From Podarcis vaucheri (lineage: Eukaryota), in assembly GCA_965113315.1 (NCBI GenBank), contig OZ220375.1: 64,000 nucleotides of DNA; one strand, given 5' to 3'. Positions 1 through 64,000 of the stretch are shown piece after piece. The first letter of the stretch is position 1; the number at the start of each line of letters is the position of its first letter. Made by a program: the position numbers and the translations under genes. Under the pieces are notes generated by a model that saw nothing but the letters and a program-made list of their open reading frames with translations, searched no databases and had not been told where the DNA came from.

Positions 1-400
1 CAACAATTTTAATTGCAAGACCTCATAATGCAGCTTAAGATTTGGGGCACCAAGAGCTCCCTTAGTTCTCGGTCGATACAGGGTTAGACAGTTCATCCTG
101 CTCCTTTTACATCCTGAAATAAAAATACTAATAATCAAATGTTGCCATCCATCCAGTTGAGGACAAGGGATATGTATGGGCAGTTTCAGAAAGAAAAATA
201 GAAATTTAGGAAGCATTCACATCTTCAGTGCTGCAATTTGGTCTAACTTAAATTTAAATGCTTCCAAGAGCAGAGCTCTTCTGTGGTCTTTTTATGGAGA
301 TTGCCTAAATTTCTTTGGCAGAGTACCTTCCTTTGGTATAATGATACCAAGATACCTAATTATTCCATATAACAATTTGGAATGGTATCTTTGAGTCCCC
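1..400 (-). mobile_element. Degraded L1-clade LINE ORF2 (RT C-terminal region) fragment
   Basis: Minus-strand translation gives IIRYLGIII, IAALKM*MLPKFLFFFLKLP and GALGAPNLKLHYEVLQL, resembling L1/Tx1 ORF2 motifs (YLGI; RIAxxKMxxLPKxLxLF; GGLGxPNLxxYY); contains stops. Confidence 0.7.
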
Positions 401-520
401 TCCAAGCAGGCAGTTTTGTATTTGTGGGGTGGGATTCTGCGGCAGAAGGCATTCAGGCTAGTCCTTTAAAGCCTTTTAAGCACCCATTTTTTACACATCT
501 AAAGATTTAGTCAAGTACCT

Positions 521-1296
521 TGGTGGTACCTTGGTTCTCAAACGCCTTGGTACTCAAATGCAGTGGCGTAGCGTGGGGGTGCAGGGGGGGGCCGGCCGCA
601 CCGGGCGCAACATCTGGGGGTTAGGGGGCGCAAATCCACGGGTTAGGGGGCGCAAATTACTTGCCTTGCCCCGGGTGCTGACAACCCACGCTATGCTACT
701 GCTCAAATGCTTGGTTCCCAAATGCTGAAAACCCAGAAGTGTTTCGGTTTTCGAAGATGCAGTTGTCAGCTATTGTTTCCGAGGTGCTTGCACCAATCAG
801 AAGCTGTGCCTTGGTTTTCGAACATTTTGGAAGTCAAACGGACTTCCAGAATGGATCAGGTTTGATGCTTTTTTTTTTTGCTATTTATTTTGAGTTTTTG
901 TTTTTGAGGCTTTTTCAATTAATTTGTCTTTGTGACTGTGTGGAACCCATTTCAACTACTGATTGATTGTGTGACTGTGGAAATAGATAAAAGATCCAAA
1001 CAATGACTATCTTCAGTGCAGGTAAGATTTTTTTGTAAAAAAATTATCATCTACAATACTGTCATTCATTTTATAGTACAGTGCATTGATTATTGCTTTC
1101 ATTTTATGGATCGATGGTCTCATTAGATAGTAAAATTCATGTTAAATTGCTGTTTTGGGAGTTGTTTTTAAAAGTCTGGAATGGATTGAGCTGTTTTGCA
1201 TTACTTTCTATGGGAAAGTGCGGTTTGGTTTTGGAACACTTTGGTTTTGGAATGGACTGCTGGAACGGATTAAGTTTGAGAACCAAGGCACCACTG
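521..1296. mobile_element. Non-autonomous Tc1/mariner (Tigger-like) DNA transposon
   Basis: Terminal inverted repeats gtggtaccttggttctcaaac / gtttgagaaccaaggcaccactg followed by TA; related copies at 6936, 15377, 19296. Confidence 0.75.
561..701. mobile_element. hAT-type MITE nested in the Tigger-like element
   Basis: TIRs cagtggcgtagcgtggg / cccacgctatgctactg; exact 8-bp TSD CTCAAATG at 553-560 and 702-709. Confidence 0.85.
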
Positions 1297-2310
1297 TACA
1301 ACTATGTTGCCATAGAAACAACTAGCAAGTGATACCTCCAGAAAGAGAGGATAGCAGGGCTTCCCCATCATGTCATTCTAGGGATAGGAGAGTCGGAGAG
1401 CAATAGGTCATGTTTAAAGTCTTTAAGATAATGCAAGGCTATCTTTGAAAAAACAACCACCAAAAAACCATTTTCTTGGCTGTGCACTGGAGCTTGTTTA
1501 TCTCATTAGGCTCTTGTAAGGAAAGAGAAATTAATATGTAGCTGATGAATTATATCCACCTGGGCAAGTGGAAACACTTCTTTGGTCAAGCATGGCAGGG
1601 CACCCAATTTTTGTTGACTTCCTCCACCCCTCTGCGGTCCCTCTTTGCCATATCCCAAATTACTCTGGAATATTCTCCAACTCTCAGGATCAGCTCTTCT
1701 GGGTCAGCATGGCTCTACAGTGGACACCACACACACAACACAAATACATACCCAAAATGTTAATAACCTTTATAACAAAGGTACCATGACATAAGACATT
1801 CAACGAACTACAGCTTTCAAAAGAACACACAATATCTAGTTTGTTTGTTTTTTAAAAGGGGTGTTTCATGAAATTGGGATCACCAACACACAGCCCAGCA
1901 AGAATATATTGATGCCAGTTAGTTAATCAAAGCACACATCAAGCAGTCTGTGTTCCGGTTTTAAGAACATAAGATCATAGCTGTCAACGTTTCCCTTTTT
2001 TAAAGGGAAATTCCCTTATTCCGAATAGGATTCCTCGCAAGATCAGACCAATGGGTTTCCTATTTCAGCAAGACCTGAGCACAACAGAACTCCCCTCTCC
2101 CTGCAGTTTCCAGCAACTGACATTACTGCCTCTGATCAGGGCTAGTAGTTTTCTTACATTAACATCATCTTTAGCCCTTTTCATTATTGGTGGTGGCTGG
2201 GTTCTTTCTTTTTTTTTTTTTAAGCAAACGAGTTTTTTGCATTTTTTGCTGCCATCATGTGGCAGTTTACACTCATTGCAGAAACCCCATTGTTTTAACT
2301 CATGCGAGAT

Positions 2311-2354
2311 TTTGAATTTCCCGCGCCGCCGAGTCGTTGTGGCGGGGAATTAAA
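2311..2354. promoter_or_regulatory. CHR + E2F motif cluster in a CpG-rich patch
   Basis: TTTGAA (2311-2316) abutting TTTCCCGCGC (2317-2326) and an inverted GGCGGGGAA; YY1-like aaaatggcg at ~2578. Confidence 0.35.
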
Positions 2355-2861
2355 CCACGCCTCCATCTGCTTCTCTTTGTTCTCGGGTCAGCATGGCGGA
2401 AGCCAGTGCAGCATTCAGATTTCGTTTTTTATCGTTTAAGAGTTTTTATCGTTTTTAAGAGTAGGTTTAAGCACAGCTGAAGATGGAAGAGTGCGCTTAG
2501 GAAGAACCAGAAAAAACCACTTGAGAGGGGGAGGCTATATTCTCCAAGCGCAGAAGCACCAATTATTTTCCTGAAAGAAAATGGCGACCGCTTTCTCCCA
2601 GAAGGCGCTCTAGGGTGGAATTGCAAGTTAAATATCATAAATCACTCGCGGGTAGCAAACAAAGCGGTAGGGTTAAACCTAGGAACTTTTATAAAAGCGG
2701 TTTAGCGTTACTCTTAATAAAGGAAGCCAATCCTAGGTCGGCTGCAACACTCGACTCACTTTTACGAGAAATCCTTTTCATTTCCTGTGAAACGATAATG
2801 AAGTACCGTAACTCAGAATTATTTCCGCATAAAATGTATCAGTATCATAAATTAGGTGGTT

Positions 2862-2903
2862 CAGCACTTCTTAAGAAAAAAGTGGGTGGCCCTGAAAAGG
2901 GCC
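2862..2903 (-). terminator. Histone mRNA 3' stem-loop and histone downstream element (U7 site)
   Basis: Minus strand reads CCAAA-GGCCCTTTTCAGGGCC-ACCCA (stem-loop 2888-2903), then purine-rich AAGAAGTGCTG about 15 nt downstream. Confidence 0.95.
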
Positions 2904-2953
2904 TTTGGGTTTTTTGTTTTGTTTTAAGTAGTTTCAAGAACGAAGAAATCCCC

Positions 2954-3313
<360 letters not shown>

Positions 3314-3318
3314 TCAAC

Positions 3319-3486
3319 TTTTATAGTCTGATGTCGGACCAGAGTGGAAACCTGCACGAGAAATATATATATATAGGCTCCGCCTCCCACTTTTCCCCGC
3401 GTGTTGGAAACGCCCATGAATTCTCAGTAACCAATCAGCAGAACCATGAAAGCTGTCCAATCAGACCTCGTGGAGAAGTATCCAAT
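3319..3486 (-). promoter_or_regulatory. Histone H4 promoter (TATA, H4 site II/HiNF-P-type element, GC box, 3 CCAAT boxes)
   Basis: Minus strand GGTTTCCACTCTGGTCCGA (3334-3352) then TATAAAA (3319-3325); CCAATCA on + strand at 3431, 3457, 3482. Confidence 0.8.
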
Positions 3487-4946
3487 CAGAGCTCGAGCCC
3501 GGGGAAAGACTTATTCGAGCTTGGTTATTGCGGGCTTAGATTCCAAAAGCGTCGCTCAGCTCAATGAATGGGGCGAATGCAGCCTCCAGTGTGCTTCTTA
3601 ACAGCTCAATTGCACGGCATGTGCTCAGTGGGGTTTACAGTCAGGTAAGGATTGCAACCTAGAGATAGAGGAGCCTGCCTTCTCGTCTTCGGCCTGGAAA
3701 CTCCAAGAAACTACGTGGCTTAATTCTCCCACGCGTCTGACATACATACCTGCTAACGCGGCAACGAAGCGATCCTGAAGCAGCAGCTTTCCATTCGAAA
3801 TGAGTCTCTTACAGGAGTTCTAGCTTGGCCCGCGGCCGCAGCGTGCATTGCCCTGGCCTTGAAATTTGTGTCTGGGCCCCTTCATGGGGAATTTTGTGGA
3901 TGCTAGGACACACAGGGATCCGGCACCTATGGTCTACTGCGTGTTTCTAAAACTAGCGATTCGTTTTGCTTAAGGGGAGGAGTGAATAAAGTGGGGTTTT
4001 AAAAATAACCTTATCTCACAAAAGAAGCGACTGGGGAAAACACATACGGGAGAGTGTTAGCGGACGGTGGCTGGCTCACAGCAGTGCCTCTCCCATTTTA
4101 CGTGAAGATTAATTGAATGTTAAACTCCCCGCGCTGTGATCATTCGGAGGAGAAGCCGAGAGATCCTGATGGCCAATCACATCAGGACGCGGGATTTTAT
4201 TTTTTAAGGACCCGTTTCTTTGGCATGATTCATTTTGTCTGTGCCCTTCCTTCCAGGCGGACTAGTATAGCCGCCCTCCCTCAACAAAGGGGAGCCGTTC
4301 TCCAGTCGCCATTTTAGCCTGCGTTTCATCAGCTGTTCCCAATCCTATTCGCTCACACCAGACTCCCTTATTCGGTTTGGCGTGTCGTTGCACAATCCTG
4401 ATTGCTGAAGATGGTTTAATATATTACTGGATGCAAATTTGTTACCCTCTACATACATGCAAGTTATTTTTCTCACCCGTAGGGCTTTCACCGCTTTTTT
4501 TTTGGTCAGCCTAGTTTGCTATTCCAGATATTTTGGACCACAACTCCTGGCATTGCCTACCACTGGCCATGCTGGCTGCTTGGGACAGAACATTCTAGAG
4601 CAGCCTTCCTCCATCTGGTAGTGGCTAAGACGCTTCGGTACAAGAACTTGTGTTTGGAATAATTTTCAGAGAAGTATCTGTATTAGTCAGCTGCAGCAAA
4701 ATGAGTTTTGTGGAATTTTAAAGACTAGTACAGTGATACCTCGGGTTACATACGCTTCAGGTTACACACTCTGCTAACCCAGAAATAGTGCTTCAGGTTA
4801 AGACCTTTGCTTCAGGATAAGAACAGAAATCGTGCTCTGGTGGAGGCCCCATTAGCTAAAGTGCAGCAAGAGGCCCCATTAGCTAAAGTGGTACTTCAGG
4901 TTAAGAACAGACCTCCGGAACGAATTAAGTACTTAAGCCGAGGTAC

Positions 4947-5969
4947 TGAGGCAAGGAAGAAGGGCTACCCCTATGCTATCCATATACAGTGGTGCCTCGC
5001 AAGACGAAAAGAATCCGTTCTGTGATTCTCTTCGTCTAGTGGTTTTTTTCGTCTTGCGAAGCAAGCCCATTGACGGATTAGCGATATTAGCGGCTTTTAG
5101 AGGCTTTTAGCAGCTTATCTGCTGATTGGATTAGCTGATAAGAGGCATAGCGGCTTAGAAAAAGGGGGGGGGAGAGGGGAAAAACCAGCAGGAACTCGCA
5201 AGACATTGTTGTCTTGCGAAGCAAGCCCATAGGAGATTCGTTTTGCGAAGCACCTCCAAAACGGAAAACTCGTTCGTCTAGCGAGTTTTCCGTCTTGCAA
5301 GGCATTCGTCTTGCGGGGCACCACTGTAATCAGTTATCAGTAATCAATATATTCATATATGCTCACATATAATCAGGGCTTGCAGTATTTTATAATCCAT
5401 TTTGAATCAAAGGGAAGCTGTGCCTTAGCTAACTGCAAACTGCTTGAAACAGCAAAGTTGGGAGCCGGCCTTTCCCCTACAAACATCCGTGTACCCTGGA
5501 CAAGCGGAAGACGTGAATCAGAGATACTGGTACAAAATCCCCTCAGATTCAGGCTAAATTAATCCACAGAACAGGAAGAGCAAAACCACAAAATCTCCAA
5601 ACTCCCTGTCCTGTCATAACTAGGGGAGAGGTTAGACAGAGCGTCACTGCATGCATCGGAAAGCAGAACTAGAACTCCGTGCTTGACCAGGAGCTGGTAG
5701 CGTGGCAAGAAGCTTGCTAATTGGCTAATTTTCACTGACAATATCGTGAGTCCCTCATGGTTGTCTCATGATCTATGATTTGCTGTGATCTGCTCAGGTA
5801 TAAAGACCTCTGGATTTCTGTAAACCGGGGTCCCGGTTCCTTTTGGAAGAGATTACAAACTGGGTCCTTATTGCCTGGCAATAAACCTCACCTTCTTATT
5901 CTCCTTTGCTGAGTCTGCCTGATCCTTATTTGGCACCAAGCGAGTACCTGCTTACGTTCATGTGCTTCA
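4947..5969 (+). mobile_element. Solo LTR copy 1 (TG...CA, 4-bp TSD), interrupted by a MITE
   Basis: Starts TGAGGC, ends GCTTCA; TSD GTAC at 4943-4946 and 5970-5973; TATAAA ~5799 and AATAAA ~5880; near-identical inverted copy at 7995-8686. Confidence 0.9.
4987..5326. mobile_element. Tc1/mariner MITE (gcaagacg family) inside solo LTR 1
   Basis: TIRs cagtggtgcctcgcaagacg / cgtcttgcggggcaccactg, TA TSD; LTR copy 2 shows the empty site ctatccatataatcagt. Confidence 0.9.
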
Positions 5970-6488
5970 GTACCACTGTAAATGTATTGCCATAATAGTT
6001 GTGTTAGTCTTTAAGGTGCCACAAGACGTGTGTGTGTGTGTGTGTTTGTGTGTTGCACAAATAAAAAAGCACTGCCATTGATACTTACTTTTCTTTTTTT
6101 CATTACATTGCTGTGAGTTTCTTCTTTACTTGTACAGACACAAATGTCTATATCTGTGGCCAAATCATGCCCAGAAAGAAGATCCGTCGTTCCCCACATC
6201 TAACCACCCTTTTCAATTCATAATCCCCTAGGTTCTTCTTCAAAACATCCAGTACCCCATAATCCTGCTTCCCAAACACTTGCAGCCCTTTCTTCAATGT
6301 AGCCTTTCACATCCTGCTCCCTGGCATGTTTCAGATGTCTGTTCCAAAATGGCGCATTCTTTTTCCCCACCAGAGAGTTCTGAGCCTTGGTCCTAAATAT
6401 ACTGTATCAGAGAGTCCCTAGCTCATTTCAGCACCCTCTAAAAAAGGAACATTATGTGTTACATTCCTATTTCCGGATATCTGTAGCA

Positions 6489-7215
6489 CAGTGGTTTTCA
6501 GCCACTGTGCCGTGGCATCCTGGGGTGCCTTGGATGATGGTCAGGGGTGCCCTGGGCAGTGCTGGCCTCTGTCCCTCTTTCCTCCCTTCCTCTGAAGCCC
6601 TCTTGCATCTCACCCTCCCAAAGGCTTGCACAGCTATTGCAGCAGCCCTGGCTACAAGCTTCCCAGGCAAATGGTGCCTCTGGGGCTGGCCAGGGGGTGC
6701 ATCCTATGCCCTTGTGGGGCAGTGTGAGGAGGCACCTCCCTTTGGGGCAGGGGGGCAGCTCAGAGACCAGGGGCGGCAATAGCAGCTGCCTGGAGGACTC
6801 ATAAGGTGAGGGAGAGGAGAGGAAGCTGAGGGAACACACAACAAGGGAGTGTGTTTGAAATGGGGTGAGGGGCTGCCAGCTCTGCAGGCAAAGGCTGACA
6901 TAACTCGGCTCCTGGGGTGCTGCAGAAACAATGTACAGTTGTACCTTGGATCTCGAATGCCTTGGTACTTGGACGTTTTGGCTCCTAAACACCGCAAACC
7001 GGAAGTGAGTGTTCTGTTTTGCAAATGTTCTTTGGAACCCGAACAAGGGCCTTCTGATTGGCTGCAGGAGCTTCCTGCAACCACTCAGAAGCCGCACTTT
7101 GGTTTCTGAACGTTTTGGAAGCTGAACGGACTTCCAGAACGGATTCTATCAACTTCCAAGGTATGACTGTAGTTAGTCAAGGGAGATGTGGACTCAAAAA
7201 GGTTGAAAACCTCTG
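6489..7215. mobile_element. hAT (Charlie-like) non-autonomous element
   Basis: TIRs cagtggttttcagcc / ggttgaaaacctctg; 8-bp TSD ctgtagca / ttgtagca (1 mismatch). Confidence 0.7.
6936..7169. mobile_element. Tigger-like MITE nested in the hAT element
   Basis: TA-cagttgtaccttgga ... tccaaggtatgactg-TA. Confidence 0.75.
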
Positions 7216-7994
7216 TTGTAGCAACAGACCCCATAATTCACTCTGTGCTGCTTGCCAGAGAAAGAGTAGGTCCTGTTGTAGAACTGGCAATAAGGGGGGG
7301 GGGGGAATCAAGAGAGGGAAAGAGTCGCTTTTGCCATTGACCTGGTAGCAATGAGGTTCCTTTCTCAGCAGCATTCCTCAAAGCAGAATCCAATGTGATA
7401 AAGAAGGGCAGCCTTTGCTAACAAAGAGATAGGATCTCTCTTGGATGCCTGCAAGGCATGTTGTGGCTGGTTCTGCAAGGATTCCTCTTTCAGCTGTGCT
7501 TTCAACTGTCACACAGCAGGGCAGGACAAAATGTCCCGAGCCATACAAAATCATAATACACAGATGAAAAATTACCAACAAAAAAATATGAAGCGTATCA
7601 CAATATAAAATCCCAATATGGTTTGTAGAGTTACATCCATTAATTCTGCTCCATGTCTAAAGATGATGTGGTTTATCTCATCTTGGGGTAGATTGGGAAT
7701 GTACACTGAAGTGTACATTACAACCTGACTTACTGAAGTGGGGGAGATATATTTAGATTTCCATACTATGTAGAGATGCAGGAGACTGAACCCGGGACCT
7801 TTTGCATGCAAAGCCGGTGCTGAACCACTGATCCCTTTGTTATGGACCAGTTGCTCCTCCCCATGGCTACTTACCGTTATGGAGGTGGTTTGTTTGTTTG
7901 CAAAAACAAGAGAGGACAGGACTATTGCGCCCTCCCTTCGTCTTTAATGTGCCACAAGAGTCTATGTTGCTTTTGCTACCTTAGAGGGTTGTTG

Positions 7995-8686
7995 TGAAGC
8001 GCGTGAAAGTAAGTGGGTACTCGCTTGGTGCCAAATAAGGATCAGGCAGACTCAGCAATGGAGAATAAGAAGGTGAGGTTTATTGCCAGGCAATAAGGAC
8101 CCAGTTTGGAATCTCTTCCAAAAGGAACTGGGACCCCGATTGACAGAAATCCAGAGGTCTTTATACCTGAGCAAATCACAGCAAATCATAGATCATGAGA
8201 CAACCATGAGGGATTCACAATATTGTCAGCGAGAATCAGCCAGTCAGCAAGCTCTTGCCACGCTACCAGCTCCTGGTCAAGCACAGAGTTCAAGTTCTGC
8301 TTTCCGATGCTTGCAGTGACGCTCTGTCTAACCTCTCCCCTAGTTAGGACAGGACAGGGAGTTTGGAGATTTTGTGGTTTTGCTCTTCCTGTTCTGTGGA
8401 TTAATTTAGCCTGTATCTGAGGGGATTTTGTACCAGTATCTCTGATTCACGTCTTCCGCTTGTCCAGGGTACACGGATGTTTGTAGGGGAAAGGTCGGCT
8501 CCTAACTTTGCTGTTTCAAGCAGTTTGCAGTTAGCTAAGGCACAGCTTCCCTTTTGATTCAAAATGGATTATAAAATACTGTAAGCCTTGATTATGTGTA
8601 AGCATATATGAATATATATTGAATATATTGATTACTGATAACTGATTATATGGATAGCATAGGGGTAGCCCTTCTTCCTTGCCTCA
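7995..8686 (-). mobile_element. Solo LTR copy 2 (~692 bp), inverted relative to copy 1
   Basis: Reverse complement of 4947-5969 without the MITE; TSD GTTG at 7991-7994 and 8687-8690. Confidence 0.9.
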
Positions 8687-8859
8687 GTTGTAAGGGTGAG
8701 AAGTATCAGGATTTAAGTAAATAAAAGGGAGCGAAGGAGTTGGGTGCTACGAACGTTAAGTAAGCTGAAGAGGTGTGAGGCAGAGCACAACACTTGGGGG
8801 GCTCTGATAAAAAAGTAGAATCTAGAAGATTTGGAGAGGTGCTTCAGGATTCCTGGTCG

Positions 8860-9038
8860 CCCGCCCCTTCTTTTAACTCTCCTCCAGCCGCCCAAAGCGT
8901 GGGAAAACTGGAGAGGGCGAGGGAAAGGAGAGTTTAATTCCTGCTTTGCAAAGCTGAGCAATCGGATCAGAAAAACGGCTGGCGATTACTATTGTATCCG
9001 GATACGAGCGCTTGGGCGCATCTCCATCCGGAGTGAGT
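8860..9038 (+). promoter_or_regulatory. CpG-rich candidate promoter/first exon with splice donor
   Basis: CpG-dense segment with GC boxes ending GA|GTGAGT at 9033; no associated CDS found. Confidence 0.35.
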
Positions 9039-9383
9039 ACTGCATGTGATCCCCTCTCCGCCCCTCCCCACTTATCCATCATGCTTTGTTCCAGCATGTT
9101 TCCTCCTGTGGAGAGCAGGAAAGATCCCTTCCCCTGATCTGTCTCCTGCAATGGAAAAGCTCCAGCCGCTGCCCCATCTCGCTTGCAGGCCAGGATCCCC
9201 CTTCCTTGCCTGTATCGGTGTCTACAGTCGCTGCTGCCCTGAGGGGAGGCGCTGGGGCTGCAGGCGGGAGAGGTGGGGGGTGGGGTGGGTTGACGTCTCC
9301 AGGTAGCCCCCGCGGTGAAACCCACTTCATTGCCTCTGCCATCTTCCCAGGGGGCAGTGGGAGGGGGGGAAGGTCCTGCAAAT

Positions 9384-9738
9384 AGTAAAGGTAAAGGGAC
9401 CCCTGACCATTAGGTCCAGGCATGGCCGACTCTGGGGTTGTGGCGCTCATCTTGCTTTATTGGCCGAGGGAGCCGGTATACAGCTTCTGAGTCATGTTGC
9501 CAGCATGACCAAGCCACTTCTGGCAAACTAGAGCAGCGCACGGAAATGCCGTTCACCTTCCCGCTGGGGCAGTACCTATTTATCTACTTGCACTGTGAAT
9601 TGCTTTCGAACTGCTAGGTTGGCAGGAGCAGGGACCGAGCAACGGAAGTTCACCCCGTCACATGGATTCGAACCGCCGACCTTCTGATCGGCAAGCCCTA
9701 GGCTCAGTGGTTTAACCCAGGGTGCCACCTGCGTCCCT
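9384..9738 (-). mobile_element. Sauria SINE, near full length
   Basis: Reverse complement of the 51602-51960 copy; tRNA-like head and accttt tail. Confidence 0.9.
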
Positions 9739-10306
9739 CATGCAAATAGTAGGAATGATCAAATTCAGATACACTGCACTCCCCGCTTGTGCGCAAAAGC
9801 TTTCGCCACGCCCCCTCCTGAAGATCGGAAATGCCCACCCCCGTGTGTCTCTCCACGTGCCTTCAGCGTTTGTTGGCGTCCACATCGGAGAGCAGAACCG
9901 CGATGGTCGCTGACCATGCACGCTTCCTCCCCCATGTAACAACGCGCGCATGCCTACATATACATACAGCAGGTGTCTGCCTGCAACTCGGGTGCTGCAA
10001 TCAAGTTGCAGGCCAGCAGTGCAAAGCGAATTTTGGTTTTTCCTGACTATAAAACTATAGGATACATCTATAGGGGAGCCACAGTGGGAGTCAGTGCGAG
10101 GCAGCTTCACGTGCTCATAAGAGAAGAGCGCAGTTCAGCCAGGGGTTTGGAGCAAGGGGGGCTTTCTCTGAGGGAAGTCATAAAATTGTAAGGCTGGAAG
10201 GAATCCCAAGGGTAATCTAGTCCAACTCCTGGCTCCAACTCGGTGTAGGTTTTAGATCTGCTTTGCAGACCAATTCAATAATTTGAACATGCCTAAAATT
10301 CAAACC

Positions 10307-10543
10307 CTCCTGCCAACCTAGCAGTTCGAAAGCACGTCAAAGTGCAAGTAGATAAATAGGGACCGCTCCGGCAGGAAGGTAAACAGCGTTTCCGTGCGCT
10401 GCTCTGGTTCACCAGAAGTGACTTAGTCATGCTGGCCACATGACCCAGAAGCTGTATGCCGGCTCCCTTGGCCAGTAAAGCAAGATAAGAGCTGCAACCC
10501 CAGAGTCGGTCACAACCGGACCTAATGGTCAGGGGTACCTTTT
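10307..10543 (+). mobile_element. Sauria SINE, 5'-truncated
   Basis: ctcctgccaacctagcagttcgaaagcac ... ggacctaatggtcagggg, same family as 51602-51960. Confidence 0.85.
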
Positions 10544-11129
10544 AAAATTCAATCCAAAAGTTTGAACATGCCTCAAAACGGCCAGATCCTTGCCACCTGT
10601 CCCCGGTGTTCAATCCAGGTTCTGGATGAAAGACCCTTGGACAGAGTGCTTTTGATGGGTGTCCCTTCCTCTTTCCAAGGCATTGTTGCCCACTCACTTG
10701 CCTCTGGGCCCAATCCACCCAACTCTTTGATGGGGGTGGCAGGAGTGGGGAGAGAAGGTCAATGTTCCTAGAGAAACTGCTCCGTCTCCTTGCTCTTGTC
10801 ACTGCTTGTGTGCTTGGAGAGGACAGGTGAACAGGTCAGGTGGCAATTGCAAGCAGGAAGAGCAAAAGGGCCAGGAGGCACAAGGGTGACACTGGGCCTC
10901 CTGGGGCAGGTGGCCGTTGGCAGGTGCCTGACTCTGCCTGCCCCTGACACCCATGAAGCTTATACCTTAGGATAACCTTGCTCTCCGTAACACACAGGCA
11001 TGGAAAGATAGACGGACACGCACACCAAACAAATGCCCAGCTAGAAGGCTTACATTCCACAGAAGATAAGGAACTGGAATTTGGTCAGGAGCAGGCTTTT
11101 ATTAGGTTATTTTCAAGGACCTACCAAGG

Positions 11130-11132
<3 letters not shown>

Positions 11133-11170
<38 letters not shown>
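11133..11170. repeat. (GA)n microsatellite
   Basis: Perfect GA dinucleotide run. Confidence 0.95.
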
Positions 11171-11173
<3 letters not shown>

Positions 11174-13343
11174 AGACTCAACTACTTGCCAGTAAATAAT
11201 TCCACAGGGGAGAGGGCAGATACTGCTCTCGGTTCTGGAATCTGACTTAACAGGGCACATAGGAACCAATCTGTCCTGCCAGGAGGGCACTAGGACGGGC
11301 ACAAGCAGGCAAAGAAGGATGGAGCGAGGGCAACAGGACTTTGGCTTAAAAAATAAAATAGGAAAACTGACAACCCAAGCTCTCATCATACTTTTTCGGC
11401 TTATGAAAGAGGGTTTTTCCTCTCCAGTGTGTTCTCCAGTAGCTTATTTGACTATGGGCAAAGTCTATGCAGGTTCTGGGCTCCCAGGATCTATCAAGTG
11501 GGTCATTCTTGGAGGCTACATTTAAACACAAAGACACACAAGCCCAGGCAACTCCTGAGCCTCCTCCCTCCAGTCCCCGGACAAGCCAAACATAAGGATA
11601 CATTTCTCCAGCTCCCCAATATATTTTTTATGAAATCCAAATCATGTTTGCTGAAATATTTCGTGAAATGCTGCCTTCTCCTGAAGATCAAACTCTTTCT
11701 GAGGGCTGAACCTTTCCATGAAAGCAGATGCATCCCTTTTAAGCCTTCAACCAATTTTCAGAAAAGAACATTTGCTAGAAATAAACCACACTTACGGCTG
11801 GCAAATTAAAACCAGGGGAAATGGTATAGCATCATGAGGGCAGAAGAAAGGGGAGGTCAAACAGTGAGCAGGTCTAAGAAGAAACCTGCTGGCTCCACTA
11901 TAAGAAAGAATGCTTGGTTTGATGGTCTGAGCCTACAGATAAAATCATGCAGGCACGCAAGCCTTCAGTTCATCTCACAGGTGGCTACTGCTCTACAACC
12001 TGCAGGCAGAACCTTGCCTTCAAAGTAATTTTGCTCTAGCCAATGCTGAGCCAAACATGATAATATGGACATCTTTTTAAAAATTAAATTTATAGTCCTC
12101 ATGATTGCAAAGAAAAATTCTGGAAATAAAAGTAGCAGTTTTTGAACCAAAGCTAAGAAAACAAAAGGGCAAGTAGAAGAACCTCAGTTTTGTTGTGAAT
12201 CTGCAATTTTTAAGTAGGGTATTTAAGGACATGATTCCTGTTTGGGTTGGGTTGTTTTTAGCAAATGCAGTCAGAAATAGGGATACTAATATTAATAATA
12301 AGCTCTCCTAAATTAACTAAAACCTTTCTGGGCATCCCTATAAAATACAACAGGTTCAGTTCTGCTTCAAGCGTAAATTGATTTTTAATGGTTTGATTAT
12401 ACTTTCCCCACACTTCCCTCCAAGGAAGACTTAGAAACCATAGTTTTATCAGGTTGCTGAGAACTCTCTGGTCTTAATCCACCATCACCTCTAGGCCATA
12501 TAGAAATACAATGCCTAAAATTCTTTGGTGAGCTGCAGTTCTGGAACTCGAGCCCATTGGCTTTGGCAAGGACAACATGCCTTTCAAGTTGGAAGGGAAA
12601 GGCAGAAACGTCCCCTAACTGTGGCCACTCTTGTCGAGGGGCAGAGAGATCAGAGGGAAAGCGAACCAACCAAGTCACACAACAGGATGATGCAAGGTTC
12701 CTGCACACTAGTATTTCTATTGCCCAACAATGCTGTCTGCTTTTCCAAAAGGGAAGACGTCCTGCACTGCAGCAAGTCAATAAATCTGCATCCTGGTAGA
12801 ATGTCTGAGCGCACCTCTCCCATGACAACTAGGCAGTCCCTCCTTTACATTCCTGGGAACCACAGAGCACTACAGCTATTGAGGCAACATCATCTCAGCT
12901 TGGTCAAGCTCACTTGGACATAAGTATCTCCGGGTGGGGGGGGGAGCCTTGGCCCAAGAGTTGCATTTCCTGTCACGTCTTCATTATGCCCGAGAATATT
13001 AGGGGTCTGAATCCCAAAATGTTCAGTTACCTGTCTAGGCACAACCAGCCAGGTATCCTACCCCCCAACCCACCGAAGACGTTATAACGGTCAAGCAAGT
13101 GCAATGTACTCTACCAACAGTAGTGGAACATTAGCAAAATAATAATAATAATAACAACAATAATACTTTTCTATCAGCTCACAATTGTAAATTCCTGCCC
13201 TACAAGGAGGGCGGGGAAATCAAAGTTCTAGCCGCATCGGGCAGAGTGACACCTCCGAAACCAGATCGCCTCTGGTAGGGTGGAGGTAGAGGAAAGCAGC
13301 GTTGGGAGGGGAGGGTGTTTATTCTGAGAAGGGGGCTCCCCGC

Positions 13344-14786
13344 CTAGTCAATTCCGCGGTGCAGCTTGAGATGGCGGGAGAGATTGCTCAAGGTGATGAA
13401 CCCTTTGTGGCAGACGGTGCACTTGAAAGGGCGCTCGCCACTGTGCAGCAGCCGGTGCCGTTTCAGGTAGCACTCGTGCCGGAAGAACTTGCCGCACTCG
13501 GTGCACTGGTAGGGCTTCTCGCCGGTGTGCACCAAGACGTGGCGGTCCAGGTCCCGCGGGCTGCGGAAGTACTTTTCGCACTCGCTGCATTTGTAGAGTT
13601 TCTTGCTGGGCCGGGCGGGGAACGCGCGGAGGTCCAACTGCGGCAACAGGTGGCGTTCCAGCTCACTGCCGGGGCCTGACATCGGGGAAGCAGCCACGGC
13701 GTGGCTCAACTGGTGCTCCTCCAGGGTCTGCAAGTTCACAAAGGGCTGGCCGCATATCCCGCAGCTGAAGGAGGGCTCGCCGCCATGAGCAGTCAAGTGA
13801 GCCGCCAGGGTGTTGCCATTGGCGAAAAAGGTCCCGCATTCACACTGGTACAGCGTTTCGGGGGGCCGCATGTCCGGAGGGTGGCAGGTGGGGCAGCCCC
13901 TGCTGTGCTGCTGGGCCTCTGTCCCCCCATCTCGCGGCTCTTCTTGCAGGCCCCGCAATTCCAGCATCCCATCGCTTGGCGGAACCTTCCCAGAGCACAC
14001 TGGGCAGGGCGGGGGCCTGTCCTTGGCATGTGTGAGCTTGTGGCGCTCCAGCAGCGCCGCAGCGTTGAAGTCCCGCTCACAGTCGGGGCACTTGAAGGGC
14101 TTGATGTCAGTGTGGGCGAGCCAATGGCGCCGCAGTTCGGATGCCAACTGGAAATGGCGCCCGCAGGCCCCGCAGCCAAAGGGCGCGGCCCGGCCTCGCC
14201 CGGCGCTGCAGAGGTGCCCCAGGGGACTTTGCTCTTTCCCGCAGGCCAGGCAGCGGGGGGCGGGTGTCTGAGGGGCTGCGGCAGCGGGGGAGGCGCGGTG
14301 CTGCCGCTTGAGGTGGCGCCCCAGGCTGCTGCGGGAGGAGAAGCGGAGCTCGCAGACGTGGCAGCAGTAGGGCTTCTCCCCCGTGTGCACCACCTGGTGG
14401 TGGAGGAGCCCCGTGGAGTCTCGGAAGCCTTTGGGGCACATGGTGCAGCGGTAGGGGCGCTCCCCGGTGTGGCTCCGGATGTGGTTCACCAGGTTGAAGG
14501 AATGCTTGAAGCTCTTGACGCAGTGAGGGCACTGGAAAGGCTTGAGCTCGGTGTGCCGGGCAAAATGGCGGCGCAGGTCCGAGCGGTAACGAAAGCTCTT
14601 GTCGCACTCGGAGCAGTGGAAAGGGGCCCGGGCACCTGGCCCATGGTCTGTTAGGAGCGACGGGTCGTCCTCCGCGTCCGAGTAGAGAACGGCACACTCT
14701 TCCATGGTTCCGGTGGCAGTCCGGACCCCACCTGGGGCCTGAAGGGAGTGCTGGCCCTCTGGCCACTCTTCATCGCAGTTCTCCAT
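13344..14786 (-). CDS. FIZ1: FLT3-interacting zinc finger 1 (11 C2H2 fingers), single coding exon
   Basis: [68 protein letters not shown] and CERDFNAAALLERHKLTH match FIZ1 as I recall it. Acceptor ctttctctgtcccgtag at 14803 puts the likely start at ATG 14786 rather than 14879. Confidence 0.88.
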   Translation of the reverse strand: MENCDEEWPEGQHSLQAPGGVRTATGTMEECAVLYSDAEDDPSLLTDHGPGARAPFHCSECDKSFRYRSDLRRHFARHTELKPFQCPHCVKSFKHSFNLVNHIRSHTGERPYRCTMCPKGFRDSTGLLHHQVVHTGEKPYCCHVCELRFSSRSSLGRHLKRQHRASPAAAAPQTPAPRCLACGKEQSPLGHLCSAGRGRAAPFGCGACGRHFQLASELRRHWLAHTDIKPFKCPDCERDFNAAALLERHKLTHAKDRPPPCPVCSGKVPPSDGMLELRGLQEEPRDGGTEAQQHSRGCPTCHPPDMRPPETLYQCECGTFFANGNTLAAHLTAHGGEPSFSCGICGQPFVNLQTLEEHQLSHAVAASPMSGPGSELERHLLPQLDLRAFPARPSKKLYKCSECEKYFRSPRDLDRHVLVHTGEKPYQCTECGKFFRHECYLKRHRLLHSGERPFKCTVCHKGFITLSNLSRHLKLHRGID

Positions 14787-14914
14787 CTGCCCAACAGTGC
14801 CTCTACGGGACAGAGAAAGGACAGTGAAAGAATCAGAGTGGGACTCCATGGCCGCCAAGCCCTCCCAGTATAAAAGCATTCCCTCCCCCTGATTAAACCC
14901 CGCTATCCGGAACA

Positions 14915-15125
14915 GGGAGCCAGTGTGGAGAAGTGGTTAGAGTGTTGGACCAGGAACTGTGAGAGACCAGGGTTCAATCCCCACTCAGCTATGAAACTCA
15001 CTAGGTTACCTTGGTCCATTTGCTGTTTCTCAGCTGAACCTACCTCAAAGGGTTGCTGTGTGGATAAAATGGGGAGGAAGTGAACCATGCATGCCGCCTT
15101 GAGCACATTGGAGGAGAGGTGGCAT
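14915..15125 (+). mobile_element. tRNA-derived (MIR/Squam-like) SINE
   Basis: agtggttagag A-box and ggttcaatccc B-box, cagggttgttgtg-like core; related copies at ~18705-18940, ~41030-41100, ~45320-45430. Confidence 0.65.
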
Positions 15126-15376
15126 ATACACACAATCAATCAATCAAGCCTAGCACAGAAGGTGCCTGCGGAGCACACACCTCTCCAAGATGCCAAGGCA
15201 GGAATCTTCGGAATCTGCATGTATGTGAAAATGGCTCTTCGTGTAGTCAGTGGGCTTGGGTCAAATAAGGTTCAGCTTATAGCTTTTGCTTCCAGAAACA
15301 GGAAGTGAGTCAAAGGATTTGGGGAATTCTCAAAACTTTTCAATTGCACAAGATGACAGAGGGTGGCAGACAGTAC

Positions 15377-15600
15377 AGTCAACCTTGGTTGTCAAACGTC
15401 TCGGCTGCTGAATGTTTCGGAAGCCAAACACTGACAACCTGGAAGTAACTGCTTCCGTTTTTGAGCGTGTCTCCAAAGTCGAACAGCTTCCGCGGCGTGT
15501 TTGTCAATTTCCCCCATTGAACTTGCCCTTTGATCCTCGGTTTTGGAAGTCAAACGGACTTCCAGAACAGATTACTTTCAAAAACAGAGGTCCCACTTTA
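15377..15600. mobile_element. Degenerate Tigger-like MITE
   Basis: TA-cagtcaaccttggttgtcaaacg; internal ttttggaagtcaaacggacttccagaa shared with 521-1296. Confidence 0.6.
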
Positions 15601-17551
15601 CTAGGTTTGGATGTGGGGAATATTCCAGATCTGGATCTGTGCCCAGCTAGTGGTGACAATGGCTAGGCTGACCTGGGGGGGGGGGGCGGGATCACGGTCT
15701 GGACTCTCAACCTAATTGGTCTCACCGAGCTGATCTGTGCATAAATGAGATGATGATAAAGGGCACAACTGTAAAGATCACTCTGCAGATGGAAGTCCCA
15801 TTAAGTCCAATAAATCTTACTCCCAGGAAAGCATGTATAGGATTGCAGCTAAAGATACTGGACAGGGATAATAAAAAGCCCACTCACTATTTTCTGCAGC
15901 AGAGAAATGTAGCACACTCAGAAACATGCATCCCTTGAATTTATTTGAATGAAATGAGGCGGGGAGGTTCCTAGTTGTGGGGGGTAGTCAGTGAGACCTA
16001 GGATTGTGTTTAAAAGGTTAGAGACTAGAAGTGAAGCCATCCCTTTCCAAAGTACCCGGAAGTCCCCCAAATCTGTGTGAAGCCATTCTGTCCTAAACTC
16101 CTAGCTCCCCCCCCCCCCGATCCCAACCCCAAAGTCCTGACTTTCAGCCACACTTGGCACAAAAGATGTTCATATGCATGGCCAGCAACACAACAGCTGA
16201 CTCTGGGTCTCTTCCACATTACAGTTCTATGATTCTATAAACATGTAACACAGAAATTTGTCCCAAAATTGTAGGTGGATTTAAATTTGCACTTAAAGTA
16301 ATATTTAGGTGAAAGCTTAATTGCTACTGCGATGCTGCCAGTTGTGAAGTGATCTTGCTTGAGGTAGCAGAAAAGACAGAAGGAAGTTAAGCCATGTATT
16401 CCCTCTTGGAAGCAAGTGTCCCCTGCCAGAAAACCCAAAAGACCAAGCATCACGGATTCCACTTTCCCACCTTGGCTGCATAACATGCTTATGCATTCTG
16501 TTAATTAATTCAGAATAACTACTACTGCTCAGGTTCCAGAAATCCAAGTTGTTAATGAGTGTACTCCCACATCAGTTGTACGTTGTGGAAGACATTAACC
16601 CATTTATCCTGACTGACTATAAGTAGAGGAAAAAAGATGTTAAGGATAACTTGTTTTATTTCCTTCTTATAATTGTTTCTATAAATACATAATCCATATA
16701 AAAGACACTTGATAGGTAGAAAAACATAAACCATGACAGCCATGTATCACACTAATAATACACAGTTGTACATGAAAAAGTCTACACCTAAACATCCAGC
16801 TTTATCTTTTAAATATGTACTGCAATCAACACTAATGCTTGTTCATATCTTAAAACAAACTCCCATACTACTTATTACTATTACTTTATCGTAACATTCT
16901 ATATAGCACATACTGCTTCCTAATGTTCATAACTTCCTACTGATGTATCAGGTTACTGAATCCTATTTAATTAAATCCTTCCTTTTAATTTAAAATCACT
17001 GGCAATTTTATATTGTTGACTTGTTCTCTAATTGGGTTCAGTTTATGAGGTTTAATCATCCACCCTCCCTTCCCAGCTCGGGCACATAACATTCCAGTAG
17101 TTGACAGAAATGTAAAGAATTTGGGTCCGGACATGATGTTACAATGCTCTCCTTTGCATAGTTTAATGAACAATAAAAAAAGCTGATCCCCGGGGATTTG
17201 TACTTGAAATAAGGTGTTACGGAGAACTAACCTGCCTTAAGTGATCTTGACTAGGCACCCTTACAGAACCCATGAGTTCTGGCTCCCAGCATTTCCCAGC
17301 AATGACCCCCCACCCTAACTCTGTCTGCCCCCTCCCTAAAGAACCCAGGCGCCCCCCCCCTCGTCTCTCCTTCTTGGCCTCTTTATCCCACCTGCATGAC
17401 CCACTTGGCTCAGGCACAGAGGCGGCCAGTGCCAAGGTGTCAATCACGGGGTGGGTGAAGGGTGGGTCTGTTTCTCCCCTGTGTTTCCAACCCCCCCCCC
17501 AAAGTCTAAGGGGAATCCCTCCCCCTCCCCACCCACCTCCCCGGTACTCAC

Positions 17552-18300
17552 AACTTCTTATAGGTGCCGACATTTTACGGGGGCGGTGGGGGGCCATTTC
17601 TTCGGAGGAAGGGGACAGAGCCTCTTCCCCCGCCACCAACCTCCCATAGCAGCAAGCAGCCAGGCTGGTGGTGGGGTGTTGACCTCTTGCGATAGCCTGT
17701 CCTCTCCACCCTCAAATCCAACCCCTATGGAAGTTCACAGGACACCCCACCCCCCACTCCGCCCCCATCTTTTCTGTGGGCAAGGAGGGAGGAGTAACAA
17801 CGGTCTCATCTTCGCCATCTTTACTGTGGGCACGCGATGAGGGACTGGAGGCTCGGTGAAGCGACATTTTTTGTGTGGGCAGCCGGCTCAAAGGTGTGAT
17901 ATTTACTGATATTCACAGCACCGTTCTGCACAATCTCAGGGCCATACTAACAAGAGTCTTGTATTTTTAGTGTAGGAAATAGGTTTATTATTATTGGTTA
18001 GAAGGGAGGGGGAGCGCGAAAACGATGGAAAGCACCCATCTTTCTTACTGGCAAAGGGAAGTGCAGCGAGGCCGCCATGTTTGCGCCGGGCAGTAAGCGA
18101 AGAGCTGAACGAAGGGACATGTCTTTGTTGTTACTACGGCAACTTCCCCGCACCATCCAATGGAGCCGCCATATTTGATGTGGGCAAAGAAGATTAAAGG
18201 TCATTTTTGACACTCAGGGAGGCGCCAAATTTTCGTTTTGAAATGCATAAACTAAAACAAAACCAAAACAGGTTTATCGTTCGCGTGGCCAGAGAAGCAC
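17552..18300 (-). promoter_or_regulatory. FIZ1: FIZ1 CpG-island promoter and candidate non-coding exon 1
   Basis: CpG-rich; minus-strand donor GTGAGT at 17551-17546; five co-oriented YY1-like motifs (17566, 17812, 17860, 18071, 18164). Confidence 0.6.
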
Positions 18301-19295
18301 CATTATTTATTGTGAGGGAAAAAGTAAGAATAGGAATCCATCAGTGATGAGGTAAGGAAGGAGGGGGGCTGAGGGGATCCCATATTTTAGTCTCTTCTTG
18401 AAAAACTCAAATGGTAAGTAATTGCAGTGTTTCTGCATCACTCAGATTTATGAGGCTTCAACAGCGGAAAGAGCCGTAATTTGTCACCCCCTACGCTGAC
18501 AGAAACTCCACAGGTGAGGCTCCTTATGCCATTATAATTCTGTGAGGCAATTTCTCCCTGTCATAGTGGGGCAGGGAAATTAAGTTAATTCACCTTAGCT
18601 AGGTGAATATGGGAGAAGGAAATTATTGCAATAAGGGTCAGGCTTTCCCAGTCAGCATCCATTTATACATAATTTCCGCTTTACTAATAAGGTTCTCAAA
18701 TGGAGAGCCAGTGTGGTTAGTGTCAGCAACTAGGACCTGGGAGACCAGGGTTCAACTCCTCATTCAGCCATGAAGCTGCCCTTAGGCCAGTCACTGCCTC
18801 TCAGCCCAGTCACTACCCAGCAAGGTTGTTGTGGGGACTGATTAAGGTGGAAGGGAGAACAGATTGCAGGGCTACTGCCAGAAACATCAATCCTGGGTCT
18901 CCACCTTGAGCTCCTTGGAGAAAAAGGTGGAATATAAATACAATCAATCAATCAATGCTCTGCTGAAGCAGCTTGTATGCCAGAACAATGCAAATATATT
19001 TAAAACAAGGGGAAAGTTCTGTTCTAATCTATTCATATTTTAATTAAATTAAATTTACAGCACAATTTATCCTGACAACTTAGAATGGCTGACAGTGAAA
19101 AAGCCTCATTAAAAAAAAAAACCAATCACTGCCCAGTCAGTGTTGATTTTTAAATCGTATAATGTAATTTTTACATGTTTTCATTTTGTTATTAATATAT
19201 ACTTTTGTATTGATCTGTTTTGTATATCACTTTGTGTTTCTTTTGCATATAGAGCAATTAAGAAAATTTCTAAACACTGTTAAGTAAAATTTAGA

Positions 19296-19533
19296 CAGTG
19301 GTACCTTGGTTCTCAAACTTAATCCATTCTGGGAGTCTGTTTTGACTCCCGAAACCATTCAAAAACTAAGGTGCAGCTTCTGATTGGCTGCAGGAGCTTC
19401 CTGCACCAAGAGGAAGCTGTGTTGAACGTTCAGCTTCTGAAAAACGTTTGCAAACTGGAACACTTCCGGGTTTGCGGCGTACTGGAGCCAATTTGTTTGG
19501 CAATTAAGCCATTTGGGAACCAAGGTACCACTG
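19296..19533. mobile_element. Tigger-like MITE
   Basis: TIRs cagtggtaccttggttc / gaaccaaggtaccactg. Confidence 0.8.
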
Positions 19534-19742
19534 TACTCCCTTGCTTGCTTTATTGTGTCTCCACTCCAACCCCCTCACAGCTTCTATTTATGTTGCTTTT
19601 AAAACACACAAACATGCTTTGTCAGGTGAGTCTCGAAGGCAGTGCAGTTCCATGGATTGTGTTATGAGTGCACTCAGTTCATCTTAAGGTATCTTGGTGG
19701 GACAGGGTGCAAGAAGGGAAGGGCTATAGTAGCTCAGTGGTA

Positions 19743-20195
19743 CCGTATTTTTCGCCCTATAGGACGCACTTTTTCCCCTCCAAAAATGAAGGGGAAATGT
19801 GTGTGCATCCTATGGGGCGAATGCAGGCTTTTGCTGAAGCCTGGAGAGCGAGAGGGGTCGGTGTGCACCGACCCCTCTCCCTCTCCAGGCTTCAGGAAGC
19901 TATCCGCAAGCCGTGGGAGCCCGCAGGAGTTCCCCCCGGGTTCCCCCGGCTTGTGCAGAGCTGCCTGCATCCCGAAGCCCCAGCGCGCTGAGCGGTTGTG
20001 CCGGGGCTTCGGGTAGCTCTGCGCAAGCCACGGGAGGGCTCCCAAGGCTTGCGGAGAGCAGCCTGTTCTGGGGGCTGGGGTCGGGGGAAGCTCGGGCCTC
20101 CCCCGCCCCAGCCTTGCGCCTTGGGGGGGGGATAATTTTTTTTTCTTTATTTCCCCCCAAAAAACTAGGTGCGCCTTATGGGGCGAAAAATACGG
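19743..20195. mobile_element. Tc1/mariner MITE inserted in a tRNA-SINE head
   Basis: TIRs ccgtatttttcgccc / gggcgaaaaatacgg, TA TSD; flanks join to tagctcagtggta...tttgcatgcagaaggtccc. Confidence 0.85.
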
Positions 20196-21095
20196 TAATT
20201 TGCATGCAGAAGGTCCCATTTCAGTCCTCATGCAGGGATGAAAATGTCCATGTGAAACCTTGCATAGCTGCTGTTAATCAGTGTGGACAATGCATGGTAG
20301 TCTGACTCAGCATAAAACAGTTTCCTAAATCCTTAGGTGTTCTCTAAACTCTATTGGACCTAAGCTATTTAGCATCTTGAATTGTGGCTGGAGGCCTTTT
20401 GCAGAATTTGGAAACTGGTGCATTTTTTTTCTGGTAACTTCCTCCTGTTAGTTCAACAGTCTTCAAGGTCAAGCCAACATGTCATTTGTAGTCACATCAC
20501 AAAAAAATGAATGATGGCTGTTAGATCTGTACATGATCTTTGTGAGATAACCAGCCTTATACAACCAAGTCTAATTAATACACAAAAGGCTTGAGATCAT
20601 AAAGCAAGCTGTCCTTAACCTTGGGAGGGACTGGGTGATCAATCATATGGTTCAACCTCCAGTCTACCTGATGAACTCAGCATGTGAGGTCTGAGTTGGT
20701 TGCTGTAGCTCAGACTCTATGGCTCTTACAAGCTACTCTTGAGTTCCTATACCAATAATTTAGGATTTTCACCATTGTAAGTAAGTCAGGTTTTACTGAC
20801 TGTGCAACTTTTTCTGAATGCTGTATGGAAAAGTACATTAATCTGACCTTTGGAGAGTTTGTAAGTAAACCATTTTTTAAAACTTGTCAAACATATGGTC
20901 TTTTTCTACACTAGGAAAAGAGTGCAACTTTGGGGGAAAAACATCTTGAGGAGACATTTTGGAACTCACTTTAAATTAAGGGCATATTTTAAAGGTTTAA
21001 CAACCTCTATTTCCACATTTTACTTTGCTGCATGTTTTGTGATTTCAAACCTCTTGATCATGGCATCCAGGAATTCTCCTTTTTATATAACTATA

Positions 21096-21531
21096 CAGTG
21101 GTGCCTCGCAAGACGAAATTAATTCGTTCCGCAAGTTTTTTCTTCTTGCGAGTTTTTCGTCTTGCGAAGCACGGTTTCCCATAGGAATGCATTGAAAATC
21201 AATCAATGCGTTCCTATGGAGACCGTCCGGGGACAGAGGGGAAGCGCCGCGCGCCTTCCCCTCTGTCCCCGGACCTGTTTTAAAGCAAGGGAAGGGGCAG
21301 TGGGGAGAATCGCTTCTCCCCGTTGCTGCCCCTTGGTTCAAAAGGGGTCCGGGGACAGCGGGGAAGATGCGCTGCGCTTCCCCGCTATCCCCGGAGCTTG
21401 TGGGGCAAGCTTCATTTTGTGAAGCAAGCCCATAGGGAAATGCGTCTTGTGAAGCGGCTAAGAAAACGAAAAACTCCTTCGTCTAGCGAGTTTTTCGCCT
21501 TCCGAGGCGTTCGTCTTGTGGGGCACCACTG
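21096..21531. mobile_element. Tc1/mariner MITE (gcaagacg family)
   Basis: Same TIRs as 4987-5326, TA TSD. Confidence 0.85.
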
Positions 21532-22166
21532 TATTTCCTTACCACCAACAATCATTTCATCAGGAGAAACAAATAGTTTTGTGACTGAATCCAGGAGTAA
21601 TCAGAGACTGAATGTCCTTTGAAGCTGAACTCTCATCATTTTGTTCTCTAACTACATTCTCAAAACCAGAGGCAATTGGCACTTTTGCTACACAAAACAA
21701 CATGTATTTACTCCAGGTTAATTGAGCAAGGATAGCTAATACCCTTTGATTCTATACTGCTGCTCAGTAGCATTAAAAAAACCTGTTTCTCCCAGGTGAC
21801 ATCCTCCCCTTTAAGCATTCCTTAATGTACTCCTACTCAGCATTTTATTGTGTGATCTGCCTGAAAACTTTTTTATTTTTTAACTGCTGTTGGTTTTACA
21901 GTGGAACCTTGGGTTATGGCAGGGATCTGTTCTGGAGGCCTCACTGCAACCTGAAAATGACGCACATTGAAGCGCCGCATCTGCATATGTACGGTGCGAT
22001 TTAGAGCTTCTGTGCAAGCTGCAAACCCGGAAGTAACCTGTTCTGGTACTTCCAGGCTTGCCGCAGACATTCACCAAAGTGGACGCAAGCGGAGGCAGAC
22101 GCAGAACAAGGTTTGACTGTATTATTTTTACTTTTTAAGGTTGAATTTTCATTGTATTTTGTATTA

Positions 22167-22427
22167 CAGTGGTACCTCGCAAGACGAATGCCTCGCAAGA
22201 CGAAAAACGCGCAAGACGAAAGAGTTTTCCGTTTTTTGAGTTGTTCTGCAAGACGAATTTCCCTATGGGCTTGCTTCGCAAGACGAAACGTCTTGCGAGT
22301 TCGTTTCCTTTTTCTTAAAGCCCCTAAGCCGTTAATAGCCGCTAATAGCCGTGCTTCGCAAGACGAAAAAACCGCAAGACGAAGAGACTCGTGGAACGGA
22401 TTAATTTCGTCTTGCGGGGCACCACTG
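22167..22427. mobile_element. Tc1/mariner MITE (gcaagacg family)
   Basis: TIRs cagtggtacctcgcaagacg / cgtcttgcggggcaccactg, TA TSD. Confidence 0.85.
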
Positions 22428-22886
22428 TATGTTGGTTTTGAGTAGTGTAGCCTTGTGTACTTAGGGTTTTGTTTTTAAAAAGTGGGGTAGGAATTCATTA
22501 GTAAAAGTAAATAGTGGTTGTGTTAAGTGATGATTCCATATTGATATTTAAATTGAGCCCTGAAAGGGTTTCTGACCCCTGCAGAACCTTGGCTCCTGCA
22601 GCTAATTGGAAGCCACGGAAGTCGCATCAGACGTTAGGGTTCCAAATAATGTTTGCAAACCGGAACACTCACTACCGGGTTTGTGGCGTTCAGGAGCTGA
22701 AACGTTAAGACTTGCAAGGTGTTTGGGATCCAAGGTATGACTGTACTGAGCTGCACTGACCAACGGTCTGACTCTGTATACAGCAGCTTTCTACTGGGGG
22801 GGGGGGTGTCATTGGTTCCCCATCTCTGCCACAGCTTGTACAACGTAAGCGTGTAACTTAGCTTCATTATTTCTCAACAAAGCAAC

Positions 22887-22892
22887 TTTATT
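22887..22892 (-). terminator. Candidate polyadenylation signal of the sacsin-like gene
   Basis: AATAAA on the minus strand ~240 nt after the stop codon. Confidence 0.6.
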
Positions 22893-23128
22893 TTTTCTGT
22901 ATATAAGAAGACAGGTAACAAAGTGTCACTGTTCAAGAATGGTTATCTAGTCCTGTTTTCTCACATGATACAGTGTTAGTGAGTTAGGAATTGTTTGAAG
23001 AGACATCAATTTTCTAAACAGGCCCCGCTCCCATTTTATAATATTTGATCCCAAATGTTTCAGCTACAAGAATGCCCATGTTTATATATTGTCAGTCAAG
23101 ACTTTAAACAAAAAAATCCTCACAACTC

Positions 23129-26100
23129 TCATTCTAGGCCAATCCACTTCTTCACCACGCTTAGGATATCTCCAGCTAAAAGCAGCACCTCCTTCTCCTT
23201 GCATCTAAGGAAAGCCTCATTGGGAATGGTGGGTGAATTGTGGTAGCTGGGATACTGCGTTCTCTTGTCATCCACGCCATGCTGCCGGAGTTCCTCAATC
23301 TGATCAGGCAGCTTTTCCAACTCCTGTCCATAAGAAGCTACCTTACTAGCCAGCATTGGAAGAGTCAGATTCCTGTCAAAGCGACCTCCCTGGTAGTATT
23401 CAACTGCTGTCAGGGCTTTCTCCACTGTCCGGTAAGTCTTGTAAAGCAGCCATTCAGTGCTACCCTGACCAGCACTACTGGCTGCCGCCTTCAGATCACA
23501 CTTGGCTTGCCTTAGCCAGCGCCTGGCCTCCTCCAAGCAGTGAAGTTTTGATTGATCCTTTGAATACTTTGGCCCTCTCTGATGGAAGGACCAGAAGTTG
23601 TAGTTGCAGTGGCCTCCTCCTCCACCCCCACCCCACCCTCCTCCACCCCCACCCCATCTTTGCCTGGTGAATTCTGTACGCCTCTCTTGATGATGATGAG
23701 CTTGCTGGTCCCATTCACCCCAAAATTCAGAGCTCCTCTTGTAGGAACCTCTACTTTTGGGTCCCCCTCTGGAGCCACTGGGTGTTCTATTGTTCTCCAT
23801 CTCCTGGATCTTGTCTTTAAGGTATTTGAAAATTTCATTGGCAGAATCCTCTTGACCTATGTTTTTATCTGGGTGGTAGCACAGATAGAGTCTTCTTAAA
23901 GCCTTCCTCCTCTCATCCTCTGACAAGCTCCAGATTTCAGCCAAGCAGGCATCCACTTCTTTCTTTATCTCACTCAGTGGCCTCTCGTACCAATTGCCGC
24001 TTGTAAGTGGTCTTGCAGTACTGCTAGCACCAGGGGAGCCTTCTGCCAAGACCACAGCTTTACTCAGATCAGATGCAGAGTTATTCCTCCGGAAATGGTA
24101 AAGGTCATAGGCACTGACCTCTGCATGCTGCCCTCCTCCCAAGTCAACAAGGTATGTGTGTACTTGGCCAGTACCGCTCTGCCGTGGCCCAAGGGCTTCA
24201 AGGACCACAGCGTAGAGGTAATGCTCTCTGGGCTTGGAAGAATCCAGGTAACCCACGTAATCTTCTGGCAGAAAGGTGTGGAGGATGCTCATGTCCAGGC
24301 TGTCATACCATTCCTCAGGGATGTCCTCTCCAGGAGGAGGCAGGATATAGGCATTTAGGTTTGCTGGCAGCTGCAAGGGCACTTTGTTTTTCTCTAGCAC
24401 CTCAGCAATTTCCTTAGGCCTTTGGCAAACCAAAATCTGCCCAAGGACCATCAGGGCATCCAGGTTAAATCTTTGTCCTAAAAGCCTATTCAGTTCTGTG
24501 GCTAAATTGCCAGAGAACTCCACAGCCCACTGTGCACCTTTGCTCTCCTGGTGTGCAAGGTAAAGCTGCAGTTTGCCATCTGGCATTGTTGCAGCATACA
24601 CTGTCTTGGCACACTGGGTTCCTTCCATGCTCTGCGAATTGTGCACCATGGTTGTGCACACTTTTTCACAACAAACCACTTCTAGCCGCTCCGGTGAGAA
24701 GTGTCCTTCAAACATGCATTCCACTTCCTCTACTTTTGTCCCACCCTGCCATTTAAGCAGTGCAACCAGAGCATGCTGGAACTCGCAAGACATGAGTAGT
24801 TCTTGTAGCCAGTTTTGGAACTCACAGTGTTCCCCATAGGTACAGAGTTTCAGAGAGGACTCTTCCAGCTGCTCTTCAGTGATATCTGACAAGTTCTTGG
24901 GGCGCAAGGCTTCAGGCAGCTGATGCAGAAGCCTCTGCTGCTTATACTTGTCGTAAGGTAGCTGACATATTGAGAGATCTATCAGAAAGCGAAATTTGCA
25001 CTGCAAGCCCTGGGGTTCCTGGCCAGACTTGTAAAAACTAAAGATGAGGCTGTTTGATGGATATAGCTTCCCATCAACACAAGGCAGATGCAGTTCTTTC
25101 AGCTCTGAGAAATCCATTTGATCCTTTGCTTCATCTAAGAGCTGGAAGAGCAACTGAGTGGCCCTGAGCACTGTTTTGGTGAGGTTGGCATGCAGTTTAG
25201 CCTGCCTTACAGTCTCTGCATGAATTCTGGCCAGAACACTGGCATAGTGATGGATGCTTGCCTCATCTTCCACTCCCAATTTCTCCAGGACATCCATATA
25301 GACAGCTAGCTTTGGTGGTAGCTTGTAAAGATACGGCCGGAAGTCCTTTGGGTATTTTAATGAGACCACCACATTCTGGGCCTCTGCTACCTCACTGTCA
25401 TCCACTAGTATCACAGGGAATCCCTTTAAGCAGGCAGTCTCTAACATTTGCTGTTGCGACAAATAGCCATAAGCTGACTTTAGGACATCCTCTCGAGTTT
25501 TCCTAGCTTTTGGAGTGTCACATGGTGCCTGGCATACGTTTCTTAGATTCTCCAAGACTAAATGGGCTGGCAAGGTGCGCAGCACTCCCAGTTGTTTTAG
25601 GATGGTTTCTTTATTTTCCCCAACATATTCAACAGAAGGCAGAATGACCGCTGAAGTCCACACCAGGTCTGCTTTCACAGTTAACAAGGAACCTTGGGGT
25701 GCCACAGGAGTATTACACGGCACGTATGGCAAGTGAAGGCAACACAGATCTTCAGAGATCTTCTTTGGCAATAGGAAACGGATCTTGGACACTGTTTCCA
25801 GGAAGGCCTCTGAGAAGTTTTCACTGGAAAGCAAGTAGCTCCAGAGTGCTCTCCTCCTTTTATCAAGATCATGGGCACCGTCCTTCTGTTCTCCAGCCCT
25901 CAATGCTTCTTTTGCAATTTGGGTAGCCAACACTATAAAGCATTCCTCGGAGATCTCTTGCTGCAAGCCCACATCAAGTAAGAACTCTTTCAACTCCCAT
26001 ATATTCTCTGGCCACACTGAGTCATAGAATTTGCGTGGCACAAACAGAGAATCCATTCTCAACTCCTTGAAACACATTTTCTCCTCATAAAAATAGGACA

Positions 26101-29100
26101 CAGGACGCATCACACCTTGCTTGTCCCGGATGAAGGCGAAAGACTGGAATGTTGTCACCACTGTCTTTTTCTCGGCCTGATATTCCTTAGGATAATGCCT
26201 CTTGATAAGGAGGAGTAATCTCACAGCCTCCAGTACACGAGCTTCGGGAAGATGGGACAGCCGAGGCAAAAGCTGCTGTACAAACTGCTGCAAATCGTTC
26301 ATTACACCAATGCTCAAGCTCTTACTGAGATGTCGGTTCAGCAAGCTATCGCTCAGCAGGACAGTCTTCTCATCTACCTCATAAAGCTCCTGGAAGTTCT
26401 TGGTTTCCTTTGGAATCTTGGACTCCAAGATGTAGATATTCCTGTATGAAGCCAACGAAACGTGCTTCCCTTGGTGTGTTTTAAACACAGGCAAGGATTT
26501 CAACTTGCTTAGCAATCGATGGTCATTCTTCAGCGTCTCCAGTTGGCTGCTTAGGAACCGCAACAGCGCTTGAAACTCCCACCCTTTGAGCGCATCCCAA
26601 CACAGGTCATGATGAGCTGCCAGTTGTTCCAGCACTACTGTAGGATTCTCGATCTGCAACACACATGGCAGAATGCAATGTGCAGCGAGCTTTGGAGGCA
26701 AAAGAGAGGAGTCCAACTTGGAAAAGCCCAGTTTGTGGAGAATTTCAGTAACAGGGCCTTCTTGACCAGGCATTATCGTGTTGAGGGACTCAAGAGGAAC
26801 CAAGAACTTAGTGCAGCCACAACACACAGGGAGCATGGCACAACCTTTGAAGAGGGAAACTAGCTCTGCAAACATCTTTTTCATCGTGTCTGAATTCGCA
26901 GTCATGCAGATCTGGTTCTCAAAGAAAGCCCACAATTCACTGAGCCATTTCTGGCCTTTATCAGTACTGACCCTGTTGTCCAAAGACAGCATCTCCTTGA
27001 TGAAGGCCACAGAATCATCGAGTGTAAAATCCTTTAGGAACCCCATATTTACTAATAGCTGCTTGGCCTTTCCATCAATTCGGCAGCGAAAGAAACAGTC
27101 CTGATGGTGTGGGAAAAGATGGTGCACACTGCTATGGTATGGAGGACACTGCTGAGTGAAGCACCTCAGCATGTTATCTTGGGTCACCAGCAAAGGGAGA
27201 CCTTCCAAGCAGCTTTTGTCATCAGGAAGAAGCTTACTGAGGCAGAACTCGAGGAGAGCAGAACAGTCGCAGCTATTCTTCACAGGTGTCAGATGAAGTG
27301 GGCAGGGCAGGAGAAAGTTGGGCAGGTTCTTGAGGAAGCAGCAGAGGGAAGGAGAATCGAGGGTTAGGATATCAACTCCTGCCTTGACAAAATGGTCGCG
27401 TACCAATTGCAAATGTTGGAAGGCAGGGACAAAATTCATGCCCAGACTCTGAAGAGTAAGCTCAAGAACCTCACTTATCTCAGATGGCAGGAAATAGGGA
27501 TCACTGGTTGGGTGGCCCAGTCTGGGTGCACTCCAGTGCACACTCACTTCTTCCATCTTAAATCCATACTTGAAATTAATCTCCTTCTGGTACACAGGGA
27601 CCAAGGGAAGTTGCTCCATGTATGCCAGTTCATACACACGGGTCACCAGCTGTTGCCATGCTGGGGGGACATCCCTTGTCACAAATGGGAAATACTGCAA
27701 ATAGTTTGATTCCAGCCACTTCTCACATGCAGTCAGGGAGTGGAACTGCAGTGGTGTATCATTCAGCGCCTGGCGCAGCTCATAAAGCAAGTGGCAGTAC
27801 AATGGGGCAATGAGACACTGCAGCAGCGAGTTATTCCAGGACATATTGGCACCACCTTCACCATCATCCTTCCGCAAGCCACGGCGAGCAGAGTCCACAG
27901 CAAAGTTCCCATTGATGTGGATGGGAAGTCCTGTTTCTTCCAGAAGCGGCAGTGTGCAGAAGGCCCTACCAGGTGGCCGTCCATCAAAACAAGCTGCCAC
28001 ACCCCCACACGCCAAGTCCATGTTTTGCACGGTATTGTCACTCTCAAGCCCAATCTGCCTACCTACCAGCCAGTTGCTGGAAACGTTGGAGATACTACTC
28101 TTCACCTTCATTCTGTAGAAGACTCTCATTGGCTCGCCATCATCCATTCCACCTGCTGCAGCAGCCTGTTGGAGACGCTTCTGGTATTCCAGTCTTTCAG
28201 GCTCACCACCTTCAGCCTCTACCCGCAGCACCTCCTTCGGTGTCCCTCCCCTCTCACTTATTATAGAGAAGACCACGCAGCGAACGTGGTTGAGGAACAT
28301 CACAAGGCTGTCGGCTTCTTCAATGAGAGCCACCACAATTTTCTTCATGTCTTGCTCGGACACAGAGCTCTGGCAGATACGGGATGAGGCTGCACCATCA
28401 GGAGTACGTAAGGGTAACCGGAAAACTGTGCCTTGTTCCAAGTTAAACACATCAGGTAAAAAGGTATTATAAACATCACGGATGGTGTCTTTGACTTCTT
28501 TAGCAAGGTTGTACATTCCACCAGGTGAGATCTCATCAGAATCAGGGAGGTAGTGCAACATGGGGTCAAAGACGCACAGAGCACTGTCCCCCGTCACAAA
28601 GGCAGGGCAGTCAGTCAAGTGATAAACTGTACTGAAACCTAGTCCATATTTGCCGGTAGCATCTCTCCTCTCACCTTTGCCACCAGAACCCAAGCGCTGG
28701 ATCCCTTCTATGTCACACCTTTGGAAGGTGCGGTCATTGTAGATGCAAAGTGCCGGGCCTTGAAGTTCATTCCACTCCTTGCTGAAGACGCGATCAGTCG
28801 GGTGCTGTCGCCGATCCCAGACAAAGTGGACAAGATTTGCACCCGCATCGTCTGCATTCTGCAGCAGCTCCTTTAGCACATCCTGTGAAGAGGAGTACTC
28901 ACGGAGGATGTTGGCCAGCCGGGTACAGATTTCTTCCTTGGCTCCAAAATCTGTGGCCCAGGAAGAGAGACCCTGAATCCGCTGGCGTGACAAGACACGT
29001 CCTTTTGTGGTCTGAATGCCACAGCGCATAGCAATTTCCCGCGGGATCATGGCATGACAGAGCAGGGTCCCTTTCTCATGCGGAAGCCATGGTGTGTCAT

Positions 29101-32100
29101 CAAAGAGGAGTTTGGGCAATGGACGAAGGACTTTGTGTTTGTCTGGGAAAAATACACTCTGGGCTTCATAAGGACTCAACTGTTGACCCTCTGGCAGGGC
29201 TTCGGCCAGCCCTACAGTGATCAACCTGACAACTAGGTCCAGATGCCCTTTGGAAAGAGACTGTCCAGCTCCCTCCTTGGCCAAAGTCTGCAACACAGTG
29301 GCATAGTCCTTCACTTTGAAAGTCGCAGGCAACCCAACACACTCCCACAGCATCTTTTGCTTCTGGTACTCCTGAGGCAGCTGGAAGAGGTATGGAGCAG
29401 CATCAAAGAACAGGCAATGGGCCACACTGCACACTGACACAAAGCCAGTGTCCATGAAAACAAAGGGGAATGTCCTTGCCCTTTGGGACACCTCCACCTT
29501 GGACAGAGGGTTCATCTGCACTATTTCATTCAGGAACGCATAGCAGATTTGTGCTATGTTTCCCAGCTCCGTTCTGGACAGGGCATTGGAACTACGTGAT
29601 GCTTCCTCCAGTTGTGTCAGCACTGTAGATACTGGCGGCTGGCGATTCAGTCCTAGGAATTCCTTTAGCTCCATGGAGAGCTTCAAGCCTTTACCAAGGG
29701 CTGTCTTGTCCAGGACAGGCTCAGTCAAGCCTACCAGGGGGTGCTGCTTATGGCAGTAAACCTCTTTGGGGCAGCAGAGTTTGCGTTGGTTAGCAGGTAG
29801 TACTGCTGGCAAGAAGGGAATGTCTCTGAAAGTAACCTGGGTAGTGTTGCTGTAGCTTTCCTGCAGGTGGTCCTCAAGGAGCTCTAGGATGCAGCGGGCA
29901 CGCTGGCAGGCCTTGACTGGGTCATGACTCCACAAGGCTGCCACAGTTCTGGCTCGGGCTATCAGTTCCTCCATTTCTACACAATCTTTGGCCATGCCAA
30001 GATGCTCCAAGCGCAACAGCCTCTCTGGTTCCAGAAACCCTGTGCCCGTGGGGAAACGGCCATCTTCAGGAGCGTAGAGAGGTGCAGCGCAGCCCCTTGG
30101 GTGTACAAGTTCTTTAATGTTTCTCAGCAAACTATTGGGGACAGTTGGAATGCAAGGCCAGGATGTCAGGATCTTATTCACGCCAGCATCATTCATATCC
30201 AGAGCACGAAGAATGAGGACATCGCGATCAGGCACTGCCAGCTGAGCAAGATTGGGCAAAACAAGCTCACAGAGGAATCGTGCCCAATTGTAGGTGTTTG
30301 GCAACAGGACGTCCCCCTGGATGCAATCTCTGAAGTTCATCTTCACCCAATCTGGAACTGACACCGCCATCTTTGGCTCTGGCAAAAGTAAAGAGAAGAC
30401 CCTCAAAGCTATAGGTTCCAGATGCTCCTGACAGGTAATGTCAGAATTGAGGATACAGGCATCCCGGGCTGGGCACCATCGCTGTCCATCAGAAAAGAGA
30501 ACTGGCTGTTCCCCATCAACACCATTGACTAAGGCTTGGTAGAAGGCCTTGACTGTTTCACTGAATGGGTGCTTGGCACTGCGCACGTCAGGCCAGAAAG
30601 CATGGTACTCATAGTCCTCCAGCAATCCTTCCTCGTACATGTCCCGGAGCAGGGACAGTGCTCCAAGCCAGGCACCCAGCACGGAATCCCGTAAGAGTGC
30701 CTTGTTCCATTTCCCCTTCTCAGTAGCTTCCCAGAGTCCTTTGCGATTACTCTGCACAGCAAAGACTGCCGTGAGATGCAACGGGAGTCCAGTTTCAATA
30801 GGAAGAGGTAGAAAGCAGAAGGCACGGCCCTTAAAACCATCTACACCTGGAACCCATTTTCCAGCAGCAGTGGCGGGGCGGAGGGCCAAAGCAACGCTAG
30901 CAACAGGAGGCGAGAAATGGACATCCTTTTCTTTTTCCTGTTTGAAGACCTGAAGGGCTTCTCCTTGAGCAGAGCAGGAGTGCAGCAGGTAATGGCTGGT
31001 GACCACACTCGACTTCCATGTTGCTGTCAACTGCACAATAGTGGACGTACCCATCCTGACAAGTGCTTTCCTGCTCACTGTGGCTAATGGCTGGGTGGTT
31101 TCTGGGGAACTGGAACCATGAGGAAGGTGGGTCAGTGACACCTCCTGCACTTTTCTCAGGAAGATCAGCAGGTACTTGTACATCTCCCGGAAACCAATTT
31201 GCAAGGATTTGATTCGACTGGGTCCAAACGGATCACAGCAGATCTGAGAGTCCTCTGCCTCCTCCTCAGTGCGGAAGGGCAGGCGGAGGAGCGTGCCTTG
31301 GTAATCATCTCCAGGTTGACAGCCAAAGATTCCTCTGAACGGTCGAAATTGTTCAGGAAATCCAGCAGCGACTTTTCGGTTCAATGTGAGACGCATGCCT
31401 GGTTGGCCTGAATTACGGATATGCTTCCGAAGGTGGGTGATGTTTGGGTCAAAGATGAGCATGGTGTGGCCACTGAGAAGAGAGGGCACATCAGTGATGT
31501 GGTAGACAGTGCAGAAGCCCAGCCCAAAGCGACCAATCTTGTCATCCTGCCGTTCCTTGGTAGCTGCACCTAGACGGATGATGTTGGAGAAATCTGTCTC
31601 GGTGAAGAACGCATCATTCTGGGCCCAAAGTGCGGGGCCCTGGCAGGCAGCCATGCCCGGGTCCAGGAGTCCTTCAGTGGTACCGTTATGCTCACGGAGA
31701 TCGACTAGGAAGCGGCAAGTTTGGGCGCCAGCATCCTCAGCATTTTGCAGCAGTTCCAGGAACACATCTGCATCCTGGCTGTATTCACGAAGGATGTTAC
31801 GGATCCGGAGGGTGATTGGCTCCGAAGGACCCCACGCCTGAGCCTCCAACACTTCCAAGCCTGAAAACCGTGTGCTTAGCATTTCCACACCATGGAAGGT
31901 AGCAGTGGCAGAGGAAACAGATTCATGCACCAAAGTAGGTGGGTCGCCATCCAGCTCAGCAAGGTGCGCCCGATCCATATCACAGTACAGCACAGAACTG
32001 GCCGGGCGTAGAACAAAACCGGACAGTCCTTGAATCCGCACAGGCACTGGCATTTCCCTTTCTCCATGGTAGCCACGAGCGCACAGCCAGTCTAGGACAG

Positions 32101-33930
32101 CTATCACGAGGAGCAGTTCAGCATGCATGCCGCCTTGTGGTCGGGCATTGATTTGATCTGCCAACTTCTGCATTGCTTGGCACACTTCCTCCTCTTGTGG
32201 TAACTTATGGACCCCCCATGCTGCAAACAGCTGGCTGTAACCTTGGAAGTCCAGAGGCACTCGTGGCATCAGGGCTGTAAGGTCTAAGCCATCAGGGTAG
32301 GCCAGCACCACATCTGCAGCCAAGGAGAAGCCAGTCCCATTCCACACCACAGGTCCCACAGGTGGCTTCTGGAAGTCCCGCAGGTGCTGTTGCATGTGCC
32401 GATAGATGCTGTGCAGCTTTGTAGTTAACACAAAAGCCTCCTCAGGGTGACATCCCTGTGCCAAGGCAGCTAGATTCTCCATCACGTTCTCTGGTGGAGG
32501 AGAGTTCTCCAGACCCAGTTCTTTTGCAGCTTCTGGCCGAAAAGCATTAGTCAGTCCCATGACCAGCCCGACAAGAGCAGCGTACTTCTCCGAGCGAAGC
32601 AATTCAGGTGCCAAGAAATCTCCAGCTGCCGCCAATGTGGAAGTGTTGGTGGCAGGCACCCAAGGCAGGGACCGCAGCCGCTTCAGCTCCTTTAAGGAGA
32701 AGTGTGAGAGTAGAGGAGTCTCATTGCAGACCCGGATGAGTGCCTGTGATTTGGCACTGGCATCTGCAGCCTCTTGCAGTTGACCAACTTCCTCTGCAGC
32801 CATCAATGCATCTGCTGGACAGACAGCACTGAGATCAGATTTCAGGCCCAGAACACGAAGGGTTCGCAGTGCTGCTGGCTCCCGGAAGGGCCCTGTGGGG
32901 AAGCGGCAAGGTCTCAATAAATCCTGCAAAGTGCGATTCTCTGGATCATAGAGGTCACTGGGCCTGCCCAACCTTCCTGATCCGCAATCCAGGAATGGCA
33001 GCTCACGACACAAAGTTTGCAGCTCTCGGCTCTGGCTGAAGAGGGAGTCCCCATTGTGCAGCACCCACAGCATGAGCCGCTTGGCTTCCTGTGCCCAACT
33101 GGCATATGCCCCCTTCGTCATCGCCTTGATGCACAGCAGGCACAGATCCGGTGTCCCCAGCAGCTTCTGCCCGATTAGCAAGAGCAGGTGGCGTTCAGCT
33201 TCATTCTGACACAACAGCACAGGCTCTGGAGTTAGCAGATCCGAGGGCACTGGTGGAACCAGGTTCTTCTCTAAAGCCAGGTGGTGCTGGGCTGGCACCA
33301 AGCCAGACCTGGTGGGTGGAAGGAGGGAGGGCATCTTGAAGAAGAGTGGCAACTCAGTTAGGACTTCGGCTTCTTTGGGGGAAAGCGACGCAGCCGTGGA
33401 GAAAAAAGCACTCAGGCTCTTGATCTGGCAGGTGGGCAGAGATGCAACGCGACCAGCCACAGATGCCACCCCTAAATGGGCAAAGACCTGCAAGACACTC
33501 CCAGGCGTGGGTTCTAGGATGTACTCTCTCAGCTGGTGGTGGCACCATTCTGGCTGCCAGCTCCGGACCATAGTGCATCCCAGTCTCTCCAGAATGCCAG
33601 CCACTTCGTCCGGCAGACAACGCCCCTCATGGCTCTGGAACAGCAGAGTAGGCTGAGGCAGCAGCCGTGCCAATTGGATTCCACTGTGGGAGTTCTGTAG
33701 AGGAGTCAGTGGTATCAGGGGGCATCCCTTGAAGGGTGCCAGGGAGGGAGCATGGCGACTCAGGAAACTCCAGAAAGCAGAAAGCCACTCAAGCGGGGGC
33801 TGTTTTGGGTACTCCTTTGGGCACCAAGCTACAGGAGCAGGGTTGCTGCTGACCCAGTCCTTAGGGAGAGATCCACGAAGGTTCTGCTCAATGACATTTT
33901 GATCCATGGAAACAAAGTTCCTGAATAACC
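23129..33930 (-). CDS. Sacsin-like protein, giant last coding exon (10,802 bp): SRR2, SRR3, J domain, HEPN
   Basis: Open frame with [46 protein letters not shown] and EARRWLRQAKCDL; acceptor (ct)n-catattcag at 33931, phase 1 matches the upstream exon. Confidence 0.95.
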
Positions 33931-34926
33931 CTGAATATGAGAGAGAGAGAGAGGGAGAGAGAGAGAAATCAGCAACCACCATTTGTGTGCACTTGCATTT
34001 CCTGTTGGGAGCAAAGTGGCTATGTATACACGACTTCTATGCCCAGCACTGAAAACTACTTTGGATGCAACCGAACTCCAATATGTATAGGTCTGTGAAT
34101 GATTTGGTATCGCAATGATGCTAGAGCACTGCTGAAGCAAAGTGAGCCTGAAACTGATCAGCGTACCAAAAACCAGCGTGGTATAGTGATTACAGCAGGC
34201 AGATGCAAACTGTGGCCCATCAGATATTGCTAAACTACAACTCCCATCATCCCAGGCCATTGGCCATGATTAAGGGAACTGGTGAAAGTTGTAGTTTGTC
34301 AACATCGAGAGGGCCAAATGTTGCCTGCCCCTGGATTAGAAAATAAGACTAAGGCAAAGGAGGACAACCTTCAGCCCTTGCTCTAATTTCATGCAGGTGG
34401 TGGAGGACGACCCAACAGAGAATGATGGAAGGGTGGTGGAATCCACTGCAAGCGATCAGATCAGACCTTTGACAAGAGTGATCCATCTCTACTGGTGGCT
34501 GGGGGGAAATGTTCCCCAACCCTGTGCTTAAGGGTTCAAATGCCCAAACTAGCTGTTAAGTTAGTTTACTTGGAGACAGCCACTCTACTGCTATTTGGTG
34601 TCACGCTCACTATCTTTCCACCTAATCTATTTTACAGTGTTGCTGGGAGGAGAAAATGGCGCCTGTGTGTAAAAAGCATGTGTTTGTACATGGTAGAACA
34701 TTTACACTGGTGGCAGCCAGCCTGGTGCCCTGTGGATGCTGTGGATTACCATCCCCATAATCTCTGACCGTTGGGCCATGCTGGCTGAGGCTGAAGGAAG
34801 TTGAAGTCAAGCATGGCCAGTGAAAATAGGAGTTGCAGTCTAACAGCATCTTAAGAACATCAGGGTGGGGAACCCATAAAACACCAGAAGCTGATCATGG
34901 TGCACCCAGGAAACTGAAAGTCTCAC

Positions 34927-35015
34927 CCTTTTCTGCAATTGTTTGCAGATGCTTCAGCAGCTCAGGGTTTAGATCCTTGGGCAAGAACTGGTGAGCCAGG
35001 CCAGGCAACAGGATC
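34927..35015 (-). CDS. Sacsin-like coding exon 6 (89 bp)
   Basis: ttttgcag|...|gtgag; encodes (R)ILLPGLAHQFLPKDLNPELLKHLQTIAEK(G); phases 2->1 fit neighbours. Confidence 0.85.
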
Positions 35016-35510
35016 CTGCAAAATCGGCAGAAAGAAACCACAGGTCAGTTAGGAAGGACAAAGGCAGGGTGACAAAGAAAAGGGATGTACTATGGAACAA
35101 GCACCCAGTTAATGCCACTGGTTTATTTATGGGGCTAACCATTTTAGGGAATCAAAGAAATGCAGCATGGGCCTCTTTATCCTGTAGGGCAGTATTTCTC
35201 AGAGTGAAAACTGGGTCTCAAAGAAGTGCAGGCTGGCGCTAGGGGAGACACTGAGCCAAACTATGCATATGAAAACAGTGCATAAAGGCCTCTGTCTCTT
35301 GGTTTGGTGCAATGTCTGAAATGAGCCATAGTGAAGACATTTGTGAACTGCCTTGCAAGGTGTGTATGTGTGCGTGTGCACATGTGTGCATTAACCATTA
35401 TGCAAGTCCATTAATTGGAACATCTAATAGGGAGAGGACATTTAACTGTGGTAGGGCGAAAAGGACAATGTCGGTTTACCCTGGGGATCATATGTGGTAA
35501 GACTGCTCAC

Positions 35511-36945
35511 CTGGGGAAGTTGTGGTTCTCGAGGAAGACTGTCTCTCCAGAATCTCCAAAGCAGGTAAAGTTTCCATTGGCTGTCGGCAGCAGCGGCAGA
35601 TTCTTCAGCTCCTGGTAACACCCATCTCCAACCAAGTACTCCAACAGCAACTGTTTCTCTGTCAAGGATATCCCATGCCACACACTGGTAGTCCGTCGCA
35701 GGGTCTCCCTGACAAACTTTGGTGTGGCCTCTTGCACCACTGCCCTGCCTTTGGCACCCCACACCAAAGCTCGGCGCACATGGAGAGGAGGAGCAGCAAG
35801 TGGTGATCCTGTCAAAATGAGGGCCTTCTCCAGGGCCTTCTCTACTGGTTTACCACTCACTACCTCTGGCAAGATCACGGCTTTGCAGGGGTGGAGCAAA
35901 CGAGGTTCCCCATCCCCGACTCGTACCAAGAGTTTCATGTCCATCAGTGTCTGGCATATCTGAACCACTAAAGGCTTGTATCGGAGTTGTTGGCTTTGGT
36001 CTGGGTCTGGCCACGCCCCATATGGGTTGTCCGGACAGGTAGATGCCAGCAGTACCATTTGGCAATAAGCAACAGGCAACATCTCCTCCATAAGCAAGTG
36101 GTTCCAACGACCATCGGCTCCCCTCGCTTGGGACCCCTCTTCAGACCACTGCACGTGTCTTCTGTCATCTGTCAGCTGGAAAGGGGCACTGATGTGCAGT
36201 GGCAATCCAGTGGTGTTTTCCTCTGTGGCCGGGAGCGGCAGGACGCAGCTGAGGCGTCCCATGCACTTGTCTTGCAAACAGTAAGCCAAGGACAACACAG
36301 GCTTAGAGCTGACCTTCACTGCGAGTTCCCACAGTTCTGGGAAGGCATCCTTTTTCGCTTCAGCAGACAACACAAGCCAGTTGCACTTGCTGGCCTGTCC
36401 AGTCCCAGTGCCACATAGAGTAAGTGTTTTGATGTGGACACCCATGTCCAGTTTAGTGCCCATAGCATCATCAACAAGGTTTGCCTTTCCACTACTGCAT
36501 TCTGCAACTTCCAGCACACCTTGGCTCATGCCCAACCCATTAAATGGGCAAGTGGTGGCCTCGGCCTTCAGCAGCTCACGGATGGCACCATCGGACTCAA
36601 TGAGACCCAACGTCAGTTTCTTGATGTTCCTGAGGAACAGCAAACTAATGGGGGCATCATTCACGAACGAGAGCAGCAGTTTCTGCACCCGTTCTGGAGT
36701 GTAGAGATTTTCTGAGATCTTCGATGGACTCTGTCGTAGCGGGAAGCGAAACAGGGTGCCTGGAAAGCGGCCCTCCGCAGTTGGGCAAGGCTGGCCCAGA
36801 GACCTCAGTGCTGCCCAGAATGGTTGGAACTGGTCGGATGCCTCTTCCCATTCACTCACCTCCCAGAGCTGACCCCCGTCATGTAATGCCATCTGCTGTG
36901 GGTCCAGCACCCCCAAACATTCATCAGAAAGTATAGATGGGAAAT
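35511..36945 (-). CDS. Sacsin-like coding exon 5 (1435 bp), rest of SRR1
   Basis: ctgtttag|...|gtgagc; (D)FPSILSDECLGVLDP...FPGTLFRFPLR...TGLPLHISAPFQLTDDRR. Confidence 0.92.
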
Positions 36946-37362
36946 CTAAACAGAGTGAAGGGAAGGAATTCAGCCATTAAAATGTGGGTGCCCCAGTCTT
37001 GGTTCCTTTCCCCCCTTCATGCTCCTATTTCAATTCATCCTTATCTCTCTCAATTTCCCCCATCTCAATGATGGCATTAGGCATATTTCACTGGGGAGAG
37101 CATTCTACAAATGGGGAGCCACTGTTGAGAAAGCCCATTCTCCCATTCCCTCCCCCTCAGAAGAAGTACACAGACAAAGGTCTCTGAGGATGATTGAGGG
37201 GCCAGGTATGCCGATGTGGGGAGAGAGAGGTGGTCCCTGAGGTCTTGGGGTCCTGAGCTGTCTTCTAGGCCTTTTTCCCTATAATTCTTATGCCTTCCTC
37301 CCAAAGACATCTTGTTTTGAAGATTGACTATCTCCCAAATTGAGCCAGGCAGAACTTCTCAC

Positions 37363-37509
37363 CTGTGATATGGTAAACTGAATTGAAGCCCAAGCCAAAG
37401 CGTCCAACTGTAGAAGGGTCATCCTCCTTGTGACTGATGCCTGGACTCTGGATCCCTTCCCAGTCAGCCTCAGAGAATAGACCATTGTTATAGGCAAGAA
37501 GCGCAGGGC
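37363..37509 (-). CDS. Sacsin-like coding exon 4 (147 bp)
   Basis: tttttcag|...|gtgaga; (G)[48 protein letters not shown]; the ORF track shows a different frame here. Confidence 0.92.
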
Positions 37510-38459
37510 CTGAAAAAGAGAAATGTGGTCATGCAATTTTTACTCAAGTGCCTTGATGATGGTTTGATTCACAGTGTCACTCCCAAGCCAAATTTGACAT
37601 GACACAATGTCTGAATTGCAAACTAGGGTTTGTGATCGGCCAGCAAACCAAAACAGAAATCATGATTGAATGTTTTGTGGCACGAGATCCTGTCTAATGT
37701 AGCAAACCGTGGTAACAGCCACCTCCAGAGGCTGTGGCACCAGAGAAATGGGAGCAGGCTAATAAACCTGATTGCTATCAGAAGCAGACCAGGTCCTATA
37801 AACAAGGGCTAGAGAGCCCTGCCACCATCCCTGACCATTGGCTATAATCACTGGGACTGATGGGAGTTGGAGTTGACCTATAATTGGAGAGCCACAGCCC
37901 CCCCATCTCTTTTCTAGACTAAGATTTCTGCAAACCATGATGTGATACTGGAATAGAGCCAATATATTGAACATACTGGAGGCGAACTCTCAGGTACCCA
38001 CATCATTTGTTTAAAGCACATTTATACGACTTTAACAGTCATTGTGAGAGCATATAAGGCCAGTGTTTTCCATCTATCCCAAAATGGATATTGTAGCACA
38101 GAAATGAGAATGTGGGAAACTACTGTACAGTGGCCAGCCATATTTCCCTCCCACAAGGCACCTGGAAGGACACTACATCATGGCAACTTTCCTTGGATGC
38201 ATTGTGGGACGAAACGGCCCCAAAGTAGAGGAAGTTCACTGCTGCCTTCCCAGGCACAAAGAATCATTCTGGTCAATATAAGAAGAACTTAGAGAAGCCT
38301 TGGCTACTGACTGCTAAGAAGGAAGCCTTTGACCCTTGAAAGCATCCCTGAAAAATTATTATGAATTTCATCCAGCCAACTTCCTCCCTATAGGAGACAT
38401 TGTGATTTCTCTGCTGGGCCCCCCAGAGCACCCACCACTGGGAGGTGTCTAATCCATAC

Positions 38460-38571
38460 CTTGGGTGCTTGCCAGCCCCTCTGAGAAAAGGCTCTGGGTT
38501 CCAAAACTCCGTGCATCATAGAGCAAGATCACCTCTTCAGCCCCCGCATCATCTGCATTTTGGATCAGCTC
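38460..38571 (-). CDS. Sacsin-like coding exon 3 (112 bp)
   Basis: cttcctgaag|...|gtatgg; [37 protein letters not shown] (GHKL N-box). Confidence 0.92.
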
Positions 38572-39114
38572 CTTCAGGAAGAAGAGGAGAATGAGAGTAG
38601 GAACAAAGGCCAGGGGTCAACACAAACAGACTGTGGAAATTGCTACATGGATGCCAGTCCCACATTCCATAAACTGCTAGACATATACAGGGGTCGTCAA
38701 TATCACCCCTTTCAAACTTTACCTATTTAGAAAAGTGAGGACAAGCCATCTCCTTGCTGCTGTCTCTCTCCCGCATCTGTAAAGGCTGGGAGACTTGGCA
38801 GGCTTCTTTACTGCAAATCTGCACCTTCTTTAATACTGCACTAGAACTGGCCATTCTGACGGTTTTGGCATCCTTCTTTGGTACCCCTGCACCCAGCCAC
38901 TCCCACAAGCCGTCCTTTGGGCCTGCGCTTCAGAACAGCTTCCTGCTCTAAACTTGAAGTCTTCTCTTCCCAAAAAATTCGGGTGTTTGGCTGCCTCCAC
39001 TCTGGGAACACGCAAGTTGTTCAAGCCCTACTTAAAATGCAATCCATGTGAAATGCCTTTGCTCTCAAAAACGGCAAATGCAAACAGCCCAGGCCCAATG
39101 CTTTAAAAACTTAC

Positions 39115-39202
39115 TTTTAAGATCTGACCCCCATCTGGGTACTTGCGGAGGATACCCTGCAAGTATTTGAGGACAGGAGGTGATTTTTGTCGAAAGCCCT
39201 TC
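39115..39202 (-). CDS. Sacsin-like coding exon 2 (88 bp)
   Basis: ctttctttcag|...|gtaagt; KGFRQKSPPVLKYLQGILRKYPDGGQILK resembles the start of sacsin SRR1. Confidence 0.9.
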
Positions 39203-40572
39203 CTGAAAGAAAGGCAGACGGTTACAGTAGTTAGAGTCTATGAATAGAAACAGAGAGACTTCAGTCTAAACAGGACCAGGATGTGGGGTGGGGTGGTGCA
39301 CCCGGGGAACCTTGACCTCACTGCCGACCTGCCCAACCCTTGCACTGCCCAAGTAAACTGTAGCAATGGTGTAGCTACAGTAACCGGGGTGGAGGAAGGG
39401 GGGCCGGTGGGGGCGGTCCACCCCGGGTGTCATCACTGAGGGGGTTGATGTTCGGCACACTGCCCGCCCACGACTCCCAAGCATATCCCAAGCCATCAGG
39501 GGAAGGGGCAGAGCTGCGCCGCCTTCCCCCTTCGTTTTGACAGCTCGAAGGAGGCTTGGGAGTTGCGGGTGAGCAGCTCGCCATTGCCCCCCCGCCTCCT
39601 TTGGGGGGGAGCCTCTCCTGAGCTGTCAAAAGGAAGAGGGAAGGGAGGAGGGATGCTGGCAAAGCGGCGTGGCTTCCTCCCTGCCCCCACCCTGCCCAGG
39701 AAGCAACCTGCCATGGGTGGCTTGCTTCGCCCCCCAGGTGTCTCGCCCCCTGGGACACTCGCCCTGCCCCCTGGGTGCACAACATGTGCGCAGCTCCTCC
39801 TGCCGCAGCAGCTAGCTCCACCTCTGTGAGAGCCACATTCCCAGTCGTGTGTGTAGCCACCAAATGCACAATAATGCTAGTATACACAGGTGTACATGCA
39901 TATACAGAGAGAGACAGAGAGATGTATTAACATGCACAGCAACTGGGGTTGAAAAAAGCCTTCTAACTTTTAGCAAGCCTAATTGCCAGGAGAGAGAAAG
40001 AGAGAGATTCCTGGAAATCTCAGCTGAGAAGAGAGATGGGTTAACCCTTCCCTCTCCAACTGCACTCTTCCCAAAGATCATCCCTCTCATACAACCATTA
40101 CAGCAAAAGAAGACTTCTTAGAAAATACATTGTGGAGGATTTACAAGTGGGGAGAGAAAAGGATTAATCACGCTTCTGGACCCAGCTGCAAACCCACCAC
40201 CCTAAAAACAACACAACCCAATTGAGCTTGGGGAAAAGCTTACTATTGGCTACAATAGAAGGCCTTTGCAATCTTAAGTTTAGCAGGGGTGAGAAACACT
40301 ATAAACAGAATAGGGAGGCAACTGGCCCATGGTCCAAAGGTTCCTAACTCCTAGTTTAAATCCTCCCTCTGCTGTTGGGTCTGTGTGCAGGTTTCCCTCC
40401 TGAGTGACACTGCTTTGTTGTGGCATCTGCCTGGACAATTTAGTATTCAAAGGATCCTGGGCTGCCACTACTGACCCAGCTTAGCTACTGGATCCTACTG
40501 GCCAGCAAAAACTGTAAGTGAACTTCTTGTTCCAGGTAAGCCTTGTTCAAGGCTTGTCTCCCTGACATCTTG

Positions 40573-40574
<2 letters not shown>

Positions 40575-40610
<36 letters not shown>

Positions 40611-40616
40611 TACTAC

Positions 40617-40655
<39 letters not shown>
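40575..40655. repeat. (TAT)n/(TAC)n microsatellite
   Basis: Trinucleotide run directly abutting a MITE. Confidence 0.95.
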
Positions 40656-40656
<1 letters not shown>

Positions 40657-40898
40657 CAGTGGTACCTCGGGTTAAGTACTTAATTCGTTCCGGAGGTCCA
40701 TTCTTAACCTGAAACTGTTCTTAACCTGAAGCACCACTTTAGCTAATGGGGCCTCCTGCTGGTGCTGCGCTGCCAGAGCACAATTTCTGTTCTCATCCTG
40801 AAGCAAAGTTCTTAACCTGAGGTACTATTTCTGGGTTAGCGGAGTCTGTAACCTGAAGTGTATGTAACCTGAAGCATATGTAACCCGAGGTACCACTG
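40657..40898. mobile_element. Tigger-like MITE (taacctga family)
   Basis: TIRs cagtggtacctcgggtta / taacccgaggtaccactg, TA TSD. Confidence 0.88.
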
Positions 40899-41147
40899 TA
40901 CCCTATACCCAGAGGTCTGTAGCCTTTTGTTCCTAACTTGCTTCTTCATCCTGCCTCATTTAACTTTTGGTTCTCATGACAAGCTCTCACCACAGCCTCC
41001 TGCCCACAGCCTAACCCTCAGAGCCACAGAGCTCACTGGGTGACCTTGGGCCAGTTCTTCACACACTCGGTCTAGCTCTGAGCTCCTTGGAGGAAGAGTC
41101 AGCAATGTTTTAAGCAAGGTGTTATCAGATCCCAGATAGTTTTGGTT

Positions 41148-41357
41148 CTAACTAAACATCAGAAAGAACTCTCTGGTGGTAAGAGCTGTTTGACATTGGA
41201 ACAGTCTCCCTCGGGAGATGGTGGACTCTCCTTCCTTGGAGGTTTTTAATCAGAGTTGGATGGCCACCTGTCATGGATGCCTTAGCCGAGATCCCTGCAT
41301 AGCAGGGGGTTGGATTAGACAACCCTTTAGGTCCCTTTCAACTCTACAGTTCTATGA
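41148..41357 (+). mobile_element. CR1 LINE 3' fragment
   Basis: W..LPREMVDSPSLEVF ORF2 tail and ggtccctttcaactctacagttctatga end. Confidence 0.8.
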
Positions 41358-41437
41358 TCAGCACATCCAGCACAGTCTCACTAGCATTTTTTTGTCCATG
41401 AGAAATCCCATGGATACACACACACTGCATTTCTCAC

Positions 41438-41460
41438 CTCTTCTTCTGCCCCTGAGACAT
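41438..41460 (-). CDS. Sacsin-like coding exon 1 (exon 41468-41438; ATG at 41460; MSQGQKK)
   Basis: cttttgcag|GTATCAAC ATG TCT CAG GGG CAG AAG AAG AG|gtgaga; phase 2 joins exon 39202 in frame. Confidence 0.7.
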
Positions 41461-41802
41461 GTTGATACCTGCAAAAGTGAGGAGAAAAATGCAGAATGAG
41501 GAAAAAATTGAGTCTATAATCTCACCAATACAATTTGCACATTGGTCCCCACTGAACAAAAAGAGCTCATAAACTATTGTTCCTTCTGTAAATGGACATT
41601 TTTTAACAAAACAGACAAGAGGAATCACTTACCATGATGTTACAAACACACACCCCCACTCATCTCTCATCAAAGGGATTTTGGAACAATAGAAAACCCT
41701 GCCAGGCTGCAGTTTCAGATAGGTAGCCGTGTTGGTCTGCCATAGTCAAAATAAAAAAAATCCTTCCAGTAGCACCTTAAAGACCAACTAAGTTAGTTCT
41801 TG

Positions 41803-41840
41803 GTATGAGCTTTCGTGTGCATGCACACTTCTTCAGATAC
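41803..41840 (-). ncRNA. Minimal type I hammerhead ribozyme motif (Penelope pLTR)
   Basis: GTAT-CTGAAGA-A-GTGTG/CATG/CACAC-GAAA-GC-TC-ATAC on the minus strand. Confidence 0.75.
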
Positions 41841-42234
41841 ACTGAAACAGAAGTTGCCAGATCCTTCTATATAGTGAGAAGGTGGGGAGGGGTATTACTC
41901 AGAAGGGTGGTGGGAATGGGTGATTGGCAGATAGCTGAGATGAGCCTGTTGACGACTCTTAACGACTGTAATAGGTCTTACAGGAAAAGGCAAGGGGTGA
42001 GAAGGTGAAAAATGGCTTAGTCATGTATAATGAGATAAGAATCCAATGTCTTTGTTCAGACCAAGTCTCTCCATGGTTTTAAGTTTGGTAATGAGTTGCA
42101 ATTCTCCCAGGACATTCTATACAAGATCTCAAAGTAGCTGTTTTACTACAAAGGAATTTCAGAAATAGACTGGAAAGAGAAGCTGCTGAATTGCTTCTCA
42201 CTATATAGAAGGATCTGGCAACTTCTGTTTCAGT

Positions 42235-42272
42235 GTATCTGAAGAAGTGTGCATGCACACGAAAGCTCATAC
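42235..42272 (+). ncRNA. Minimal type I hammerhead ribozyme motif (Penelope pLTR)
   Basis: GTAT-CTGAAGA-A-GTGTG/CATG/CACAC-GAAA-GC-TC-ATAC. Confidence 0.75.
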
Positions 42273-43149
42273 CAAGAACTAACTTAGTTGGTCTTTAAGG
42301 TGCTACTGGAAGGATTTTTTTTATTTAGGCTGCAGTTTGTTATGTGTGCTGGAAACTGTAGCTTATGTGAGGAAGAAACTACAGTTCCCAGGATTCTTTG
42401 GAGAAAACCAAGTGCTTTAAATGTATGGTAAGGATGTGACTTCTGTTACCAAAGGCAAAAGCAAACAGTCCAAGCCTGCCACAAGCAGTGTGGCATCTTT
42501 CTCTGTCATCTGCTTCCGATCTAAAACACGTTTACTAAATTATTATTACTGTAACTTATAAAATTTGTAGGTCGCTCTGTACTTGCAGGTCTCAGGGCAG
42601 TTCACAGGATAAAATCACAATATAAAAACACAAAGTACATAATCAAATCAAAAACCAGTAACCCCTCACAACACAATTTAAAATTAAGTCCTTTTAAGCC
42701 ATTGGGACCAACTCACTTTAGAGTAAGCTTACTTAAGACTGACTATGATCTGGAATGTGCTTTTGTTTTTAACAGACTGTGCAACAATTCCATGAGGTGG
42801 ACAGGAAAGGTTGCCGATATTTATTTAAACCACTATTTTGCCAGATATACATTTAAGCCACTATTATACCATTTTAACAGTCGTGGCTTCCCCCAAAGAT
42901 TCCTGGAAACTGTAGTTGGTTAAGGGTGCTGAGGGTTGTTAGGGAACCTCTAATTCCCCTCACAGGAAGACAATTGCCAGAGTTCTCTGGGAAGAGGGAT
43001 TTATTGTTAAATCACTCTTGAGATCTGTAGCTCTGTGAAGGGAACAGGGGTCTCCTAACAACTCTCAGCACCTTATCAAGTTCCTTGAACTCTTGCCAAC
43101 TCCCAGTTCTTGTCCTGTGTCAGTTCATCTTTTATTCATTTTCTTATGC

Positions 43150-44080
43150 AGGCATACAACCTTTTTACTATTTATTATAGTTATTGTTTATTAAATTAAA
43201 ACCTTTGACACCAAAAGCATTCCAAAGATTACAAAATAAAATGAACCTACAAATAAACTAGACAGTGTATACAAAGAATCAAGCTTGTACTGTTCTTTTC
43301 CTGAGAGTATGTTGCCTTTGAACAAATAAAAGTTACATAATCCAGATATTTCTAAAGACCAGTGGCATAGGTTTCACACCACATTTCTTGTGTACATAAT
43401 AAAAGGCCACCAAAAATGTCTCTCTTTTTTACCCTAGGTCAAACGTACCCTTATCAATACGTCAATTAACATGATTTCCCATGCTCTGTTGTACTATTTT
43501 GCTGTGTTTCAACACTTGTAAGTCCCCCCCCCCCTCCAAATCTCGTCACTGAGATTCTTGGAGCCCCACCAAGAACTTGTTTATGTAAGCTTTTCTGATT
43601 TCCCCCTGTAATAACAGATCCAGTTCAGGTGCTTTGGGGATCCCTTCCCTGCCCCCCCCCCGACAATTACTGCTGAGGTTTCATTAAAAATCTTTCCCCA
43701 AAATTTGGCAACATACTTACAATCCCACCACATATAAGATCCAACTCCCCAACATCCCCTCCAACAAAACTTTTTAATTTATTTTTTAATTGTTACAACC
43801 TAAAAGGTGTTAAAAATCACTTCTGCATATTTTAAAGTGATGTTTCCCTAAATTATACTGAAGTATTATTGTATGGGAACTTTCCTCCCAAGGCTTTCCA
43901 CTGTTCACCTCCTAATATTCCTGTCTTTTCTCATGTTTCTCAGTCCAGCTGCATTTTGCTTAACCTAGTAGCGTGGACCCTACTAATAATTTATCAAACA
44001 TCCCTGCATCATTTCAAACTACAGACCCAACTGTAACACTTGTTCAGCTCCCCTAATTTTAAGGGGAGCACTTTGGAAGA
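43150..44080 (-). mobile_element. Degraded L1-clade LINE 3' end
   Basis: Minus-strand CWRGCWGVGSYMWWDCKYVAKFWG (~43695-43766) resembles the L1 ORF2 C-terminal Cys-rich motif; boundaries approximate. Confidence 0.65.
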
Positions 44081-44846
44081 ATGGATCACAAACACGTAAG
44101 GGGGAGAGACACATCCCCTGGTCATCACAGGCCACTGAGGTTATTTGGTTCACTCCTTTTCAGCCATCAAGACAGCCAAGCAAACAATAAACAACACATT
44201 TACAGGGCCAGAACACAATGGAAGCACATGATCCGTTACAACTATTGCAGAATCATCATTTCCGGAGAGATTTTTGTGTTTCCTACCAAGGGTTGATAAG
44301 AGAGGATGTGCTCTGACTGAAACCTTTTTTCAGCCCAAAGTCCACATTCTGGGCATCACATGCCTGTGGTGGGCATGGCAAGAAGCAAAAAGTGGACAGA
44401 GAAATGGGTGTGCCTCTTACCCTCATCAAGAAGGAAACATCCCAGCAAACTCAACGCTAGAGGTTTCTAGATGGACACAAACTTATATATCTATGCAAAC
44501 AAAAGGCATTATCAAAAATGTTCAAGGACACCTTCCAAGCCAGCCAAAAACAATGGAGGAGGATGCAGAGCCCAGATGGTGTCTGGGGTGAGCATCAAGA
44601 AAGCAAAGGGGAGGGGTTTACATTTGTAGATTCTCAACTACAGTTTTATAGGAATTGCTTGGGTACCAGAACAGTGGGGCTGCTCACTTGCCACCTCACA
44701 TTCTTCAGCCTTTCTTTTAATTGCTATATGCAGGGAAACAAAATTCATTCAAGTGACAAGGCCTTCCCTGATTATCACTGCATCCAGACAGTAGGGAAAG
44801 TTTCGCCTTTTGAATGCCTGCCAGCCAGGCCAACTAGACGCAGGAG

Positions 44847-44959
44847 TCAAAATTAAAAAATTCCTTCCAGTAGCACCTTAAAGACCAACTAAGTTAGTTC
44901 TTGGTATGAGCTTTCGTGTGCATGCACACTTCTTCAGGAGAACACGGCTACCTATCTGT
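44847..44959. mobile_element. Short Penelope-like insertion with partial hammerhead core
   Basis: Same pLTR sequence; TSD aactagacg(g)caggag; minus-strand CTGAAGA...GAAAGCTC core at 44904-44937 lacks the 5' stem-I strand. Confidence 0.8.
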
Positions 44960-45591
44960 AACTAGACGGCAGGAGGTTCCCCAGAATGCAAAACAGTGGT
45001 AATTTCACGCAGTACCATTTAGAATACAGCCATATTTGTATTTCTACTGCATAGTCACACTATAAACCAAGTCTACACAAGGAGAATGAGGTCTAAGAGC
45101 CCAGCACTGCACCATTTTAGTCGACAAGGCTAAACGTCAAGGCAAGTCGACGTTTTAACTTTCCCTCCCAAGTTTTATAAAAAGAAAAGGCAAGTTCCCT
45201 GCAAGTAGAAATTAGAGCGTTAGGAACACGGCCGAGCTATATATTTTTATCCCCCGCCTGAAGTATTAGCTTTTTGCTTCTGCGGGGAATTTGCTAGGTG
45301 AGGAAAACCTCAAAAGCGATGGCTCACAGACGCCAATCTCTCAGCCTAGCCTACTTCCCAGGGCTGCTGGGAGGATAAAATGCGAACGAGGCACCTTGCG
45401 CTCTTTGGAGGAAAGGTGGGCTAGAAGTGTCTGTATTAACTAAGCAAATATGTTTAGGATCAGAGCATTTCGCTGTGTTTCCAGAGACGCTCGTACTTCT
45501 TCTAAGCCTGTTTAAACCCCGTTACTCCTCCCAAGGAGCCCAGGAGTCCTGTTGAATCGGTCCCCATCACCTGCGGTCTGTTATTACTCAC

Positions 45592-45830
45592 CGCGTCTCT
45601 TGGAAGATGCAGGTGCGCAGCTTCCCGGCCGACGATGACTAAAGAGCAAAATAGGTCCGCCGCCCTACCTCGCCTCAAGGCGGAGGGCGAGGGAAGCAGC
45701 GGCTGCTGCGCTTTAAAGATGCCAGTCGCTTTCGATACCGGCGAAATGGAAACCGAAAGCGATTTCGCTCCGTTTGGGAAAGAGGCGGGGAATGTCTCGG
45801 AGCTGAGGAGTGGGGCGGGCACTTTTAGAG
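45592..45830 (-). promoter_or_regulatory. Sacsin-like gene CpG-island promoter / non-coding exon 1 with ISRE-like element
   Basis: CpG-rich; minus-strand donor GTGAGT at 45591-45586; GAAATGGAAACCGAAAGC at 45743-45760; GC box at ~45812. Confidence 0.65.
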
Positions 45831-46699
45831 GGGAATGTGGGGCAAAGACGGTGGGCATTCAGGAACCAAAGGCGGAGAGGTGGAAGAGTCGGTATCTGAT
45901 ACACTACAGAAGGGAGTGGCCAAGATCGAGCCCATCCAGAGACAGCTATAGTTGGCAGGATTCCTGTCTTGCAAGGGGGTTGGGATAGATGACCCTTTGG
46001 GGTCCCTTCCGACTTTTCGATTCTAGGATCCAGTTACGGCTGGCTCCAGAGAGACAGATATGGAAATGCCTCCCCTGCTGCCTCAGCGAAAGTGCATAGT
46101 AATTATAGCGGCAGCTCACAAGGAAGTCCCACTGAATTCAACAGAGCATACTGCCAGACAAGCTGGTGTTAGGATTGTAGCTCGAGTCTTTGGGTTACTT
46201 TGGCACATACGGTGCATTTAAATCATATGCCTTCTTCTACAAAGAATCCTGGGAACCATAGTTTGTAAGAGGTGCTGGAAATTGTAGCTCTGGAGGAGGA
46301 AAAATACAGTTCCCAGGATTAGGGGACGCAATAACTATTAAAAGTGGTGCAAAGCTGTCTGCAGTAGGGTGGACTTTGAGGTCCCTACCAACTCTTAATA
46401 CTGATTCTCACGTACCCCTGTTCTCTTCCAAAGAAGCACAACCAACCCATTGGGTTTGATACTCGCTATCATAGCAGATAATATGAGGCGTACTGATGCC
46501 TTTTCTGTTTGGATCTGTATTTCACTTGTTTATTTCTGTTGTGCCATTTGAGTTGGTCGATAGATGTTTGGATGCATGTCTGAAAATCAATGGAGATGAT
46601 TGGGTGTACATCTGAAAATCAGTAAAGATGATTTGAAAATAGTACAACCAAGCAGTCCACATTCCCTCTCCAAGAATCCTGGGAATTGTTGCCCCTTTT

Positions 46700-47655
46700 G
46701 TTGCTGTTTAGTCTTTTAGTCGTGTCTGACACTTTGTGACCCCCTAGACCAGAGCACGCCAGGCACTCCTATCTTCCACTGCCTCCCGCAGTTTGGTCAA
46801 ACTCCTGCTGGTAGCTTTGAGAACACTGTCCAACCATCTCATTCTCTGTTGCCCCTTCTCCTTGTGCCCTCCATCTTTCCCAACATCAGGGTCTTTTCCA
46901 GGGAGTCTTCTCTTCTCATGAGGTGGCCAAAGTATTGGAGCCTCAGCTTCAGGATCTGTCCTTCCAGTGAGCACTCAGGGCTGATTTCCTTCAGAATGGA
47001 TAGGTTTGATCTTCTTGCAGTCCATGGGACTCTCAAGAGTCTCCTCCAGCACCATAAGTCAAAAGCATCAATTATTCGGCGATCAGCCTTCTTTATGGTC
47101 CAGCTCTCACTTCCATACATCACTAGTGGAAAAACCATAGCTTTTACTATACGGACCTTTGTTGCCAAGGTGATGTCTTTGCTTTTTAAGATGCTGTCTA
47201 GGTTTGTCATTGCTTTTCTCCCAAGAAGCAGGCATTTTTTAATTTCGTGACTGCTGTCGCCATCTGCCGTGATCATGGAGCCCAAGAAAGTAAAATCTCT
47301 CACTGCCTCCATTTCTTTCCCTTCTATTTGCCAGGAGGTGATGGGACCAGTGGCCATGATCTTTGTGTTTGTTTTTTTTTTGATGTTGTGCTTCAGACCA
47401 TATTTTGCACTCTCTTCTTTCACCCTCATTAAAAGGTTCTTTAATTCCACCTCACTTTCTGCCAAGGTTGTGTCATCTGCACACCTGAAGTTGTTCGTAT
47501 TTCTTCTGGCAATCTTAATTCCGGTTTGGGGTTTATCCAGTCCAGCCTTTTGCATGATGAATTCTGCATATAAGTTAAATAAGCAGGGGGACAGTATGCA
47601 GCTTTGTTGTACTCCTCTCCCAATTTTGAACCAATCAATTATTCCATATCCAGTT
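46700..47655 (-). mobile_element. Bov-B (RTE clade) LINE, 5'-truncated
   Basis: ORF 46839-47555 (NFRCADDTTL...FPLVMYGSESWTIKKADRRIIDAFDLWCWRRLLRVPWTARRSN) is Bov-B RT C-terminus; caac-type tail at ~46700. Confidence 0.92.
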
Positions 47656-47699
47656 ACACCTTATGAACTACAATTCCCAGCACCCTTAACAAACCCCAA

Positions 47700-47990
47700 G
47701 GGTCATTGAGTCCAACCCCTGGCAATGCAGGGATCTCAGCTAAAGCATCCATGACAGAGGGCCACCCAACTTCTGCTTAAAAATCTCCAAGGAAGGAGAG
47801 TCCACAACCTCTCGAGGGAGACTGTTCCACTGTTGAACAGCTCTTACTGTCAGAAGGTTCTTCCTGGTGTTTAGCTGAATTCTCCTTTCTTGTAACTTGA
47901 AGCCATTGGTTCGAGTTCTGCCCTCCAGAGCAGGAGAAAACAAGCTTGCTCCATGTGACAGCCCTTAAGGTACCGGTAGTTCAAGATGGC
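47700..47990 (-). mobile_element. CR1 LINE 3' fragment
   Basis: RTRTNGFKLQERR...AVQQWNSLPREVVDSPSLEIFK. Confidence 0.85.
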
Positions 47991-49354
47991 TATCATATGA
48001 GAAGCAACTTTGATATTTCCTTTAGTCTCTGCCTTCTAATCTGTTGGTTCTGTTATGGCTATTAAGTATGGACAGGTGCAGATTGCTGTGCCTGCAACTT
48101 GGTGTTTTGTTTTGTTTTTAACGACGCCTCCCCACCAAGAAGTGTGCAAAAGCACACAGTTTGGCAATTGTGAATTCGCAGTTCCCTGGTTTTGAGCAAA
48201 TCAGGAGAGATAAAAAGTGAGGGATATTCCTCCCTTCCCGAGCACATCAGAAATATTTAGAAGCACAGCCAAAACAGAAATGAAAGCTTTGAGGAGTGTG
48301 CAGGCATGGAAAAGAGAAAAGCAGAAAATGACAATTGGTTCACATACCCCGAGTGGAGTGTTTAGGAGCCTGATGTTTCCCCCAAATATCAGATTATCAT
48401 CATATCAGGCATGGGCATAGGCGGGGGGGCAGCTGTCCCCCCCAATGAATAAAAATAAATAAAAAGACATAGGTAACTGAGATTCTGTCCCCACAACAAG
48501 AGACCTGCTTCCCCCCCCAACAAAAGGCCTCACTACACCCATGTTATCAGGTAATCCCAAATTTTTTTGGGGGGAGCATCAGGATTGGTGTTTTTTGAGG
48601 ACTATGGATGTGGGCTATGCAAATTAAATGGGACAAGCCCAAGACCCTCACAGAACTTAGTTTCTCATCTTTCTAGTGTTAAAGGAAACTTCTGCATTTT
48701 TTTTCTGCAGAAGTGAAAGTTTCATTTCTCAGCTTGCAAGTCGAAGAACAGAAACCAATAGTGTTGCAGTCTTGCTTCATCGGTGGAAATAGGCTAGACA
48801 TAAGACTGGAGGCGAACCAGCTGGGCTACTGGCCCATGCAGGATGTGTAAGATAGGGCCCTTTGCCCTCCTTCTTAAACAGAGGGTCTTTCTTTCATCTC
48901 TAGCTGGAGAAGCCAGGGATTGAACTTGAGACCTTCTACAAGTACTTGTAAAGCAGTTGCCTTACCACTGAGCCATGTCTTTATGTTCCCACCTGAGTGT
49001 TGTAAATAATGGGTTGACTCTGGTGCAGGCACTGTAATACTGGTTGGCATCTGACTGTCTGAACAGACAATGGAGTGTGCCTCCGAGGGTGAAGTCAATC
49101 TGCGGTGTTAGCAGCACTGAAGTGCTGGGTTTCCTGCATCGGCACGGGGGTTGACTAGAGACCTTTGAGGCCCTTTCCAATTTTATTATCGGTGTGCCGA
49201 CACATAATAGAGAAGAAAATGACCTGTCCCTGACCCCAAGATGTTTGCATCCTATGAAGCAGCATGGGGGGTAAAAAGGGGAGGACACTGAGACGAAGGA
49301 TGTGGAGGAAGCTGTCAGGAAGTTGCTGCAATCTGGCCTGGATTTTAAGCAAGT

Positions 49355-49745
49355 ACATGCCCTCCAACATTTCTCTGATGAAAATAGGGACATCCCACTC
49401 CATAATGATAATTTGACTATTTATACCCCACACATCTTATTGGGTTGCCCCAGCACTCTGGGCAGCTTCCAACATATACTGTATAAAAACATAACAAAAC
49501 ATTAAACATTACAAAACTTCCCTATACTGGATTGCCTTCAGATAGCTTGGGAGTCAGATAACTCCACATCATCCAACATTTCTCCAGTGAAAATAGGGAC
49601 ATCCTACCATACCTTCCAACATTTCTCCAATAAAAATAGGGACATCCTGAGGAAAAGCAGGACATTTCAGAATCAAATTAGAAACTGGGATGGCTTCTCC
49701 AAATTAGGAATGCCCCTGGAAAATAGGGGCACTTGGAGCGTCTGC
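49355..49745. repeat. Interspersed repeat (probably DNA-transposon derived) with three internal direct repeats
   Basis: ccaacatttctc..tgaaaatagggacatcc at ~49363, ~49573, ~49616. Confidence 0.55.
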
Positions 49746-51025
49746 AGGTAGGCAGGCAGGTGGGGGCTGCTTGAGGACAGAATCGGGTTGGTGGAGCTGT
49801 GCCCCATTTGCACTAATGAGCTAGGTTGCACTAGGCATATTGGGGGAAAGGCCTGGAAACACTGCTTGTCCAATATGGTATTTTTATTGGAATAAAATGT
49901 CTGGAATGGGATGTGTGTGCGTGCGCACACAACACCCACCCACAGCCTGAGTTCATGACTCTGCTGTACTGCTACCACAAGAGAAGAGAGAGGAGGAGGA
50001 GGAGGCAAGTGGCAAGTGTTTGCAGGTGACTTAACATTCCCACCCCTATTTTTCCTCTTTCCCTTTTGTAACAGGCAGCAAAAAGGGCAACAGAGTGTTG
50101 AGGATCACAGCACAAGCCTCAAGGGGAGAGAAAGTGCTGAAGGGGTAAGCAGCTGCACTACTCCAGACATTTTTCGATTGGGCTGATTATCTAGATCATA
50201 ATATTTTCTTTTTTTAAGAGGGCACATAGGGGGACTTGGGGACCACAAAAACATTTTCACATACTGGTAACAATTGTATCAAGGGGAATGCAGGAGTAGT
50301 CAGTTTTAAAATAGACATATAAAAATAAATTAAAAGCATTTTTTTAAATGGACAAATTAGGGGGTCTCAGAAAATGTTTGGCATCTCAGTGAAGCAGTAA
50401 GGTGGAAGAAACATTATTAAGTTTTTAAAATTAATAGACAAATGGGGGGTGCTTGGTGCACCAGAAAAAAATGTTTGGTGTCACAGTATCAAAGCAAGGA
50501 AGCAGGCAGCAATATATATTTTTGAAAATGTGGGGAGGGAACTAAAATAAAATATTTAGGTAGGTTGTGGGTTTGCTGCCCTGATCTAGATCCATTTTAA
50601 TCTGGGTTCGAGACTAGGTTCCATGCTAAAAAACACCTTGATCACCCTGCTGAATGACCAGCACTGGGAGAAGACATGCAGACAAGTGTGATCCAGTCAG
50701 TTTTCTTAAGCCTCTCTGCAGATTTCAGGATCACAACCACAGTAGCTTTCTCTAGCCTGGCTGTTCAGGATGGGAGCTGAAGCAACTTCGCTACAGTCGT
50801 TCTCATCCTACCTGCTGAAAGACTGTTTCCCAGAAACTGGTGCTGGAGGAACCTTCTGCTGAGGCCCACAATGCATGTTTTGTGAGGTTCTGTAAGGCTG
50901 TGTCTTCTTCCTCACTTTGTTTCAGCATTGCATGAGTCCACTGAGTGAAGTCATAGAATTGTAGCATTGTATAATTCCCTTTAATCCCACTGCTTATAAC
51001 TCTTTCTCTCCCCACTCCCACTTAC

Positions 51026-51052
51026 GTGTGTGTGTGTGTGTGTGTGTGTGTG
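51026..51052. repeat. (GT)n microsatellite followed by an old Penelope-like pLTR relic to ~51170
   Basis: GT run; then catctggtgaagtgggtcgtagtccatgaaagcttatg, a degenerate hammerhead-like motif. Confidence 0.7.
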
Positions 51053-51601
51053 AAGTTTAAGTGAGGCTTACATGTCATACATCTGGTGAAGTGGGTCGTA
51101 GTCCATGAAAGCTTATGCCACAATAAATGTGTTGGTCTTCCAGGTACCACAAGACTCTGCTGTTTTGCAGCAACATATTCTGCTGCCCCACTGGGAAGTG
51201 TTGATATTTCAGTACTGAATAATTTGAATAGCTATTTTAATTCCTCCCACCAAATGTTTTCTGTAGCAAACAGCAGGCTAAGGTGCCACTTTTTTCTTTC
51301 TTTTTTAACAGAAGCATGTCTTTGTTCCTGTAACAACTGCCCAACAGACAGAATGAAGAAGAAGCCCTGCTGGATCAGACCAAATGGCCATTTAATACAG
51401 CCTCCTCACAGCGGCCAACCAGATGCCTATAGAACATAAGCACAAAAGCCCTCTCCCCATTTCTGCTCCCTGGCAACTGATATTTCGGGAGACCATAAAG
51501 AAGAGCCCTGCTTATGGATTGAGCCAAAGGGTCTTTGGGTTGCCATACTTTGAAGAGAAAAAAAGAGGACATATTTGCCAACATCTACTTTTAACTATTT
51601 G

Positions 51602-51960
51602 AGGGACGCGGGTGGTGCTGTGGGTTAAACCACAGAGCCTAGGACTTGCCGATCAGAAGGATGGCGGTTCGAATCCCTGTGACGGGGTGAGCTCCTGTTG
51701 CTTGGTCCTTGGTCCTTGCTCCTGCCCACCTAGCAGTTCGAAAGCACGTCAAAGTACAAGTAGATAAATAAGTACCGCTCTGGCGGGAAGGTAAACGGTG
51801 TTTCCATGCACTGCTCCGGTTCAACAGAAGCAGCTTAGTCATGCTGGCCACATGACCTGGAAGCTGTACGCCGGCTCCCTCGGCCAATAAAGCGAGATGA
51901 GTGCCGCAACCCTCAGTCACGACTGGACCTAATGGTCAGGGGTCCCTTTACCCTTTACTT
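51602..51960 (+). mobile_element. Sauria SINE, full length
   Basis: gggacgcgggtggtgctgtgggttaaacc...ggttcgaatccc head, ggggtccctttacc tail; flanking ctacttttaactat direct repeat. Confidence 0.92.
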
Positions 51961-53249
51961 TTAACTATGGATCTCTATGGCGACTCTCATAATGAAAAAG
52001 AGGACCTGTCCTGGAAAAAGAGTATATGGCAACCCAGCATCCTGTAATCACAGTGGCCAACCAGATGCCTGTGGGAAGCAGAGCCTGATTGTAGAACATT
52101 AGCCACTAATAGCATGCTCCTCCATGGATTTGTCCGACTCACTTTTAAATGTTGGCTTTTTGCAATTTAGTAGCACCACAGAGAGCTTGCTGGGGAGACC
52201 ATGCATTAAAAAGGGACTCAAAAATAACTTAAACAAGGTTTTAATAACAAAAACAAAAACTCCTTATACACTAAATACATCAACAACAAACCAGACCCAA
52301 CCACCAACCCATCCCCCAGGGTAATGGGAGAGCTAGGTGCTGCTCCTTATATACTACACCCAATTGCCGACACAGCTTGATTAACACAACTCAGCAGCAC
52401 CTGCTATGTTTCACAGCTGTAAGACTGGGGTCTCGTTATTTGCCCTGGCCCTTAAAGACATACACAACTTGTGAAGCAATAATGAACCTTCACATTTTAA
52501 AGTGACCATTCAACATTAAAGCCATCCAGTTTGGTGTTCTCCTGTGGGAGTGAATGCCAAAGTTTAACTATGGTATGCTTTGTTCAAGAAGTATAATAGA
52601 ATCCTAGAGTTGCAAGGGACCGCGAGGGTCATCTCCTGTGATGCAGGAGTCTCTTCCCCAACGCGGGGCTGGAACCCACAACCCTGAGATTAAGAGCCTC
52701 AGGCTCTGCTGACTGAGCTAGCCTTTGGTTTGCCCCGAATCTTCCAACATACAGCTTCACATGGACCTACTGTTATGAGATCGGGAGACAAACTTAGCCT
52801 GTCCAGGTTCGCAAGATGCATATATTTATATATTTCTACCATGCTCCCCGCACCAAATGCCCTTTCCTCCTAAACTAAGAAGCTCAAAGCACTCAATTTT
52901 TTTTTGTGTGGGGGGGTACTTTTCAAGCTCTACAGTATCTTGTCTGAGTTGTGGAGACCAGAACTCTACACAATGTTCCCAGCATGGAAAAGGGGGGGGG
53001 GGTCTGCCCTTAACATCATCAGCGCAGGCGGCCAAGCGACGAGGAGAAACAGAAAGTCTTGGATTTCCACGACAAAGAGTCCTTTGGCACCAGAAAGACC
53101 AGCTGATTTAGTGTGGCGCTATCTGTCATGGAAGAAGACCACAGCTCCTCCGATGCGTGAATCCTCCTCCCAAAGAGGCGTCGAACTGGAATTGGCACAC
53201 ACGCATCCCCTGTCCCTTTAAAAGAGTTGCATAGAAGGGAGCGTTCTGT

Positions 53250-53673
53250 CAGACGCTGTTTCTCCCAGCACTGCAGCGCTGTGGTGGGAAAAGCCACGTC
53301 GAGGGGGGGGGGAATCTCCGTTCTCTGCAACTCTTAAAGGAACAGGATGACGACGACGACTCAAGACCCCCCCTGCACTGAGCAGGCAACCCTGGTTTGG
53401 GCTCTCCCGAGTCTTTCCAACCTTCCCCGGGAGGTTCTAGGCACTGGCGGGTCGGCGCTGGGACCCAGGAGGCGCTTCCGACTGGCGCGCTCGCCTTCTC
53501 CGCCGGGTCCATCTGCTGGGTCCGTGCGCCTCCCGGATGCCCGGCTCCGACCAGCCCGGCTCTTTTGTTCTGCAGCGGCCGGGCGGCGAGAGGTTTCCCA
53601 CCGGACGCTCATCTCCCCACCCACCGCCGGCCCATTGAAACCTTCAGTTGCCGCAGATCACAATGCAAAACAG
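53250..53673 (+). promoter_or_regulatory. ZNF524-like CpG-island promoter and candidate exon 1
   Basis: CpG island ~53030-53950; donor CAG|GTAATA at 53674; strong acceptor ttctcccgtctccgcag at 56336. Confidence 0.6.
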
Positions 53674-56378
53674 GTAATAGCCGCTGCCTATGCCTCCTGG
53701 TTTGGGTGGGTAGCTCTCTCCCTCGCCCCCCGCTCCCCCTTCCTGCCCAGCCTAGATCACAAATGGGGCGGGCGGGGAAAGCTTTGCAGCTCCGGGCGCT
53801 TCTCTGCAGGCTGGGGGCGCAAGGAGGAAGGGAGGGAGCAGGACCCTCGATCTGCGAGGTGGGCGAGAGATGGTTTGCATTGCAACGGGTCTGCTCCCTT
53901 TAAGCGAGACTTGTTTGCGTTTAAGGGATCGGGGTCGAGCCGGGGATTGTTGTGATGAAGATGATTTTAACGCAAATGGTTGTTCTAATGCATTCCTCCC
54001 CCTCTTACCGTTCCCTATCCAAGGGGAATCCAGCTCCCTTAGAAGCCCCTTCTGTTTATTTATTTATTATTATTTTTTAAATAATCCCAAATGCCTTCGG
54101 GCTGCCTCGTGATGGGAGTGAGGGAAGGGCACTCAGCACATGCCCAGAGGTGCCCTCTTCCCTATACTCGAGGAAAATCAGCCCAAAAACAAAACACAAA
54201 AGAGGGGGGCACTCAGGATCGTTCTAGAATCTGTCGCTAGATTCTGGAAGATTCATTGGCCCAAGGCTGCCAAAGTCTCAGTTCAGATTAAGCAACGAAG
54301 CTGGTTCTTATGTTATGGCTGTGACAGGGACTTGGTCACAGGAATTTAGCTGAAAGGTTGTGCATGACTCCCTTTTATCCAGTGTTAACAATCTGTAGGA
54401 TTGGTGGATTGTGGAAATGAAATGAATTGGATGTTGCTGATGGGGGAATCTCTTTTCCTAATTCAAATTGACAGCAACATGGTGAATTTATACTCTCCCT
54501 ATTCATCTTTTCTTTTCCCCCTTAACATTTCCAGTAGTGGATGCTGTTGGACTTTAGCGTTTGTTTGTTTAGAAAAGTGCAAAAGAGCTGGATTTGGCAA
54601 CTTGATGCATAGCATGGTAGCTTTAAAATGAATCAACCAGGGTTGTTTTTTTAAAAGTATTTCTCAAAGTTAAATTTTGAAAGTAGGGTTAGAAAATGGT
54701 CAGAATTCAAACGCAATCCACTGAAACATTGCTAAGCTTCAGATCTGTGCAAAATGTAATTGCCGTTCTAGTCGGTTCTATTTTGTATTTCAACATATTT
54801 CTGTAGAACTGGACGAGCAGCATCTGGAGAAAGTATTTGCAGAGAGGCTGGGAGACTGCTCTTTATCAGCAGATACCAGTTAAAAATGTATTAATATTCT
54901 GCTTAGGCTGTTTTCTAGGGCTGTTTGGAAATGGGTTCCAGAGCAGAACAGACTCAGCTCTGAGTCCTGCATTATAGCTGTGCCAAGAGATACCTGCTAG
55001 GTTTGTCTCCTGGTAATACAGATCTACATCTAAGTAATGGCAAGAGGTAATTCCCAGCAGATAAGCAAGTGAGTTTCTGCAGCTGACATCTGCTGTATCT
55101 TGGGGATAGATGGCAACCCCCAAGGAGCCCTGGGAATTACATAGTTTGTGCAAACTATGTTTAGGGTACATATTCAAATGTCCTAAGCGTTCCTCCTTAA
55201 CGTCTGTAAACAAGTCTGCTCTACTTGCAAAAGTGTGATGCACATTGCAATAAGGGATATAAGGCAAGGGTCACACATAGAATTGCAATCTCCTTCTTTC
55301 TATCCTTGCCTCAGAGTCAAAGCCCCCACCTCCTATGCATGATCAAACTTGGTTTCTTCTCAGTTATCTGGAATAGCTACCCAATCTGCATCCTTGGAAT
55401 GGCTAATTCAGTTTAGAATTCCCACTTCACTCATGAGTGCATATTGAAAGCTGGAGGAAAACTGCACGCTTGATCTGCCCTGGGTTCTGGGTATGGCAGG
55501 ATGGTTAAAATTAGATTATTGGTGTTAACAGATCTTAAGTATGAGTAGTGCAGACCCTCTTGCTGATGCAGTGCATGTTCAAGTTAGGGTACCCTCGCAT
55601 GCAAATGTCATTAATGTACAGTGAATAACTATACACACAGTTATTCACAGATGTAAAATGCATGTCTTTGTGTATATGTTTTTGCTCACAGATACCTTGT
55701 AGACATATGCATGTTTGCATTCCCATCCACAAGAGAAGATATTATCTGCAAGACTCTCTTAAGACCAATTTAGACTGTGCACATGTGCAGACACTGTACA
55801 CCATTATATCCATGCTCGAGTGCGTAGTCACACGCACAATTCAGTGTATATTTTAAAAGAACTGCACATACGGTTAGAGATTCAGGTAAGTGTGCACAGA
55901 GTGCACATATACAGTTAGGGTTTCTTTTAAATGTTTTAGATTTCAGCCCACTTTGGAGGAGGCATTAACTGGTGAGGAGGCTGGGGAATTGGAATCTCAT
56001 TCATAGTTTATGTAACTTGAGGGTTAACCCTGCTGAGTTCAAAAGGAATCACTTCCGTAAATGTTGCACTCTTGATCTCTAAGATGCCTAGGGTACTAGC
56101 CAACGAAGCCATACTCCGAGTAGACCCACAGAAATCAGTGGGCCTACGCTGAGTGTGGCTCAGGTGGCTATCACCCCATGTCTTTTGGAATGAATACTTG
56201 GATGTATTCTTGGGGTCTGAAATGCAAAGATGGTAGTGGCGCTTATACTTTTGCAGAAGACCAAATGCATTGCTGGGGTGGCGGGGTCTTCCTGATGGGC
56301 TTCTCTGTGGTTCTCACTGTTCTCCCGTCTCCGCAGCGATGTCCCTGTAGCTGAACGCGCTCTTGTTCCTGGTGCCCA

Positions 56379-57503
56379 ATGGAGCCATCTCACAGGTGGC
56401 ATGTCGACAGGGGTGATGGGCATCCAGCGGAGCTGCAGGCAAAGGCTCGGGTGCTGGTGCCAGGCGGGAGTAGTTGGCCAAGAGCGGAAAACCATGGCAG
56501 CGTCGGGCTTGAAAACCAGGTGATAGAAACCTGCCCCCCAGTTCCTTGGGCTCACTATATGCAGACCCCACTCAGCAATGACAGCCCCCAGAACCACACG
56601 GCCTTAGAGGACAGGCCCTCTCATCCCGAGATCTACAGCATTGCCCTGTGGGGGCCCAAACTGCATTCGGCGCTGACCAGGCACAGAGGGGGGCGGTCCA
56701 GTGCACAGGCCTCCCCTCCCGTCTCCAAGCATCTGGATCCGCCAGGAGAGGGAGACGCCGCAGACGAAGGGTCCATGGTGTTGATTGATGCTGAAGGGGT
56801 GCCCCACACTGTGTCACGCCAAGAGGTCGAGCAGGCTGGGCAGATGCAATCCTCTGAGCCCGAGCTGTTGGCATCAGCCCCGCCGCCCCGGCAGCTGTAC
56901 TTCTGCCCCATTTGCCTACGGACGTTCCTGTACCAGTCGGACCTGGAGCGCCACAGCATCACCCATTCGGAGAGCAAGCCGTACGTGTGCCGCGAGTGCG
57001 GCAAGGCTTTCAAGCGCTCGTCGCACCTTCAGAGGCACAAGCACATCCACACCGGCGAACGGCCCTTCAGTTGCCCGGTCTGCCGCAAGGGCTTCCGGGA
57101 ATCTGGGGAGCTCCTGCGCCACCAGCGAGTCCACACCGGGGAGAAGCCGTACCAGTGCCAGATCTGCCGGTTGCGCTTCACGGAGCGCAACACCCTCCGC
57201 CGACACGCCAAGCGCAAGCACGCCCGTGAGACCTACTACCAGCGCTCCGTCGAGGAGGGAGGCGGCAGCTGGACGACGGCAGGAGACTGGGAATCGGAAG
57301 TGGTGGCGGGAAGCAGTGACTGGGGGCCGGAGGAACTTGGGAGTGGCTGGACCAATGAATCGGTGGAGGACTGGGTCGGGGATGGGAGCCACTGGGGAGA
57401 AGCTGCAGAAGGCGGGGCAGGAAGCACTCCAGTAGCTATGTCACAGATACCAGAGACAGAACACAGCAAGGACAAAGACAAGCCTGGGATCCAGCCCTCA
57501 TAA
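56379..57503 (+). CDS. ZNF524: C2H2 zinc finger protein, ZNF524-like (4 fingers, acidic Trp-rich tail)
   Basis: [13 protein letters not shown] motif, [33 protein letters not shown] and [19 protein letters not shown] match ZNF524 as I recall it; synteny with FIZ1. Confidence 0.8.
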
Positions 57504-60417
57504 ATATGCAAAAACTAGGTTGGGCGGGGGGCACCAGGGACTGGGACATGAACTCTGCCCTGCAACTGTCTAAAAGGACTTAAACATCTGTAACTGCATT
57601 GAGACTTCCTGCCCCCTCAAGTGAGGGCATGAGACTGAGGATAGGACCGTTTCCTAGAGCTGCTCTAGAATATTATGGCCTTTGAAGTATCAATCGGTGG
57701 GCATCACCAAAGACTGGAGAATGCTACTGGTGGACAGGGAAACATAACTGTCCCCTCCTTCCAACAATTATATCATGACATCCAGAGCTGTTGAGGGATT
57801 GGAGAAACAGTGTTATGCGTTAAACTCTGTAGCAGAGTATAGCAAATGAAACTGGGGAATTTGCTGTTTCTTGTGGTTTCCCAGAGGAATGGGCACTGGG
57901 TGATGTGTGCTCCTCTCCCGGTTTGTACCAAACAAAATGCCGATACACGTTGGTCCTCTGTAAGATTATTTGCCCCATTCTGAGTTGCTTTCTTGGCTCC
58001 TCCATGCAGTGGGGCATTTTCAAGTTTGCAAACTTTTCAATGAATTAACATATGCAAAAGAGCAGTTGTCTCCCTTTTCCTCCTTCCCCTTTCTTCCCCT
58101 GCCCCCACCTTTCCAAAAAGTGTGGCCTAAGGTTTGGAGATCTCTCCCTCAGCCCATAATGTGCGTGCTTGAATCTAGAGTTTGAGGGAATTGAAATATC
58201 TGGGTACATGTGGAGTTCTATGTCTTTGTGTATATGTGTGTTTGCACTTCTCAATAGGTGTGAGGCAAAATCCTAATGTGTAGGCAGAGATCCAATTTGA
58301 ATACGTGTCTGGAAGTGAAGGACTGAAAGGAAGGACAAGGGGAAGGACAACAAGCCCCAATCCCTCCCTTCTGCACACTGCAGCTTTCTCTCCTGTTTCC
58401 CTCTCAACATCCAGAGATGATGTGCGCTTAATACCTCAGTCCTAAACACATACACTTACAAGTAAATTGCATTCAAATCAGCCAGAATTACTTTTAAATA
58501 AATGTGTTTAGGGCTGAGGTGTTAGGTCCAGAGTGCCACATGAAGCAAGATCTTGACAAAGAATGAGCAGGGCAGATGTGCCGGTGCCACCACTGCACCA
58601 CAAAGGATAACTCATGCTTTCTCTGGATCAAGTCTTGAAACATCAATGTTTTGTGAAAAGTGCTGAAAATTCTGTGAGGAATCTCAAGCCCCTTCACAGA
58701 ACTTACATTTCCCACTACTGTACTTGTAGACTGTTCAACCCATAAACTTTTGGGCTTCTCATCTACAATTCCCCCCCCCCTAGCAAATTAAAAGAAGTGG
58801 GAGGCAGCAAGTTTACATAAACTCACAGTGTTCTCTTTGGGAAAGAACATGGCTGCTTTCAGTGGAGGCTCCCATTAGGGCAAATAGGGCAATGCCCCAC
58901 CAACCTTAGTCTGCTTCCAGCCAGCTGCTAGCCGCCTGCCTTCTTACATACAAGCAGCCTGGGGTGGCTGTGCCTGTAGCAGCTTCCTCCTCCTTAGTCT
59001 CTGTGTTGCCCCTTGTAGAACTCACCAGGGGAAAGGAATAGGGACTAAACTAGAATTATTTGGCTCTGTATCTCGTTGGCTCTGGCTCCATCTACTTTTG
59101 GGCTCTCTGCTTTCTGCTGTACCAGTTCCAGTGTGTGACAGTCACCACTGGCTGTTTTAAATGGTCCCAAACAGAGCTAGCCCTACCATTAGGCAGAGTG
59201 GAGCAGCAGATTATGGGGAGATGAAGTGGCATCGAAGTGTTGGAGGTCACATCTGTGTGTGGCATACAACATGCTCTGCACCTTCTAAACTAGTCTGCTG
59301 ACCTCAAGCATGGTGGAGGCTGATGTCCCGTTAGTTGCCAGTCCTCTTAGTTTCTGCGCATGGAATGAGAGGAGGCGCCATCTTGTCCTTCACCTCTGGT
59401 AGCAAATTGCCTTGTGTTGGACAGTGTCCCAATCAGGATATATTTGGAGGGAAGCAAAGGGGGAATTTGAGCTTTGGCAATGTCTGTCTTACATTTTGAA
59501 GGCAACTTCCCATACCAAACACAAGGCATCTCTTACAGGGCAGAACACATGGGAGGAAGTGTGTGAGAGAGCATGCTGCAGATGGAGAGAAATCAGCATG
59601 GCGATTCTCCATTATTTCTGTTTAAAAAGTGTAGGCTTTTGATACAGGAAATGGTTAGATTCCCAAAAGGGGCAATGTCTGCAGAACTGAGACCACACTG
59701 TAATATTACCGTGACCCCAAGTTTTATAATTATTTTACATATATTTGGCATGTGATGTACATGAGGGTTGGATGTTTTCTCCTGTCTTTATGCTGTTGCA
59801 CTTGATCTGAACTGAGATTTGCCCAGGTGCGTGATTGCACAAGCATTCAATGACCTGCTTACAAGGTCACATCCTTGTACTCTGTGTTACATCAGTATGA
59901 AAATAGCTAACATTCCCTTTCTTCCTTCCTCACAACCATAACTGCGGGTTGAGTCTCCCATTTCATTTATGGCTGCTTCCTTCCAATTCCTTTCCTAAAC
60001 AAAGTTCTTATTACACAAGTAACAAGCAGTGTAGAAGCAGCTTGAGAAATTGTTGGCTGCTCAGTCACAACTTATGAATGCACAGTGGCTCCCCATATGG
60101 ATCTGCCACTATCAAGTGGTTTTCTTCATGGCACTGCAAAACACTCCTACCAGTGGTTTACAACATCTCAGAGAGAAAACAAGAGTGGAGGTCCAGTCTG
60201 CAAAGTGAGCCACTGCTCACTATTAATGACATAGAGCAATTCCCTTACTGATTCAGTTTCAAGTGGTGTGTCTGACAAGGTGTCTGTCCAAGCTGATGCT
60301 ATATGAGAACTTTATGAACATCCTTGTGGCAGTTGGAGAAAGCAGGGTTGGTTGTAGTCACTCCATGCTACTGAAAATGATGTGGACCCCCACCTTTCTA
60401 AACTGCAGATGATAAGA

Positions 60418-60651
60418 TAAAAAAAATCCCTTCCAGTAGCACCTTAAAGACCAACTAAGTTAGTTCTTGGTATGAGCTTTCGTGTGCATGCACACTTCTT
60501 CAGATACATTGTATATACATACAGTGTATCTGAAGAAGTGTGAATGCACACGAAAGCTCATACCAAGAACTAACTTAGTTGGTCTTTAAGGTGCTACTGG
60601 AAGGGATTTTTTTATTTTGACTATGGCAGACCAACACGGCTACCTATCTGT
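60418..60651. mobile_element. Palindromic Penelope-like insertion with two opposed hammerhead motifs
   Basis: ~90-bp near-perfect inverted arms; hammerheads at 60470-60507 (-) and 60526-60563 (+); TSD aactgcagat(g/a)ataaga. Confidence 0.88.
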
Positions 60652-60869
60652 AACTGCAGATAATAAGAGGTGACATGGGTTGAACAGTCTGCATAAGGAT
60701 ATATGAGAGCACTCAAAAATTCATTTTTGTAGATACCACTGCTTGCACCTCCAGAATTTCTCTTGAAGCCTAATTTCCTGTATCAAAAGCCTAACAGGGA
60801 GCAGAGAAGGCTTCATTACAAGTGTGCCGTGTGTGTGTGTGTGTGTCAGTCAGAGAGAGGGAGGACAGA

Positions 60870-61010
60870 AGCTGGGATAACTCAGTCAGTAGATAATCTC
60901 AGGGTCATGGGTTTGAGCTCCGTGTTGGGCAAAAGATTCTTGCATTGCAGGGGTTGGACTAGATGGCCCTTGTGGTCCCTTCCAACTCTACAATTCTATA
61001 ATTCTATGAA
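60870..61010 (+). mobile_element. Short tRNA-head/CR1-tail SINE
   Basis: taactcagtcagtaga head, ggtcccttccaactctacaattctat tail; inverse copy near 52600-52720. Confidence 0.7.
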
Positions 61011-64000
61011 ATGAGTGGACAAGAGGGTGCATGTATGTGTGTGAGTGCCTGTTTTCAGCAGAATGGCAAATTAAAACTAGCAATGTGGCGCGTGCGCGCA
61101 CACACACACACAGTCTCCCATCCCTACTCTATTAGTCTCGCCTTTTTAAGCTTTAAAAAGGGAAGCCAATATTTAAAATCTTGCTCATGCTAGCTGTACT
61201 GTTATCAAGGTCATTTCTATTCTCCATAGACAACACTACAAGAGGCAGGGGAAGAATGTGTAAACACCCGCTCTGAAAATAATAATCATCTCGTCCTCCC
61301 TTCCACTGATGTTGCTAGCACTGGCAGGCCACTCAAAATTGCAGCTGGTGAAACTTTGTTTTCCATTTTGCCCTCTGAAACATGTGAGAGAACCTACCCA
61401 CTTAAAGCCCTTTCCCCCAGCTAATTTCCTCCCCCTAGTGCCACCAGAGATGAAGACAGCGTGTTCCAGGTCCGAAACCTGACTAGCATTGTAAAATATG
61501 GCGCCCTGTTTCGTGGAGGCCTTGCTGCCCATCCAACAAGATTGCCTCTCTTCCCATCAAAGGCTCTCCCTCTCTCTCTCTCCCTCCGCAAACTGCATGT
61601 GAGCTGGAGGACTGGAGCCAAGCTTTTGCCTTGAACTACCTCCAGGGCTGTCTTGTATGCCCAGGCCTCCAAGTTATCTTTGTTGCCATGGAGACCACCT
61701 TGAGCGCACAGTTGGGATGTTACAAGCAGAATCTTTGTTAAGAAGGGCCTCAAGGCCTTGGCTGTCGTGAAGGCTGCAGAAGGATTAAATGGAAACACAC
61801 TATCGCATCACTGTTCTCCTTTTTAGCCACGGGGATATGAAGCTCTTAAAAAAGAGAAACAAAATTATGGAAGCTGGGGTTTGGGATTCTCTCAGTGTAA
61901 TACGCCATGCCAGGATTGTTTATGCCAGCTGGGTTTTTCCTCCTCTATGGGAGGTAGCCCAAGACATCTGTTAAACCACTGGTCCAGTCCACGCCACATG
62001 GTGGCTGCTGGTTTGGATTATTTGGAGGGGTTTGTTTTGGGAAGCTAATGCCACATTTAAAGACAGACAAATGGCCCTGTGGTGTTCTCTGTGAGGATGG
62101 TACTGACACCACGAGGACCTTTATCCACACAATATTGTCACTCAAAATGGCAGGCTGGCGGGGCTGCTTGGGAGGAGATTTGCTCAAAAACACCCAGACC
62201 GACTATCTGTTATTTAATGGCACTGTGTTTGAGGAGAAGTGATATGGAAGTTCTGCCTGTGGTTGTTTGGCTCACTGATTCACACATGCAGAGTTGATGC
62301 TCCAGTCCTCAGATGATAAATAGGCATTTGTCAACCACGCCTTAAAGAAAGAGACAAGAGTCTTAAGAGCTGGAGGTGAGGTTATCTGTACCTTTAGTAC
62401 TCTCTTTCCCCCCGCTTCCTCCAGCCACACGCACAACAAAATCCAAAGAGAACCATTCAAATTAGAGCTATTTAAAACCTAAAGGTTCTGGTCTGTCCCT
62501 TTAATATACATTTATTGTATTTATAATTGTATTTTTATTTAAGAAATTATGTAATCTGCCTTGAGGGCCCAGTTTGGGGACTGAACGGTGGGATAAAAAA
62601 AACAACCCTTAAATAAACAGACTAAATAAAATTCCCCTCAGGTTTCCTGTGTTTCTGGATATGGAAGACTGAGTGCTGGTAATACACATATTTAATCTAA
62701 AAATAGCGGGGTCAGGGCTCCTTGCTAGATGCCATGCCTGCAGATGGTTTACAAGCAGTTGGAATCTCACTGGGCCAAAATTACATAACAGTAGGCTATA
62801 TAACTATAATTTTTCTTCAGTGTTTTATCTCCCTGCTACTTTTTAGATATCTTTCAGAGAAGGGACGCTTCCCCTCACAAACATCAACGCATTTTTTAAA
62901 AAGTACCTCCTTACAGTTTCTACATGCTCAAAGTGCTATCAGTAGTGCCAGTATTTTTGAGCAGAAAATTGGGCATCTCTCCTAACCTGAGATAATGGTC
63001 ACAATTCAGGGAACAGTTCTGAGGATACAGTGACAGTGATTACCCAGCTTGAGGCTAACTGATAAGGTGGGCTATATCTATATCATACATAAATGTGAAG
63101 TGTAAGTTCCTGGAACTTACCAAACCTTTGTGGAGTCTCCAATGGAAATCTATTTAACAACTTTAAGGGCCAAAACTTCAAAATGTTTAGCATTGTGAGC
63201 CCTTCTTCCATTCTAGCACACAGTGGCACCTCTTAAGGTGAGGAGAGTAAAGTAGACTGAAATTTGCTGTTCTGTGTGATTAAGTCTGCTTTTCTGAGGA
63301 TGGGGAAATAGTCTTCTCCTCCTTGGTCCTGCTCTGTGCACATTTGCAGCCCACACTTGGCAGTACTCATCAAACTGAAGTGCCGTTGATGTTGCAGAAT
63401 GAAAAGTCTGTTGGGTGAAGAATTTGACTCTCCAATTCAATTGCTTGAATGCTGATTGGTCATTGAGGGTATTAGATTTTTTTTTTAAAAAGAAGTAACT
63501 GAAGATTACATTCTTGATATACCTGTATTAAGCAGGCAGGATGTATCACGCTGGTTCATTGTGTGCCTGTTGAAATGTTATTTTGCGTCAACTGTTGTGG
63601 CAAAAGCTCTTAAGGTGCCACAGGTCCTTTTGCTGTTGTTTTCCGTGAAGTGCTCTTAGTAATTGGCAACACCATCCTAACCACGTGTTCTCAGAAGTCG
63701 GTCATATTGAATCCAATGGGGCTTACCGCCTGACAAGTTTGTTTAGAAAGTACGCAGACATTTACTTTAGAGCCAGTCATGCCCCACAATATTCATTTAC
63801 TTAAAACATTTGTAGCTAAATCAAAAAATCCCAGGATGGTGTCCAGCAGTGTGAATAAAACCAATTCACAGGCAACATACAATTAAAAAAACTCCAAGAA
63901 ATAAACATAATAATATAACTCAGCAAGACAACAACAATTTAAAACTGCAACCCCATTATCCATCCTTCCTATCGCTCACCCCAATTCCTGTGCCATTTGC

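Follow-up and report, generated by a model that had tools for sequence, protein, structure and literature searches.

The window analysed here is a stretch of 64,000 nucleotides from Podarcis vaucheri, and the coding frames read between positions 13,344 and 57,503 confirm the order and strands proposed in the sequence-only reading: FIZ1 (-), a sacsin-like gene (-) and ZNF524 (+). The sacsin-like gene, and the clade to which it belongs, are given the working name SACS2. FIZ1 is a single coding exon (13344..14786, - strand) for 480 residues with 10 C2H2 fingers by pattern count. Its best full-length matches across tetrapods are FIZ1 and mostly carry that name (Pogona 89%, turtle 71%, alligator 70%, caecilians 52-57%, mammals mostly 48-56%). 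A promoter and a non-coding first exon of FIZ1 are predicted from the sequence at about 17552..18200 (- strand), with a predicted donor after 17552 and with ATGGCG motifs that we take to be YY1-like. The FIZ1 promoter does not lie in the CpG-rich patch at 21.0-21.5 kb, which belongs to a non-autonomous DNA transposon with terminal inverted repeats (21095..21535, unstranded). ZNF524, at the other end, is a single coding exon (56379..57503, + strand) for 374 residues, close squamate matches of which carry the name ZNF524-like. Its four C2H2 fingers give one continuous match to human ZNF524 (PDB 7YSF, E=6.9e-51) and are distinct from ZNF581, a ZNF581-like paralogue being a separate gene about 34 kb downstream. 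No mammalian ZNF524 is among the 120 matches listed for the lizard protein. On protein matches, both flanking genes are thus the orthologues they had been taken for.

Further downstream lie frames that we presume, mainly from gene order, to be ZNF865, ZNF784 and ZNF581, followed by EPN1, in agreement with the mammalian gene list. To the left of FIZ1, a histone cluster stands in place of ZNF579, so the region does rearrange; a turtle ZNF579 query gave no match in the P. vaucheri genome among 95 candidates scored of 3,108. The earlier statement that each gene has its own CpG island holds for SACS2 (45.5-46.0 kb) and for ZNF524 (53001..54000, + strand, its predicted promoter) but not for FIZ1, the predicted 5' end of which is below the CpG threshold; the proposed distance of ~35 kb between the FIZ1 and ZNF524 promoters is still right with the FIZ1 5' end at about 17.55-18.2 kb. 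A bidirectional promoter common to ZNF524 and SACS2 was ruled out, as SACS2 is served by a separate island at a distance of 8 kb. The arrangement is unlikely to be an assembly error, because it agrees with neighbouring accessions in Podarcis lilfordi (ZNF524-like CAI5790881, sacsin-like CAI5790883/4) and with a king cobra scaffold of 806 kb that carries FIZ1 together with the sacsin-like gene.

SACS2 is encoded on the - strand (CDS 41460-23129) by seven coding exons of 31, 88, 112, 147, 1,435, 89 and 10,802 bp, all with AG/GT ends, which give an intact frame of 4,231 residues with no internal stop. The first (41438..41468) carries the ATG at 41460 and no ubiquitin-like (UBL) domain, and the resulting N-terminus agrees with those of annotated orthologues. 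It is followed by exons at 39115..39202 (88 bp; 86 bp in SACS, with an upstream intron of another phase), 38460..38571 (112 bp in both genes), 37363..37509 (147 bp in both), 35511..36945 (1,435 bp; 1,483 bp in SACS) and 34927..35015 (89 bp; 92 bp in SACS). The giant last exon runs 10,802 bp to the stop (23129..33930) and contains sacsin repeats 2 and 3, a J domain with HPD and a HEPN domain with TQYPSYH. A non-coding first exon is predicted within the CpG island (45592..45700, - strand, donor after 45592) from the CpG scan, the sequence and the coverage by contigs of run X1, which extends to about 45.7 kb as estimated from bin depth. These contigs, from a related lizard, fuse the 112-, 147- and 1,435-bp exons directly and place 89 letters, the size of the 89-bp exon, between the 1,435-bp and giant exons; run X1 is RNA by the program's guess, none of the listed runs being recorded as RNA. 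Raw-read depth over the SACS2 exons is below 1x in runs X23, X24 and X21, which we do not read as a sign of high or low expression.

Pfam SACS matches are found in both large exons, HEPN is also matched, and the DnaJ match is below cut-off. The protein has three Hsp90-like sacsin repeats, with ExxQNAxDA and GxxGxGF motifs present three times each and ATPase motifs intact in all three. The HPD of the J domain is present in the window protein and kept in 76 of 80 clade members, and the HEPN domain matches the human sacsin structure 3O10 (E=1.6e-20). The three GHKL repeats, the HPD-bearing J domain ahead of a C-terminal HEPN, and the SACS exon layout identify the gene as a sacsin family member; in the ESM Atlas only a generic 'Sacsin' cluster was found.

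The true SACS of P. vaucheri is located on contig C18, carries the UBL exon, groups with vertebrate SACS and adjoins a sarcoglycan gene; the neighbour of human SACS is SGCG. SACS2 lacks the N-terminal UBL, falls in a separate clade and has no sarcoglycan neighbour. Besides the C18 gene, a scan of N-termini detected this domain in the fish SACS query, in lamprey and in two hagfish, and in no others. Alignment of the introns shows that five of the six coding introns are common to the two lizard genes in position and phase, which bears out the proposed DNA-level duplication rather than retrocopy. The two proteins are 31% identical. Lizard-fish identity is 38% for SACS2 vs 74% for SACS, and the corresponding tree distances (1.9-2.5 vs 0.36) indicate about sixfold faster evolution of SACS2.

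Trees and AU tests were computed with IQ-TREE under LG+F+G4, with a further test under a C10 mixture (5,000 resamplings, fewer than advised); the zebrafish sacs2 sequence was left out. SACS2 forms one clade (SH-aLRT 100) that follows the vertebrate phylogeny back to sharks, and lamprey and hagfish group with SACS (SH-aLRT 100), the UBL of which they have. A duplication confined to gnathostomes is rejected under both models (p at most 0.0025), and SACS2 likely split from SACS before lampreys diverged, with the proviso that it is a long branch, the placement of which can be distorted by that. Within the clade, a grouping of the tetrapod and teleost lineages is rejected (p=0.002 and 0.02) and a two-paralogue tree is not rejected (p=0.34 and 0.22). 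Since sturgeon carries both lineages and in view of these AU results, the induced teleost gene discussed below may be a sister paralogue of tetrapod SACS2 and not its orthologue.

Among 74 matches, 57 are named clade members (20 squamate, 6 turtle, 17 amphibian, 13 ray-finned fish and 1 bird), with no mammal and no crocodilian among them. Sharks, lungfish, gar and a tinamou add further members, making two birds in all. The mammalian absence refers to protein databases, and the main search, which scored 2,422 candidates, missed even mammalian SACS. Tetrapod-type sequences account for four of the 150 representatives listed (gecko, tinamou, frog-like and salamander-like), in 50% clusters that can conceal members, turtles having no representative of their own. 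The literature search found no description of the clade, and databases label its members 'sacsin-like'.

Outside lacertids, synteny was followed as contig linkage and not as exact gene order. SACS2 shares a contig with FIZ1 in five turtle assemblies and with ZNF579 in five, and it lies with FIZ1 on one 45-Mb contig of a caecilian. In the FIZ1 cluster, the turtle proteins annotated as ZNF579/771 were set aside as a different gene (about 30-35% identity to FIZ1). Comparison also excluded the amphibian zinc-finger proteins on the caecilian FIZ1 contig (P0267 and relatives) as ZNF524, and none of the zinc-finger proteins there was identified as that gene. In lungfish, the FIZ1-like and sacsin-like genes are both placed under a 2,000,000,000-base contig, which is uninformative on linkage. 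In human, where the two genes are adjacent, about 6 kb at most separate the end of ZNF524 from the 5' end of FIZ1, which leaves no room for SACS2; the wolverine gene list (ZNF579; FIZ1; ZNF524; ZNF865, with nothing in between) agrees, and neither interval retains the gene. Of the two histories first suggested, the clade reaching back to sharks, the turtle and caecilian linkage and the tight human spacing support that of an ancient paralogue deleted in mammals, and the same clade and linkage evidence speaks against a move of the gene into this place in reptiles. We consider it likely that the position is ancestral for tetrapods and that the gene was lost in mammals. The loss may not be confined to mammals, as no crocodilian copy and only two birds were found.

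Two other histories were weighed against this one. SACS2 could be an old paralogue that moved locally between FIZ1 and ZNF524 in squamates or sauropsids, mammals keeping the ancestral head-to-head pair and having lost SACS2 from a different locus. The exact order is known only from the window and the P. lilfordi accessions, the locus numbers of FIZ1, SACS2 and ZNF524 in Lerista are 40 and 93 apart, and P. vaucheri has undergone rearrangement to the left of FIZ1, all of which would suit such a move. Against it stand the caecilian contig and the turtle accessions, in which SACS2 lies close to FIZ1 or ZNF579 within one small contig (Malaclemys XP_053865866/XP_053865877, Natator XP_074794127/XP_074794129), and we regard it as improbable. 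It is extremely improbable that the gene is a copy of SACS made in reptiles or in the teleost WGD, that it is a retrocopy, or that it is an assembly artefact. What speaks for this group of readings is the attribution of zebrafish 'sacs2' (si:dkeyp-118h9.7) to the teleost genome duplication, in the part of that paper available (PMC8395086); the AU test rejects both the reptile-specific (p=3.6e-07) and the teleost-WGD tree (p=2.7e-37), members occur outside teleosts in sharks, gar, sturgeon, lungfish and tetrapods, introns are shared with SACS, and independent assemblies concur.

A predicted IRF/ISRE-type element, a triple GAAA-NN-GAAA-NN-GAAA (45743..45759, + strand), lies some 150 bp upstream of the donor predicted for exon 1, within the proximal promoter of SACS2 as in interferon-stimulated genes. 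It was spotted by eye after the fish induction papers were known, with the viperin gene of P. vaucheri serving as a check on the ISRE consensus. Over its first 16 bases it is the same as the viperin promoter element of that genome. The triple element is the sole site in 464 kb scanned and was matched in 12 of 20,000 simulations, the chance for any given 300-bp promoter being about 6e-4. No such element was found in the promoter regions of FIZ1, ZNF524 or SACS of the same genome, and OAS, used as a control, has an ordinary ISRE and no triple. The exact 16-mer has five sites in the 1.6-Gb genome, namely the SACS2 promoter, the viperin promoter, a position upstream of a HELZ2-like gene (HELZ2 being interferon-stimulated), and sites on C1 and C42 to which no gene could be assigned. 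With six sites for the reversed control there is no genome-wide enrichment, and the argument therefore rests on position alone.

Fish genes called 'sacsin' or 'sacsin-like' are induced by poly(I:C) or virus according to three reports (PMC3534563, PMC11357929, PMC8875540). The cod qPCR primers for the poly(I:C)-induced 'SACS' map to cod SACS2, with 10 of 12 residues matched at the printed amplicon spacing vs 4 of 12 for SACS. The primers of the induced lumpfish 'sacs-like' also match SACS2 best, by a narrow margin (score 63 vs 54 for SACS repeat 3), and those of the repressed lumpfish 'sacs' map to true SACS. In sea bream, the reverse primer of the uninduced 'sacs' encodes GQTTPP, a peptide that SACS contains and that none of 69 clade members has. 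By these mappings, the 'sacsin' that virus induces in cod and lumpfish appears to belong to the SACS2 clade, true SACS being repressed or unchanged. The induction reports cover teleost members only. No 'sacsin' row is present in a crocodile viral-mimic supplement or in the part searched (two of five files) of a python supplement, and the literature search found no data on tetrapod induction; from promoter and clade, SACS2 is likely to be inducible in tetrapods. The sequence-only reading had not mentioned this likely interferon-regulated, antiviral side of the gene.

In the proposed mechanism, infection would switch SACS2 on through IRF or ISGF3 factors that bind the triple element next to the first exon, and the three Hsp90-like ATPase modules, with a J domain predicted to recruit Hsp70, would act on protein assemblies of viral or virus-induced origin, binding and remodelling them. 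This chaperone-type step is tentative and somewhat doubtful. The HEPN domain lacks the conserved Rx4-6H motif of HEPN RNases: Q occupies the R position in 77 of 77 clade members and H is kept in 72 of 77. As the catalytic arginine is missing, the domain would more likely bind RNA or nucleotides than cut.

The same domain could make SACS2 an antiviral RNase, its HEPN dimer cutting through QxxxxH once the ATPase modules sense infection, by analogy with RNase L. RNase activity has been proposed for some animal sacsin HEPNs (PMC3710099), invertebrate sacsins keep RxxxxH, and the clade combines an invariant Q with a mostly retained histidine that SACS has lost. However, the arginine is replaced throughout the clade, the residue two places before Q is variable (K 31, T 19, R 14, others 13; R in the window protein), and Q also occurs in lamprey SACS, which has no H, so that we find this improbable. 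A further alternative accepts the same history and sees tetrapod SACS2 as a constitutive or general-stress chaperone with a chance or vestigial ISRE-like element. It would accommodate the CpG-island promoter, the spliced contigs from a run without known stimulus, the lack of tetrapod induction data in the literature search, and an induced teleost gene of another sub-lineage. The low chance of a triple element equal to that of viperin over 16 bases, and a rate that suits host-pathogen conflict better than housekeeping, make it unlikely.

Gene structure, splicing, clade, rate, motifs and promoter element of SACS2 were observed directly. Our preferred reading, which is probably correct, is that of an intact second vertebrate sacsin, likely split off before lampreys, likely at its ancestral tetrapod locus, likely lost in mammals and likely an interferon/IRF-induced antiviral gene. 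A stronger version, to which we give slightly less than even credence, holds that SACS2 of jawed vertebrates is a 500-million-year-old dedicated interferon-induced antiviral ATPase/J-domain/HEPN effector with QxxxxH; that the fish 'antiviral SACS' is this family and not the ataxia gene; that its deletion in mammals made the head-to-head FIZ1-ZNF524 pair; and that defence would be the older sacsin job, neuronal SACS being derived and slowed. If true, a very large, uncharacterised effector joins the vertebrate interferon arsenal, missing in mammals and invisible to mammal-centred ISG screens. It would explain why 'sacsin' ranks high among the induced genes in some fish studies and is unchanged in others, the primers lying on different paralogues, and the second fish sacsin would be no redundant teleost copy. 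ARSACS research would gain a natural UBL-less paralogue and a UBL gain dated to the SACS branch, and mammals a candidate head-to-head promoter pair born of gene deletion. New here are the predicted triple IRF/ISRE element of the SACS2 promoter, viperin-identical over 16 bases, and the primer-based placing of fish 'sacsin'.

Among known systems, SACS (sacsin, the ARSACS gene, human 13q12; PMC8745260, PMC3629688) is like SACS2 in its three GHKL-type repeats, HPD J domain, C-terminal HEPN and giant last exon. It differs in the HEPN motif (RYPDLL vs QYPxxH in SACS2) and in its neighbours (a sarcoglycan gene vs FIZ1 and ZNF524), and SACS2, unlike SACS, is UBL-less, has the triple ISRE-type promoter element and was not found in mammals. 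Invertebrate sacsins (amphioxus and others; PMC3710099), for which immune or stress roles have been proposed, share the UBL-less layout, which is therefore likely ancestral; they keep the full RxxxxH motif, whereas the SACS2 clade has Q in place of R. In the parts available, the fish papers (PMC8395086, PMC3534563, PMC11357929, PMC8875540) name their genes SACS, a paralogue or a teleost-WGD copy, whereas the clade described here is older and reaches tetrapods; the induced cod and lumpfish 'sacsin', by primer mapping, appears to belong to the same UBL-less clade as the window gene, possibly as a sister lineage. Viperin/RSAD2, which is interferon-stimulated, has an element equal to that of SACS2 over 16 bases; it, OAS and HELZ2 encode proteins unrelated to SACS2, and all three are kept by mammals.

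The sacsin-like gene that the sequence-only reading placed between FIZ1 and ZNF524 is real and was correctly read: it has seven coding exons on the minus strand (31, 88, 112, 147, 1435, 89, and 10,802 bp) with an intact frame, and it is flanked by orthologues on both sides, FIZ1 on the minus strand and ZNF524 on the plus strand. The product is 4,231 residues long with no internal stops, and Pfam recognises sacsin repeats and a HEPN domain in it, with a weak match to DnaJ. It is 91% identical to the Zootoca protein and clusters with Podarcis and Lacerta proteins, and the internal exons are joined as predicted in contigs of X1, a sequencing run from a related lizard that the tool guesses to be RNA. 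A glycine-rich, low-complexity stretch (window ~23600-23750, minus strand) links the J domain to HEPN.

Beyond ZNF524 lie frames read as ZNF865, ZNF784, ZNF581, epsin, and myosin heavy chain, the three ZNF names being presumed from gene order. The order agrees with the mammalian one given for wolverine and cattle. Directly left of FIZ1 is a histone cluster (window 2957-3313, and on contig C34 as far as 15 kb beyond the window's left end) of H4, H3, and H1 genes, some as inverted copies; ZNF579, SBK3, and SBK2 occupy this spot in mammals, and the cluster is a local synteny break. A LINE fragment, which we take to be BovB-like, lies at 46839-47660 between the sacsin-like and ZNF524 promoters.

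The gene is not SACS itself, which is found separately on contig C18 of the same genome, with a UBL exon and an adjoining sarcoglycan gene; the lizard's two proteins share 31% identity, and the C18 protein is 74% identical to a fish SACS. We refer to the clade of the window gene as SACS2. The C18 gene has exons of 86, 112, 147, 1483, and 92 bp followed by a giant exon, and the alignment of intron positions bears out the proposed DNA-level duplication, since five of six coding introns agree with SACS in position and phase. The last intron of true SACS holds a near-full-length LINE (C18:26535720-26540647).

Searching with the C-terminal 500 residues of the window protein gave 74 matches: named SACS2 proteins (20 squamate, 6 turtle, 17 amphibian, 13 ray-finned fish, and 1 bird), three further SACS2 members without a name, a SACS protein from one fish, sequences from lamprey and amphioxus, and 11 distant sequences; no mammalian or crocodilian protein was among them. 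Of 762 representatives in an index-free search, 150 were listed; all of these were classed by best match, nine were looked up by name, and 55 of those newly returned were placed in a tree. Only four of these 150 were of tetrapod type and none was left unexplained; the look-up by name brought in two cartilaginous fishes as well as lungfish, gar, and a tinamou. Malkoha and tinamou retain SACS2 on a long branch (proteins P0066 and P0376). No SACS2 of another bird, and none of a crocodilian, was found in the protein searches made, which reflects either loss or missing annotation. Mauremys mutica apparently has two copies on one chromosome (loci 001752 and 002093; P0196, P0202, P0203, and P0205), and the Platysternon orthologue (P0023) is mislabelled "leucine-rich repeat-containing protein 16C" in databases.

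In full-length trees of 36 and 20 rows SACS2 is a single clade (SH-aLRT 100). Lamprey and hagfish cluster with SACS and have the UBL as SACS does; it is absent from the clade of the window gene and from amphioxus. Zebrafish sacs2 has been named and attributed to the teleost duplication in PMC8395086. An origin in the teleost whole-genome duplication is rejected by the AU test, as are a reptile duplication and one that postdates the cyclostome split, the last also under the C10 mixture. Two gnathostome copies are compatible with the data (AU p = 0.34 and 0.22); teleosts may accordingly carry a sister paralogue of the tetrapod gene rather than its orthologue. Sturgeon has two deep lineages within the SACS2 clade and tarpon two copies (P0045 and P0056; P0050 and P0051), which suggests further old duplications inside it.

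The sequence-only reading had left a choice between deletion of an ancient paralogue in mammals and a move in reptiles. Contigs that carry both SACS2 and FIZ1 are seen in king cobra (a scaffold of 806 kb), in Lerista, in two geckos, in Hemicordylus, and in the caecilian Rhinatrema (45.4 Mb); eight other squamates have SACS2 on one contig with a ZNF524-like gene. Among the cluster members listed (for FIZ1, 15 of the 39 read) SACS2 is on the contig of FIZ1 in five turtle assemblies and of ZNF579 in five, and turtle SACS2 accessions are often close to those of FIZ1 or ZNF579; all these shared contigs give linkage, not gene order. In a human ChIP site list, sites "in FIZ1" (60,802,703), "upstream of FIZ1" (60,802,828), and "downstream of ZNF524" (60,808,717) are so spaced that a 12.7-kb coding sequence has no room. 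Taken with the turtle and caecilian linkage to FIZ1, this is most simply read as deletion of the gene in the mammalian lineage.

SACS2 evolves ~6 times faster than SACS, with lizard-fish distances of 1.9-2.5 vs 0.36. A triple GAAA-NN element (45743..45759, plus strand) precedes the predicted donor of the first exon by ~150 bp; it occurs once in 464 kb, and its genome-wide density gives a chance of ~6e-4 per 300 bp. The same 16 bases are found in the viperin promoter of this genome. The exact 16-mer has five sites in 1.6 Gb vs six for the reversed control: the window gene, viperin, a site ~22 kb ahead of where the coding frames of a HELZ2-like helicase gene begin (C25:102362122), with a CRE-like site nearby, and two without gene assignment. 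The triple element is absent from the FIZ1, ZNF524, and SACS promoter regions of this genome, and the OAS promoter has an ordinary ISRE. As read from sequence, the fast rate and the predicted promoter element may be signs of an immune gene.

"Sacsin" recurs among virus-induced genes of fish (PMC3534563, PMC11357929, and PMC8875540), and we told the paralogues apart by translating the published qPCR primers. A cod "sacsin" transcript is reported as induced 10- to 17-fold on an array, and the cod pair, read in swapped orientation, matches cod SACS2 at 10 of 12 residues vs 4 of 12 for SACS. Two lumpfish paralogues are regulated in opposite directions (PMC11357929): the pair for the induced "sacs-like" best matches SACS2, by a narrow margin, and that for the repressed "sacs" matches true SACS. 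The reverse primer for an uninduced sea bream gene encodes the SACS-only GQTTPP, the whole pair aligning poorly. The literature found, including the searched parts of PMC13562644 (python organoids) and PMC5702629, had no data on SACS2 induction in any tetrapod.

Many SACS2 members are already annotated "sacsin-like" or "sacsin" in databases. Part of this story may already stand in gene-tree databases and in an ISG catalogue for zebrafish. No title or abstract opening on a pan-vertebrate paralogue, mammalian loss, or promoter was found in a search that mostly lay outside subscription literature, and the word "paralog" is absent from PMC3629688 and PMC8745260. The interest of the locus goes beyond synteny alone.

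At the HEPN site the SACS2 clade has Q in 77/77 and H in 72/77; jawed-vertebrate SACS keeps R and has lost H, and invertebrate sacsins have both. Lamprey SACS (P0061) reads TQYPDVL, with Q as in SACS2 and H lost as in SACS. The SACS2 HEPN thus lacks the Rx4-6H motif expected of an RNase (PMC3710099); the rival reading takes it for a variant RNase. The window protein keeps the motifs in all three ATPase modules, all six motifs are found by pattern in 41 of 54 full-length SACS2 members, and HPD is retained in 76 of 80 clade members. Given this conservation and the HEPN result, our preferred reading of SACS2 is a restriction factor of chaperone type, induced through IRF, whose HEPN would serve for binding. 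Its effector step is inferred: IRF-driven induction would be followed by ATP-driven chaperone action with Hsp70 recruited, and the HEPN would more probably bind RNA or nucleotide than cleave RNA. From what is established for sacsin and the J-proteins, the intact motifs of SACS2 point to an ATP-driven, Hsp70-recruiting chaperone.

What the first reader, a model, noticed from the sequence alone, without database searches (positions are those of the whole stretch)
23129..45830. Intact ~4231-aa sacsin paralogue with an ISRE-like promoter: candidate interferon-induced ATPase/J/HEPN effector
Seen: seven GT-AG coding exons (23+88+112+147+1435+89+10802 = 12696 nt) splice into one open frame. It has three GHKL repeats retaining ELxQNAxDA and GxxGxGF, an HPD J domain and a C-terminal HEPN, and its upstream CpG island holds tandem GAAA repeats. 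Established: this architecture defines the sacsin family, and HEPN and GHKL domains recur in defence systems. From memory, not verified: sacsin-like transcripts are reported as virus-responsive in fish. Inference: this is not the SACS orthologue but a separate, possibly innate-immune sacsin gene retained in squamates.
Basis: partly seen in the sequence, partly recalled or inferred. Interest (0 to 1): 0.9.

Follow-up and report, generated by a model that had tools for sequence, protein, structure and literature searches.

The report
Lizard sacsin-like gene with ISRE
This is an intact lizard copy of an old, fast-evolving sister gene of the ataxia gene SACS, already labelled "sacsin-like" in related lizards and not found in mammals; its start region carries a textbook interferon-response element, so it is a plausible but untested antiviral-response gene.

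Summary
Seven minus-strand coding exons (23+88+112+147+1435+89+10802 nt) have open frames and AG/GT borders. They match, exon for exon, the RefSeq "sacsin-like" protein of Podarcis muralis (4231 aa, 96% identical over the giant exon). The protein has three Hsp90-like ATPase repeats with every listed ATP-contact residue kept, an HPD J domain and a C-terminal HEPN. It has no ubiquitin-like domain.

Two trees place it in a "sacsin-like" clade separate from true SACS, each clade with 100% support. That clade is not squamate-specific. It holds sharks, ray-finned fish, lungfish, amphibians, turtles, birds and squamates; no mammal was found. It evolves several times faster than SACS.

A perfect GAAANNGAAANNGAAA element at 45743-45758 is the only one in 64 kb (0 of 100 shuffles). 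It sits in a small CpG-rich patch just upstream of a 5'-UTR exon. Fish "sacsin/sacsin-like" transcripts are documented as virus- or poly(I:C)-induced.

Induction in lizards was not tested. The HEPN lacks the canonical Arg of the Rx4H dyad, so the "RNase effector" reading is weak. The scan's earlier notes on this gene all lie on this same window.

The parts
45743..45758 (+). Triple-GAAA ISRE/IRF-type element, GAAATGGAAACCGAAA. It reads antisense to the gene; ISREs act in either orientation (established knowledge).
   Evidence: It is the only match to GAAANNGAAANNGAAA in 64 kb, and 0 of 100 shuffles had any match. The 60-bp span around it has the highest GAAA/TTTC density in the window, equalled at only one other site.
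45550..45850 (.). Small CpG-rich patch that holds the ISRE, a TTTAAA (45712-45717) and two GGGCGG/CCGCCC boxes. This is the likely core promoter.
   Evidence: GC 0.58 and CpG observed/expected 1.09, against 0.3-0.7 in the flanks. Motif scan and a check that the segment is not repeated elsewhere in the window.
45592..45640 (-). Non-coding 5' exon with donor GCG|GTGAGT after 45592. Its 5' end is uncertain: either a transcription start near 45690, or the acceptor at 45640 as used in the P. lilfordi model.
   Evidence: Read from the sequence. The P. lilfordi model P0398 joins this exon to the ATG exon.
46423..46488 (-). Possible alternative upstream 5' exon, used in the P. lilfordi gene model. The window has ACG where that model has its ATG, so it is not coding here.
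   Evidence: tblastn of the P0398 N-terminus against the window; sequence read.
41438..41468 (-). Exon with the start codon (ATG at 41460; 23 coding nt, MSQGQKK).
39115..39202 (-). Coding exon 2 (88 nt), the lead-in to ATPase repeat 1.
38460..38571 (-). Coding exon 3 (112 nt), with the repeat-1 N-box ELIQNADDA at 38545-38571.
37363..37509 (-). Coding exon 4 (147 nt), with the repeat-1 G-box GRFGLGF at 37385-37405.
35511..36945 (-). Coding exon 5 (1435 nt), the rest of repeat 1.
   Evidence: Pfam SACS domain PF25794, E 7e-15.
34927..35015 (-). Coding exon 6 (89 nt).
23129..33930 (-). Giant last exon (10802 nt; 3599 full codons plus the stop).
   Evidence: ORF list; Pfam SACS E 1e-160, HEPN, DnaJ; PDB sacsin chains.
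31514..31756 (-). ATP-binding core of repeat 2 (ELLQNAEDA ... GRFGLGF).
   Evidence: PDB 5v44, E 1e-35.
28634..28870 (-). ATP-binding core of repeat 3 (ELLQNADDA ... GKYGLGF).
23774..23971 (-). J domain, with HPD at 23867-23875.
   Evidence: PDB 1iur, E 1e-12; Pfam DnaJ weak, below its cut-off; alignment; coordinates.
23132..23527 (-). HEPN domain, with RTQYPSYH at 23240-23263.
   Evidence: PF05168, E 3e-10; PDB 3o10, E 5e-21, and 1ufb, E 1e-4, with alignments.

Best explanation
This is the lacertid orthologue of the vertebrate 'sacsin-like' gene, an ancient paralogue of SACS. It encodes a 4231-aa protein with three Hsp90-type (GHKL) ATPase repeats, a J domain with HPD and a C-terminal HEPN, and it has no N-terminal ubiquitin-like domain. 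Shown here: the gene is intact; it belongs to a clade separate from SACS that runs from sharks to squamates, with no mammal found; it diverges several times faster than SACS while keeping every listed ATP-contact residue and the HPD. Inferred: transcription starts in or near the small CpG-rich patch at about 45.6-45.8 kb. The perfect triple-GAAA ISRE there would make the gene inducible by IRF/ISGF3 after interferon or virus sensing, as reported for fish sacsin and sacsin-like transcripts. Further inferred: the protein works as an ATP-driven remodeller that recruits Hsp70, and its HEPN serves for dimerisation or nucleotide/RNA binding rather than as a canonical RNase. My odds are about 0.97 for identity and paralogy, about 0.55 for interferon/virus induction in lizards, and about 0.35 for the chaperone-type mechanism.
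For: The exon model is open and matches RefSeq orthologues exon for exon. Domains: PF25794 E 1e-160, PF05168 E 3e-10, and PDB sacsin ATPase repeat, J and HEPN chains. Trees: SL 100% and SACS 100% SH-aLRT under LG+G4 on 3373 columns and under LG+C20 PMSF on 844 columns. Species with both genes are listed. Rates: turtle-bird 49% identity against 91% for SACS, lizard-snake 66% against 90%, lizard-shark 37% against 71%. The ATP-binding residues of Perna et al. (PMC9880540, Table 1) are kept in all three repeats across the clade; HPD is kept. The ISRE is unique in the window with 0 of 100 shuffles matching; no HSE, GAS or NF-kB site lies nearby; the patch is CpG-rich. The donor at 45592 is also used by an independent P. 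lilfordi model. Fish literature: cod 'SACS' up 12.5-fold after poly(I:C) (PMC3534563); lumpfish sacs-like up while sacs goes down (PMC11357929); trout sacsin-like induced by IPNV in all responding leukocyte types (PMC11258392); a recurrent virus-responsive gene in NNV studies (PMC8875540).
Against: There is no expression or induction data for any reptile. Two RNA-seq runs of a closely related species gave zero depth on the 5' exon and the ATG exon, so even the transcription start is unconfirmed. An upstream exon at 46.4 kb in one annotation would put the ISRE in intron 1. Conservation of the ISRE in orthologous promoters could not be checked. I could not show that the fish virus-responsive transcripts belong to this same clade. 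The HEPN lacks the canonical Arg, and the putative catalytic Arg of repeat 2 is Lys here and varies across the clade.
Confidence: 0.6

Rival explanations
1. The gene is a constitutive or tissue-specific chaperone paralogue. On this view the GAAA element is incidental, or serves basal IRF1/IRF2-type expression, and the fast divergence reflects relaxed constraint rather than conflict with pathogens.
For: No induction data exist for tetrapods, and two RNA-seq runs showed no reads on the 5' exons. Divergence is spread along the whole protein rather than in sharp hypervariable patches. Birds have lost the HPD of the J domain, which looks like decay of part of the machine.
Against: A perfect triple GAAANN repeat is the only one in 64 kb and sits at the CpG-rich 5' end. 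Fish relatives are among the most recurrent virus-responsive genes (PMC8875540, PMC11258392). All ATP-site residues are kept over several hundred million years, which argues against simple relaxation.
Confidence: 0.3
2. The protein is an infection-triggered HEPN RNase effector, in the manner of RNase L: ATP- or Hsp70-controlled dimerisation of the C-terminal HEPN would cleave RNA.
For: The HEPN fold is present. The motif's His is kept in every sacsin-like protein sampled from shark to lizard, whereas SACS has Leu there. Lacertids carry a literal R-x6-H string, RTQYPSYH. HEPN RNases are common in defence systems (PMC3710099).
Against: Against the bacterial HEPN TT1696 (TRYPDAH), the canonical Arg position is Gln in the whole clade. 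The lacertid Arg lies two residues upstream and is Thr, Lys or Ala in the other sacsin-like proteins sampled. No RNase activity has been reported for any sacsin HEPN in the papers I read.
Confidence: 0.1
3. It is the one-to-one SACS orthologue of this lizard.
For: It has the same overall architecture: three ATPase repeats, a J domain, a HEPN and a giant last exon.
Against: It is 30% identical to Pogona and human SACS, while SACS itself is 71-91% identical across jawed vertebrates. It has no UBL. It sits in a separate clade with 100% support. Pogona has both genes.
Confidence: 0.01
4. It is an unexpressed or decaying gene copy.
For: RNA reads gave zero depth on the 5' exons in two runs.
Against: The frame of 4231 codons is open across seven exons with intact splice sites. 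Catalytic-site residues are conserved. Orthologues of the same length occur in many species.
Confidence: 0.02

Closest known systems
SACS (sacsin, the ARSACS disease protein; PDB 5v44/5v47 ATPase repeat, 1iur J domain, 3o10 HEPN)
   Same: Three Hsp90-like ATPase repeats with the same ATP-contact residues, a J domain with HPD, a C-terminal HEPN, and a giant last exon.
   Different: Only about 30% identical and in a separate clade. It has no ubiquitin-like domain, and the region aligned to the human XPC-binding segment is shortened and poorly conserved. It evolves several times faster. In the HEPN motif it has Q...H where SACS has R...L. It carries an ISRE at its 5' end.
Fish virus-responsive 'sacsin/sacsin-like' transcripts (cod, lumpfish, trout, sea bass, grouper)
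   Same: They share the family name and, for the teleost proteins of about 4250-4280 aa, the same clade and architecture as this gene. The regulation expected from the ISRE matches their induction by poly(I:C) and virus (PMC3534563, PMC11357929, PMC11258392, PMC8875540).
   Different: I could not map the published probes or accessions to the clade. No tetrapod data exist. This copy is from a terrestrial reptile.
'Type XI-A' SACSIN homologues of the Tiamat preprint (10.64898/2026.09.30.754977)
   Same: Three ATPase domains plus a J domain and a HEPN, without UBL and XPCB. This is exactly the architecture found here.
   Different: The preprint describes them as homologues from 'aquatic chordates'. 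Here the clade is shown to extend to turtles, birds and squamates.
Tiamat / NO VEIN (GHL ATPase plus PD-(D/E)xK nuclease defence proteins)
   Same: SACS-type GHKL ATPase (PF25794) followed by a solenoid repeat, with a nucleic-acid-related C-terminal domain.
   Different: Those proteins have a single repeat ending in a nuclease. This one has three repeats ending in J plus HEPN, and no NOV_C nuclease was detected.
HEPN RNases of innate immunity (RNase L KEN domain; bacterial HEPN toxins such as TT1696)
   Same: The HEPN fold, and the motif's His is kept.
   Different: The canonical Arg is replaced by Gln. There is no kinase or 2-5A sensor module.

Membership tests
Sacsin family (ATPase repeat supradomains + J + HEPN) | Three Hsp90-like SACS ATPase repeats with the ELxQNAxDA and GxxGxGF motifs | tested here: met
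   PF25794, E 1e-160 with two stretches in the giant exon, plus E 7e-15 in exon 5. Motifs in all three repeats. ATP-contact residues kept.
Sacsin family (ATPase repeat supradomains + J + HEPN) | J domain with HPD | tested here: met
   PDB 1iur, E 1e-12. HPD at 23867-23875. The Pfam DnaJ hit is below its cut-off (21.0 against 27.8 bits).
Sacsin family (ATPase repeat supradomains + J + HEPN) | C-terminal HEPN domain | tested here: met
   PF05168, E 3e-10; PDB 3o10, E 5e-21.
SACS orthologue group (ARSACS gene) | Falls inside the SACS clade | tested here: not met
   It lies in a separate clade; both clades have 100% SH-aLRT support under two models.
SACS orthologue group (ARSACS gene) | N-terminal ubiquitin-like domain | tested here: not met
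   Only 37 residues precede ELIQNADDA. SL proteins carry no PF00240, while many SACS proteins do.
Vertebrate 'sacsin-like' paralogue clade | Groups with the annotated sacsin-like proteins, with the clade's internal branching following the species tree | tested here: met
   It nests with P. muralis, then Lacerta and Zootoca, then Rhineura, then the other squamates. Identity is 96% to P. muralis.
Vertebrate 'sacsin-like' paralogue clade | Same exon structure and length as the annotated orthologues | tested here: met
   Exon borders coincide with residue breaks in XP_028607501.2; both are 4231 aa.
Interferon-stimulated genes | ISRE (GAAANNGAAA-type) at the promoter | tested here: met
   GAAATGGAAACCGAAA at 45743-45758, with 0 of 100 shuffles matching. 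The position relative to the true transcription start is not confirmed.
Interferon-stimulated genes | Transcript rises after interferon, dsRNA or virus | not testable with these tools
   No treated-lizard RNA runs were on offer. The untreated runs laid gave no depth on the 5' exons.
Interferon-stimulated genes | ISRE conserved in orthologous promoters | not tested
Catalytic HEPN RNases | Rx4-6H dyad at the canonical position | tested here: inconclusive
   A literal RTQYPSYH (R-x6-H) string is present. By alignment to TT1696 (TRYPDAH), however, the canonical Arg is Gln in the whole clade, and the lacertid Arg is not conserved.
Tiamat / NOV defence ATPases | C-terminal PD-(D/E)xK (NOV_C) nuclease | tested here: not met
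   There is no such Pfam hit; the C-terminus is J plus HEPN.

The most novel reading that the evidence does not exclude
The sacsin-like gene is a conserved interferon-induced antiviral effector of non-mammalian jawed vertebrates, from sharks to lizards and birds, that mammals have lost. On this reading it is a giant triple-ATPase, J and HEPN machine, distantly related to the bacterial Tiamat defence ATPase, that still acts in antiviral defence.
Probability: 0.3. Interest if true: 0.7.

Novelty: new member of a known kind. Interest (0 to 1): 0.4.

Why it matters
Sacsin is studied almost only as the human ataxia protein. Fish immunologists, meanwhile, keep finding "sacsin" among the top virus-induced transcripts without knowing which gene it is.

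This work shows a distinct, ancient sacsin-like paralogue that runs from sharks to squamates, was not found in mammals, and carries an ISRE in a lizard. That offers a simple way to reconcile the two literatures: SACS would be the housekeeping neuronal chaperone and the sacsin-like gene the immune-regulated one.

It also gives a tetrapod entry point for testing whether sacsin-type ATPases related to Tiamat and NOV still have a defence role in vertebrates. The gene itself is already annotated, and its regulation and function remain untested, so the value here is a well-defined hypothesis rather than a discovery.

Tried and rejected
- **RNA reads (read laying).** The first try failed with a machine error. 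The second try (the only one allowed) covered 41300-45900 with two raw RNA-seq runs and two contig sets of a related species (organism A). The contig sets hold about 50-60% of the sampled words of the giant exon. Only intronic SINE-like repeats were covered; the 5' exon and the ATG exon had zero depth. This gives no evidence on transcription, the start site or splicing.
- **Sequencing runs.** No holder of the giant exon is on record as RNA. The small contig sets labelled 'RNA?' are only a guess.
- **Orthologous promoters.** Orthologous promoters and coding DNA were therefore unavailable, and neither ISRE conservation nor dN/dS could be computed.
- **Other promoter elements.** A search for heat-shock elements, GAS and NF-kB sites in 45500-46000 found none. 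A heat-shock-type promoter was considered and dropped.
- **Bird and tetrapod induction data.** The chicken ISG paper PMC12172940 has no supplementary files held. The searches gave nothing useful; one search was badly designed because it did not require 'sacsin'.
- **Tree rows left out.** The amphioxus sacsin-like protein (P0121, 6360 aa, extra repeats) was left out of the trees to protect the alignment. The 'careful' bootstrap search did not finish in time, so the supports are SH-aLRT values from quick searches.
- **Joined model.** The seven exons were never joined into one sequence.
- **Complex prediction.** Not used. HEPN dimerisation is only an inference from 3o10 homology and is not central to the report.
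Full report
**Observation.** The window holds a minus-strand ORF of 3617 codons at 23129-33982.
- 41460-41438 (23 nt)
- 39202-39115 (88 nt)
- 38571-38460 (112 nt)
- 37509-37363 (147 nt)
- 36945-35511 (1435 nt)
- 35015-34927 (89 nt)
- 33930-23129 (10802 nt, including the stop)

All internal borders are AG/GT and every exon is open in its phase. The split codons are sense codons. The sum is 4231 codons plus a stop, and there is no N in the region. I did not build or search a joined sequence; each exon was handled by reference. Exon by exon, the translations map without a gap to residues 1-7, 9-37, 38-74, 76-123, 125-601, 603-631 and 633-4231 of the RefSeq protein "sacsin-like" of Podarcis muralis (XP_028607501.2, 4231 aa). 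The missing single residues are the split codons. The giant exon is 95.9% identical to P. muralis and 93% to Lacerta agilis and Zootoca vivipara. The window therefore comes from another lacertid close to Podarcis.

**Domains.** Pfam finds the SACS ATPase domain (PF25794) twice in the giant exon (E 1e-160) and once in exon 5 (E 7e-15), and HEPN (E 3e-10). DnaJ scores below its cut-off. PDB chains of human sacsin match the ATPase repeat (E 1e-35), the J domain (E 1e-12) and the HEPN (E 5e-21). All three repeats keep ELxQNAxDA and GxxGxGF, and the J domain keeps HPD. Only 37 residues precede the first ATPase motif, so there is no ubiquitin-like domain. None of the "sacsin-like" proteins listed carries PF00240, whereas many true SACS proteins do. 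The segment aligned to the human XPC-binding region is shortened and weakly conserved.

**Which gene it is.** The protein is about 30% identical to Pogona and human SACS. A whole-database search returns full-length "sacsin-like" proteins at falling identity:
- squamates 62-93%
- turtles about 52%
- birds 42-44%
- amphibians 37-42%
- sharks and rays 36-37%
- teleosts 33-36%

No mammal or crocodilian appears among the best 120 hits. A reciprocal search with hagfish SACS returns the UBL-bearing SACS of about 4580 aa from lamprey to human. Pogona, Pristiophorus, Pelodytes, Pleurodeles, Geotrypetes, Lampris, gar and lungfish each have one protein of each kind.

A maximum-likelihood tree of 51 rows on 3373 columns (LG+G4, echinoderm outgroup; amphioxus left out) gives two clades, each with 100% SH-aLRT support. 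One is SACS, which includes both cyclostomes. The other is sacsin-like, whose internal order follows the species tree, and the window sits beside P. muralis. A second tree with the site-heterogeneous LG+C20 model on 35 rows and 844 columns gives the same split. With that root, the duplication predates the jawed-vertebrate radiation and probably the split from cyclostomes.

So "not the SACS orthologue" is right, and "retained in squamates" is too narrow. The flanking ORFs look like FIZ1 and ZNF524 (leads only). From memory, those two genes are direct neighbours in human, which would fit loss of the gene in mammals.

**Rate and constraint.** The sacsin-like clade diverges much faster than SACS:
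- turtle-bird: 49% identity against 91% for SACS
- lizard-snake: 66% against 90%
- lizard-shark: 37% against 71%

Conservation peaks over the ATPase cores and is lowest in the last third of repeat 3. Every residue that Perna et al. (PMC9880540, Table 1) list as invariant for ATP binding or hydrolysis is kept in all three repeats in most of the clade members I examined, and in the window for repeats 2 and 3. The few exceptions are scattered single substitutions: Ser, Val or Ala for the Thr, Met for the Leu in repeat 2, and Ser for the Ala in one newt. For repeat 1 of the window, only the N-box and G-box residues were read in its own exons; the rest rests on the P. muralis orthologue. The proposed catalytic Arg is kept in repeats 1 and 3. 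In repeat 2 it is Lys here and variable elsewhere. This pattern suggests a working ATPase under selection inside a fast-changing scaffold. Without orthologous DNA I could not compute dN/dS.

**HEPN.** Alignment to the bacterial HEPN TT1696, which has the canonical dyad (TRYPDAH), shows three states:
- Human SACS keeps the Arg but has Leu for the His (TRYPDLL).
- The whole sacsin-like clade has Gln for the Arg but keeps the His (TQYPxYH).
- The R-x6-H string noted earlier in this window (RTQYPSYH, 23240-23263) uses an Arg two residues upstream. In the proteins aligned it occurs only in the window and P. muralis; the other sacsin-like proteins sampled have Thr, Lys or Ala there.

A canonical RNase site is therefore doubtful. 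The conserved His still marks a real difference from SACS.

**5' end and the interferon element.** The ATG exon has an acceptor eight bases before the ATG, so at least one 5'-UTR exon must lie upstream. A strong donor (GCG|GTGAGT) follows 45592, inside a 300-bp CpG-rich patch (GC 0.58, CpG observed/expected 1.09). The independent P. lilfordi gene model joins exactly this donor to the ATG exon. That model also adds a further upstream exon at 46488-46423, which cannot be coding here because the window has ACG where the model has its ATG.

GAAATGGAAACCGAAA lies at 45743-45758, 103 bp upstream of the 45640 acceptor and 26 bp upstream of a TTTAAA. It is the only match to GAAANNGAAANNGAAA in 64 kb, and none of 100 shuffles had any match. 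The local GAAA/TTTC density is the highest in the window. No heat-shock, GAS or NF-kB element is nearby, and the segment is not a repeat. From memory, its GGAAACCGAAA core equals that of the ISG15 ISRE.

Whether the element works is untested. 

**Literature.**
- A cod "SACS" probe rises 12.5-fold after poly(I:C) (PMC3534563).
- In lumpfish, sacs-like is induced while its paralogue sacs is repressed (PMC11357929).
- Trout sacsin-like is induced by IPNV in all responding leukocyte types (PMC11258392).
- Sacsin is listed among the recurrent virus-responsive genes in NNV studies (PMC8875540).
- A 2026 preprint describes "aquatic chordate" SACSIN homologues with three ATPase domains, J and HEPN but no UBL or XPCB, and relates the sacsin ATPase to the bacterial defence protein Tiamat.
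- Anantharaman et al. noted that the human sacsin HEPN lacks the catalytic motif (PMC3710099).

I found no paper on a tetrapod sacsin-like gene.

**Verdict.** The gene is an ordinary, already annotated member of a known family, but it belongs to a little-studied ancient paralogue clade not found in mammals. The interferon reading is a reasonable hypothesis, resting on a statistically striking ISRE and on the fish data, and it is not a result. The RNase-effector reading is weak.

Noticed in passing
window 2863-3265 (-): A solitary replication-dependent histone H4 gene (ORF 2954-3265, canonical 103-aa H4) with its 3' stem-loop at 2863-2908 (Rfam RF00032, 39.4 bits; GGCCCTTTTCAGGGCC ACCCA).
   Followed up: partly
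window 13344-14879 (-) and 56379-57503 (+): C2H2 zinc-finger ORFs flank the gene. Their nearest Atlas clusters are FIZ1 (188 shared features) and ZNF524 (174). An earlier scan note says the same. From memory, the two genes are adjacent in human, which would fit loss of the sacsin-like gene from this interval in mammals.
   Followed up: partly
window 46839-47555 (-): A 238-aa ORF about 1 kb upstream of the promoter looks, by eye, like the C-terminal part of a LINE reverse transcriptase (ADDTTL...). It has no Pfam hit at E<0.01.
   Followed up: partly
window 41608-42377, 42840-43147 and 44842-44995: SINE-like repeats in the first intron attract very deep RNA-seq and contig coverage, with many mismatches, strand-switch joints and loose ends. 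They are copies of a highly transcribed repeat family, not evidence for this gene.
   Followed up: no
window 40560-40690: A long (AAT)n/(AGT)n microsatellite in the intron between the ATG exon and coding exon 2.
   Followed up: no
proteins P0039, P0069, P0054 (bird sacsin-like): Bird orthologues are shorter (about 3700-3980 aa) and sit on a long stem branch (0.61). In the one bird shown in the J-domain alignment (Gymnogyps, P0039) the region is largely deleted and reads YNP instead of HPD. This suggests loss of Hsp70 recruitment in at least that bird.
   Followed up: partly
window 46423-46488 (-) versus P0398: The P. lilfordi annotation extends the protein by 49 residues through two upstream exons. 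In this window the corresponding start codon is ACG, so the extension is probably 5'UTR or an annotation artefact.
   Followed up: partly
protein P0124 (lungfish sacsin-like): The lungfish sacsin-like model has no residues aligned to the J and HEPN region. This may be a truncated model or a real loss.
   Followed up: no

What the first reader, a model, noticed from the sequence alone, without database searches (positions are those of the whole stretch)
45743..45760. Triple-GAAA ISRE/IRF element at the sacsin-like transcription start region
Seen: GAAATG-GAAACC-GAAAGC, three GAAA half-sites at 6-bp spacing about 150 bp from the predicted exon-1 donor, near a GC box. Established: GAAANNGAAA repeats are the IRF/ISGF3 consensus of interferon-stimulated genes. 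Inference: the gene is IFN-inducible. I noticed no comparable motif at the FIZ1 or ZNF524 promoters.
Basis: partly seen in the sequence, partly recalled or inferred. Interest (0 to 1): 0.78.

Follow-up and report, generated by a model that had tools for sequence, protein, structure and literature searches.

The report
Antiviral switch on lizard sacsin paralogue
A lizard's second copy of the ataxia gene sacsin carries at its front end the same 16-base interferon-type switch sequence as the lizard's antiviral gene viperin, so it is likely turned on by viruses, as its fish counterpart is, and may be an antiviral gene that mammals appear to have lost.

Summary
Confirmed: GAAATG-GAAACC-GAAAGC at 45743-45760 is the window's only triple GAAA. 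It lies in unique DNA in a CpG island, 151 bp from a 5'-UTR splice donor of a minus-strand sacsin paralogue in a lacertid lizard. The identical 16-mer sits 136 bp before the RSAD2/viperin ATG in the same genome. The gene lacks sacsin's ubiquitin-like domain and groups (SH-aLRT 99) with the lumpfish gene induced by poly(I:C); the repressed lumpfish gene is canonical SACS, whose lizard promoter has no double GAAA.

Not shown: induction in any reptile, the start site (a Podarcis model puts the motif in intron 1), or deep conservation. The pattern is not enriched genome-wide (33 versus 62 control).

Verdict: a likely functional ISRE/IRF element of a known kind (about 0.7). The interest lies in the gene: a fast-evolving paralogue found from sharks to birds, with no mammal among the best 120 hits, keeping a HEPN histidine that SACS lacks. 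The scan's notes held nothing on it.

The parts
45743..45760 (+). Tripartite ISRE/IRF element, GAAATG-GAAACC-GAAAGC (reads TTTC on the transcribed strand)
   Evidence: identical 16-mer at RSAD2 promoter
45726..45766 (.). Cluster of 5 GAAA cores in 40 bp: the triple plus two on the minus strand (45730-45733, 45763-45766); 9-bp inverted repeat 45726-45734 / 45754-45762
   Evidence: sequence; 45737 reads T in 3 of 3 relatives, giving a full AANNGAAA; 45766 is changed in 1 of 3
45251..46000 (.). CpG island at the 5' end of the sacsin-like gene
   Evidence: GC 0.54-0.56, CpG o/e 0.80-0.84
45712..45717 (-). TATA-like TTTAAA, 26 bp downstream of the element; would give a start near 45685 (inferred)
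   Evidence: sequence; no RNA support
45813..45818 (+). GC box (GGGCGG); a second lies at 45660-45665
45592..45638 (-). Non-coding 5' exon: donor CG|GTGAGT; has a usable acceptor (TTTAG) at 45640-45639, so it may be first exon or internal exon
   Evidence: in-frame match to Podarcis lilfordi model CAI5790883 (P0238)
46412..46495 (-). Possible upstream 5' exon (donor AC|GTGAGA) used by the P. lilfordi model; its ATG is ACG here
   Evidence: the extension is in 1 of 7 lacertid models that reach the N-terminus
41438..41468 (-). 31-nt exon with the start codon (41460-41458; MSQGQKK)
   Evidence: matches lacertid RefSeq N-termini
23129..39202 (-). Remaining coding exons of the sacsin-like gene (about 39202-39115, 38571-38460, 37509-37363, 36945-35511, 35015-34927, 33930-23129): three sacsin-repeat GHL ATPase modules, J domain, HEPN; no ubiquitin-like domain
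   Evidence: Pfam SACS, DnaJ (weak), HEPN; tblastn of Zootoca protein
34909..34921 (+). Second, double ISRE-like site GGAAACTGAAAGT at the start of the last intron; possibly chance (9 doubles in the window)

Best explanation
The three GAAA repeats are likely a working IRF/ISRE element that would switch on the lizard's second sacsin gene during viral infection. Shown: the motif, its CpG island, its place at the gene's 5' end, the identical 16-mer at viperin, and orthology to a fish gene induced by a viral mimic. Inferred: IRF proteins (IRF3/7 or IRF1 straight after sensing, ISGF3 after interferon) bind the tandem GAAA half-sites and raise transcription from a start just downstream (TTTAAA at 45712) or, if the upstream exon is used, act from intron 1. 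Canonical SACS, without the element, would keep the housekeeping chaperone role.
For: Unique in window, 0/100 shuffles; 1.1e-4 per 300 bp from the genome-wide rate. Of 5 exact genome copies of the 16-mer, one is 136 bp before the ATG of RSAD2 (PDB E 2.5e-25 and 8.2e-42). Of 30 non-telomeric GAAANNGAAACCGAAA loci scored, 3 are in CpG islands: RSAD2, the island before ATM and this one. Among 15 hand-picked loci of related patterns, 5 were in islands, 2 of them upstream of MHC class I exons. Tree of 49 rows: window gene with lumpfish XP_034418006 in a 26-row clade (SH-aLRT 99), apart from an 18-row SACS clade with human and this genome's other gene (100). The primers of the poly(I:C)-induced lumpfish 'sacs-like' map on that protein at the published 111-bp spacing; the repressed 'sacs' primer peptide PDWYCL is in 93 of 115 SACS-search proteins and 0 of 263 others. 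'Sacsin' is repeatedly virus-induced in fish (PMC8875540, PMC3534563, PMC11258392; passages; paralogue not resolved there). Lizard SACS: 0 triples in 100 kb, 0 doubles in its island. Ten IRF-domain loci in this genome; RSAD2 is virus-induced in python organoids (PMC13562644).
Against: No expression data for this gene in any reptile. The pattern is not enriched genome-wide: 33 matches against 62 for the reversed control, 145 against 114 with telomere-like arrays included; 27 of 30 scored loci are outside islands, 3 of 5 exact copies have no gene assigned, and one triple lies inside a DNM1L-type gene, so the motif alone does not predict an ISG. ATM is not a typical ISG (recalled). Start site unknown; one annotation places the motif in intron 1. 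No change is listed in the motif in 3 close relatives, but the table was cut and an 18-mer has a 0.50 chance of being untouched at that divergence. The tree is the quick search on one 561-aa region, with no bootstrap and with composition bias in sauropsid rows. Regulation need not be conserved over the fish-lizard split.
Confidence: 0.7

Rival explanations
1. IRF proteins bind the element, but interferon itself is not the trigger: it is an IRF3/IRF7 site used directly after virus sensing, or an IRF1/IRF2 site setting basal or IFN-gamma-driven expression.
For: Tripartite form, GGAAAC and GGAAANNGAAA are enriched in IRF3-dominant regions, and tripartite sites were first described for IRF1/2/8; GAAANNGAAACT marks IRF9-dominant regions and the ISGF3 consensus (PMC6954429 passages and section 19). 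This element ends GAAAGC, whereas the RSAD2 copy ends GAAACT. Fish data use poly(I:C) or virus, which do not separate the routes.
Against: The same paper finds no ISRE variant exclusive to one IRF and ISRE scores do not separate IRF3 from IRF9 sites; mouse preferences may not hold in lizards.
Confidence: 0.15
2. The main start lies upstream of about 46495, so the element is not a promoter-proximal site but sits in intron 1 (it could still act as an enhancer; not exclusive of the best explanation).
For: P. lilfordi model P0238 splices 46412 to 45638 and 45592 to 41468 in one frame that the window reproduces apart from a 4-residue indel and two substitutions; 45640-45639 is a good acceptor.
Against: Only 1 of 7 lacertid models reaching the N-terminus has the extension and its ATG is ACG here; whether that model rests on RNA is unknown; the CpG island, GC boxes and TTTAAA centre on 45.6-45.8 kb, not 46.5 kb.
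Confidence: 0.25
3. The triple is a chance or decayed match with no regulatory effect.
For: Most genome copies of the pattern are outside promoters and the pattern is no commoner than its reversed control; conservation could not be shown.
Against: It needs a 1e-4 event to fall at the 5' end of a gene whose fish orthologue is independently known to be induced, with the same 16 bases as viperin.
Confidence: 0.1

Closest known systems
ISRE / IRF-E, tripartite form (TISRE), as at the RSAD2 (viperin) promoter
   Same: GAAANNGAAA repeated three times at 2-bp spacers, in a CpG island within about 150 bp of the first coding or UTR landmark; 16 of 16 bases equal to this genome's RSAD2 element.
   Different: Opposite orientation to transcription, GC instead of CT after the last core, two extra inverted cores; binding and induction untested.
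Fish virus-responsive 'sacsin' / 'sacs-like' (lumpfish XM_034562115; cod, sole, sea bass, trout reports)
   Same: Same clade and domain order, no ubiquitin-like domain.
   Different: Reports are in fish and mostly interpret the gene as human SACS; no paper in the library holds both 'sacsin' and 'ISRE'; none found for tetrapods.
Tiamat-like type XI-A proteins (bioRxiv 10.64898/2026.09.30.754977, passages)
   Same: Three ATPase modules, J domain, HEPN, no ubiquitin-like domain.
   Different: Described there as aquatic chordate homologues, with antiviral role left open; here found in squamates, turtles, birds and amphibians and tied to an ISRE.
Human SACS (ARSACS gene)
   Same: Sacsin repeats, HPD-bearing J domain, HEPN (PDB 3o10, E 7e-21).
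   Different: Separate clade; SACS has an N-terminal ubiquitin-like domain, evolves slowly, has TRYPxxL in HEPN (110 of 111) where the paralogue has TQYPxxH (95 of 103, 98 of 106); no ISRE at its lizard promoter.

Membership tests
ISRE/IRF-E | GAAANNGAAA consensus | tested here: met
   Two overlapping copies, 45743-45758; consensus from PMC6954429
ISRE/IRF-E | Extended ISGF3 consensus WBVGGAAANNGAAACT | tested here: not met
   Has GGAAACCGAAA but ends GC; fewer than 1% of IRF9-dominant sites carry the full form, so this does not exclude ISGF3
ISRE/IRF-E | Located at a promoter or enhancer of the target gene | tested here: inconclusive
   CpG island at the gene's 5' end, but no start site; promoter versus intron 1 open
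ISRE/IRF-E | Conserved at orthologous promoters | tested here: inconclusive
   No listed change in 3 close relatives, P 0.50 by chance, table cut; distant orthologue DNA not obtained
ISRE/IRF-E | Bound by IRF/ISGF3 and required for induction | not testable with these tools
   Needs ChIP/EMSA and reporter
Interferon-stimulated gene | Transcript rises with interferon or virus | tested here: inconclusive
   Shown in print for the lumpfish orthologue with poly(I:C); no reptile data; python and crocodile supplements uninformative
SACS orthologue | N-terminal ubiquitin-like domain | tested here: not met
   First ATPase N-box at residue 28-68 in 23 paralogue proteins against 108-130 in 16 of 17 SACS proteins; no PF00240
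SACS orthologue | Groups with human SACS | tested here: not met
   The genome's C18 gene does; the window gene does not
Tiamat-like type XI-A | Three ATPase modules, J domain, HEPN, no ubiquitin-like domain | tested here: met
   Pfam SACS x3 across two exons, DnaJ below cut-off but HPD present, HEPN
Catalytic HEPN RNase | R-x4-6-H motif | tested here: inconclusive
   Window reads R-x6-H (RTQYPSYH); His kept in 23 of 23 sampled paralogues, but the Arg position is mostly K, T or A; motif definition from PMC3710099

The most novel reading that the evidence does not exclude
Jawed vertebrates have a second, interferon-regulated sacsin that is an antiviral effector related to the bacterial anti-phage protein Tiamat, with a HEPN domain that may still cut RNA; it survives in fish, amphibians, reptiles and birds, was lost in mammals, and the 'sacsin' reported as virus-induced in fish for years is this gene, not the ataxia gene.
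Probability: 0.3. Interest if true: 0.82.

Novelty: new member of a known kind. Interest (0 to 1): 0.55.

Why it matters
The element is textbook. Its value is that it gives a cis-regulatory reason to treat an unstudied 4,200-residue tetrapod protein as an interferon-system gene, and it separates two genes that the fish literature lumps as 'sacsin'. A 2026 preprint leaves open whether sacsin-type homologues of the anti-phage protein Tiamat remain antiviral; this paralogue, inducible in fish, fast-evolving, ISRE-bearing in a lizard and with a conserved HEPN histidine, is the direct candidate to test.

Tried and rejected
Start site from RNA: no RNA holder was listed. One contig of guessed RNA covers 45451-45651 unspliced: not usable. 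Distant promoters: metagenome scans gave no relative or only distant non-vertebrate-looking homologues (77 loci, not read further). Pfam on 251 ORFs around the three unassigned exact copies found only one reverse transcriptase above cut-off, but also missed 4 of 4 RSAD2 and 3 of 3 ATM exons, so the blank says nothing. The triple near a Dynamin_M gene on C29 looked like an Mx promoter but lies within a DNM1L-type gene (name recalled): rejected as a control. The Mx-like gene on C18 (name recalled) has doubles, not triples. Cod primers could not be assigned to a paralogue. Python organoid supplements hold no expression table and the annotation file is cut; the crocodile supplement has no sacsin entry; bioRxiv supplements were closed and may list type XI-A species. 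No TTCNNNGAA site in 45300-46600 (only a 2-bp and a 4-bp spacer form); no kappaB consensus in 45560-45860. A transposon origin of the motif is unsupported. Earlier scan notes: nothing on this gene.

Full report
Observation. Bases 45743-45760 read GAAATG-GAAACC-GAAAGC, the only triple GAAA at 6-bp period in the window; none arose in 100 shuffles. It lies in a CpG island (45251-46000), in single-copy DNA between two repeats, with two more cores on the other strand, a TTTAAA 26 bp downstream on the transcribed strand and two GC boxes. From the genome-wide count of a looser pattern (588 in 1.61 Gb) a given 300-bp promoter has about a 1e-4 chance of such a site, before allowing for post-hoc choice.

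The gene. It is on the minus strand, with three sacsin-repeat ATPase modules, a J domain and a HEPN domain, its ATG in a 31-nt exon at 41468-41438, and 96% identity over the searched region to Zootoca vivipara 'sacsin-like': the host is a lacertid. The genome has a second sacsin locus on C18. A tree of one 561-residue region (49 rows chosen by me from about 380 stored proteins; quick IQ-TREE, SH-aLRT only) splits jawed-vertebrate sacsins into a slow clade with human SACS and the C18 gene (100) and a long-branched clade with the window gene and shark, lungfish, teleost, amphibian, turtle and bird proteins (99). The second clade lacks the ubiquitin-like domain and has TQYPxxH in HEPN where SACS has TRYPxxL. 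None of the best 120 hits is named as mammalian although the list runs down to teleosts; crocodilians and galliform birds or ducks are also absent from it, only 2,185 candidates were scored and lengths were bounded, so loss is suggested, not shown.

Is it a promoter? In that form the motif is about 105 bp inside intron 1. The extension is in 1 of 7 lacertid models reaching the N-terminus and its ATG is ACG here. RNA reads gave no start. The island and core-promoter-like motifs favour a start near 45685, by inference.

Does the motif mark interferon-system genes in this genome? The exact 16-mer occurs 5 times. One copy is 136 bp before the ATG of RSAD2/viperin; three are outside islands with no gene assigned. 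Of 30 non-telomeric GAAANNGAAACCGAAA loci scored (27 distinct, 3; 45 matches were not listed), 3 are in islands: RSAD2, the island before ATM, and this gene. In 15 hand-picked loci of related patterns, 5 were in islands: two upstream of MHC class I exons, one 4 kb on the 3' side of an ApoL exon, two unassigned. Against this, the pattern is no commoner than its reversed control (33 versus 62) and one triple sits in a DNM1L-type gene. So motif plus island is informative; motif alone is not. The lizard SACS island has no double and 100 kb of that locus no triple.

Is the gene induced elsewhere? In lumpfish, 'sacs-like' rose and 'sacs' fell after poly(I:C) (PMC11357929, passages). The sacs-like primers translate to residues 44 and 74 of XP_034418006, giving the published 111-bp product; each peptide also occurs in SACS proteins but in different repeats. 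The 'sacs' forward peptide is in 93 of 115 SACS-search proteins and 0 of 263 others. So the induced gene is the orthologue of the window gene and the repressed one is SACS. A review and two studies list 'sacsin' among virus-induced fish genes without resolving the paralogue (PMC8875540, PMC3534563, PMC11258392; passages). In python organoids a nidovirus induced RSAD2 (PMC13562644; passages, one methods section, supplements); sacsin is not mentioned.

Mechanism. Likely: IRF DNA-binding domains occupy the tandem half-sites and induce the gene after virus sensing or interferon. By mouse ChIP data (PMC6954429; passages and section 19) the tripartite form and GGAAAC lean to IRF3 (or IRF1/2/8), the missing CT tail away from IRF9, but no variant is exclusive. 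Ten IRF-domain loci are present. Binding, induction and start are all inferred.

Comparison and novelty. The element is a new instance of a known kind. No paper in the library holds both 'sacsin' and 'ISRE', and searches for sacsin with interferon, virus, ISGs, birds or gene loss listed no tetrapod report (listings only; subscription journals are largely missing). The architecture was noted in a 2026 preprint as Tiamat-like type XI-A of aquatic chordates, antiviral role open (passages); a 2013 paper noted that some animal sacsin HEPN domains keep the RNase motif while human does not (PMC3710099, passages); a second preprint links sacsin-repeat proteins to plant antiviral immunity (passages). 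What is added here is the orthology link, the tetrapod range, the paralogue-specific histidine and the viperin-identical element.

Verdict. Observation confirmed; interpretation supported indirectly (0.7); interest 0.55; the bolder reading, a mammal-lost antiviral effector, 0.3.

Noticed in passing
L023/L053 (G000:C17:97790251): Lizard RSAD2/viperin promoter: GGGAAATGGAAACCGAAACT, then TAAAAA and the ATG 136 bp from the motif start.
   Followed up: yes
L024/L056 (G000:C18:24231164): A triple GAAACC element in the CpG island upstream of ATM exons.
   Followed up: partly
L146:5225 and L150:5272 (G000:C10, 127.39 and 127.26 Mb): CpG-island triple-GAAA sites 0.8 and 2.6 kb upstream of MHC class I exons; an ABC-transporter (TAP-like) exon lies beside L146's.
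   Followed up: partly
L031-L042 (G000:C19, 106-108 Mb); similar runs listed on C26, C28, C31, C33: Interstitial telomere-like arrays in which CCCTAA units drift to CCGAAA, creating runs of perfect ISRE-like repeats; they dominate genome counts.
   Followed up: no
L120-L125, L138-L140 (G000:C10, 125.24-125.30 Mb): Six tandem units each with GGGAAACTGAAACTGAAACT; in the three read, it lies 1.4-2.2 kb 3' of a C2H2 zinc-finger exon.
   Followed up: no
P0039, P0070 and other bird proteins: Bird orthologues are about 250 residues shorter, and the two examined lack the HPDK J-domain motif.
   Followed up: no
P0187 cluster: A tilapia sacsin-like record also carries a ferret label in one source, probably a mislabel; cichlids show several tandem copies.
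   Followed up: no
window 34909-34921: A double ISRE-like site beside the last splice donor of the sacsin-like gene.
   Followed up: partly
window 21090-21540: The CpG-rich stretch has inverted ends and looks like a small DNA transposon, not a promoter; its GAAAACGAAA double is inside it.
   Followed up: no
window 2500-4250: CpG-rich zone whose antisense frame resembles a core histone gene (recalled, not tested).
   Followed up: no
P0003: A sturgeon paralogue model has five ATPase N-box motifs instead of three; duplication or gene-model fusion.
   Followed up: no
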